From the NCBI GenBank assembly GCA_028284105.1, contig JANQSK010000446.1:1-27748 (forward strand): a stretch of DNA of 27,748 nt, given 5' to 3'. The DNA is from Anaerolineae bacterium (GTDB taxonomy: Bacteria > Chloroflexota > Anaerolineae > Promineifilales > Promineifilaceae). Positions within the stretch are counted from its first letter, which is position 1. The number at the start of each line of letters is the position of its first letter. Below, piece after piece: positions 1 through 27,748 of the stretch. Made by a program: the position numbers and the translations under genes. Under the pieces are notes generated by a model. That model ran no database searches. It was given only the letters and a program-made list of their open reading frames with translations, and was not told the origin of the DNA.

Positions 1-9
1 ATCAAGCAT
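1..9 (-). CDS. 5' end of a gene running off the left edge (M-L-D...), product unknown
   Basis: On the - strand, AAGGAG (23..18) is followed by an 8-nt spacer and ATG CTT GAT (9..1). Only three codons are visible. Confidence 0.5.
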
Positions 10-53
10 AGGCCAAGCTCCTTATTCAATAGATGAAAGTCGTTGTGTGATTA

Positions 54-169
54 TTAAGTGAAACGAAGTTCCTGTTTTGATTAAAATGACAGCTACAAAT
101 TTCGTTTCCTTGAGGTTCAGAAGCTTATTTTTATCAGGGTTATCTATTTAGCAACTTCGGAACACTTAA
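54..169. mobile_element. 116-bp MITE-like element, copy A, with imperfect terminal inverted repeats
   Basis: The left end TTAAGTGAAACGAAGTT matches the reverse complement of the right end (TTAAGTGTTCCGAAGTT) at 14/17. A second, inverted copy lies at 18477-18591. No coding capacity; intergenic between divergent genes. Confidence 0.7.
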
Positions 170-321
170 TTATTCACCAATTTATAATTTCACCAATCGA
201 TTGCTAGATATCAGTTTTTGGGGAGAAAAGAAACAAAATATTGTGATCAAAACAACGCTCAATAGCTGAGTTGTAACATTTATGTGGCAACTAATGAGAG
301 CACTTTTTATATTAGGCTGGT

Positions 322-331
322 GTGATAAAAT
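322..331 (+). promoter_or_regulatory. Extended -10 promoter element (TGnTAAAAT), probably driving a leaderless trmFO mRNA
   Basis: GTGATAAAAT ends 7 nt before ATG 339, with no SD between. The identical 10-mer precedes hflX. Confidence 0.5.
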
Positions 332-338
332 TAGCCTC

Positions 339-1706
339 ATGGAACAACCGTTAACCGTCATTGGGGGCGGTCTGGCTGGTACAGAAGCAGCGTGGCAAGC
401 CGCATCGCTTGGCGTACCTGTTCGGCTTTATGAAATGCGCCCCCAAAAAAATACACCTGCTCACGTCACAAATAAGCTCGCAGAGCTTGTTTGTAGCAAT
501 TCGCTTGGCTCTTATTTGCCTCATAAAGCCCCTGGTGTGCTCAAGGCAGAATTACGCGGCTTGGGCTCAATGATTTTAGAATGTGCCCAACAAACGGCCG
601 TTCCTGCCGGCTCCTCTCTTGCTGTAGATCGTGAAGGGTTTGCGGAGCTGGTCACTGAAAAAATTGATAAAACCCCCCTAATTGAGCTTGTCCGCGAAGA
701 AGTCACCAAAATTCCTAACACCCCTACAATCATTGCCACAGGTCCACTGACTTCAGATGCGCTTGCTAAAGAAATTCAGGCACTTTCTGGACAAGAGTAC
801 ATGTATTTTTATGATGCGTTGTCCCCGATTGTGCACTACGAATCAATTGACTTTTCAATTGCATACCGTCAATCTCGATATGATAAGGGGGAACAAGTTG
901 ATGGTGATTACATCAACTGCCCCATGACCAAAGAAGAGTATGATCGGTTTGTCGCCGCTTTACTCGAAGGGGAGCTGATCACGCTCAAACAATTTGAGCA
1001 AGAAGACCAGCACTTTTTTGAAGGGTGTATGCCTATTGAGCAAATAGCGCGCCGAGGGGAAAAGGCGTTGGCTTTTGGTCCGATGCGACCGGTTGGCTTA
1101 ACTGACCCGCGCACAGGAAAACGGCCGTTTGCTGTGGTTCAACTCAGACAAGATAATTTGATGGGTTCCTTATTTAATATCGTTGGTTTTCAAACAAATT
1201 TAAAGTGGGGTGAGCAGCGCCGGATATTGCGACTTATTCCCGGATTGGAAAAAGCTGAATTTTTACGGTATGGCATGATGCATCGCAATACGTACATCAA
1301 TGCGCCACAGCTTTTGCATCCTACACTTCAATATCGTGGTCGTTCAAATCTCTATTTTGCAGGACAGATTACAGGCGTTGAGGGATATATGGGAAACGCT
1401 GCGACTGGCTTGCTTGCAGGTTTGAATGCTGCTCGAATGATGAAAGGCAAATTACCTGTCATCATGCCAACCATGACAATGCTTGGTGCGCTGTGCCATT
1501 ATGTAACTCACGCCGAAGCAAAAAACTTTCAACCTATGAAGGCTAATTTTGGCCTATTTCCTATGCCACCCAATAATTTGCCTAAATCTGACCGATATCG
1601 ATGGTATAGCGAAAGAGCATTGACCAATATGCGGCGATTTACACGATCAAATGGGATTAACTATGATCGCGTGGTTGCTGAAGCAGTAACGGAGATGGAG
1701 AAATAG
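339..1706 (+). CDS. trmFO: Methylenetetrahydrofolate--tRNA-(uracil-54)-C5-methyltransferase TrmFO (Gid)
   Basis: FAD-binding [14 protein letters not shown], plus [49 protein letters not shown] and [12 protein letters not shown] place the start at ATG 339 ([11 protein letters not shown]) rather than 282, because homologs begin just before the GxGxxG motif. Confidence 0.95.
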
Positions 1707-1707
1707 C

Positions 1708-2901
1708 TTGTCCCAAAGCTTGAAGCTGTGGCTTCGACAAGAATCGGCATCCTTGTGTGCGGCCGTTTTTGAGAATACACCCCCAGCCTTATCCTTGAAT
1801 CATGATGATGTGTCACAGTTTCTGGCAACATTAGCTGATCATGTTGGGCTGCATTCCGAATTTCAACTTGCTGCAGTTCAGGGTTGGGCATTAACGGCGA
1901 TTGGACAAGATGGTCCTCGCTCCCGTGATTGGCTCTGGGTTCTCCGTTTGCTAAAAGAAGCTTTGATCAAAGCCTTAGACCAAAATATGTCCCCTTCAGA
2001 GGCGCTTAAAAGTTGGCGGGGTCTTGATGAGTTTTTGACCTATGCCATGATTGAGGCCTCTCAGCTAGCAACTGACTTTGAACGCGCAAACTTGTTAGAA
2101 CAAATTGTGCAGCTTCGGAACCAACAAGAGATATTTGAGCGGAGCAAATCTAATTTCATCAATGTGGCAGCGCACGAATTGCGCACCCCTCTTACAATTT
2201 TGGAAGGGTATGCGAATATGATTCGCGCAGAGGCTGAAGAAGGTTCTCGATTCCACATTTACACAGAGGGGCTGGGGAACGGTTTTCGCCGGATGCATGA
2301 AATTATTGGAGATATGATTGATGCATCTTTGATTGATCTCGGTTCTGTCGAGCTCAAGGTGCGCCAAATTAACCTTGAATCCACCATCCGCCTAGTAACT
2401 GATAAATTACAAAAGATTTTTGCAGAGCGAAAAGTTGAATTAATAGTCAGTCCATTCTATGTTGATTCTGAAACCTATGGTGATGAAGAGCGCTTGGCAA
2501 AAGCGTTTACGAAGGTCATCATGAATGGCTTAAAATACACTCCCGACAATGGGCAAGTCAATATTACAGCCGCTTTCATTCGGCAAGATGAAGCATCTGA
2601 TGAGCTAGCAGGGTATATTGACGTTCAAATTAGCGATAGCGGCATTGGAATTGCCCCTGAAAATCAAGACCTCATCTTTAACAAGTTTGCCAGCACGTCT
2701 GCTTATGAACTGCACTCGTCAAGCAAAACAAATTTTAAAGGGGGTGGTGCAGGTTTAGGTCTCGCCATTGTCAAGGGGATTATTGAAGCGCACGAGGGTC
2801 GTATATGGGCAGAAAGCCCTGGCTATGATGAAGAAAAGCTGCCCGGAACAACTTTTCATATTGAGTTGCCAATTTGGATCAATCAGCCGGAAATTGAATA
2901 A
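1708..2901 (+). CDS. Soluble sensor histidine kinase (N-terminal helical domain + HisKA + HATPase_c)
   Basis: H-box FINVAAHELRTPL, N-box KVIMNGLKYT, G1 DSGIGI, F-box IFNKF and G2 GGAGLGLAI. TTG start with GGAG 7 nt upstream, 1 nt after the trmFO stop. No obvious TM segment. Confidence 0.9.
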   Translation: MSQSLKLWLRQESASLCAAVFENTPPALSLNHDDVSQFLATLADHVGLHSEFQLAAVQGWALTAIGQDGPRSRDWLWVLRLLKEALIKALDQNMSPSEALKSWRGLDEFLTYAMIEASQLATDFERANLLEQIVQLRNQQEIFERSKSNFINVAAHELRTPLTILEGYANMIRAEAEEGSRFHIYTEGLGNGFRRMHEIIGDMIDASLIDLGSVELKVRQINLESTIRLVTDKLQKIFAERKVELIVSPFYVDSETYGDEERLAKAFTKVIMNGLKYTPDNGQVNITAAFIRQDEASDELAGYIDVQISDSGIGIAPENQDLIFNKFASTSAYELHSSSKTNFKGGGAGLGLAIVKGIIEAHEGRIWAESPGYDEEKLPGTTFHIELPIWINQPEIE

Positions 2902-2978
2902 CGAATTTAGAGTAAAAGACCGTTGGTACCCGTTTATTATACTTGCCAATGCTCTTTGCTCTTGAATAGAGGATATTT

Positions 2979-4592
2979 ATGGATATTAAAGTTGAAGTCA
3001 AACCAACGGCCGTAACTGTATTTCCTGACAGAGCGCGTGTTACTGCAGTGGGTGAATGTGACGTTTCAGCAGGCAGCCATAAATTGCTTGTGACCCAACT
3101 CCCATTAACAATGCAGCCTGATTCCTTACGAGTCTCTGGGAAGGGAACAACAAGCGTACAAATATTGAGTGCTGACGTTAAGCGAGAATTTTTTGATGAG
3201 GCACCCCAAAAGAATGTTAGAGAATTAGAAGCGGAAATTGAATCGTTAAGCGATCAGCTACGGGATGTTGATGATCAAAAAGCAGGTTGGGAGGCACACG
3301 GCCGTTACCTTGAAGGGATGCGGCAAGCAACCGGCGCTTATGCCAAAGGGCTTTCTCGTGGCACTTCTCAGGTTGAAGATCAACTCAAGATTGTGGCTTT
3401 TTTGCAAGAGCAGGACAGTGCAATGCGAACGGCCGTTTCGAATCTTGATAAGGAAGCCCGTCAGCTGAACAAACAGATTGAGAAGCTAAAATTAGAGCTA
3501 GGTCAGCAATCATCGAGACGACGTGGCAAGCAAATGTATCAAGCCGTGATTGACATTCAGGTTTCAGGTGAAGGCACATTTTCCCCTGAAGTGACCTATG
3601 TTGTTAATCAGGCGAGCTGGCGACCTCTGTATGATGTTCGTTTAAAAACAATAGGTGTGTCGCTTCCTGAAATTGGGATATCAACTTTGGCAGAAATCAC
3701 CCAGCGAACCGGGCAAAGCTGGGATGCGGTTGCTTTATCTGTATCAACTGCCCGACCTGCGCTCAATCAACGATTACCTAAACTCAACCCTTGGCCCATT
3801 GACCAATTCCGCAAACCCGAAATTCGTCGTCCTATGGCAATGGCCGCTCCACCAAAAGCGTCGGCGTTGAGGTCAAAAGCACGTGCCACAGAAGAAACTG
3901 AAATGGTTGGGTTTGCGGCTGAAGCAGAACCTGCTCCCGTTGAAGCTGAGGAAATCGTGGCCCAAGTTGAAGATACAGGAACGGCCGTTCGGTTTGTGGT
4001 CTCTGGCGGTTCGGATATTCCAAGCGATGGTTCACCCCATAAAACAACTTTGGCTAACTATCAGCTAGAGCCCAAACTTGATTTTGTCGCTGTTCCAAAA
4101 CACACAGATGCTGTTTACCGTCGGGCAACCACCAAAAACATCTCCGGTGCACCTTGGTTAGCTGGACAGGCTAATCTGTTTGTAGATGATGAATTTATTG
4201 GCAAGACATCCATTGACTATACGGCCAAGGGTGGGGAAATAGAGCTATTGCTTGGTGTTGAAGATCGCATCACGATTAAACGTGAAATGACACGGCGAGA
4301 TGTGGATAAGAAAATGTTAAGCGATCAGCGTCGAATCCGCTTTGGCTATGAGATTGAGGTTGAGAATTTGCTCGATACGGCCGTTAGAGTTGAAATTCAA
4401 GATCACATCCCGATTTCTAGACATGAGCAAATCAAAGTCAAGATGCAAAAAACGGACCCTGACCCACAAGATGTAAGCGACATGAATTTGATGGAGTGGT
4501 TGTTACCATTAGCTTCCAAACAAAAATCAACGATTGCCTACGAATTCTTAGTAGAACATCCACGCTCGCTACAGGTGGCGGGCTTACCGTGA
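2979..4592 (+). CDS. DUF4140/DUF4139 (mucoidy inhibitor MuiA-like) protein
   Basis: N-terminal VTVFPDRARVT, a central coiled coil, YVVNQASWRPLYDVRL, AEITQRTGQSW...LSVSTARP, and C-terminal GEIELLLGVE...VRVEIQDHIPIS. SD-like AGAGGA upstream. Confidence 0.85.
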   Translation: MDIKVEVKPTAVTVFPDRARVTAVGECDVSAGSHKLLVTQLPLTMQPDSLRVSGKGTTSVQILSADVKREFFDEAPQKNVRELEAEIESLSDQLRDVDDQKAGWEAHGRYLEGMRQATGAYAKGLSRGTSQVEDQLKIVAFLQEQDSAMRTAVSNLDKEARQLNKQIEKLKLELGQQSSRRRGKQMYQAVIDIQVSGEGTFSPEVTYVVNQASWRPLYDVRLKTIGVSLPEIGISTLAEITQRTGQSWDAVALSVSTARPALNQRLPKLNPWPIDQFRKPEIRRPMAMAAPPKASALRSKARATEETEMVGFAAEAEPAPVEAEEIVAQVEDTGTAVRFVVSGGSDIPSDGSPHKTTLANYQLEPKLDFVAVPKHTDAVYRRATTKNISGAPWLAGQANLFVDDEFIGKTSIDYTAKGGEIELLLGVEDRITIKREMTRRDVDKKMLSDQRRIRFGYEIEVENLLDTAVRVEIQDHIPISRHEQIKVKMQKTDPDPQDVSDMNLMEWLLPLASKQKSTIAYEFLVEHPRSLQVAGLP

Positions 4593-4598
4593 TAAAAT
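4589..4598 (+). promoter_or_regulatory. Extended -10 element (GTGATAAAAT) overlapping the upstream stop codon; probable leaderless hflX promoter
   Basis: TGnTAAAAT ends 6 nt before ATG 4605, with no SD. Identical to the element before trmFO. Confidence 0.5.
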
Positions 4599-4604
4599 AA
4601 CGAT

Positions 4605-5912
4605 ATGACAAAAGTTTACCCAACTGCACCACCACGAGAGAAAGCCTATTTGGTGGGTGCTGGATCAAAAAATGAACGGCCGTTGTTGCCTATCGAGGAT
4701 AGCGTTGAAGAACTGGGCCGTTTAGCAGATACTGCCGGATTAGAAGTTGTTGGCCAAGCCATCCAGCGTTTTAATCGACCCGATCGCTCAACCTATATTG
4801 GCTCAGGTAAAGTCGAAGAAGTCAAGATGATGGTTGAGGAATTAGGGGCTGGCGTTGTCATCTTTGATGATGAGCTTTCACCACGTCACCAGAGAGAACT
4901 TGAGAAGATCTTTGGTGAAGAGATCAAAGTCTTGGATAGAACGGCTTTGATTCTTGATATTTTTGCCCTACACGCCAACACGGCAGAAGGGAAGCTTCAA
5001 GTAGAGTTGGCTCAGCTTGAATACCGTGTCCCCCGTTTAACGCGCATGTGGACTCACTTGGCTCGACAGGCAGGTGGTCGTGCAGGTGGGGCTGGCGGAG
5101 GTGTCGGTTTGCGTGGTCCTGGTGAAACCCAGCTAGAAGCTGACCGCCGAGAAATCGGTCACCGTATAAGCTTTGTAAAAGATCAGCTTGAAAAAGTTCG
5201 CGCACGACGTGAACGTCATCGTATGAAGCGCCAACAAACAGAATTGAAAGTAGTTGCGATTGTTGGTTACACCAATGCCGGAAAATCAACCTTGCTCAAC
5301 CGACTGACGGATGCTAATGTGCTTTCCGCTGATATGCTATTTGCGACGCTTGATCCAACAACAAGAAAAGTTCAAATGCCAGGCGGGCGAGAAGTCCTTT
5401 TTACGGATACGGTAGGATTTATTCAAAAATTACCAACCCATATTGTGGCTTCTTTCCGTGCAACGCTTGAAGAGATTAAAGATGCAGATATGCTGCTGCA
5501 CGTTGTAGATTCAACCCATCCCAATGCCGGAGCTCAAATTGATTCGGTCGAAGATACGCTAGCAGAGCTTGAAGTTGATCATTTACCCGTTGTTGTTGCT
5601 TTGAATAAAATTGACCAGCTGCCAGAAGGGCTTCCTCCTGATGCAAATTTAGATATTGATGCACCTATGGTGGGGGTATCAGCCCATACCGGGGAAGGGA
5701 TTGAGGATCTTCTCACCACAATCGAAGCTGTGATGACGCGCTACATGACTGAAATTATGATTGAGCTTCCTTATGCAAAAGGAGATTTGCGCTCACTGTT
5801 TTATGAACGTGGTCAAGTTGATAGTGAAGAGCCCAATGATCATGGTTTGCGGATTTACGGCCGTATTCCTCATCGTCTGGTGCCTTATTTTGAACCCTAT
5901 TTGGTGAACTAA
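4605..5912 (+). CDS. hflX: Ribosome-splitting GTPase HflX
   Basis: YIGSGKVEE, DRTALILDIFA, EGKLQVELAQLEY, GLRGPGETQLE, G1 GYTNAGKST, LFATLDPT, G3 DTVGF and G4 NKID. Confidence 0.97.
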   Translation: MTKVYPTAPPREKAYLVGAGSKNERPLLPIEDSVEELGRLADTAGLEVVGQAIQRFNRPDRSTYIGSGKVEEVKMMVEELGAGVVIFDDELSPRHQRELEKIFGEEIKVLDRTALILDIFALHANTAEGKLQVELAQLEYRVPRLTRMWTHLARQAGGRAGGAGGGVGLRGPGETQLEADRREIGHRISFVKDQLEKVRARRERHRMKRQQTELKVVAIVGYTNAGKSTLLNRLTDANVLSADMLFATLDPTTRKVQMPGGREVLFTDTVGFIQKLPTHIVASFRATLEEIKDADMLLHVVDSTHPNAGAQIDSVEDTLAELEVDHLPVVVALNKIDQLPEGLPPDANLDIDAPMVGVSAHTGEGIEDLLTTIEAVMTRYMTEIMIELPYAKGDLRSLFYERGQVDSEEPNDHGLRIYGRIPHRLVPYFEPYLVN

Positions 5913-5926
5913 TAAATCAGGCAAAC

Positions 5927-5938
5927 TGATTAATCACC
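5927..5938 (+). promoter_or_regulatory. Candidate operator, palindrome TGATTAATCA(CC), copy 1
   Basis: Perfect 10-bp palindrome starting 24 nt before ATG 5951, directly 5' of the GGAG SD. The same 12-mer sits at the same offset before yceI. Confidence 0.5.
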
Positions 5939-5950
5939 GGAGCAATAGTT

Positions 5951-6151
5951 ATGAATGATTTAATTGATCGGATTGGACATTTCTTAGGTGGAAAGCCAGG
6001 ATTGTTACCGTTAATCGGTATTGGCCTCATTTTGCTTAATTTTGTTTTTCAACTTTTTCCAAGCAACTGGTTTGCTGAGGTTAATTTATTTCTTCATATA
6101 GGACTGATTGTAAGCTTGATAGGTATTTTACTGATTCGTCCCCTTCAATAA
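5951..6151 (+). CDS. Small two-TM membrane protein (66 aa), function unknown
   Basis: GGAG SD; two hydrophobic helices (GLLPLIGIGLILLNFVFQLF and LFLHIGLIVSLIGILLI); fills the gap between hflX and the M20 gene. Confidence 0.8.
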   Translation: MNDLIDRIGHFLGGKPGLLPLIGIGLILLNFVFQLFPSNWFAEVNLFLHIGLIVSLIGILLIRPLQ

Positions 6152-6160
6152 AGATTTTTA

Positions 6161-7336
6161 ATGCAGCAACTACTAAATATTTCAAACCATTCAGATATTC
6201 AAAATATTAAAGACAGAATTCGTTCTGAACAAGATGCTCTAATTGATTTAATTGTGCAGATTCAGCAAATACCTGCACCGACGTTTGATGAGGGGACCCG
6301 GGCGCTTTTTATTGAAGCAACGATGAAGCAATATGGTCTCGAGGATGTCAATAAAGATAACATTCATAATGTTTACGGCCGTTATCCCTTTTGTTCAAAC
6401 CCAGCTGGCCCTCCAATTATCATTTCTGCGCATAGTGACACGGTGTTTCCGCATGAAACAGATCTCTCTTATCATAAAAAAGGGTCAAAATTATATGGTC
6501 CAGGTATAGGAGATAATTCGACTGGTGTTGCTGGTATTTTATTTTTAGCAAAGCTCCTCATTGAGGAAAAAATCACATTGAAAAACCCTGTTTGGTTTGT
6601 ATCCAATGTGGGTGAAGAGGGTCTTGGGGATTTAGTTGGCATGAGAGCGGTCGTAGACCGGTTTGGTGAAAAAGCGAAATACATTGTGATTGAAGGTGGT
6701 CTTTTTGGACAGCTTTCTCATCAAGCGATTGGTGTGCAACGCTTCAAAATCTCTGTCGAAACGGAAGGTGGACACTCTTGGGGTAGCTTTGGGAAGACAA
6801 GTGCTATTCATGAATTAGGTCGACTCATTACCCTGATTGCTGATATGAAGGTTCCAAATTCACCAAAAACAACCTTTAACGTCGGGATGATTGAGGGAGG
6901 CACCTCAATCAATACTATTGCGCAACGGGCACACATGCTCCTTGATTTACGCTCTGAACATACAGAAACCCTCGATAAGCTCGTTAAAAGCGTCAAAGCG
7001 ATGGTTCAAAAAGCCAATCGTCAAAGCGATATGCGCACCACTTTTTCAATGGAACAAATTGGTAATCGACCCGCGGGGCAAGTACATCGAAATTCAGAAC
7101 TCGTCCGCCAGGCAATTGAATGTTTGAAGATGGTTGGGCGTTCAAGACCAATATTTATTACTAGTTCAACAGATTGCAATATACCGTTGAGCAGAGGGTA
7201 TGAGTCGGTGTGCATAGGTCTAACGGAATCAAATTTTGCCCACCGCTTAGATGAGCATATTGATGTGACCAACTTGCCTGTTGGCATGCATCAGATGATG
7301 CTTCTGTTGCTTTCAGCTGCGCATTTTGGTGAATGA
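6161..7336 (+). CDS. M20/M25/M40 family metallo-hydrolase
   Basis: ISAHSDTV (HxD), GPGIGDNSTG, NVGEEGLG (EE motif), TEGGHSWG, TTFNVGMIEGGTSINTI, STDCN and AHRLDE. Confidence 0.9.
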   Translation: MQQLLNISNHSDIQNIKDRIRSEQDALIDLIVQIQQIPAPTFDEGTRALFIEATMKQYGLEDVNKDNIHNVYGRYPFCSNPAGPPIIISAHSDTVFPHETDLSYHKKGSKLYGPGIGDNSTGVAGILFLAKLLIEEKITLKNPVWFVSNVGEEGLGDLVGMRAVVDRFGEKAKYIVIEGGLFGQLSHQAIGVQRFKISVETEGGHSWGSFGKTSAIHELGRLITLIADMKVPNSPKTTFNVGMIEGGTSINTIAQRAHMLLDLRSEHTETLDKLVKSVKAMVQKANRQSDMRTTFSMEQIGNRPAGQVHRNSELVRQAIECLKMVGRSRPIFITSSTDCNIPLSRGYESVCIGLTESNFAHRLDEHIDVTNLPVGMHQMMLLLLSAAHFGE

Positions 7337-8115
7337 TGATAGTTGATACCCATTGTCACCTTGACCTCAATCGGTTTGATGAAGACCGTGAGGCCGTTAT
7401 TCAGCGCTCTATTGAAGCCGGTGTGGAAAAAATCATTATTCCAGCATTGGATTTAAATAGCTGTCGTCGTGTACTTCAATTAGCTGATCAATTTACGACC
7501 GTTTACGTCGCCGTCGGCATTCACCCTAATTCCTCTGCAACTTGGAAAGATAGCTGGCTCAAGAAGCTTCGGGAGTTTGCTAAGCATCCCAAGGTTGTTG
7601 CCATTGGTGAAATTGGATTAGATTATTATTGGGATAAATCGCCCAAAGATATTCAGCATCGCGCTTTTTCATTACAGCTCGAATTGGCTGATGAACTTGA
7701 TTTACCCGTAATTGTGCACAATCGAGAATCAGATAATGATGTTGTGGCCCTTTTAAAATCCTCACCGCTAAATGGCAAAGAGAAGCCAGGTGTGCTGCAC
7801 TCTTTTTCAACAAGTTGGGATATTGCAGAGCTTGTTCTTGGGATGGGATTTTACTTGGGGTTTACCGGCCCAGTTACCTTCAAAAAGGCTGAAGGCTTAA
7901 GGGCAGTAGCCAGCCAAGTCCCATTGGATCGCATTTTGGCAGAAACAGATGCTCCTTTTTTGACACCCCATCCTTATCGCGGTAAACGAAACGAACCAGC
8001 CTACACTGCTTTTGTGGTAGAAAAGTTGGCGGAACTTCACGGTATGACGAAAGCAGAGATGGCTCAACGGACAACCGACAATGCACATCGATTGTTTGAA
8101 AGAATAAACGCATGA
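7333..8115 (+). CDS. TatD family hydrolase/DNase
   Basis: VDTHCHL, GIHP, AIGEIGLDYY, PVIVHNRE, GVLHSF and ETDAPFL..PYRGKRNEP. ATGA overlap with the upstream stop. Confidence 0.93.
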   Translation: MMIVDTHCHLDLNRFDEDREAVIQRSIEAGVEKIIIPALDLNSCRRVLQLADQFTTVYVAVGIHPNSSATWKDSWLKKLREFAKHPKVVAIGEIGLDYYWDKSPKDIQHRAFSLQLELADELDLPVIVHNRESDNDVVALLKSSPLNGKEKPGVLHSFSTSWDIAELVLGMGFYLGFTGPVTFKKAEGLRAVASQVPLDRILAETDAPFLTPHPYRGKRNEPAYTAFVVEKLAELHGMTKAEMAQRTTDNAHRLFERINA

Positions 8116-9059
8116 GCAAGAACTCAAACCCCCGATTATCAATCATCACGGTGAGTTGGAATGTGAGCAAACTGCTTCACGACTGTTTGAGTTCGGTAGA
8201 GGCTGTTCGAGACGCTCTCCATTTAGAAATGGTTGTCGTTGATAGTGCATCATCTGACGATACACCTGATATGGTTGAGCGTGATTTTCCTTGGGTCAAT
8301 TTGATTCGCTGCACTGAAAACGCTGGATTTCCGAAAGGCAATAACATTGGTATTGAAGCATCGACAGGTGAATATGTCATTTTGCTCAATCCTGACACGG
8401 TCGTAATTGAAGATGCATTATCACAGCTTTGTGATTATCTAGATGAGCATCAAGACGTTGGGGTCGTGGGTCCCAAGTTGTTAAATCCCGATGGCACGAT
8501 TCAATCATCACGACGTCGATTTCCTACCTTCCTAACAGGTGTTTTTGAAAGCACTTGGCTCCAAGAGTCAGCCCCAAAACAAATCTTAGATCATTATTAC
8601 GCGCTTGATTTGCCGGATGATGAAACGGCCGTTGTTGATTGGGTGATGGGGGCTGCGCTATTAACGCGACGCTCGATCATTGACCGAGTAGGTGGGCTAG
8701 ACGAAGCTTATTTTATGTACTCAGAAGAACTGGATTGGTGTCGCAGAATTAAAGAGGCGGGGTGGGAAGTGGTTTATTTACCTTCTGCCCAAATCATCCA
8801 TCACCTTGGTAAAAGTAGCGAACAGGCTGTCACGCATCGGCACATTAACTTTAATAAAGCAAAATTGCGTTATTTCAGAAAGTATCATGGGATAGTTGTT
8901 GCATTTGCATTACGTGCCTTTTTGTTGTTAACTTATCTTCAACAGCTACTGTTAGAGGTATTCAAAGGAATAATTGGCCATAAACGGCCGTTGCGCTGGC
9001 AACGCGCAAAATCATATTGGCAGGTTGTTCGATCCGGGTTGCGTCCTGCGGGATATTAA
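8112..9059 (+). CDS. Glycosyltransferase family 2 (WbbL/rhamnosyltransferase-like)
   Basis: SIITVSWN, VVVDSASSDDT, NAGFPKGNNIG, LLNPD, WVMGAALL, YFMYSEELDWC. ATGA overlap with tatD. Confidence 0.9.
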   Translation: MSKNSNPRLSIITVSWNVSKLLHDCLSSVEAVRDALHLEMVVVDSASSDDTPDMVERDFPWVNLIRCTENAGFPKGNNIGIEASTGEYVILLNPDTVVIEDALSQLCDYLDEHQDVGVVGPKLLNPDGTIQSSRRRFPTFLTGVFESTWLQESAPKQILDHYYALDLPDDETAVVDWVMGAALLTRRSIIDRVGGLDEAYFMYSEELDWCRRIKEAGWEVVYLPSAQIIHHLGKSSEQAVTHRHINFNKAKLRYFRKYHGIVVAFALRAFLLLTYLQQLLLEVFKGIIGHKRPLRWQRAKSYWQVVRSGLRPAGY

Positions 9060-9095
9060 TTGAAATTGTAGAACCACAACGAGAAGGTTGGTTAC

Positions 9096-9452
9096 ATGAA
9101 AACAAAGAAAGTATCAATAGAATTGAGTGAAGCAGATTTCGAAGCATTAGAATCAATCTCTAAAGCGTGTGGGTGGAGTATGAGCAAGGTTGTTGGGCAA
9201 TGTGTAAAAAGCGGTATGCCCCCTTCGTTGAACAAAGTTCCTGAACTGTTTCATGATGAGCTATTGGCATTAAACAAGTTGGACGACCGAAAGTTGCTGG
9301 ATGTTTTAGAAGATAATTTACCTTCTAAGAAAAAAGAGACAGCCGCTCACAAAAAGGCTAACTTTAGTGCATTGCGCAAAACATATGCTTTAAGATTACT
9401 TCGTTGGCGGGGTCATTCAATCCCGCTCCCCTTTGAAAGTATGATCGGATAG
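9096..9452 (+). CDS. Hypothetical protein with an N-terminal ribbon-helix-helix (CopG-like) signature
   Basis: KKVSIELSEADFEALESISKACGWSMSKVVGQCV fits the beta-strand-helix-helix pattern; C-terminal LRKTYALRLLRWRGH. The fold assignment is inference. Confidence 0.7.
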   Translation: MKTKKVSIELSEADFEALESISKACGWSMSKVVGQCVKSGMPPSLNKVPELFHDELLALNKLDDRKLLDVLEDNLPSKKKETAAHKKANFSALRKTYALRLLRWRGHSIPLPFESMIG

Positions 9453-9459
9453 AAACAAA

Positions 9460-10638
9460 GTGCGAATCGGGCTAGTTACAGGTGAATTCCCCCCTATGGA
9501 GGGGGGCGTTGGTGCATTTACAAATGAGTTAGCAAAAGCCTTAGGGGAAGCTGGGCACGATGTTTTTGTGTTAACTTCCCGATTAGCCCGACCACCCGAT
9601 CAACCTCGACAAATCTCACTTTTATCTGAACCAATCGATTTAGGTTACGCTACGTTATTGCCTATTGTTCGAAATTGGCGATGGGCAACCAATCGCGAGA
9701 TAGTTGATTGGTCAATCCGCTTCGACCTCGATGTCGTCAATATTCAATATCAAGCGGCGGCCTATGGTATGTGGTTGCCCGCCATTAATTTTGCCCCTAG
9801 AAGGTTACGCAATGTGGTGAAAACGGCCGTTACCTTCCATGATTTGCGCCACCCCTATTTTTTCCCAAAAGCTGGAAAACTTCGTGATAAAGTGGTTCAT
9901 TTGATGGCTCAACAAGCGGACGGTGTATTAACGACAAATCCCGATGATTTTCAAAAAGTGAAGGAGCTTGCCTGTGAAAAAGTCACAGAAATTCCCATTG
10001 GGAGCAATATCGCAGCGTATAAACCTAATCATATCGAAGTCGAGGAGGCCAGGTCCGAATTAGGGGTGCCTCAAAATGGGGTGCTTTTAGGTTACTTTGG
10101 CTTTTTGAATGAAACAAAAGGGGCGGAGTCACTCTTAACGGCCGTATCAAAAATGGCGCCTTCGCATCATGTGGTATTCATCGGAGGCCAACTAGGTGCA
10201 AGTGATGCGTCAAACAATGCCGCTTATTTAACCCACCTTCGCCAAATAATTCACACATTGGATATTGAAGATCGCGTTCATTGGACTGGATATCTGTCTG
10301 ATAGTCGGGTTTCAACGTATTTGTACGCAACAGATATGATGGTGATGCCTTATAAAGATGGTGCATCGCTCAGACGTGGAACGCTTATGGCTGCATTGGC
10401 ACATGGACGGCCGTTAATTTCCACGTGGCCGATTGGCCCAACCCCTTTTTTGGAGCATGGTAAAAATGTTTGGTTTGTACCGATTGATGATCCAGATGCC
10501 ATCGTAACGGCCGTAGCTAACATCAAGACAAATGGCATGCTTCATGAGAGTTTAGCTATTGGGGCCACTCAAGTTGCCCAAAACTTCACTTGGGAGTCCA
10601 TTGCAAAGAAAACGGCCGTATTTTTTGAATCATTGTGA
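9460..10638 (+). CDS. Glycosyltransferase family 4 (GT-B)
   Basis: GTG start; MRIGLVTGEFPPMEGGVGAFT, TFHDL, YFGFLNETKG, WTGYL, DMMVMPY..GASLRRGTLMAALAHGRPLI, and F(T)WESIA. Confidence 0.9.
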   Translation: MRIGLVTGEFPPMEGGVGAFTNELAKALGEAGHDVFVLTSRLARPPDQPRQISLLSEPIDLGYATLLPIVRNWRWATNREIVDWSIRFDLDVVNIQYQAAAYGMWLPAINFAPRRLRNVVKTAVTFHDLRHPYFFPKAGKLRDKVVHLMAQQADGVLTTNPDDFQKVKELACEKVTEIPIGSNIAAYKPNHIEVEEARSELGVPQNGVLLGYFGFLNETKGAESLLTAVSKMAPSHHVVFIGGQLGASDASNNAAYLTHLRQIIHTLDIEDRVHWTGYLSDSRVSTYLYATDMMVMPYKDGASLRRGTLMAALAHGRPLISTWPIGPTPFLEHGKNVWFVPIDDPDAIVTAVANIKTNGMLHESLAIGATQVAQNFTWESIAKKTAVFFESL

Positions 10639-10691
10639 TAAATGTCCATGCACTTAATAGATAAAGCAATAAGGAAAAATAGGAGATACCC

Positions 10692-11132
10692 ATGTCAAAC
10701 GATCCAAATGAATTAAAAAAATTTGTAGAAAGCCATGGTGGAATTCATGCTGTTCGTGGTGGTGGGGCCAACAATCGTTCTTGGAATGGCATCCGGTACA
10801 AAACAGGCCTATCTGGTAAGAATGTAGGGTCAAAAAACTTATCTATGAATGTTGCCACTGTGCCTCCAGGTGCAATCGCCTATGCGCATATTCATGATGG
10901 ATTTGAAGTGATGCTTTTTATTCTTGAAGGAAAAGTGCGACATGAATATGGGCCAGATTTAGTTCACTCAGTTGATCATGAAGCAGGGGATTTTATTTAT
11001 ATTGAACCTGGAATTCCCCATGAGGTCTTTAATATTGGAGATGGTCCACTGATGGCGGTAGTAGCCCGCTCTGCTGCAGATGAGTGGGATAAAATCATCG
11101 ATTACCCATCAAAAAACAGGCCAAAAGAATAA
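10692..11132 (+). CDS. Cupin-domain protein (RmlC-like, uncharacterised family)
   Basis: Cupin motif 1 VPPGAIAYAHIHDGFEVMLFILEG and motif 2 AGDFIYIEPGIPHEVFN; strong AGGAG SD. Confidence 0.88.
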   Translation: MSNDPNELKKFVESHGGIHAVRGGGANNRSWNGIRYKTGLSGKNVGSKNLSMNVATVPPGAIAYAHIHDGFEVMLFILEGKVRHEYGPDLVHSVDHEAGDFIYIEPGIPHEVFNIGDGPLMAVVARSAADEWDKIIDYPSKNRPKE

Positions 11133-11133
11133 A

Positions 11134-12276
11134 ATGGCTTTAGACCTGTCAAATATTCGAAATTCATTTCCGATTTTTGAAAACAAAACCTTTATTAACA
11201 GTTGTTCTAAGGGGGCACTTGCCACTCAAGTTCAACATGCTTATGAAGCCTATTTAAAAGATTGGGCTGAATTAGGGTCTCCATGGGAGCTTTGGGTTGA
11301 CCAACTGGAGGAGTTCCGTAGCTTAGTTGCTCAACTGCTCAATGCCCATCCAGATGAAATTGGTGTCACAACGTCAGTCTCGGCGAGTGTTAATGCCCTA
11401 GCTAGTTCGCTTGATTTTTTAGGGAAGCGTTGTGAAGTGGTCGTTGATGATTTTGCCTTTCCGACAACAGCCCAAATTTGGCATGCTCAATCAGCTCGTG
11501 GTGCTATTGTTAAGCATGTCCCAGAAACGAATCATGAGATTCCTTTGGAGCAATATGAAGCTGTTATTAGTGAAAAAACGGCGCTTGTTTCATTAACGCA
11601 TGTTTGTTATCGAAATGGGGTCATGCAAGACGTTTCAGAAATTATCGAGCTTGCCCATCAAAAAGGGGCACTTGTCATGCTGGATAGTTATCAACTGCTT
11701 GGCACGATGCCTTTTGATGTTAATGTTGCTCAACCTGACTTTTTAGTAGGGGGAATGCTGAAATATTTGCTGGGTTCTTCGGGATTGGCATTTATTTACG
11801 GCCGTAAATCACTTATTCCCACATTGACACCCCAAAATAGCGGCTGGTTTAGTCAAGACAACATCTTTGCGATGGATATCTATCAAAATACCCCTTCATC
11901 TTCCGCTAGACGATTCGAATCCGGTACGCCACCTAATCCAAATGTGTACGCGGGGATAGCTGGATTGAAGCTTATTCAGGATATTGGCTTAGACAGTATT
12001 GATGCCCACCGAGTTGATATAACAGGTGCAATAAAACAAGGGGCAAAAGAAAGAGGATTTCAACTCGTCACATCCGAAGACCCTTCTAAACATGGTCCAA
12101 TGATTACCATTTATTCGAACGACCCAGCTAAACTCGTTCGTCTAGTAGAACTAGAAGGTGTTGTTATATCGCATAGAGATAGCAACCTTCGAATTTCCCC
12201 TCACTTTTACAACACGCTCAATGATGTAGATCGGCTTTTAGATGCACTCACGAGTCACAAAGAGATGTTGGTTTAG
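11134..12276 (+). CDS. Aminotransferase class V PLP-dependent enzyme (kynureninase/cysteine desulfurase-like fold)
   Basis: FINSCSKG, DFAFPT, LDSYQLLG (PLP Asp), GGMLKYLLG (Schiff-base Lys), RRFESGTP, and LRISPHFYN. Start at ATG 11134, 1 nt after the cupin stop. Confidence 0.88.
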   Translation: MALDLSNIRNSFPIFENKTFINSCSKGALATQVQHAYEAYLKDWAELGSPWELWVDQLEEFRSLVAQLLNAHPDEIGVTTSVSASVNALASSLDFLGKRCEVVVDDFAFPTTAQIWHAQSARGAIVKHVPETNHEIPLEQYEAVISEKTALVSLTHVCYRNGVMQDVSEIIELAHQKGALVMLDSYQLLGTMPFDVNVAQPDFLVGGMLKYLLGSSGLAFIYGRKSLIPTLTPQNSGWFSQDNIFAMDIYQNTPSSSARRFESGTPPNPNVYAGIAGLKLIQDIGLDSIDAHRVDITGAIKQGAKERGFQLVTSEDPSKHGPMITIYSNDPAKLVRLVELEGVVISHRDSNLRISPHFYNTLNDVDRLLDALTSHKEMLV

Positions 12277-12304
12277 TCCTTCGCAAGAGCTATACTCCCC
12301 CCTT

Positions 12305-12997
12305 ATGTTTCGATACCGATTGATAAGCTTCTTTATGCATTTAATTCGGACCTTGCTACTTGCTCGTATTAAGGTTACTGGATTGGAGAATGTTCCTCCC
12401 AAGGGTCCTTGTGTGGTCACCACCAATCATATGAGCACGGTTGATACGCCTATTCTGCTCATGGCATTTCCCATTCAGGAATGGTCCTTTTTTGCAGGCG
12501 AAAAATGGAAATCCCACCTCATATTTGGACCAATTATGGCATGGTTGGGAGCCATTTATATTAATCGGGAATCGATTGATCGTAAATCGATAAGACAAGC
12601 ACAAGAAGCCTTGATGGGTGGGGCAATTTTTGGCTTAGCGCCAGAAGGGGCGCGCTCGAAAGATGGCAAATTAGAAAAAGCCAAAGGTGGAGCCGCTTAC
12701 CTCGCTCATCGCGCTAAAGCTCCCATCTTGCCTGTGGGTATTGTCAATTCAGATGTCTTATTCCAAAATTTCAAGCGATTTCGCCGAACTGAAATTGAGG
12801 TTCACATTGGGAAAATCTATACATTACCTCAGCTGGATCGACGAGCCAAAGGGGAAGATTTAGATGCATTAACGCATCTGATCATGTCAAAAATTGCTGC
12901 ACAATTGCCTGAGCGATATCATGGTGCATATGCTGAGAGTTCCGCGTTAAAAGCGATCAAAAATGGAGAAGATCCTTGGCCCTATTGTCATGAGTGA
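12305..12997 (+). CDS. Lysophospholipid (1-acyl-sn-glycerol-3-phosphate) acyltransferase family, PlsC-like
   Basis: NHMSTVD (HX4D), APEGARS (PEGxR), and APILPVGI. I place the start at ATG 12305, because the longer ORF overlaps the previous gene. Confidence 0.88.
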   Translation: MFRYRLISFFMHLIRTLLLARIKVTGLENVPPKGPCVVTTNHMSTVDTPILLMAFPIQEWSFFAGEKWKSHLIFGPIMAWLGAIYINRESIDRKSIRQAQEALMGGAIFGLAPEGARSKDGKLEKAKGGAAYLAHRAKAPILPVGIVNSDVLFQNFKRFRRTEIEVHIGKIYTLPQLDRRAKGEDLDALTHLIMSKIAAQLPERYHGAYAESSALKAIKNGEDPWPYCHE

Positions 12998-15755
12998 ATT
13001 GCCCCTAGAAGTTCAAAAACAGTTAGATGAAATTGAAAAATCGATTGCTGAAACGCAAGCGCGTTTTAAAGATTTAATGTCGCCAGATGAGATTAAGCAG
13101 CTGGTTGTTAAGTTTGAAGCAAAAAGAGATAAACTGCTTGCTCAATATGGGGGACAACAGGGAAAAACGGCCGTTTTGGCCCAGCGTTTTTGGCAGCAAT
13201 ATCCTGACGTTGATCACCCAGAGATTATTCAAGCCACGACCTCTTATTTCGACTACATCAATAATCGTTTTAGCCTTCTTAACTTTCAAGGATTGGGCTT
13301 TGCCAATCAATTGCCAGGCCGATTAAAACTTCGAAATTTATATGTCCCATTAAAAGTTCGCCCTTTTTTGCCAGAGGGTGAGACATGGCCACGACAATTT
13401 GTGACTGATATTGATAATCATGAACCTGTGGAAATATTGCCTCTGTTTGATGATGAATCAGGACTGGTTATTTTAGGGGATGTTGGGGCTGGCAAGACAA
13501 CCTTTTTACAATATATTGCGCTTTCATTGGTGAATGGAGAAGATGTTCATCAGACGGTCAACGGCCGTATTCCGCTCGCAATGCCTCTCTCTGCCTATTA
13601 CGACGAGCTTGAAAATAACAACATCTCCCTTTATGACTTTTTTGTGACCTATTTTGATAATTTAGGAGGTAGTCTGCCTTTTGGGCAACTATTCAAGGAA
13701 GTTGTGGCACGTGGGAAAGCCCTCATTCTCCTAGATGGTCTTGATGAAGCGCGGGATGCACGATTAAGAAATCAGGCGGTGCAAAACATCGTTGATTTTA
13801 TTGCGTTAAATAAAGGGAACGGCAATAAATTTTTAATAACCAGTCGACTCGTTGGTTATAGGCAAGCACGCATTTTTGCTGACGGTGTTTTAGAATGCAC
13901 ATTAGCCGATATTGATGAACTGCTTGGTGGGCGTTTTATTGAACGCTGGTTGCTGTTCGTTGAACAACAAGAGGCAGATGGTGAAGCTATCAATCGAGAA
14001 AAAGAGACGCTTCGCAAGCAGATTTGGGGGAATGTGGCCCTCTCTAGGCTTGCCTCAAACCCTCTTTTGCTCACGATCATGCTAATGATGCAACGACAGG
14101 GCCTTTCCCTTCCGCATCGTCGTGTCGAGCTCTATCATCAATTTATCAATACCCTTATCAAAGATTGGAATCTAGCCCGAAATCCACGCAATATGCCAAA
14201 TACGGCCGTTTCTGATGTCCTAGAAACGATGAGGACATTAGGGCCTCTTGCGCTTTGGATGGAAGAAGACAACCCTGGTGCTGGTTTAGTGCAGCGAGAA
14301 GATTTTCGTCGCGAGCTTGTGAATGTGTTTCGACAAAGAAAAGCAGAAAATCCAACTGTTGAAGCCAATCAATTTCTAGATGACATCAAACAGTTTAGCG
14401 GAATACTTGTTGAACGTGAAGATCAAAACATTGCGTTTTTGCATCGCTCGCTTCAAGAATATTTGGCTGCCTGGGCCATAGCGCACAAAGGGCAAAATAG
14501 CGTTGAGCCTGTTGTAGAATTTATAGCTTCCCATATTATCGATAAAACTTGGTGGGAATTATTGCGGTTGTCGGTGGGCATCATTGGGATTGTGCAGCAG
14601 CGGGAAGATACGGCGGGCATTATCTTGAGCCGTGTTATGGATTCTTCTTTTGGTGAAGGAGGAATTGGATTGACCTTAGTGGGTGAAATGCTAGCTGATA
14701 TTGGTCAATCTGGTGTGACTGTTGAGGTGTACGATCGCATTCTCCGTCATTTATTCAAAGCGCTGCAGGATGAAAACGATGTCAGTGCAGATTGGCGAGT
14801 TGGAATTGGGCAAGTTATTGGCCGAATGAATAAATGGAACACAATTGTCGATGAAATTCAATTTTGTTATGTGCCAAGTAGCGATTTTTATTTGGGCGAA
14901 CAAAAATATGAACAGCTTGTGACTGTATTAGATACTCCTTATTGGCTTAGTCAGCATCTGATAACCCACAGTCAATTCTTTGAATTCGTCGAAGATGATG
15001 GCTATAAAAATCCGGAATTTTGGGTAGAAGCAGCGACCGTTTATCGCTGGCGTTCAGGTGAAGTGATGGACTGGGAGCGATTAGGGTGGCGAAAAGAACC
15101 ACATGATTATGGCTATCCATTTCATTTACCAAACCATCCAATTGTTGGCGTTTCTTATTATGAAGCACTCGCGTTTACTCGATGGTTAGAAAAACGATGG
15201 GTTGCGCGTGGATTCATTGAGCCCCATTGGCAGGTTCGATTACCAACTGAAATTCAGTGGGAGAAAGCAGCTAAAGGTGGCCTTCAACTGCCCCAATTCC
15301 CAGTTGAGGCTGATGTTCACCTGTTGATTCCCGTTTATGATGCCTTTTTTGAGCCACTTTTTGATAATTCAATGCCTAAACGGCCGTTTCCATGGGGAGA
15401 CGAACCTCCCTTAAATCATGCCAACTTTAGACACCCAAACAACCAACATTTTGATGAAAGCAGTAACTTTGGCCTTTGCTTTTCTAAGGGTAAAAGCCCT
15501 GTGGGTTGTATGGATATGAGCGGGAATGTTTGGGAATGGACGCGCTCACTATTACGGCCGTATCCATATAATCCTGACGACGGACGCGAAACCATGGATA
15601 TCCAGCTATTTCATACGCTGGCATTACGTGGTGGCGCTTTTTGGTCGCTTGAAGAACAAATACGAACCGTATCGCGCATAGGTCGTAGCCCAAATACACG
15701 TTCAGATAGTATAGGTTTTAGAGTCTGTGTGATGGTTCCCAATCCCCCGAGATGA
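12990..15755 (+). CDS. NACHT NTPase - FGE-sulfatase (SUMF1-like) domain protein with an N-terminal coiled coil
   Basis: Walker A GDVGAGKT, Walker B LILLDGLDE, ITSR, LASNPLLLT, FLHRSLQEYLAA. FGE motifs: HPIVGVSYYEALAF, RLPTEIQWEKAA, DMSGNVWEWT, RGGAF, and IGFR. Start ATG 12990 overlaps the upstream stop (ATGAGTGA). Confidence 0.9.
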   Translation: MSELPLEVQKQLDEIEKSIAETQARFKDLMSPDEIKQLVVKFEAKRDKLLAQYGGQQGKTAVLAQRFWQQYPDVDHPEIIQATTSYFDYINNRFSLLNFQGLGFANQLPGRLKLRNLYVPLKVRPFLPEGETWPRQFVTDIDNHEPVEILPLFDDESGLVILGDVGAGKTTFLQYIALSLVNGEDVHQTVNGRIPLAMPLSAYYDELENNNISLYDFFVTYFDNLGGSLPFGQLFKEVVARGKALILLDGLDEARDARLRNQAVQNIVDFIALNKGNGNKFLITSRLVGYRQARIFADGVLECTLADIDELLGGRFIERWLLFVEQQEADGEAINREKETLRKQIWGNVALSRLASNPLLLTIMLMMQRQGLSLPHRRVELYHQFINTLIKDWNLARNPRNMPNTAVSDVLETMRTLGPLALWMEEDNPGAGLVQREDFRRELVNVFRQRKAENPTVEANQFLDDIKQFSGILVEREDQNIAFLHRSLQEYLAAWAIAHKGQNSVEPVVEFIASHIIDKTWWELLRLSVGIIGIVQQREDTAGIILSRVMDSSFGEGGIGLTLVGEMLADIGQSGVTVEVYDRILRHLFKALQDENDVSADWRVGIGQVIGRMNKWNTIVDEIQFCYVPSSDFYLGEQKYEQLVTVLDTPYWLSQHLITHSQFFEFVEDDGYKNPEFWVEAATVYRWRSGEVMDWERLGWRKEPHDYGYPFHLPNHPIVGVSYYEALAFTRWLEKRWVARGFIEPHWQVRLPTEIQWEKAAKGGLQLPQFPVEADVHLLIPVYDAFFEPLFDNSMPKRPFPWGDEPPLNHANFRHPNNQHFDESSNFGLCFSKGKSPVGCMDMSGNVWEWTRSLLRPYPYNPDDGRETMDIQLFHTLALRGGAFWSLEEQIRTVSRIGRSPNTRSDSIGFRVCVMVPNPPR

Positions 15756-15813
15756 CCGTAACAAGAGGGGCTACGGCCGTTCCTCCACACCCTTTAAGAA
15801 TGCTGGAGCCTGC

Positions 15814-16002
15814 TCATTGCCTTCCACTTGAATGGGAAATTATCCCGAGAGAATGAGATCTCATTAACCAAAAACCATCAGCACAATTTAGACTTTGCTG
15901 ATATAGAATGGGACCTGCGGAGAACACAAATGTTCCCACTGGTTCATCCATAACTTTCCGGTTAATCAAACGTTCTCTGTTGGGTATTGATTTCATGTCC
16001 AA
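15814..16002 (-). CDS. Candidate small protein (about 60-62 aa), unknown function
   Basis: Perfect AGGAGG (16015..16010), then 7 nt, then TTG GAC ATG AAA. The frame is open to TGA at 15816..15814. No recognisable motif. Confidence 0.45.
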   Translation of the reverse strand: MDMKSIPNRERLINRKVMDEPVGTFVFSAGPILYQQSLNCADGFWLMRSHSLGIISHSSGRQ

Positions 16003-16626
16003 CGTCGAACCTCCTATAAGCATTTTTGTTAGAGGGAGCCCCGAAACTTCTTGCTACCCATAAACAGAATAAAATAAAATATTGTTTATTACCGCTAAAC
16101 GACCTTCAGGTGAGTTGTTTAATAGGTTACATAACTAGGTAAATCACAAAAAGTTTTAAAAATTAGATGAGCTTCAATGATTGTGATTTCCTATGTGATT
16201 GATAGTCTTTATAAGACATCTTTTTTAGAAAACTTTCTGTCAGTTACTTAAACAATTCTGATGACAACGGCCGTTACATTAAATGCCATTCATTCCAGAC
16301 CAATCGATCTACGATCATATATGCTAATGTGTTACAAGTTTTAGAGATGGACTCCGAATACCTTTGACTGGAACAAACTACTATTAATAGGTATAACGAT
16401 ATTTTAGCCCAAATGTTCGTGAATTTTGTGTAAATACACCTAATTTCCTCTTGATCTTCATGGCCCATTAGTACTACATCAAGAGTTGTCCTGAAATTTT
16501 GAAATATTTCTTTCAAGGTGCACAAATTTTCTTTTATTCAACAGTAAAATTTAAGGTTGCCACTCATTGTCTACTCATGTAACACAAACATTTTCTTAAC
16601 ATCATTCAAAGAAAATAGCTTGAAAT

Positions 16627-16638
16627 TGATTAATCACC
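16627..16638 (+). promoter_or_regulatory. Candidate operator, palindrome TGATTAATCA(CC), copy 2
   Basis: Identical 12-mer to 5927-5938, again starting 24 nt before the ATG and abutting the AGGAG SD. Confidence 0.5.
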
Positions 16639-16650
16639 CAGGAGTGTAGA

Positions 16651-17553
16651 ATGAAAAATCGAATACAAGTAGTGGGGTTGGCCGCCATCATTGTTCCCTT
16701 TTTAATCGGTTGTGGACTTCAAGCAGTTGAAGAGCCTTCCGCACCAATTGAAGCAGTACCAATTGAATTGGAAGAGGATACAGATACAGCAGAAGCAGAG
16801 GTTGAAGAAGCTGTTGTTGAAGAAGAATCAGAACCAGAAGCAGAAGAGGTGATGGAAGAGCCCACACCTGAACCGGTTGAAGAACCAACGGCAGAACCTG
16901 TTGAGGAACCCACTGAAGAAGCCATGGAAGAGCCCACACCTGAACCGGTCGAAGAACCAACAGCAGAGCCTGTTGAAGAACCCACATCTGAACCCGTTGA
17001 AGAACCTGAAGCAGCCATTACCATATTTCAAATTTCTCAAGATGAGTCAAATGTTCGCTTTGAACTCGATGAGGACTTAGCAGGGAATCGCATAACAGTG
17101 GTTGGTGAAACAGATCAAGTTGCTGGGGAACTGGCTGTAGATTATAGTGATTTATCGTCAGCACAGGTGGGTGTGATTCAAATTAATGCGCGTACGCTTG
17201 TAACAGATAACGAATTCCGAAATAGGGCTATTAACAATCGTATTCTTGATACAGGTACATTTGAGTTTATTACATTTACACCATCAGCCGTTGAAGGATT
17301 GGATGGGGCAATCGCAGTTGGTGAAACTGTAGATTTTACTTTGGTCGGCTCTCTCACTGTTCGTGATATTTCACAAGATGTGACATTTACCGTGACAGCA
17401 ACGGCCGTTTCTGATACGCAAATCACAGGCAGCGCAAGCACCATCATTTTGCTTGAAGATTATGAAATTACCATTCCCCAGGTGCCTAATGTTGCTAACA
17501 TTGAAGAAGAAGTAGAACTCTATATTGATTTCACTGCGAATGCGGTACAATAA
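16651..17553 (+). CDS. YceI-family (polyisoprenoid-binding) lipoprotein with a long acidic Pro/Glu linker
   Basis: Signal peptide with lipobox FLIGC; E/P-rich linker; YceI-like domain ESNVRF...GETDQVAGEL...INARTLVTDNEFRNRAI...GSLTVRDISQDVTF. AGGAG SD. Confidence 0.85.
   Translation: MKNRIQVVGLAAIIVPFLIGCGLQAVEEPSAPIEAVPIELEEDTDTAEAEVEEAVVEEESEPEAEEVMEEPTPEPVEEPTAEPVEEPTEEAMEEPTPEPVEEPTAEPVEEPTSEPVEEPEAAITIFQISQDESNVRFELDEDLAGNRITVVGETDQVAGELAVDYSDLSSAQVGVIQINARTLVTDNEFRNRAINNRILDTGTFEFITFTPSAVEGLDGAIAVGETVDFTLVGSLTVRDISQDVTFTVTATAVSDTQITGSASTIILLEDYEITIPQVPNVANIEEEVELYIDFTANAVQ
16843..17007 (+). repeat. Intragenic tandem repeat: two 72-bp units (16843-16914, 16915-16986) built from about 24-bp EPVEEPT subunits, plus a partial unit
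   Basis: EEVMEEPTPEPVEEPTAEPVEEPT / EEAMEEPTPEPVEEPTAEPVEEPT / SEPVEEP. The DNA units differ mostly at synonymous positions. Confidence 0.92.
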
Positions 17554-17625
17554 TTAATACAGAGATAGACTAAAATTTGAGAAAGGTCACAATTATTTAT
17601 TGTGGCCTTTCTTTTTGGATTTCAT

Positions 17626-17784
17626 ATGGAAGAAACAACCCTCGTCATCATTTCTATTATTTTGTTGCCTATATTGGCTTTTCTGCCTGGAATAATTGGG
17701 CCTTGGGAACTGTGGCACAGCATGGTATTGATGTTTGTGTTGGGATTCGGTGGTTTGTTTTATCAGTGGTCTCAAAACAAATAA
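17626..17784 (+). CDS. Candidate small two-TM membrane protein (52 aa; alternative GTG start at 17602)
   Basis: Two hydrophobic segments (TLVIISIILLPILAFLPGII and MVLMFVLGFGGLFY) joined by GPW. The SD is weak. Confidence 0.45.
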   Translation: MEETTLVIISIILLPILAFLPGIIGPWELWHSMVLMFVLGFGGLFYQWSQNK

Positions 17785-17875
17785 TTTTCTTAATTTTAAT
17801 ATAAAGTACTTACTTTAGTTCTTGAAATTGCCCCCCTTTTTGATTACCCTTCAAAAATTGAGCTAGAAAAGCTAC

Positions 17876-18316
17876 GTGAAGAAAATGAGCAGATTGATTA
17901 AAGCAAAAGTTTTGTGGTTTGTGAATATTGCCTTATTAACGGCCGTTTTTGCATTTACCATTACACCGCTTTTAGGCATCAATCTTGCGATTTATTCCCC
18001 AACCCACACCCATATTTACTTTGGTGATGTTGATCTAGAGCACGAGCATCATGATGGTCATGACCATTCTCATAAAGTCGATGTGAAGAAAATGTCGCAG
18101 GTTGAGCTTTTTCAGTTTTTTAATGAATCGATTGCTTTTCTAACGACCAAAGATGTTGGGAATTTAGGCTTGTTTTATATCGCGTTGATGATGCTAAATG
18201 CGTCTCTGCTCACATTTGCATCTCAGCTTAACCTGCTGCGATGGTCACCTGATGAACAATCTGTTCAGTTATTATTTACCCCTCCTGTATCACCTCCCCC
18301 TCGCTCCTTGTCCTAA
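17876..18316 (+). CDS. His-rich membrane/exported protein with C-terminal polyproline (PPVSPPPR); candidate regulatory leader ORF
   Basis: Basic then hydrophobic N-terminus, PTHTH...HEHHDGHDHSH, a second hydrophobic segment, and PPVSPPPRSLS-stop. No Cys in the protein. Confidence 0.75.
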   Translation: MKKMSRLIKAKVLWFVNIALLTAVFAFTITPLLGINLAIYSPTHTHIYFGDVDLEHEHHDGHDHSHKVDVKKMSQVELFQFFNESIAFLTTKDVGNLGLFYIALMMLNASLLTFASQLNLLRWSPDEQSVQLLFTPPVSPPPRSLS

Positions 18317-18322
18317 TCTGCA

Positions 18323-18377
18323 AATATTTGAGATCGCACGATTGGCCTTGAAAAAGTCTTTGTAAATCTCAAATATT
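18323..18377. other. Perfect 12-bp inverted repeat (AATATTTGAGAT / ATCTCAAATATT) with a 31-nt loop
   Basis: Arms at 18323-18334 and 18366-18377, starting 6 nt after the stop of the His-rich ORF. No U-tract follows, so it is not a classic intrinsic terminator. Confidence 0.7.
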
Positions 18378-18476
18378 GATGATGGGAGAAATTAGTTTTT
18401 GATAATGATGTCTTCCATACCCACAAACAGAATCTTATAAATATTAATAACAATAAGAGGCGATAGCACTGTTCTG

Positions 18477-18591
18477 TTCAGTGTTCCGAAGTTTCTAAAT
18501 TGAAAAACATTTTAGCAAAAGCTTTGGAACCTCGATGAAACGAAATTTAAAGCTGTCATTTTATTCAAAACAGGAACTTCGTTTCACTTAA
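18477..18591. mobile_element. 115-bp MITE-like element, copy B (inverted relative to copy A)
   Basis: The reverse complement aligns to 54-169: the first 27 nt are identical, and 88/97 positions match outside an 18-19 nt variable middle. One terminal TTAA is changed to TTCA. Confidence 0.7.
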
Positions 18592-18649
18592 ATGCCATGT
18601 TAAACGGCCGTTATTTGCTATCGTCTATGTAAATGATTTAGGACATAAA

Positions 18650-19219
18650 ATGCAAAATTCAAAAAAATATCTACTGATTACCTTACTTTTTTCAATGATC
18701 TTCTTTGTCGCCGCGTGCTCTTCAGCAGGTGGTAGCGAACCTGATGCGACTGAATCTATGGAAGAGATGGAAGAAATGGAAGAGATGGAACATGATGACG
18801 AATCCATGGAAGGAATGGAGCACGACGACGAATCTATGGAAGAAATGGAGCATTCGGATGGAGATGATCATTCAGATCACTCAGATCATTCAGATCACGA
18901 CCATGAAGATTCAGCTCGAATCATGAATGAAGGTGCCACAATTAATATCATGTCCCCAGCAACGGGTGATACATTTGCCTTTGGTGAACAAGTTCTGATT
19001 GAGGTTGAAGTAGAAAACTTTGAACTAGGCGCTGATGGCAATCATTGGCATGTGTATGTTGATGGCTCATCATGGGGAATGGTCTTAGGTGGCAATTTGG
19101 ATCAACCATTGGTGGGTCTAGAGCCTGGTCAACACATGATCGAAACATATTTAGCCAATGGTGATCATGAAGAGCTTATGCAAGGTTCTTCAATTATGAT
19201 CGTCGTAGAAGATCAATAA
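18650..19219 (+). CDS. Met/His-rich lipoprotein with a C-terminal beta-rich (DUF4399/DUF6130-like) domain; putative metal (Cu/Ni/Zn) binding
   Basis: Lipobox VAAC; MEEMEEMEEMEHDDESMEGMEHDDESMEEMEH...DHSDHSDHSDHDHED; C-terminal NHWHVYVDG...LEPGQH...LANGDH. The family label is from recall. Confidence 0.8.
   Translation: MQNSKKYLLITLLFSMIFFVAACSSAGGSEPDATESMEEMEEMEEMEHDDESMEGMEHDDESMEEMEHSDGDDHSDHSDHSDHDHEDSARIMNEGATINIMSPATGDTFAFGEQVLIEVEVENFELGADGNHWHVYVDGSSWGMVLGGNLDQPLVGLEPGQHMIETYLANGDHEELMQGSSIMIVVEDQ
18758..18910 (+). repeat. Intragenic microrepeats: 9-nt MEE x3, 30-nt MEHDDESME(G/E) x2 (18785-18814, 18815-18844), 9-nt DHS x3
   Basis: Directly visible tandem units at the DNA level. Confidence 0.9.
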
Positions 19220-19234
19220 GAACAGACAGTTAAT

Positions 19235-19266
19235 CCCCATTGGGTGAGAGAACTTGCTCAATGGGG
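19235..19266. terminator. Hairpin between convergent genes, probably a bidirectional terminator
   Basis: CCCCATTGGGTGAG-AGAA-CTTGCTCAATGGGG forms a 14-bp stem with G:U pairs. It lies between the lipoprotein stop (19219) and the hydA stop (19269). Confidence 0.7.
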
Positions 19267-19268
19267 GC

Positions 19269-20573
19269 TTATTCTAGATTTAGAATTTTTCCTCTCACAA
19301 TAGTCGTTTTCGGCCATCCCTTTAGCAGTAAACCCTCATAGGGTGTCCAACCAGCCGTTTCATGGAGCGTTTGGCTTGAAATTGTTTTTTCAAGATTGGG
19401 ATCAAAAACAACGATATCTGCATCATAGCCAACGCCAATATGCCCTTTGTTATGAAATCCTGTTAACTTAGCAGGGGCAGTCGCACAAAGATTGACCCAC
19501 TGATTGAGAGATAAACGGCCGTTTACCACCCCCTGATACACACTAGCAAATCGCATTTCAATTGAAGGAACCCCACCAGGAATTTGACTAAAATCATTGA
19601 GGCCGGTTGCTTTTTCTTCTTTTGTGAATGGACAATGATCCGTGCTAACAATTTGCAAGTCGTTGTTCGCTAAAGCATGCCATAACTTATCATTTTCAGG
19701 TTTAGGCCTGAGGGGAGGGGAGCAAACAGGCAAAGTTCCGTCCACGCCAGGACGGTCATAAAGCTCTTGCGACAAAAATAGATATTGGGGGCAAGTTTCT
19801 CCTGTGACAGGGATCCCTTTTGCTCTAGCAGCTTGAATTTCTTGGACAACTGCATCACAGGAAACATGGAATATGTGGATTGGTAATCCGACGCGTTCAG
19901 CAATTTTAATGACGCGGTGTACTGATTCTGCTTCAAATTCTTCCGGTCGACTGCGTGAATGCCAGTGTGGAGAAACACGGCCGTTTGCCACATTTTCTTC
20001 TATCAGAGCACAGATGATGTCCCAATTTTCAGCATGAATGACAGGAAGCCCGTTCACTTTTTTGATGGCTTGAAAGGCCTTATAAAGTGCATCATCTGTT
20101 AAGCGATGTCCATAGGCCATATAAAGTTTGTACGTTTTGCACCCTGCTTCTGCAACCTCAGGAAGCTGTTCCAATTTAGGAATATCCGTCGGGGTAATCG
20201 TCATATGAAGACCAAAGTCAATGACGCTTTTGCTTTTCGCTAAGGTCTGCCGCTCTAGGTACGCTTCTAACAGAGGCTGTTCGGGTTTGGCCTCGACAAA
20301 GTCTATGATTGTCGTTGTGCCACCCAAAGCCGCAGCTCGGGTGCCGCTATAAAAATCGTCTGTTGAAGTGAATTTGCCAATTGGCATTTCAAGGTGGACA
20401 TGAATGTCAACACCGCCAGGGATGACGAGTTTGCCATAAGCGTCAATTTCATTCGTACCTTGAAGAGAATTCCCAATTGCGGCAATTTTATCACCTTGAA
20501 TGGCGACATCAGTTTGGATGGTTGAAACGGCCGTTACGATCGTTCCGTTTTTGATGACTAAATCAAACGGCAT
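19269..20573 (-). CDS. hydA: Dihydropyrimidinase / D-hydantoinase
   Basis: LVIKNGTIV, PGGVDIHVH (HxH), GTRAAALGGTTTIIDF, KLYMAY (carboxylated Lys), IHAEN, FHVS, STDHCPF, PGGVPSIE and GYDADIVVFDP. Start ATG 20573, 4 nt after the upstream stop. Confidence 0.88.
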   Translation of the reverse strand: MPFDLVIKNGTIVTAVSTIQTDVAIQGDKIAAIGNSLQGTNEIDAYGKLVIPGGVDIHVHLEMPIGKFTSTDDFYSGTRAAALGGTTTIIDFVEAKPEQPLLEAYLERQTLAKSKSVIDFGLHMTITPTDIPKLEQLPEVAEAGCKTYKLYMAYGHRLTDDALYKAFQAIKKVNGLPVIHAENWDIICALIEENVANGRVSPHWHSRSRPEEFEAESVHRVIKIAERVGLPIHIFHVSCDAVVQEIQAARAKGIPVTGETCPQYLFLSQELYDRPGVDGTLPVCSPPLRPKPENDKLWHALANNDLQIVSTDHCPFTKEEKATGLNDFSQIPGGVPSIEMRFASVYQGVVNGRLSLNQWVNLCATAPAKLTGFHNKGHIGVGYDADIVVFDPNLEKTISSQTLHETAGWTPYEGLLLKGWPKTTIVRGKILNLE

Positions 20574-20577
20574 TGAT

Positions 20578-22773
20578 CTACTCAGGTATTGAGAGCCAGA
20601 CGGGGACACCGCTAAAAGCGGCGTTGCCCGTCAAAACATCCATTGTCATTTCATCTGTTAGATCATTGATGGAAACACCGGCATGTTTTTCAGCAACCTG
20701 AAGCTGGGTTCCCTTCCGATTGTGACCCCAGCCGTGTGGAATGCTAACAACACCAGGCATCATCTCATCGCTAACTTCAACGGGGAGCTGAACGTGACCT
20801 ACTCTGGAGTTAACGACAGTCATCATGCCGTCTTCAAGTTGATGCTTGTCTGCATCTTTCGGACTAATCAGCAACGTGCAACGATTTTTCCCTTTGGTTA
20901 AACGAGGACTGTTGTGCATCCAAGAGTTGTTGCTTCGAAGATGACGCCGTCCAATGAGCGTTAATGGTTCTTTTGGGGTTTTGCTAAATTTAGAGTTGAG
21001 TCGCTCCAAATCTTCGACTAACAACTGAGGGGCGAGCTGAATACGGCCGTTTTCAGTCATCAAACGTACATTGAACATTGGCTTGTGAGGACCTAAATCA
21101 ATACCGTGTTTGCTATTGATCAATCTTTGGACCGTAAGCCCTTGCTGGCCATTTGTCTGGAGCTTCTTTTGATTAATACCTTTAGCACCGTATGGGCCAA
21201 ATCGAAGACCTAAGTCTATGATTTTTCGAGGAGGAAGCCGCCGTGGGAGGTCTAATTTGTTCCGTTGACGATTTGTGTCGTGATTGTTTTCAAAGCGGAA
21301 ACGTAACTCTTGGAAGATTTCCCAATCATGTTTTGCCCCTTCAACCGGTTCAAAAAGCGCTTCAGAATATTTCGAACTGTTTCTGACCGCTAAATTATGG
21401 AAAACAAGATCATAATGTTCAGTTTCAAGCCCGGTTGTTGGTGGTAGGATGATGTTAGCATGCCGGGTCGTTTCATTAATGTAAATGTCTATTGACACCA
21501 TGAAATCTAAATTTTCAAACGCTTCATCAAGCTGGCGACCATTCGGACTAGATAAGACGGGATTTCCCGCAATTGTCACCATGCTTTTGATTTGAGCTGG
21601 CCCTTCGGTCAATATCTCTTCTGCTAAACCGGAAACAGGTAACTCGCCGCCAAATTCAGGTAATTTGCGAACGGCCGATTGCCAGCGATTAAATCGCTGC
21701 TTGCCAGGTCTATTTCCACCCAAGACAGTGATGACATCGATTGCTGGTGCAGGGAACATGGCGCCTCCTGGAGAGTCCATATTGCCAGTAACTAGATTGA
21801 TCACGTTGACAAGCCATTGACAAAGCCCCCCAAATTCTTGAGTTGAAACACCCATACGACCGTAACAAACGGCCGTTTTTGAAGCGCAAAAATCACGTGC
21901 GATTTGTTTGACCGCTTCTGCTGGAATACCTGTTTTGTCCGCAACTGATTCAGGTGAGAAATCAGCAACTATATCTTGAATGACAGAGAGTCCATCCATT
22001 TGTGAGGCAAGCTCACCTGGATTATCAAGCCCTTCTGCATGAATGGTGTGGAGAAGGGCGAGTAGAAAGAGAGCGTCTGCACCTGGTTTAATGAAGTGGT
22101 GTTCGTCGGCCAAAACGGCCGTTTCTGTGCGTCGAGGATCGATGACAACTATTTTTCCACCTCGTTTTTGAATACCCTGTAGCCGTTTTTTAATGCCGGG
22201 CGCCGTCATAATACTGCCATTTGAAGCCAAAGGATTTGCTCCTAGCATCAACATGTAGTGTGTTCGATCAACATCAGGAATGGGTAAAAGCTGTGGATGA
22301 CCAAACATGAGATCGGCAGCAAAATGATGCGGGAGTTGATCAGCTGATGTCGCAGAGAATCGGTTTTTTGTACGAAGTGAACGGACGAAGGGGGGACTAT
22401 AGATCATGGCTCCCATATTGTGTACATTGGGATTGCCCTGATAAACGCCTACCGCATTATTGCCATGTTTTGCTTGGACTGCTTGAATGCCAGCTACCAC
22501 TTCAGAAAAAGCCTCTTCCCAGCTCATTTGTTGCCAACCCGTTTCTGTGCGGCGAACTGGTAGTTTGAGGCGGTCAGGATCGCGATAGATATCTTCGAGT
22601 GCGGTTGCTTTTGGACAAATATGACCTTGGCTAAAAGGGTCATTTTTATCACCACGAATTGCTATGATATCTTGGCCACTGTATTCAATTTCCAAGCCGC
22701 ACATTGCCTCACACAAATTGCAAGTGCGATAATGGCGTTGTGTTTCGCGTTTCTCTTTATTTTTCGTCCTCAT
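20578..22773 (-). CDS. Molybdopterin (bis-MGD/DMSO reductase superfamily) oxidoreductase, single-subunit uncharacterised clade
   Basis: TCNLCEAMCGL...GHICPK (4Fe-4S), DPDRL, GANPLASNG, IVVIDPRRTETA, DIYINETTRHA, LIGRRHLRSNNSW and C-terminal PGVVSIPHGWG. SD AGGAAGG upstream. Confidence 0.92.
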   Translation of the reverse strand: MRTKNKEKRETQRHYRTCNLCEAMCGLEIEYSGQDIIAIRGDKNDPFSQGHICPKATALEDIYRDPDRLKLPVRRTETGWQQMSWEEAFSEVVAGIQAVQAKHGNNAVGVYQGNPNVHNMGAMIYSPPFVRSLRTKNRFSATSADQLPHHFAADLMFGHPQLLPIPDVDRTHYMLMLGANPLASNGSIMTAPGIKKRLQGIQKRGGKIVVIDPRRTETAVLADEHHFIKPGADALFLLALLHTIHAEGLDNPGELASQMDGLSVIQDIVADFSPESVADKTGIPAEAVKQIARDFCASKTAVCYGRMGVSTQEFGGLCQWLVNVINLVTGNMDSPGGAMFPAPAIDVITVLGGNRPGKQRFNRWQSAVRKLPEFGGELPVSGLAEEILTEGPAQIKSMVTIAGNPVLSSPNGRQLDEAFENLDFMVSIDIYINETTRHANIILPPTTGLETEHYDLVFHNLAVRNSSKYSEALFEPVEGAKHDWEIFQELRFRFENNHDTNRQRNKLDLPRRLPPRKIIDLGLRFGPYGAKGINQKKLQTNGQQGLTVQRLINSKHGIDLGPHKPMFNVRLMTENGRIQLAPQLLVEDLERLNSKFSKTPKEPLTLIGRRHLRSNNSWMHNSPRLTKGKNRCTLLISPKDADKHQLEDGMMTVVNSRVGHVQLPVEVSDEMMPGVVSIPHGWGHNRKGTQLQVAEKHAGVSINDLTDEMTMDVLTGNAAFSGVPVWLSIPE

Positions 22774-22844
22774 TCCACACCTTCCTACTCAGTGATTTTC
22801 AACAAAACTTTGGATACTCAACAGCAATATGAAAATTACTTCGA

Positions 22845-22897
22845 GGAGAACAAAAGCTTAGAGCAGTGATTTTAATTTTAGGTGCTTTTTGTTCTCC
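22845..22897. other. 11-bp perfect inverted repeat (GGAGAACAAAA / TTTTGTTCTCC) in the leader of the molybdopterin oxidoreductase gene
   Basis: Arms at 22845-22855 and 22887-22897. A 10-bp direct repeat CAGTGATTTT also occurs at 22790 and 22864. Confidence 0.55.
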
Positions 22898-22924
22898 ACT
22901 TCGCTATTTTAGATGATGTCTAAC

Positions 22925-23719
22925 TTATAAATTGTCTTCTAGAAATTGAATTGCTTCTTGCCAAGCGTCACCCGCAATCCCTGGCTGGTTAAAGTTATCT
23001 TCTGTAATAAATGCGTGGCCCACTCCAGGATAAATCGAAATTTGATTGACGATGTTAAGACTGTCGAGCGCTGCCTCAAATTCGATGACATCCTCTACAA
23101 AGATAGATTGGTCTTCTTCCGCAAAGATGCCAAGGATGGGTTGATTATCAACTAACGGCCGTAATAATTCAGGATTTGTTTCAACAGCCCCATAATACAT
23201 GATCGTCATCGCTAACCGCTCTGATTGGCGTAAACCGAGCTGTAATGAGTGCTCACCCCCAAAACAAAAACCCATCGTTGCCGTTCGTTCTGCATCTGCT
23301 TCGGGAAGAGTCATTAGGTAATCCAGAGCAACATCAAGGTCGCCAAAAACTTGTTCTTCTGGTGTAGTCAGTCTTAGCCAAATGGCGCGTGGAATTTGTG
23401 AAGTTAGATTGCCTCGATATGCATCAGCTGCGAGCACAATGTAGCCTTCATCTGCGAGGGCATCTGCCAAAACGATGATGCCTTCATTTAGTCCCCACCA
23501 TTCGTGGATCATCAGAACGGCTGGAAATGGTCCCTCACCTTCCGGTTTTGCCAAATAGCCATGTAGTTCTGTCCCTTCAGCAACACTGTAGGTCACATTT
23601 GTAAAGTCAGTTGATGATTGTCCAAATAAAGCGTCAAAAATGATAAATCCCGCCAATGTTAAAACGAAAAATCCAAGTAGGCCCACAAGGCCAAGTACAA
23701 TTCTTTTAATCCATTTCAT
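22925..23719 (-). CDS. Dienelactone hydrolase family protein with an N-terminal membrane anchor
   Basis: IHEWWGLN, GFCFGG (Cys nucleophile), FAEEDQSI (Asp), and YPGVGHAF (His). N-terminal hydrophobic helix IVLGLVGLLGFFVLTLAGFIIF. Confidence 0.9.
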   Translation of the reverse strand: MKWIKRIVLGLVGLLGFFVLTLAGFIIFDALFGQSSTDFTNVTYSVAEGTELHGYLAKPEGEGPFPAVLMIHEWWGLNEGIIVLADALADEGYIVLAADAYRGNLTSQIPRAIWLRLTTPEEQVFGDLDVALDYLMTLPEADAERTATMGFCFGGEHSLQLGLRQSERLAMTIMYYGAVETNPELLRPLVDNQPILGIFAEEDQSIFVEDVIEFEAALDSLNIVNQISIYPGVGHAFITEDNFNQPGIAGDAWQEAIQFLEDNL

Positions 23720-23745
23720 TTGATTTCACCTTCAGGTATTGAGTT

Positions 23746-23764
23746 TGATAAATTGGTTTTATCA
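23746..23764. promoter_or_regulatory. Candidate operator TGATAAA-N5-TTTATCA
   Basis: Perfect 7-5-7 dyad lying 27-45 nt upstream of the dienelactone hydrolase start codon. Confidence 0.45.
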
Positions 23765-23853
23765 TTGAAGCGAAAGCGATTCCAAGCCTAATTGAGAATA
23801 CTTATTTTTGATTTAGACTCAAAGATTCCCAAGAACTTGTGAAGAGGTTAACC

Positions 23854-23890
23854 AAATAGTAGGCTCCTATCTTATTGGAACCTACTATTT
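23854..23890 (-). terminator. Probable intrinsic terminator after the mttB-C45 operon
   Basis: AAATAGTAGGCTCC / GGAACCTACTATTT inverted repeat (13/14), 27 nt downstream of the C45 stop. The stem is long and AT-rich with only a short U run. Confidence 0.65.
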
Positions 23891-23917
23891 GCATCATTTT
23901 GAAAATTTATTATGAAG

Positions 23918-25006
23918 CTAGACTGAAAATTCTTCGTACTCGTTTTCGTCAGGGAGTCCCCAAACGGCCCAAAATTTGCCTTCTTTTGGTTGCATGATGG
24001 CTGCCCCACATGATTCTACGTGGAAGGGTGGTTTTGAGCGGGTGCAAATCGCTGAGGGTTCACGCGTTACGGCGATGAGATCGTTGATGGTTAACGGCCG
24101 TTTTTCCAAAAGCTCATTTGCCATATTGAGTCGATTTTCAGAGCTCATTTGAGACGATTCAGGACGTTCTTGGGCATATTCGAGGGTTTCAGGTAATAGG
24201 CAGTGGTTTGTGTGGCTAATGGGGGCTTCTTCAAGTGGCGTTATTTCGCAATGTGAAGACATCGCTTCCACATTGTAACCAGTCCCGTTTTTATCAAAGA
24301 TGAGATAGTTGTGAGCCCCTGCCAGCTTCGCTTCCGTAATGCATTTCAATGCATCATCTGCATTATCTTGCTGGAGTGCTTTGCGAACGACAAAAGGCCA
24401 AGTGACACCGACTTGGCCATCAGTGGCCATAAGATTATTGATGCCGATACAGACGCCGTGTTCATTCATGCCAATTTGGCCAATGCATCCCGTTGTCGTA
24501 AACACCAAAGATTTGGGTTGGTCAGGTGTGTCAACTTCCAGCAGTATAACAAATTCAGTTGCTGTATCATGCATATCCCAAGTTTGCCCAAAAAAGCCTG
24601 CGCCATCTGCCGTATTGTCTGGCACTAAAAAGGCCGTGCAATCATCGATGGGTAATCGATCTAAAACAGGTTCGCGTTGTTTTCGATATTCGCCATAAAC
24701 TGTATCAACGAAGTCTGTAAAACCACCCACAATGATCAGTTCGCCCAATGATAAGCCGGTTGCTTTTGACATGCCGCGAAGTTCATCCATTAAGTCCGGC
24801 GCATACGCTTCATGATCAGGGACACACTTTTCAGCGAGATCGATTACTTCACCTGGTTCTAGTTGATGCCCACTCCAAAGTCCGCCACACACGATTTGAA
24901 CACGCTCCTTCGCGTAGCGAATAATATCTTCACGATGCGACAAACCATGTTGATAGCCCATATCAAATGGGGAGCCGCTTGTTTTTACAACGCGTATTTT
25001 TGCCAT
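23918..25006 (-). CDS. C45 family autoproteolytic Ntn-hydrolase/acyltransferase (acyl-CoA:6-APA acyltransferase-like)
   Basis: DELRGMSKATG, DCTAF (N-terminal nucleophile Cys after self-cleavage), GQTWD, GQIGMNEHGVCIGINNL, and HTNH. Start ATG 25006 with AAGGA SD, 13 nt after the mttB stop. Confidence 0.87.
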   Translation of the reverse strand: MAKIRVVKTSGSPFDMGYQHGLSHREDIIRYAKERVQIVCGGLWSGHQLEPGEVIDLAEKCVPDHEAYAPDLMDELRGMSKATGLSLGELIIVGGFTDFVDTVYGEYRKQREPVLDRLPIDDCTAFLVPDNTADGAGFFGQTWDMHDTATEFVILLEVDTPDQPKSLVFTTTGCIGQIGMNEHGVCIGINNLMATDGQVGVTWPFVVRKALQQDNADDALKCITEAKLAGAHNYLIFDKNGTGYNVEAMSSHCEITPLEEAPISHTNHCLLPETLEYAQERPESSQMSSENRLNMANELLEKRPLTINDLIAVTREPSAICTRSKPPFHVESCGAAIMQPKEGKFWAVWGLPDENEYEEFSV

Positions 25007-25019
25007 GATCTTTTCCTTT

Positions 25020-26549
25020 TTATGAAGTTGCTCGACGACGAGCATGCTTCCTTTGTCGTTTCTTACTGCCGCTGCTTTGGGTTACCCGATGTACAGGAAT
25101 TTCAGGAAGGGGGCGTTCTTTATCTTTTAATCCGTCAATGATGAGTTGCCGCATTGTTTCATCAATGAGGGGATCGATCGGTTGTTGTTGATAGCTATTG
25201 AGCAAGTCGTTAACGGCCGTTGCTGCCCGTTCTTCTAATTTCGGACTACCTCGTTTTGCCCAATTTTCCCGATTAGAACGATCTGTGACGGGATGGGGCA
25301 TGTAAAGGTGATTCGGCCAATGCTCAAGCGTATGCTCTGATGTGATGAGATGTTGTTCGCGCATAAGCTCATCTATCAAATGATCAACCGGCAAGTCATC
25401 GATAATTTCCATTTCGCGTGTAAGGTGGAGCGCTTGTCCGCATAAATCGTTATCCATGACCAATTTTGTGAGGCTAAAGACCATAACAAAATCGAGCATA
25501 CCCGGACCTGATACTGAGTTGACACCGGCTAAGGCAGCCAGTAAAGCACTGCCGAACGTTTCTGCACCGGCTTGAGCATCTAAGAATTTGCTATCGCTCA
25601 GAGCCATATAAGATTGGGTCGGCAATTTAAGATATTTCGCTACTTCAACATAGGCGAGGTCAAGATGAAGCGCATCGATACCTAACATGGGGGACGAGGC
25701 TTCTTTCATGTGGAAAGCGGCTGGTGCGCCACCAAACAACACAGGTGCGCCAGGTTTGATTATTTGCGCCATGGTGATGCCAGCGAGCACATCAACGGTG
25801 TGGAATACTGTTGCCCCAACAAGTGTGACTGGTGCAATTAGCCCCATTAAAGTGACTGGCACAATTTCAATAGGAATACCCCATTCAACGCAGTCAAGCA
25901 GATTTTGGCACGAATCTTCGCTATATCTAAAGTTACCCGTGGCCGTAATTGTGAAAATTGACATCGGCTTGGCAATGAGATCTTCCTTGTCTTTGCGGAA
26001 TAGCTTCATCATTTCGGCCATGCGCGGAACGCCGTGCTCAGTGAATGCCCCTGAAACAACGGGTTTCTTGGAATGTTTTAAACAGAGATAGAGCCGCCAA
26101 GCATCCGATACATCCGCTTCAATGTCATCATTGGTTGAAAAAGCGGTAGCTAAGTAGGCGATGTTTTCAAGTTGATCTGTTATTTTGACATATTCAACAA
26201 AATCGGCCGTGTTGGCTAATCGAGTTTGCTGCGTGCGATGGTCTAAAATCTTTAAACCGCTAGATGCTGGTGTAAAGTGAACGTTATTCCCACCGATGGT
26301 TGTGTAATAGTTCCCTTCTCGATCAAACAAGTCAAATGTTTCCGGGCAAGAGGCAATGGCTTTATCTATGACATCAGTTGGAAACAAAATCCGACTGCCA
26401 GATTCATCGGTTGGGAGGCCCGCATCAAGCATGCGTTGAAATAGCTCTTTGCTCCTGACTTCTATACCAATTGTTGATAAAACCCGTTTTGATTCGGATA
26501 AGATTTTTTCAATAAGTGATTCTGAAATTACTTTGACATGTGGGCGCAT
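25020..26549 (-). CDS. Trimethylamine methyltransferase (MttB) superfamily protein, non-pyrrolysine (MtgB-like)
   Basis: [57 protein letters not shown], and KLVMDND. The 509-codon frame has no in-frame TAG. Confidence 0.9.
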
Positions 26550-26640
26550 AGTTTTAGCTCGTTAATTATTATTTCTAATTGGAAGTTTAACATGGGGCTT
26601 TTTGACGGGCGAATCCATAATTTGTGGCTAAAATGAAATT

Positions 26641-27432
26641 ATGAGTGACTCCCATTTAACGATAGTAGCGATTCATGGAAATGGCGGCGGCTCATTCCGT
26701 TTTTCGTTTTTAATGGAGCATATCCCTAAGCATGTCAATTTTGTGGCTGTCACCTTACCAGGATTTGCTGGCGTGCCATTAAATCATTCAGTCTCTTCTG
26801 TTGAAGATTTAGCAGAGATTTTGCATGAAGAGCTTTGTGGGTCTGAATTGCCTGAGGGATGGCTCTCCTCCCAATCGTGGACGAGTTTGGAGAAACGGCC
26901 GTTTATTCTATTAGGTACTGGCATTGGGGGGTCTATTGCCCTTCAGTATGCTCAAAAGTACGCTCATTATTTAGCGGGGTTAATTTTACACGCACCTGTG
27001 GGAACAAGATTAGATACGCGTTGGTTCCCAAGATTAATGAGCTTACCCATTAATCGAAAAATTGGGAAGATGGTTTTTACATCTTCCTTGATACGTCCTT
27101 TTTGGCGGAAAGTATTATTTACAAAGCCCCTTCCAAAAGAGGAAGAAACGCAATTTTTTGACGAGTATCGGCAATGTCAATTATTTGGTGAACTGTTTGA
27201 TTGGATTACGCCAGAGTGGTTCAATACGCTCAAACCTGTTGCAATACCTGCCGCTTTATTGTGGGGAGAGCGTGAACGCGTGCTAACAGTCGACCAACTA
27301 GACGACTATAAAGCATTATTACTTGAACCTATTATCCACACGGAACCCGATTGGGATCATTTCCCTATGTTGGATACACCTAAACAGTTTGTTGAGGTGC
27401 TAACGTCACTGAGTCTGAAAATTTCTGAATAA
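26641..27432 (+). CDS. Alpha/beta-hydrolase-fold protein lacking the canonical Ser nucleophile
   Basis: VAIHGNGGG, LPGFAG, LLGTGIGGSIALQYA (elbow with Gly at the nucleophile position), LILHAP, LLWGERE, and DHFPML. Confidence 0.85.
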   Translation: MSDSHLTIVAIHGNGGGSFRFSFLMEHIPKHVNFVAVTLPGFAGVPLNHSVSSVEDLAEILHEELCGSELPEGWLSSQSWTSLEKRPFILLGTGIGGSIALQYAQKYAHYLAGLILHAPVGTRLDTRWFPRLMSLPINRKIGKMVFTSSLIRPFWRKVLFTKPLPKEEETQFFDEYRQCQLFGELFDWITPEWFNTLKPVAIPAALLWGERERVLTVDQLDDYKALLLEPIIHTEPDWDHFPMLDTPKQFVEVLTSLSLKISE

Positions 27433-27748
27433 GCTCTGATGAAAATTGAAGAATGTCTTGCGTGGGGTACTTTGAAATGAACCGACAGGAAAATGTTTCT
27501 GGGATATCAAATTCGTTGAGGATAGGAACGGCCGTGTCCATTGCTGCCATGTAGCCTTTGTTTTGATTGATCATTGAAAAAAGGAGATGGGTTCGGGGGT
27601 CTGTGAGTAGAGAGGCAGTCGATTCTGTGCCGCCGGGAATAATAACGAGATCGTTGTCTGTATTTGAAGATTTCAACTCGCTCAGAGTGATATCTCCTTT
27701 TATATAAACACCGTGTTTGCTGTTTACAAGCCTTTTTGAAAGACTAAC
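27380..27748 (-). CDS. 3' part of a DJ-1/PfpI-like protein (5' end outside the window), with Asp at the catalytic Cys position
   Basis: The frame is open from the window edge: ...VNSKHGVYIKGDITLSEL...DLVIIPGG...KGYMAAMDTAV. The PGG-to-AAxx spacing is 27 aa, as I recall for human DJ-1. Overlaps the convergent alpha/beta-hydrolase gene by 53 nt. Confidence 0.7.
   Translation of the reverse strand, partial: VSLSKRLVNSKHGVYIKGDITLSELKSSNTDNDLVIIPGGTESTASLLTDPRTHLLFSMINQNKGYMAAMDTAVPILNEFDIPETFSCRFISKYPTQDILQFSSELIQKFSDSVTLAPQQTV

Follow-up and report, generated by a model that had tools for sequence, protein, structure and literature searches.

A dispersed MITE family with IS630-type ends in coral-associated Chloroflexota

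Two inverted copies of a non-coding element

The DNA analysed here (the window) is a stretch of 27,748 nucleotides, contig C1243 of a Chloroflexota MAG from a coral metagenome (G000; 6.6 Mb in 1,287 contigs, 78% complete, 44% G+C). The sequencing run in which the window is best represented is likewise a coral metagenome. Copy A of the element occupies positions 54 to 169 on the + strand, including the flanking T-TA and TA-A; the element proper, AGTG...CACT, runs from 57 to 166 and is bordered by TA at 55-56 and 167-168. Copy B (18477-18591, - strand) is inverted with respect to copy A, and its element proper extends from 18480 to 18588. An intact TA is found at 18589-18590 and a degenerate TC at 18478-18479, the outer flank of copy B reading TTCA (18477-18480) and not TTAA. 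The element is 115-116 bp long and non-coding, and neither window copy overlaps an ORF of at least 80 aa.

An earlier note on this DNA, made from the sequence alone, had described the two stretches as intergenic, inverted copies of a MITE-like element that share a 27-nt identical end and enclose a variable core. All of this was reproduced. A repeat search of the window returned two pairs of inverted arms, 54-126 with 18519-18591 (73 nt, 90% complementary) and 140-169 with 18477-18506 (30 nt, 87%). Pairwise alignment of both copies gave 84% identity overall. Starting at the left end, 27 consecutive bases are identical; part of the loop in the right half is variable, and the similarity ends sharply at TTAAGTG... 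and ...CACT(T/G)AA. Both copies are indeed intergenic. The terminal inverted repeats also have the sequences that had been given, TTAAGTG-AAA-CGAAGTT and TTAAGTG-TTC-CGAAGTT, and are kept in more than 94% of the 132 family copies described below. The note had seen no transposase in the window, and a search with Pfam DDE_3 (PF13358) found none in the entire assembly.

Each terminus of the element pairs with its own internal inverted copy. In copy A, the left terminus (AGTGAAACGAAGTTCCTGTTT, 57-77, + strand) contributes the arm GAAACGAAGTT, and its internal inverted copy (AAATTTCGTTTC, 97-108, + strand) pairs with 60-70 to give hairpin 1. In the other half, the internal inverted copy of the right terminus (GGTTCAGAAGCTT, 114-126, + strand; family consensus GGTTCCGAAGCTT) pairs with 153-165, giving hairpin 2, and the right terminus itself (AACTTCGGAACACT) lies at 153-166 on the + strand. 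Each strand, taken as a single strand, folds better than its shuffles (z -2.9 to -3.6). It is conceivable, and in our view improbable, that this double-hairpin build is a selected design and not an accident of deletion. Each half may, for instance, present a pair of binding sites to the transposase or promote mobilisation by forming a cruciform or a single-strand hairpin, and inserted copies may serve as bidirectional transcript-end or stability elements in the genus. A diverged relative at C1150:6967-7080 of the same assembly has the same left terminus, and the arms of its hairpin 2 differ in sequence (GGTTTGGTAGC and GCTTCCAAAC) yet are complementary. This relative may derive from a different IS end; if the selected design were true, its altered and still complementary hairpin 2 would be the first hint of it.

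Copy number, size variants and distribution

A blastn search of the window's own genome gave 90 HSPs of the element, including 45 full-length copies on different contigs with shared sharp boundaries and unrelated flanks. The resemblance of copies A and B is thus far beyond chance. Among the matches listed, copy A is 83-94% identical to the other full-length matches in its own genome. When up to two mismatches were tolerated, 75 left and 75 right termini were counted in G000. The sole congeneric genome, G001 (JBCCFD01, 'MAG: Chloroflexota bacterium isolate P01_B01_bin.122'), holds 87 non-redundant full copies in the part of it that was fetched, giving a non-redundant set of 132 copies (45 from G000 and 87 from G001). 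The many further genomic copies that had been expected are thus present, and the two window copies are members of a dispersed mobile-element family with dozens to hundreds of copies. Since 29 exact 21-mers correspond to about 75 termini in G000 and 83 exact matches were found in G001, scaling leads us to estimate roughly 200 copies in the latter genome.

The family appears to be narrowly distributed. An exact search with the 21-nt terminus in about 186,000 species genomes, records of the own genome excluded, matched 74 stretches, all of them in G001. A DNA search covered 41 genomes from the genus, family, order and class. G000 and G001 were the only carriers, and the 39 genomes from other genera gave nothing beyond one weak partial match of 32 nt (G011). 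Mean pairwise identity of the copies is 85% in G000, 87% in G001 and 84% between the two. No pair among the 132 copies is identical, and signs of recent movement are thus lacking. With 85-87% pairwise identity within a genome, the copies look like insertions that decay neutrally, so that the family may by now move slowly or not at all, above all in G000, where no transposase was detected.

Three size variants were observed in G000. A form of about 61 bp occurs at three loci; two 8-nt direct repeats (AAACTTCG) enclose 55 bp of the element, and the loss of these 55 bp explains the shorter form. Six loci (C1182:1132-1358, C1282, C184, C22, C682 and C878) carry a form of about 228 bp, in which a 113-bp insert with (C)TAA on either side sits in the MITE loop. 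This insert consists of two further hairpin modules, AAGTAATTTTCA...TGAAAATTACTT and GGAGAACAAAA...TTTTGTTCTCC. The second module was also seen adjoining other MITE copies, in the flanks of C370 and C976. This suggests further TA-targeting mini-elements inside one another. The third variant, of about 140 bp, looks like a deletion derivative of the 228-bp form. The family contributes to breaks in the assembly, as 24 of the 90 element matches lie within 150 nt of a contig end. One 9.6-kb contig of G001 (L143, JBCCFD010000320.1) carries four exact MITE termini at a coverage of 284x, compared with roughly 13-140x, mostly near 17-30x, for the others listed; it could represent a replicon present in several copies or a region in which repeats have been collapsed.

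Two other repeats were noticed in the window. At 16134-16250 lies a member of a second, different MITE-like family of about 117 bp, for which G000 gave 65 HSPs and 50 near-full copies, with ends of the form TA|GGTAAATCACAAAAAGTTTT...AAAACTTTCTGTCAATCACA|TA. The right end of the window copy (TTAAGTAACTGACAGAAAGTTTT) resembles the left end of the IS630 relative L063 of G011. In one X2 contig, 16134-16248 is missing and 8 different letters (CAATCACA) stand in its place; a related strain may thus carry an empty or rearranged allele. The palindrome ACGGCCGT is found 39 times in the window and 7,791 times in the 6.6 Mb of G000, about 58 being expected from base composition; this corresponds to roughly one per 850 bp. 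G000, a genome of Chloroflexota, thus has a highly iterated palindrome that is HIP-like. In the same genome, AACGGCCGTT occurs 4,180 times and the cyanobacterial HIP1 (GCGATCGC) only 63 times.

Insertion sites and a probable IS630-type parent

The boundaries were examined in all 132 copies, which are without exception intergenic. The consensus is T-TA-AGTGAAACGAAGTT...AACTTCGGAACACT-TA-A, with the boundaries T-TA-AGTG...CACT-TA-A, and base composition becomes random beyond ±4 nt. On the left, the counts are T124 T128 A128 A126, and on the right T115 T129 A130 A118. The central TA is the most conserved part of the boundary (128-130 of 132, against 115-126 at the outer and inner T/A). Of the 51 copies with a non-canonical boundary, only two show the same variant on both sides. 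From these two observations, duplication of TA within a preferred TTAA fits better than a 4-bp duplication. The conserved boundary, described earlier as TTAA-bounded repeats, is better read as a TA target within a preferred TTAA, which is the habit of IS630.

Occupied and empty orthologous sites were compared between the two congeneric genomes. A copy in G001 (L073) lies in the loop of a terminator-like hairpin, and the orthologous site in G000 (C706:242-303) is empty, the flanks to the left and right of it being 97-100% identical. The intergenic region of G001:C156 that is orthologous to the site of copy B has no element, and in it the sequence just downstream of copy B, TG.CATG...ACGGCCGTT...TTTAGGACA.AAAATG, is conserved. 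Three more G001 sites (L037, L043 and L049) are filled while the syntenic G000 sites are empty. When paralogous sites were searched for with joined flanks, one good pair emerged, the orthologous L073/C706, together with a single diverged paralogue; neither is base-exact in the loop. The empty sites that the earlier note had proposed as a way to define the target duplication thus exist, but none is base-exact. The reasons are that the two species are too diverged in intergenic DNA, with about 75-80% identity even within genes, and that Logan unitigs break at repeats. In Logan contigs of four runs aligned to positions 1-20000 of the window, no joint skipping copy A or B was seen, the unitigs ending at the repeats, and a search for other assemblies encoding the flanking lipoprotein found none.

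IS630 elements (IS630, ISY100) and the eukaryotic Tc1/mariner elements encode a DDE_3 domain and N-terminal HTH domains, duplicate TA and prefer NTAN or CTAG. The earlier note had considered an IS with matching ends, and one was found. A search of G001 with Pfam DDE_3 gave one match, an ORF at a contig end (P0001, locus L056, contig C548). It scores 33-34 bits (33.2 for P0001, above the cut-off of 28.6), has a conserved LNPIE motif and ends in ...SKQELRFT. The reverse complement of its final 24 nt is identical to the MITE left end (24/24); in copy A this corresponds to the terminus at 57-77 together with the preceding TTA. Similarity between this IS end and the MITE extends, decaying, to about nt 46. 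The matching IS end is the transposase-distal right end, and a MITE copy adjoins the P0001 ORF and shares its TTAA.

A second contig end of G001 (C281) carries the N-terminal HTH ORF, preceded by TTAAATAAAAAGAAGTTCCTAATTTGAAAAA, the interior of which resembles the MITE right end. The right terminus of copy A accordingly has an interior like the left end of the G001 IS (GAAGTTyCTAAwTTGAAAA). Over 30 positions, the MITE right end has 21 in common with each G001 IS end, i.e. a partial match to the IS left end. The cognate IS is seen in G001 only as these two contig-end fragments. In the 78% complete, 1,287-contig assembly of G000, searches with P0001 and with the orfA of L063 were as empty as that with PF13358. 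Relatives in other genera of the family have two ORFs, orfA with HTH_32, HTH_29 or HTH_33 and orfB with DDE_3. No close full-length protein was present in a library of 1.84 billion proteins, where the best match to the 65-aa fragment of the cognate IS had 54% identity; the cognate IS is a distinct lineage in that it has at most 54% identity to any library representative over 65 aa.

A metagenome scan provided a complete relative of about 1.1 kb, L147 (JAAUYD010121146.1), which is not the cognate IS itself. Its orfB, in which DDE_3 scores 98.6 bits, shares 51 of 65 residues (78%) with P0001, and its orfA, with HTH_32 and HTH_33, shares 39 of 51 residues (76%) with the C281 fragment. L147 is inserted within a methyltransferase gene. 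Its termini are TA|AGTGAAAAGAATTTCCTG... and ...CTTCTACT|TA, similar to those of our element and beginning with AGTGAAA. At the junctions, ...tatc-TA-AGTGAAAAGAATTTCCTGATTTGAAAAAG and CAGGAAGTTCCTTCTACT-TA-gaag (...tatcTA|AGTG...CTACT|TAgaag), TA is the sole direct repeat, and reconstruction of the target gives CTAG, into which IS630 elements classically insert. The left and right termini of the MITE, the G001 IS and L147 share the pattern TA-A(G/A)T...GAAnTTyCT...T(T/A)GAAAA, and pairwise comparison of these six termini showed 19-28 identical positions among the first 30.

A further observation concerns the end of orfB. In G001 L056 (C548) and in L147 (1380-1425), its frame has no stop of its own and stays open through the final base of the IS; the TA next to the IS, together with the purine that follows, closes it (TAA or TAG). 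On our reading of these junctions, the target site would thus provide the stop codon, and insertion into TTAA or CTAG would guarantee termination of orfB.

Origin and significance of the family

Taken together, these data lead us to regard the element as a MITE, a non-coding internal-deletion derivative of a two-ORF IS630-family IS, and we assign this full reading of the mechanism a probability of about 0.88. The proposal of an undescribed MITE family is supported by the many copies, the empty sites, the IS630-type ends and the lack of a matching Rfam family. In the proposed mechanism, an internal deletion would have joined the ends of an IS to give the MITE, the putative parent being an element with orfA (HTH domains) and orfB (DDE_3) in the same Chloroflexota genus. 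The transposase would be supplied in trans and would bind the common subterminal core GAAGTTyCT...TTGAAAA at both ends. Cutting would occur at AGTG.../...CACT, and reinsertion would take place at TA, preferably within TTAA, with duplication of TA. The element would have been amplified separately in both species, as no sites were shared among those examined and the consensus shows species-specific differences. It is probably this IS630-type transposase that mobilises the element, and we infer that the MITE's own duplication is TA rather than TTAA.

Three other explanations were weighed. A TTAA-specific element that makes a 4-bp TTAA duplication and depends on a non-IS630 transposase (a piggyBac/IS1380-like or IS5-group enzyme) would agree with the presence of TTAA on both sides in 81 of the 132 copies, and it predicts the same empty site as TA duplication wherever the target is TTAA. 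We nevertheless consider it quite unlikely. The central TA is better kept than the flanking T/A, one-sided deviations are almost never mirrored, the complete relative L147 has CTAA on the left and TTAG on the right, with only TA duplicated, and the terminus of the element belongs to a DDE_3 (IS630) ORF. Less probable still is a REP/REPIN or IS200/IS605 (PATE) hairpin element that moves as single-stranded DNA through a Y1/HUH transposase recognising both hairpins. The two-hairpin build, each terminus being paired with an internal inverted copy, is what such an element would have, and the diverged copy at C1150:6967 retains a complementary hairpin 2 despite its different sequence. On the other hand, our element has true terminal inverted repeats, is flanked by TA at either end and shows no strand bias, an IS630-type DDE ORF ends in its terminus, and the 61-bp derivative lacks both internal arms, yet it is present at three loci.

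A conserved cis-regulatory RNA or operator array acting on neighbouring genes, the alternative named in the earlier note, found no support and is given the same very low probability as the Y1/HUH element. It could account for the better-than-shuffled folding of each strand and for the position of both window copies upstream of genes on the + strand. Against it, Rfam gave no match in the window, and promoter- and terminator-like matches were not above those of shuffles. RNAalifold returned an empty structure for the 132-copy alignment, so pairs were counted on the minimum-free-energy fold of the consensus; across the copies, 6 compensatory double changes stand against 323 that break a pair, which indicates neutral decay and no selected RNA structure. 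The flanks of the copies are random. The neighbouring genes are unrelated and both orientations occur, with 69 versus 63 copies on the contigs and no significant bias relative to co-directional neighbour genes (39 versus 26). Furthermore, the element is missing from orthologous sites in the sister species, and it has the same terminal sequence as one end of an IS. These results already largely refute a regulatory RNA or operator array.

Comparison with known systems places this MITE in a familiar class. It shares with IS630 and Tc1/mariner elements and their MITEs the DDE_3 and HTH domains of the presumed parent and the TA target, TA in CTAG being seen directly for L147; unlike IS630 elements, it encodes nothing and has only the ends of such an IS. 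Correia elements carry IHF sites and promoter elements, and they are not known to have a cognate transposase. For our element, in contrast, a candidate transposase family has been identified, and the scans revealed no functional motif. Correia (NEMIS) elements of Neisseria are 100-160 bp long, with terminal inverted repeats, TA termini, target duplication, high copy number and size variants (PMC2229807, Table 1), and by description and in mode only they resemble the element in size, terminal repeats and TA ends. RUP of Streptococcus pneumoniae is a non-coding, intergenic element of 107 bp with about 100-108 copies, its terminal repeats resemble those of IS630-Spn1 of the same host, and it inserts at TA (PMC2229807). 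Mobilisation of RUP in trans has been proposed (PMC2229807, citing Oggioni and Claverys 1999). RUP with IS630-Spn1 is the closest known system in its mode of action, sharing size class, logic and type of evidence as far as descriptions can be compared. Its host belongs to Bacillota and ours to Chloroflexota, and no relationship is expected. In addition, our element differs from RUP in its 24/24-nt match to one IS end, in a partner IS with two overlapping ORFs and in its unusual build of terminus and inverted terminus as a double hairpin. RUP and Correia elements are confined to Streptococcus and Neisseria (PMC2229807), and the 15 best-ranked literature matches listed included no report of a MITE in Chloroflexota. 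The element works like RUP and Correia elements but belongs to neither; it is a new family of a known, ordinary kind.

The family reveals no new mechanism, and its biology is ordinary. It adds a genus-restricted MITE family, together with its likely IS630-type parent, to an uncultured, coral-associated group of Chloroflexota in which mobile elements have barely been described. It accounts for part of the heavy fragmentation of these MAGs, and its insertions are strain-level markers. The transposase and its short substrate form a ready pair for testing IS630 mobilisation.

Follow-up and report, generated by a model that had tools for sequence, protein, structure and literature searches.

The window, the whole 27,748-nucleotide stretch of DNA analyzed here, carries trmFO/GidA-family, DUF4139, hflX, M20 peptidase, GT2, GT4, NACHT-FGE and molybdopterin oxidoreductase genes, and running through these and their spacers, from 594 to 27535, are 39 exact copies of the octamer ACGGCCGT (1 per 710 bp). 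Dinucleotide-preserving shuffles of the window (n = 100) give a mean of 0.12 copies and a maximum of 1. The hexamer CGGCCG occurs 42 times against 3.3 expected, and its three instances outside the octamer, GCGGCCGT, ACGGCCGA and TCGGCCGT, each differ from it by one outer base. Most copies lie within the longer form WACGGCCGTW (35/39), and 21/39 within AACGGCCGTT. On recounting, these values reproduce all of the figures of a preliminary description of this DNA (39, 35, 21 and about 42), including its remark that the three non-matching hexamers are single mismatches. By reading phase, 19 copies encode Thr-Ala-Val (TAV, phase 0), 8 x-Gly-Arg (phase 1) and 9 x-Arg-Pro-x (phase 2), and 3 are intergenic. 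The sites are given below; the strand is "." throughout, rows are exact ACGGCCGT unless marked near-miss, and G001 is a congener of the source genome (G000).

594–601: TAV, trmFO/GidA-family gene; ACGGCCGT in 11/30 aligned genomes, G/TCGGCCGT in 8 more
1121–1128: K-R-P-F (silent codon choice), trmFO; same site in 16 genomes of many genera
1759–1766: near-miss GCGGCCGT, outer base off; full word at this position in G001
3006–3013: TAV, DUF4139 gene
3298–3305: H-G-R
3429–3436: TAV
3981–3988: TAV
4377–4384: TAV
4676–4683: E-R-P-L, hflX
5857–5864: Y-G-R, hflX
6375–6382: Y-G-R, M20 peptidase gene
8625–8632: TAV, GT2 gene
8984–8991: K-R-P-L
9823–9830: TAV, GT4 gene
10138–10145: TAV; window-only, AGCGCGAT in G001
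10407–10414: G-R-P-L; window-only, ACGGCCGC in G001
10507–10514: TAV
10612–10619: TAV
11798–11805: Y-G-R; window-only, ATAGCCGT in G001
13167–13174: TAV, NACHT-FGE gene
13561–13568: N-G-R
14202–14209: TAV
15380–15387: K-R-P-F
15554–15561: L-R-P-Y
15773–15780: intergenic
16267–16274: intergenic
17401–17408: TAV
17939–17946: TAV
18604–18611: intergenic, directly past a MITE-like copy
19515–19522: N-G-R, minus-strand gene
19977–19984: N-G-R
20527–20534: TAV
21043–21050: N-G-R, molybdopterin oxidoreductase gene
21671–21678: near-miss ACGGCCGA, outer base off
21869–21876: TAV
22115–22122: TAV
23155–23162: L-R-P-L
24094–24101: K-R-P-L
25213–25220: TAV
26203–26210: near-miss TCGGCCGT, outer base off
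26895–26902: K-R-P-F
27528–27535: TAV

A word placed and held at the DNA level

The source genome, that of a marine member of the Chloroflexota, consists of assembled contigs from a coral metagenome run, and ACGGCCGT is its top-ranking 8-mer, with 7,791 copies against 58 expected from composition (~130-fold), or about 1 per 850 bases, spread over 1,287 contigs with a chi2/df of 1.09 across contigs. The excess thus extends well beyond this one contig, and it also withstands the codon-aware null model under which the preliminary description had allowed that it might vanish: ORFs hold 7,187 copies against ~510 (14-fold) when synonymous codons are shuffled with the protein and codon usage preserved. 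Most genera are likewise rich in the word across 151 sampled genomes of the family, with >100 independent assemblies carrying it; the relatives of the source genome are Anaerolineales/Chloroflexota MAGs.

Genome-wide, 92% of copies lie within ORFs, divided among the three frames as 4002/2070/1104, with a further 615 outside ORFs at a spacer density of 0.80 copies per kb. The word encodes 94% of all Thr-Ala-Val and 91% of all NGR tripeptides in the genome, and Thr-Ala-Val itself occurs 4,249 times, 5–7 times as often as its permutations (602–858). ACGGCCGT therefore overrides codon choice and many amino acid positions, and its use of all three frames, its presence in spacers and this coding bias together place it at the level of the DNA and not of the peptide.

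Sites are also retained in place. In the congener G001 (~75% DNA identity), 27 of 30 window sites are kept, compared to a background 8-mer identity of 11%, and the trmFO sites are shared across genera. Beside the 7,791 perfect copies, the genome has only 23–97 of each inner one-base variant; outer T and G variants reach 172–362 and outer C/G only 31–37. Taken together, ACGGCCGT shows the 15- to 300-fold genome-wide excess of a short GC-rich palindrome, the occurrence in non-coding DNA and in all coding frames, the orthologous-site conservation above background and the bias of one-base deviants to the first and last positions that characterize the HIP class. It is a HIP-type highly iterated palindrome, placed and held at the DNA level, and only a force acting on the DNA itself, be it drive or selection, fits these observations.

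Other genera of the family carry dialect words, namely TCGGCCGA, GCGGCCGC and TGCCGGCA, the last of these (with a GCCGGC core) being the word of genera g15 and g19, and there are whole genera without the 8-mer. Genera poor in the 10-mer AACGGCCGTT have different flanks or dialects, as judged by 8-mer counts and local k-mer censuses. Neither the dialects nor the flank asymmetry described below featured in the preliminary description, and our literature search found no paper linking CGGCCG or an iterated palindrome to Chloroflexota.

Flanking sequence and polar footprint

Around the word lies a degenerate halo, RAAACGGCCGTTTY, with no conserved flank past ~3–4 nt of the genomic copies. The two flanks vary independently, and where one outer base is broken the flank signal is weaker on both sides of the site; recognition of the word thus appears to be dimer-like. 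Complementarity between positions −k and +k does not exceed the level predicted from their separate frequencies, by which hairpin or palindrome growth through template switching is rejected. Spacing is more even than random (CV 0.91 vs 0.99, at the short range set by a longest contig of 27.7 kb), and gaps of <100 bp number 520 against 863 expected.

Beyond the halo, each strand is enriched in G on the 5' side of the word, giving a two-sided, mirror-image asymmetry. Third-position GC skew is +0.29/−0.30 at 6–20 nt, 0.16 at 21–40 nt and 0.09 at 41–80 nt, such that the excess decays over ~40 nt with a long tail and the footprint extends past 100 nt. It does not depend on gene strand, is seen in spacers too, and is specific to the full 8-mer: neither GGCC nor any of 10 control palindromes shows it. 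Per site the effect is modest, with the expected sign in only 61% of sites, and it is weak around copies on mobile elements. The same polarity is found at TGCCGGCA, TCGGCCGA and GCGGCCGC in other genera, every 8-mer dialect showing a G excess 5' on each strand.

We considered several origins for this footprint. At 4-fold sites in the flanks, G is up by 0.089 while T is not raised. Exposed single strands would be expected to leave a C-to-T signature, and cytosine deamination of such strands is therefore not supported as the cause. The upstream/downstream covariance is 1.03, below the 1.68 of random positions, whereas a one-sided mixture should add +3.8. A one-sided replication footprint (lagging strand or fork stalling) is thereby rejected; both sides carry the expected sign in 181 of 267 contigs. 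Gyrase-type wrapping is rejected as well, since the flanks show only 3-nt and no 10.5-nt periodicity, as opposed to the 130-bp motif with ~10.75-bp periodic flanks of strong gyrase sites (PMC6379681).

Relation to HIP1 and to methylase genes

The closest known system is HIP1 (GCGATCGC) of cyanobacteria (Robinson 1995, as cited in PMC6105098), likewise an octameric GC-rich palindrome present at ~1 per kb and >100-fold over-represented, in genes in all frames and in spacers, with sites conserved between species, one-base deviants mostly at the first or last base, and spread by substitution and not insertion (PMC4390886, PMC5861425). ACGGCCGT is not HIP1 proper, however, being a different word in a different phylum; it belongs to a family of 8-mer dialects within one bacterial family, and it carries a mirror-image flank G excess that we did not find described in the HIP1 papers we read. 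A 10–90 kb periodicity along the chromosome is described for HIP1 (Xu 2018, PMC5861425), a scale for which contigs of at most 27.7 kb are too short.

The two words also differ in their methylase genes. In cyanobacteria, a cognate methylase for the inner hexamer is found wherever the HIP word is abundant (Elhai 2015, PMC4390886). For ACGGCCGT we find no cognate C5 methylase or GATC-type partner, the comparison being made by PF00145 presence and by lineage; target specificities are not readable from sequence, and unrelated methylases may share the target. PF00145 was not found in G000, G001, G008, G011, G018 and G020, among others; 8 of the 16 genera rich in the word lack it, among them genomes assembled into 7 and 9 contigs. 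A search for Vsr in five word-rich genomes (G000, G008, G011, G006 and G020) likewise found none. No N4/N6 methylase lineage tracks the word either, again compared by lineage. Neither C5 methylases, Vsr, the N4/N6 methylase of G000, the G008-type methylase group nor a 438-aa methylase-like protein of G011 follows the word. The co-occurrence with C5/N4 methyltransferases that the preliminary description had suggested looking for is thus not seen; its HIP1-like reading is borne out by the hyper-abundance, in all frames and spacers, the in-place conservation and the outer-base deviants, but gene content gives no support to the methylation link put forward for HIP1, although the site may still be marked by methylation. 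MutL is near-universal and hence uninformative; MutL_C was not found in G000 or G001, which we attribute to incomplete assemblies, as MutS domain I is present in G000.

Alternate HIPs of exceptional cyanobacteria offer a parallel to the dialects, in that another GC-rich palindrome replaces the usual word in particular lineages, for example GCCGGC (RCCGGY) in Oscillatoria PCC 10802, a core that recurs in TGCCGGCA; each of those, however, came with a methylase of that specificity (PMC4390886). Other classes of site fit less well. A Chi site is an asymmetric word with strand-biased orientation and a modest excess, whereas ACGGCCGT is palindromic and in 130-fold excess; REP/MITE-type repeats are longer imperfect palindromes or share flanks and are mostly intergenic, unlike the present copies; and a restriction-modification target is avoided in its host genome, whereas this word is enriched.

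ACGGCCGT is, then, a counterpart of HIP1 outside cyanobacteria, with sister dialects and no matching methylase gene found. For three decades HIP1 has lacked an explanation, in part because almost all cyanobacteria have a common word and a common methylase, leaving little to compare. A second phylum with the same phenomenon, at least four spellings in one family, lineages having lost the 8-mer and no shared methylase amounts to a natural experiment, in which any gene family tracking the dialect map in its presence and its sequence clusters would be a candidate writer or reader, and the flank asymmetry a second read-out.

How the word may be maintained

Our best guess, to which we assign a probability of roughly 0.4, is a dyad-symmetric site-recognizing protein combined with a strand-directed repair or recombination step starting at the site. 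A lineage-specific, dimeric protein would recognize the whole 8-mer, and a strand-directed DNA transaction would start there on either strand, for instance a nick with excision and resynthesis of a short patch, or a heteroduplex that ends there. Repair nearby, biased to keep or complete the word, would maintain sites and ratchet near-matches to full sites until ~1–2 per kb is reached. Being anchored at the site and polar, the process would also produce the mirror-image enrichment in G on the 5' side of the word. If it acts on DNA resident in these cells, low-GC accessory contigs should be poorer in the word and mobile-element contigs should carry it, as is seen. A nick-and-resynthesize ratchet is at the core of Elhai's HIP model (PMC4390886), while Xu et al. 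argue that HIP1 site conservation points to selection for function and not replenishment by repair (PMC5861425); our conservation data cannot separate the two, and the flank footprint may have nothing to do with the maintenance of the word. We suggest, more tentatively, that this is a methylase-independent system of one family, in which a genus-switching 8-bp palindrome (ACGGCCGT, TCGGCCGA, GCGGCCGC or TGCCGGCA) starts polar repair or recombination on both strands, propagating the word and imprinting the flank G/C asymmetry; if true, this would provide a tractable model for the origin of HIP-type words.

Neisseria DUS and Pasteurellaceae USS occur at ~1 per kb with a weak extended halo, are evenly spaced, distort proteins and have different dialects in related genera; recently acquired DNA has fewer of them, and they are asymmetric and read by a pilus-associated receptor. 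ACGGCCGT parallels them in density, even spacing, weak extended flanks, proteome distortion, dialects and poverty in accessory DNA, and by this analogy the word could be an uptake or recombination self-tag: a receptor or recombination factor would prefer tagged DNA, uptake and homologous replacement would spread the word (molecular drive), and dialects would follow receptor changes. Mirror-image polarity would likewise result if a single strand were taken in 3'-first from a cut at the site. We regard this as credible though doubtful, as known uptake sequences are non-palindromic and ACGGCCGT is also dense in phage- and conjugative-like contigs, which need no uptake. ComEC, found in 36 of 41 genomes searched, is equally frequent in word-free relatives and, being near-universal, says nothing either way. 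We know of no competence in this uncultured group. HIP1 does raise transformation efficiency in Synechococcus PCC 7002 (bioRxiv 10.1101/2024.09.10.611283), and a 2026 paper proposes that it is an uptake sequence (PMC13756078).

The dyad symmetry with its degenerate halo, the even spacing and the strong in-place conservation would also suit the binding site of an abundant chromosome-organizing protein (nucleoid/SMC-type), kept by ordinary selection for chromosome structure, which is how Xu et al. read HIP1 (PMC5861425). This is unlikely here: per-site selection would need to outweigh thousands of amino acid changes, sister genera use different dialects and the 8-mer has been lost from whole genera, mobile elements carry the word, the flanks lack helical periodicity, and binding leaves a polar footprint past 100 nt unexplained.

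In the Dcm/Vsr very-short-patch repair and CCWGG excess of E. coli, a repair nick beside the methylase site biases mutation towards the site; that effect is few-fold, not 100-fold. The corresponding strict Elhai/Dcm-Vsr model, with an orphan methylase marking CGGCCG and methyl-directed mismatch or very-short-patch repair converting near-matches, would account for outer-base deviants as in HIP1 (PMC4390886), all genomes searched carry one or more PF01555 methylases, and the TGCCGGCA genome G015 has one C5 methylase with a Vsr gene immediately after it, the only such pair found. Four other genomes rich in TGCCGGCA (three from genus g19, and G073) lack that pair, however, and the C5 methylase of G064 is only 30% identical. 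Beyond the genus of G000, orthologs of its sole clear methylase occur in three genera only, the remaining groups are patchy (one also in the word-free G040, one in a BglII-type restriction pair), and the products that deamination of the word would give (ATGGCCGT and similar) occur at about the level expected from composition, with no depletion. With half of the word-rich genera lacking PF00145, we consider this model improbable.

An origin in codon, dipeptide or assembly effects, or in mobile-repeat copying, can be rejected, even though the preferred frame uses common residues, given the 14-fold excess over the protein- and codon-preserving shuffle, the copies in all frames and spacers, the lack of shared flanks past ~3 nt and the number of independent assemblies. 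Because the word changes thousands of protein positions, it matters for studies of codon usage and protein evolution in these abundant wastewater and marine bacteria, and it may serve as a lineage tag for binning and for host assignment of phages and plasmids.

Abundance of the word and its effect on proteins

The 8-mer palindrome ACGGCCGT (hereafter the word, with core hexamer CGGCCG) is firmly established by our analysis as a word of the same type as HIP1, the highly iterated palindrome of cyanobacteria: it is placed at the level of DNA, is kept in place, saturates at 1–2 copies per kb, and is respelled in sister genera. A literature search returned no paper describing this word in Chloroflexota. 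A recount of the window agreed with every figure in the preliminary description, in which the likeness to HIP1 had been proposed: there are exactly 39 words (0.12 expected from dinucleotide-preserving shuffles), of which 35 read WACGGCCGTW and 21 the extended 10-mer AACGGCCGTT, and 42 CGGCCG hexamers (3.3 expected), the remaining three of which (at 1759, 21671, and 26203) carry one outer-base mismatch each. The 39 words are read as Thr-Ala-Val (19), x-Arg-Pro-x (9), or x-Gly-Arg (8), with three copies being intergenic.

The window is the longest of the 1,287 contigs in its source assembly (G000; 6.6 Mb, 43.9% GC, 78% complete); its best DNA match is a coral metagenome run, and relatives of one of its proteins come from Anaerolineales/Chloroflexota MAGs. 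Across G000, the word tops all 8-mers, with 7,791 copies where base composition predicts 58 (the runner-up palindromic 8-mer has 494), and its counts across contigs are near Poisson (χ2/df 1.09). Its consensus, including the halo, is the weakening palindrome RAAACGGCCGTTTY, with A at 72% at position −1 and 54% at −2, and 85% of all CGGCCG hexamers in G000 have A...T flanks. One-base deviants are common at the outer positions only (T 362 and G 172, with inner variants at 23–97 each), a likeness to HIP1, the one-base deviants of which show the same outer-position bias according to Elhai (PMC4390886).

With long ORFs that do not overlap standing in for genes (88% of G000), we obtained word densities of 1.23 per kb within ORFs and 0.80 per kb outside them, with all three reading phases being used (4002, 2070, and 1104 copies). 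When synonymous codons were shuffled within each gene, thus preserving every protein and its codon usage, 493–529 words were obtained compared to the 7,187 observed; this shortfall, together with the use of all phases and the copies outside ORFs, refutes the reading of the word as a coding artefact. In G000, 94% of the occurrences of Thr-Ala-Val and 91% of those of Asn-Gly-Arg are encoded by the word, where codon usage predicts ∼7%, and these tripeptides occur 4,249 times (602–858 for the five permutations of Thr-Ala-Val) and 1,549 times (209–363 for those of Asn-Gly-Arg), respectively. Therefore, several thousand protein positions have been changed by the word in this genome. An alignment of trmFO illustrates both a silent mode, in which a K-R-P-[FY] site carries the word, and a rewriting mode, in which a variable T-x-I position becomes T-A-V in word-rich lineages.

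Conservation, dialects, and accessory DNA

In the congener G001, 27 of the 30 window sites that lie within aligned blocks are exactly in place, against a background of 71–79% DNA identity and 10.9% identical aligned 8-mers; nine word sites are specific to G001. One trmFO word site is common to 16 genomes from many genera. The word is spaced more regularly than chance would give (CV 0.91 vs 0.99), with 520 gaps of <100 bp where 863 are expected. Positions −k and +k are complementary as often as multiplying their individual base frequencies predicts, so that the two flanks vary independently; this absence of excess complementarity rules out the growth of hairpins centered on the word, and recognition looks like that of two half-sites.

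Our first survey of the family counted the 10-mer and gave a falsely patchy picture, which an 8-mer count in 151 family genomes corrects. The word is present in thousands of copies in most genera, reaching a maximum of 15,492 (∼2 per kb), while genera g15 and g19 have few and instead hold 3,639–8,850 copies of TGCCGGCA. Local censuses of relatives' genomes found two further dialects, TCGGCCGA in G012 (51 per 40 kb vs 0.7 expected) and GCGGCCGC in G022 (49 per 40 kb vs 1.1 expected), as well as mixed usage in G006, enrichment of the hexamer alone, by 5- to 12-fold, in G009, G005, G002, and G025 (the last from a neighboring family), and no such word in G014 and G038. In a trmFO tree (a single gene, with several open forks), the two TGCCGGCA genera group together as the sister lineage of the remaining family, and word-poor genera are nested within rich ones, implying, as far as this one gene can be followed, that the word has been both switched and lost within the family.

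We note two further features of 400 kb samples. In G008 (57% GC; L196–L215), GGGGGGGG is the fourth commonest 8-mer, with 271 copies, and the word's halo has GG at −4/−3 and CC at +3/+4. In G015 (L176–L195), the overlapping 8-mers ATCCATCT, TCCATCTG, and CCATCTGC have ∼200 copies each, which suggests another abundant repeat, separate from the palindrome.

The G000 contigs that are significantly word-poor have low GC and encode NB-ARC/TCAD9, NACHT-FGE, Schlafen-type, and other variable, defence-like proteins:

C110, C250, C908, C999, C532, and C208 (loci L335–L340): 11–17 kb, GC 0.39–0.45, with 0–1 words vs 14–20 expected
Products on the same six contigs: TCAD9/NB-ARC, NACHT-FGE-kinase, Schlafen AlbA_2, a C39 peptidase protein, and one 3,876-aa ORF

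These contigs are either recently acquired accessory, defence-like DNA or binning contaminants. Mobile DNA also carries the word, which is found at 0.5–4 per kb on at least 21 IMG/VR contigs. Part of a 100 kb word-bearing record encodes ParA, an anti-repressor, a transglycosylase, and an FtsK-like protein, and is thus from a plasmid, prophage, or conjugative element. The mobile-element contigs L233, L272, and L216 (from IMG/VR records of 100, 66, and 40 kb) have 44–49 words per 13–15 kb, or 3–3.7 per kb. The word could help to assign mobile elements to Promineifilaceae-like hosts.

Flank asymmetry, the search for an enzyme, and a proposed mechanism

Third-codon-position GC skew near the word in G000 is +0.29 at 6–20 nt upstream and −0.30 downstream, decaying to 0.16 at 21–40 nt, 0.09 at 41–80 nt, and ∼0.035 still at 400–600 nt. 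This skew is equal for either gene strand, is seen also in spacers, and is specific to the full 8-mer, being weak with one outer base off or an inner transition. Neither ten control palindromes nor the remaining GGCC sites show it, and it disappears from CGGCCG once both outer bases differ. As averages over a palindrome are antisymmetric by construction, we tested single sites: the covariance between upstream and downstream is 1.03, compared to 1.68 at random positions; a mixture of one-sided sites predicts ∼3.8 more and is thereby ruled out. Both flanks carry the sign in 181 contigs out of 267. Together, these results show a two-sided asymmetry, one of modest size (∼2 extra G per 40 nt, with the expected sign at 61% of sites). 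At 4-fold degenerate sites, G is raised by 0.089 on the strand reading toward the word, with C, A, and T all reduced; this G excess, with T lowered, differs from the C-to-T change that deaminated single strands would leave. The same polarity is found at ACGGCCGT in G008, G016, G003, and G006, and at the dialects in G015 and G019 (TGCCGGCA), G012 (TCGGCCGA), and G022 (GCGGCCGC), and was not seen in genomes with the 6-mer excess alone. Across 323 mobile-element copies, the asymmetry tentatively reaches no more than one-fifth of its normal strength.

Turning to a cognate enzyme, neither a C5 methylase (PF00145) nor Vsr was found in G000, where absences, as in any MAG, mean "not found", short of proof. 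Its one clear N4/N6 methylase (DPPY motif) adjoins sdhB and has orthologs in G001, G010, and G023 only. Of 16 word-rich genera, 8 lack a C5 methylase; G008 and G011, assembled in 7 and 9 contigs, are among the genomes concerned. Every genome searched has at least one PF01555 methylase, but these belong to unrelated groups. One of them forms part of a BglII-type restriction pair beside parB in G011, and the group common to G008, G010, G018, G023, and G024 also turns up in word-free G040. The distribution of a methylase-like protein of 438 aa is just as patchy. Two methylase loci are of note:

L164:480–2936 (G011:C9, about 1.749 Mb): N4/N6 methylase (SPPY motif) and BglII-family endonuclease, directly downstream of parB
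L086:1489–2409 and 2410–2808 (G015:C2, about 3.161 Mb): C5 methylase and then Vsr gene, an adjacent pair

The latter pair lies between MiaB-like radical-SAM and metallophosphoesterase genes, with no restriction enzyme alongside. Vsr was found in G015 only, directly after its single C5 methylase, and four more TGCCGGCA-rich genomes (G073 and three from genus g19) lack the pair; the C5 methylase of G064 has only 30% identity to that of G015. Methylase specificity is unreadable from sequence, so it is possible that unrelated methylases share one target in word-rich genomes. Among 24 further family genomes, 22 have a match to the MutL C-terminal domain, and none was found in G000 or G001, probably through assembly gaps; MutS domain I is present in G000.

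A cognate methylase is the HIP feature that has steered ideas so far, and it is this feature that the word fails to show; the word is distinct from HIP1 itself. Our leading, still tentative reading (probability roughly 0.4) is that a dyad-symmetric protein would recognize the word, and that a strand-directed step would begin at the site and bias repair toward the word. This is essentially the methylase-linked nick-and-resynthesise ratchet of Elhai, minus the methylation requirement, and would account for the outer-base deviants, the saturation, the spread of the word to resident mobile DNA, its scarcity in newly acquired DNA, and the polar footprint on both sides. The reading is weakened by the failure to find an enzyme in the genomes searched, and it leaves unexplained why the footprint takes the form of a G excess.

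An uptake or recombination tag (uptake having also been considered in the preliminary description) likewise fits the density and evenness of the word, its dialects, and its effects on the proteome, and has recent experimental support in the case of HIP1; we put it at about one chance in four. ComEC, like MutL, is found in nearly all genomes, word-rich or word-free. That the word is a structural binding site is improbable; helical periodicity was not found in its flanks, which show the codon period only. Strict methyl-directed repair as what maintains the word is about as improbable, set beside the patchy methylases of these genomes.

A MITE-like small repeat

A 116-bp MITE-like element is present twice in the window, its copies being mutually inverted:

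54–169: first copy
18477–18591: second copy

The element has more than 40 matching places in G001 at 81–90% identity, most of which match both window copies, and so it is a genuine, active-looking small-repeat family of the genus.

Follow-up and report, generated by a model that had tools for sequence, protein, structure and literature searches.

An open reading frame (ORF) ending at position 18316 of the window (the whole analysed stretch of 27,748 nucleotides, contig JANQSK010000446.1 of the Anaerolineae bacterium assembly GCA_028284105.1) is a candidate copper-sensing arrest leader of the CutF/CruR kind, which would act in cis and rely on histidines, with no cysteine. We hold this reading, which is built on sequence comparisons, with moderate confidence. 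The same comparisons indicate that the ORF is a genuine gene and not a chance ORF. Its features are listed below, with residue numbers of the window ORF referring to the 146-aa form.

17885-18316 (143 aa, ATG start) or 17876-18316 (146 aa, GTG start), plus strand: leader-candidate ORF, as an open frame
17909-17980, plus strand: N-terminal hydrophobic segment V12-I35, from Kyte-Doolittle analysis and the AF2 model
18005-18073, plus strand: His cluster composed of PTHTH (P42-H46) and HEHHDGHDHSH (H56-H66), from the alignment
18164-18238, plus strand: second hydrophobic helix L97-L121, putative TM2, from the AF2 model and hydrophobicity
18281-18304, plus strand: Pro-rich tail PPVSPPPR (P136-R143), the proposed arrest motif, from the alignment and the comparison with CutF

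The 143-aa form starting at ATG 17885 is the version present in the protein collection. Segment V12-I35 follows a basic N-terminus and reached a Kyte-Doolittle 19-mer maximum of 2.1, with AF2 placing a helix at residues 3-30 (pLDDT 85-92). A hydrophobic N-terminal helix behind a basic N-terminus was found in every family member (Kyte-Doolittle values of 1.5-2.5). Since no small-x-small or signal-peptidase cleavage site was evident in the alignment of 29 sequences, the segment is probably an uncleaved signal anchor in the N-in orientation. The His cluster, whose H44/H46 form the HxH of an HxH-I-Y-F-G motif, starts about 8 residues past the anchor and is thus predicted to face outward. In the window subfamily, the second hydrophobic helix follows, and the product may be a two-pass membrane protein. 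The tail contains a run of three prolines (P140-P141-P142), with P141-P142 encoded at 18296-18301 and R143 at 18302-18304; S-L-S and the TAA stop codon (18314-18316) come after R143. The window ORF contains no Cys.

A previous reading of this DNA from its letters (the sequence-only reading) had pointed to a hydrophobic export/TM signal, to PTHTH and HEHHDGHDHSH, and to PPVSPPPR three codons before the stop, all of which were confirmed in the ORF. It had likened the ORF to the secreted CutF and CruR; unlike in secreted CutF, the anchor here looks uncleaved.

Searches with the window ORF or its profile against Pfam, NCBIfam and PDB sequences returned nothing significant. Complex prediction with the ORF product and the mature lipoprotein encoded downstream yielded neither support nor counter-evidence. 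The sequencing runs containing the locus are DNA runs, the best one being a coral metagenome.

We have collected 29 full-length relatives, spanning about 120-175 aa and nearly all within one rare Chloroflexota family. The ORF family, which has no name, was found in 21 of the 160 genomes of that Chloroflexota family, in a single copy each. With a mean column identity of 27%, the sole invariant residues among the 29 sequences are H44, H46, H58, P141 and P142, with H56 and G50 kept at 90% or more. Arg directly follows the invariant Pro-Pro in 24 of 29 members, and the stop codon lies 0-5 residues past PPx in 26. The distance from HxH to Pro-Pro is bounded, varying from 75 to 99 aa (median 92, n = 29). 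The top-residue frequency was 0.63 in the His motif and 0.58 in the tail, and 0.31 in the 55-column linker, which holds one more semi-conserved motif (I-A-F-L-P-x-x-D). There is no conserved Cys column in the alignment.

The tail consensus is [ILV]-F-[LI]-P-P-[LP]-[DE]-K-P-P-R, the window version being PPVSPPPR-SLS. The residue preceding Pro-Pro is K, P, E, H or Q, itself placed after D or E. Three consecutive prolines including the invariant pair occur in nine of the 29 members, eight with Pro at -1 and one (L013) with Pro at +2. The remaining 20 carry a di-proline and not a triple, mostly as K/Q/H/E-P-P-R, which counts against the arrest reading. Within the Pro-Pro-Arg motif, each of the four Pro codons is used, as are three codons for Arg (CGC, CGT and CGA), and this synonymous variation argues for selection on the peptide rather than on a CCUCC-like RNA word. 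We have considered the Pro-Pro codons as an anti-Shine-Dalgarno word (CCUCC) and rejected it, as all synonymous codons are used and recoded tails pair with the SD (Shine-Dalgarno) at least as well. Of the 29 members, 18 have a TM2-like hydrophobic 19-mer and five clearly lack one, which would leave the tail on different sides of the membrane. This fits a motif acting inside the ribosome better than a motif of the mature protein.

The genetic context of the ORF in the window comprises the following features.

16651-17553, plus strand: gene for a YceI-domain lipoprotein, upstream, from the domain search
17579-17613: terminator-like hairpin between the two upstream genes
17626-17784, plus strand: gene for a small conserved two-helix membrane protein (ATG start), upstream
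18650-19219, plus strand: downstream lipoprotein gene, encoding the putative regulated copper-binding protein, from its motifs
19234-19267, plus strand: terminator-like hairpin closing the unit, from the terminator scan

The YceI-domain lipoprotein and two-helix membrane protein genes stay upstream of the ORF in the closest subfamily. The product of 18650-19219 has a lipobox (..VAAC) and an arm of Met/His/acidic repeats, and its Ig-like domain carries HWHVYVDG. The ORF had been described as lying immediately upstream of this Met/His-rich lipoprotein gene; it is indeed the next gene, but 333 nt away and not directly adjacent. Across the family, all 22 loci with downstream sequence have a same-strand gene for an exported protein 57-333 nt downstream. 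These genes are of five types, all copper-handling: a Met/His lipoprotein (by motif); an "AHGH" Ig-like protein with a C-terminal anchor (by motif), followed by CopC; SCO1 and PCuAC; a CtaG/Cox11-like protein and a SCO1-like protein, the latter by motif only; and PepSY_TM. CopC, SCO1-SenC, PCuAC, CtaG_Cox11 and PepSY_TM were assigned by Pfam. An assignment of the "AHGH" proteins to YcnI by sequence was discarded; they have no Pfam or NCBIfam match and the likeness is architectural only.

The CopC, SCO1, PCuAC, CtaG/Cox11-like, PepSY_TM and Met/His lipoprotein neighbours point to copper rather than Ni/Zn/Co. The sequence-only reading had left the metal as Ni/Zn/Co or Cu(II), and of these the neighbouring genes favour copper. 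Homologues retain all three traits that it had singled out for comparison: the histidines of the metal motif, a Pro-Pro(-Arg) ending next to the stop, and an exported metal protein encoded downstream.

The lipoprotein family is present at full length in about 58 of the 160 genomes, compared with 21 for the ORF. In the ORF-less operons sampled, the "AH.." gene adjoins the lipoprotein gene at a distance of 123 nt or less (10 of 10). In three loci, the ORF sits between these two genes, 1-21 nt after the "AH.." gene and 218-283 nt before the lipoprotein gene. Thus, the ORF and its long spacer are optional in otherwise identical operons.

We have analysed the 333-nt spacer between the window ORF and the gene at 18650, which contains no ORF. 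The elements found in and around it are given below.

18309-18316, plus strand: last codons and TAA of the ORF, TGTCCTAA, 5' arm of an 8-bp helix in the minimum free energy (MFE) fold
18323-18377, plus strand: 12-bp hairpin beginning 7 nt past the stop codon, from the MFE fold
18477-18591, no strand assigned: MITE-like insertion, an inverted copy of 54-169 with about 90% identity
18638-18645, plus strand: TTAGGACA, including the Shine-Dalgarno (SD) AGGA of the lipoprotein gene, 3' arm of the 8-bp helix in the MFE fold

The MITE-like element accounts for about 115 nt of the spacer. The element forms a fold of its own, which a 10-bp helix (18458-18467 / 18617-18626) closes. The predicted helix between 18309-18316 and 18638-18645 survived in-silico deletion of the MITE, and its duplex energy ranked in the best 0.9% of control windows. 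When a ribosome was modelled at Pro-Pro, the unpaired probability of the window SD rose from 0.13 to 0.66. In the whole family, the complementarity between the ORF end and the SD ranked within the top 5% of control windows at seven of 22 loci and within the top 10% at nine. In pairing with the SD, native tails had no advantage over synonymous recodings (mean rank 0.43; only 4 of 22 at 0.1 or below), the modelled stalled ribosome barely shifted the median SD accessibility (0.44 to 0.47), and the anti-SD complement is absent from the sister species. SD masking by the ORF end is therefore predicted in the window, and is not a family-wide trait in these models.

The spacers are heterogeneous in other respects. 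The structure z score was below -2 in only nine of 22 loci (range from +0.7 to -6.2), and we found no uniform spacer structure or terminator across loci, nor any terminator-like site between the window ORF and the lipoprotein gene. Promoter-like matches in the 333-nt spacer were at chance level, which speaks neither for nor against a promoter; this MITE-bearing spacer could hold its own. The spacer of locus L011 has repeated operator-like palindromes, which were counted against an arrest leader. The word ACGGCCGT, present in several spacers, was considered as an operator and dropped, with 39 copies in the window versus 0.23 expected; its occurrence in genes as well as in spacers indicates a genome-wide iterated palindrome.

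In the leader reading, the basic N-terminus and the first hydrophobic helix would bring the nascent chain to the Sec translocon, and the loop with the HxH-x-Y-x-G...HxH site would pass through to the outward side of the membrane. Peptide bonds would form slowly at Pro-Pro(-Arg), which comes 75-99 residues further on, with 0-5 codons left to the stop. A PPP run is a classical EF-P-dependent stall site, and the genome encodes both EF-P (efp, 198 bits, above cut-off) and Rho. The time that the ribosome dwells at Pro-Pro would be set by the copper occupancy of the exported His site, through metal-dependent folding or tethering that alters the pulling force on the chain. In the window, the paused ribosome would cover 18309-18316 and open the helix that is predicted to mask the SD of the lipoprotein gene; in other loci, the read-out may go through a different spacer structure or Rho. 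From the sequence, we infer that the loop is exported, that it binds copper, that the ribosome arrests and that the arrest is coupled to expression of the downstream gene. As for the sign of the response, we lean, by analogy with CruR, to copper releasing the arrest and turning acquisition-type genes off, with CutF-like induction being equally possible.

The same elements suggest a more general proposal, which we advance tentatively: the family would consist of Cys-free nascent-chain sensors in which an anchored, outward-facing His triad sets the ribosome dwell at x-P-P-R, the ORF and spacer forming a portable cassette. Such a cassette would have been placed before copper genes of at least five kinds, in one case entering between two genes of an operon that is otherwise without it.

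The ORF could also encode a stable one- or two-pass membrane protein, acting as a copper-binding accessory with no role in translation control; this is the main rival and a serious one, though we find it less likely than the leader. Its surface His site could pass copper to or from YcnI-like, CopC, SCO1 or lipoprotein systems, and Pro-Pro-Arg would serve the mature protein in its structure or in interactions. The AF2 model of the window protein shows two long helices and positions the C-terminal tail with confidence (pLDDT about 86); it also fits a folded, stable membrane protein and in this respect counts against a leader. The additional linker motif, the constant location of the gene inside copper gene clusters, the 1-21 nt coupling to the preceding gene in three loci, as for operon subunits, and the lack of conservation of SD masking point the same way. 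A stable protein is harder to reconcile with the five neighbour types and with the fact that most genomes have the same operon working without the ORF. Likewise, a spacer of 57-333 nt always separates the ORF from the next gene and tight coupling to that gene is never seen, the linker shows little conservation, and the tail would be cytoplasmic in members with the second helix and outside in those without it.

An arrest or attenuation leader that monitors membrane insertion, secretion capacity or EF-P status instead of metal appears unlikely. Its pause would work as in MifM, SecM and VemP, and the histidines would serve another purpose. Sec/YidC monitors generally combine an N-terminal anchor with a Pro motif at the C-terminus (PMC10987492), and the ORF matches this layout; EF-P being encoded in the genome is also compatible with such a monitor. 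However, the downstream genes code for copper-handling proteins and not for Sec or YidC components, and the invariant residues besides Pro-Pro are exactly three His, in a pattern resembling a metal site. The resemblance to a leader could finally be fortuitous, with an unrelated but real small membrane protein followed by a lipoprotein gene that has its promoter in the MITE-bearing spacer. The length of this spacer (333 nt), the mobile element in it and the anti-SD complement missing from the sister species would suit such a case, but two family-wide invariant motifs together with the upstream position in 22 of 22 loci would hardly arise by chance, and we judge it very improbable.

Copper arrest leaders have been described recently: CruR in 2022 (PMC9426467), CutF in 2023-2025 (PMC9973294; bioRxiv 10.1101/2025.02.05.636593) and RAPP/RGPP upstream ORFs (uORFs) in 2025 (PMC12992588). 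Those known so far are defined by Cys motifs, RAPP-type tails or the DUF2946 model. By its sequence, the present family passes none of these three filters, yet it shares their anatomy and downstream gene classes. If the leader reading is true, copper leaders would not as a principle depend on thiols, a point relevant to sensing Cu(II) or to sensing in the oxidising extracytoplasmic space, and would not be restricted to Proteobacteria or Actinomycetota. Transmembrane translational sensing would extend to Chloroflexota and to histidine chemistry, and whole families would escape motif-based screens. The operon pairs with and without the ORF, together with the five invariant residues, offer a compact natural test set. 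If the product is instead a stable protein, Chloroflexota would have a new small membrane protein that binds copper through a His site, a finding of narrower interest.

Among known systems, the ORF resembles CzcI/CopL-type proteins, which are small, exported, His-rich and encoded before metal-resistance genes, although its own export is a prediction. CzcI has no Pro tail (PMC9973294), unlike the window ORF, and the window ORF gave no match to CzcI/CopL-type HMMs. CzcI and DUF2946 clusters are among the ESM Atlas neighbours of the window ORF, which is a weak lead.

With DUF2946 (PF11162, gathering score of 23.7 bits), the window ORF gave no match at E values up to 10, and the genome has no DUF2946 protein at E ≤ 1. 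Sub-threshold matches were obtained for two of 13 members (15.2 and 17.0 bits; model positions 4-59), spanning the N-terminal anchor and the His region only, which is likewise a weak lead. The HxH-to-PP spacing is longer and looser than the 45 +/- 2 of DUF2946. An analogous His-for-Cys variant in Chloroflexota, as the sequence-only reading had proposed, fits a family that is Cys-free and not DUF2946 by Pfam; the family could have arisen independently of DUF2946 or be related to it very distantly. The DUF2946 protein CruR (Bp2923) of Bordetella pertussis has CXXC and RAPP motifs with a fixed 45-residue spacing (PMC9426467). Its nascent product senses copper in the cytoplasm, with no need for its signal peptide or for EF-P, and its C-terminal Pro motif arrests the ribosome (PMC9426467). 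Both systems have a long intergenic stretch, of 162 nt before the regulated copper-acquisition gene for CruR and of 57-333 nt before the downstream copper gene here, and Rho is encoded in the present genome as in the CruR system. Unlike CruR, our family has neither Cys nor RAPP, its spacing is longer and variable, and its His site is predicted to face outward.

CutF is a DUF2946-like, "CutF-like" protein encoded in cutFOG of Rhodobacter capsulatus (PMC9973294). Its tail is P109-EPEGPPPRL-118, which the tail consensus of our family resembles, and changing PPP to PAP abolishes regulation (bioRxiv 10.1101/2025.02.05.636593); the sequence-only reading had given the ending in PPPR correctly (PEPEGPPPRL). 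The CutF product is degraded rapidly. Similarly to CutF, the window ORF is small and has a putative N-terminal export signal, a metal motif predicted to be exported and, shortly ahead of the stop codon (one to a few codons), a C-terminal P-x-x-P-P-P-R tail. A CutF-type Pro motif near the stop is found throughout the family, as PPPR plus 3 codons in the window. The next gene encodes an exported, putative copper protein, the genome encodes EF-P, and the helix predicted in the window would mask the downstream SD at a place that a ribosome on the last codons of the ORF could reach. In contrast to CutF, which has CxxxC and is secreted, the ligands here would be His (HxH...HxH, no Cys), the anchor probably stays uncleaved, and many members have a second hydrophobic helix. 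The motifs are 75-99 aa apart versus roughly 45-50 in CutF (estimated from published residue numbers), and the spacer of 57-333 nt has no conserved stem-loop. The host belongs to Chloroflexota and not to Proteobacteria.

RAPP/RGPP arrest peptides are recognised by R-[AG]-P-P near the C-terminus (PMC12992588, PMC10951233). Their uORFs, of which Streptomyces lividans SLIV_18480 is an example, precede YcnI, PCuAC and PepSY classes; many span the membrane, and several arrest in vitro (PMC12992588). No member of our family has R-A/G-P-P, and a RAPP/RGPP screen would miss the family since its motif is x-P-P-R (consensus D-K-P-P-R). Although they belong to a different sequence family and phylum, both groups consist of small membrane-spanning products with conserved His (His or Cys in the RAPP/RGPP uORFs) and a C-terminal Pro-Pro, encoded ahead of the same copper gene classes.

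The anatomy of the ORF, the candidate His-type leader, is listed below with residues numbered in the 146-aa form and all features on the + strand.

17876-18316, +: open frame with a GTG start, 146 aa, from frame reading of the window
17885, +: in-frame ATG start, giving the 143-aa form on record in the protein collection
V12-I35, +: hydrophobic stretch of 24 residues, preceded by a basic N-terminus
18005-18073, +: His region H44 to H66, P-T-H-T-H-I-Y-F-G, then H-E-H-H-D-G-H-D-H-S-H
L97-L121, +: second hydrophobic stretch
18281-18304, +: tail P-P-V-S-P-P-P-R, then S-L-S and TAA
18650-19219, +: lipoprotein gene, next after the ORF at 333 nt, with a lipobox, Met/His/acidic repeats and an Ig-like domain with H-W-H-V-Y-V-D-G

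The sequence-only reading had described this anatomy and placed the ORF immediately upstream of the lipoprotein gene. The anatomy and the identity of the next gene held, whereas "immediately" does not describe a gap of 333 nt. P-T-H-T-H-I-Y-F-G starts ~8 residues past the N-terminal hydrophobic stretch. An AlphaFold2 model built on a 29-sequence alignment (mean pLDDT 74, pTM 0.35) contained helices at 3-30, 72-82 and 92-118 (143-aa numbering), with low pLDDT in the His region and high values (~86) over the final 13 residues.

Searches with the ORF against Pfam and NCBIfam gave no match. Exhaustive phmmer against 1.8 billion representative proteins returned 12 matches at E <= 0.001, two of which, both long proteins, look spurious, and a profile search with a word index over 5.8 billion proteins added a handful of relatives, whose only names were "Chloroflexota bacterium" and "Candidatus Promineifilaceae bacterium". 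Within the window's GTDB family, the ORF profile matched 21 of 160 genomes (15 of 36 genera, single copy per genome), and in a class-wide sample of 401 genomes it matched only 4; the best DNA source matching the locus was a coral metagenome. Judged by these matches, the ORF is a member of a real, rare protein family.

We have then compared the family members in the 29-sequence alignment, where mean column identity was 27%. H44, H46, H58, P141 and P142 were the only invariant residues, in agreement with a smaller alignment, and H56 and G50 were conserved at >= 90%. Motif-anchored consensus sequences were [FY]-A-A-x-Q-P-x-H-x-H-[IL]-Y-[LF]-G-x-[VI]-[DN]-x-x-H-H at the front and [ILV]-F-[LI]-P-P-[LP]-[DE]-K-P-P-R at the end. 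Top-residue frequency was 0.63 in the His motif and 0.58 in the tail motif vs 0.31 in the linker. HxH and PP lay 75-99 residues apart, Arg directly followed Pro-Pro in 24/29 members, and PPx was 0-5 residues from the stop in 26/29 (7, 9 and 15 in the remaining three). No complete homologue lacked the proline tail, an absence that would have counted against the leader reading. Both Pro codons used all four third bases and Arg was encoded by CGC, CGT or CGA, so selection acts on the tail peptide.

Downstream sequence was sufficient at 22 loci, and at every one of them the next gene was on the same strand, encoded an exported protein, lay 57-333 nt away (median ~150) and had its own Shine-Dalgarno (SD). 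The gene type varied as follows.

7 of 22 loci, plus metagenome contigs L032 and L034: Met/His lipoprotein of the window type
11 loci: protein with signal peptide, mature N-terminus A-H-G-H, Ig-like body and C-terminal anchor, usually with CopC (PF04234) next
2 loci: SCO1/SenC, then PCuAC
1 locus: CtaG/Cox11-like, then an SCO1-like C-P-x-x-C-P protein (motif only)
1 locus: PepSY_TM protein

The expected downstream metal-protein gene was found in 22/22 loci, each a copper-handling context. The initial guess had been Ni/Zn/Co or Cu(II); since all neighbours handle copper, copper is the likely metal, not Ni, Zn or Co.

Several neighbouring genes were observed in their own right. The closest subfamily has the order YceI lipoprotein, small conserved two-helix protein, ORF, lipoprotein. 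The two-helix membrane protein (17626-17784, +, 52 aa from ATG; highly conserved core L-L-P-I-L-A-F-L-P-G...G-P-W-E-L-W-H-S-M) is matched by no Pfam model; at least four related species carry its gene at this place, after that for YceI and before the ORF. An "AHGH/AHxR" family, widespread in Chloroflexota (~190-225 aa, often with CopC next), combines a signal peptide, mature A-H-G-H or A-H-x-R, G-x-Y-x-x-x-x-G-[FW]-x-x-E-P, an Ig-like body and a C-terminal membrane anchor; its architecture is YcnI-like, yet Pfam, NCBIfam and PDB gave zero sequence matches. Its genes lie downstream of the ORF in L015, L017, L019, L020, L029 and L031, and upstream of the lipoprotein gene in L011, L023, L024 and L035-L044. 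The lipoprotein's Ig-like domain (H-W-H-x-Y-x-D-G) also forms tandem repeats in giant open frames of 1100-2250 aa in several genomes of the GTDB family. Divergent winged-helix regulator genes adjoin the ORF in L031 (MarR-type) and L029 (DeoR/ArsR/MarR-like HTH), so transcriptional control may operate alongside any leader function.

The full-length lipoprotein family occurred in ~58/160 genomes, ~43 of them without a detectable ORF relative. In 10/10 sampled ORF-less loci an "A-H-x-R..." Ig-like gene directly preceded the lipoprotein gene (<= 123 nt), and in three loci the ORF sat between the same two genes, 1-21 nt past the first and 218-283 nt ahead of the second. Because operons exist both with and without it, the ORF with its long spacer behaves as an add-on before varied copper genes, the obligate partner of no single one. 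Such natural pairs suit a clean test of leader function.

In the minimum free energy fold of 18290-18670, T-G-T-C-C-T-A-A at 18309-18316, which takes in the stop codon, forms a helix with T-T-A-G-G-A-C-A at 18638-18645, which takes in the SD. Two further structures are predicted between the helix arms: a hairpin of 12 bp (18323-18334 with 18366-18377) and a MITE-like element (18477-18591) that folds on itself and is closed by 18458-18467 with 18617-18626; in silico deletion of this element kept the long-range helix. The element, 115 nt and ~1/3 of the 333-nt spacer, has an inverted copy at 54-169 (~90% identical). When the positions under a ribosome modelled at Pro-Pro were constrained to be unpaired, the SD unpaired probability in the window rose from 0.13 to 0.66; median SD accessibility across the family hardly altered. 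For the segment that runs from the Pro-Pro codons to stop+20, complementarity to the SD region was ranked against control windows of the same locus; it fell in the best 5% in 7/22 loci and in the best 10% in 9/22, with a combined p-value that is overstated as the loci are related. Native coding tails had no advantage over synonymous recodings in pairing with the SD, the sister species had no complement to the SD at the ORF end, and spacer structure was heterogeneous across loci. Hence, the read-out device is not conserved; SD unmasking may serve in some loci and a different read-out, for example Rho, elsewhere. The window's genome has genes for both Rho and EF-P. In the window's spacer ahead of the lipoprotein gene, no terminator-like site was found and promoter-like hexamers occurred at chance frequency.

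The L011 spacer carries four GTGAC-[AT]-GTCAC palindromes, three in a tandem 17-nt repeat just 5' of the lipoprotein SD; they may represent an operator, or else a repeat element, and would favour separate transcriptional control in L011. Another palindrome, ACGGCCGT, often AACGGCCGTT, has 39 copies in 27.7 kb vs 0.23 expected from base composition (e.g. 1121-1130, 9822-9831, 15379-15388, 17941-17948, 18604-18611). It lies inside genes, between them and in spacers of related loci, and appears to be a highly repeated palindrome comparable to HIP1 of cyanobacteria.

We put the chances that the ORF is a His-based, probably copper-sensing arrest leader at about even. Its product might instead be a stable copper-binding membrane accessory protein, a possible reading to which we give less credence. 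Membrane topology bears on this choice. A second hydrophobic 19-mer between the two motifs (Kyte-Doolittle mean >= 1.6) was present in 18/29 members, including the window's, and clearly absent (< 1.0) in 5. Given an N-in anchor, the tail would be cytoplasmic in the former group and outside in the latter. With a ribosome at Pro-Pro, both groups would have the anchor in the membrane, the His loop outside and the remaining chain in the translocon and ribosome tunnel. As the motif is invariant whatever its final compartment, it is better explained, on this crude hydrophobicity measure, by a role inside the ribosome.

An arrest leader without metal sensing would share that tail, but the invariant histidines and copper-handling neighbours speak against it; we consider it unlikely. 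That the leader-like resemblance is a coincidence seems very improbable. Most downstream genes seem to serve the acquisition or delivery of copper; for the copper-sensing leader we therefore lean slightly, by analogy with CruR, towards release of the arrest by copper.

Copper arrest leaders are a known class to which the literature is still adding. The 118-aa CutF combines a cleavable Sec signal with an exported CxxxC and the tail P-E-P-E-G-P-P-P-R-L; its copper control is lost when PPP is changed to PAP, EF-P works against the stall, and the SD of cutO is masked by a stem-loop (PMC9973294; bioRxiv 10.1101/2025.02.05.636593). CruR/DUF2946 is defined by CXXC and RAPP at 45-residue spacing, with a 162-nt spacer and Rho-dependent read-out (PMC9426467). 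A 2025 survey described RAPP/RGPP uORFs upstream of YcnI, PCuAC and PepSY genes; many of their products span the membrane, some carry conserved His sites, and in vitro arrest was demonstrated for several (PMC12992588). ESM Atlas feature neighbours of the ORF included CzcI and DUF2946 clusters with low shared-feature counts, which we take as a lead only. The ORF family shares anatomy, a CutF-like tail and downstream gene classes with the known leaders. In contrast to CruR and CutF, it has no conserved Cys; it lacks the R-[AG]-P-P of the uORFs, and its His-to-Pro-Pro spacing is longer and looser than in CruR/DUF2946 (75-99 vs 45). No member reached the DUF2946 gathering score, 2/13 giving 15-17-bit matches in the N-terminal half only. 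On these grounds we place the family outside DUF2946 and class it, by its proposed way of working, with CutF/CruR. What is new is a family missed by existing definitions, with histidines only, in a phylum to which the mechanism has not yet been linked.
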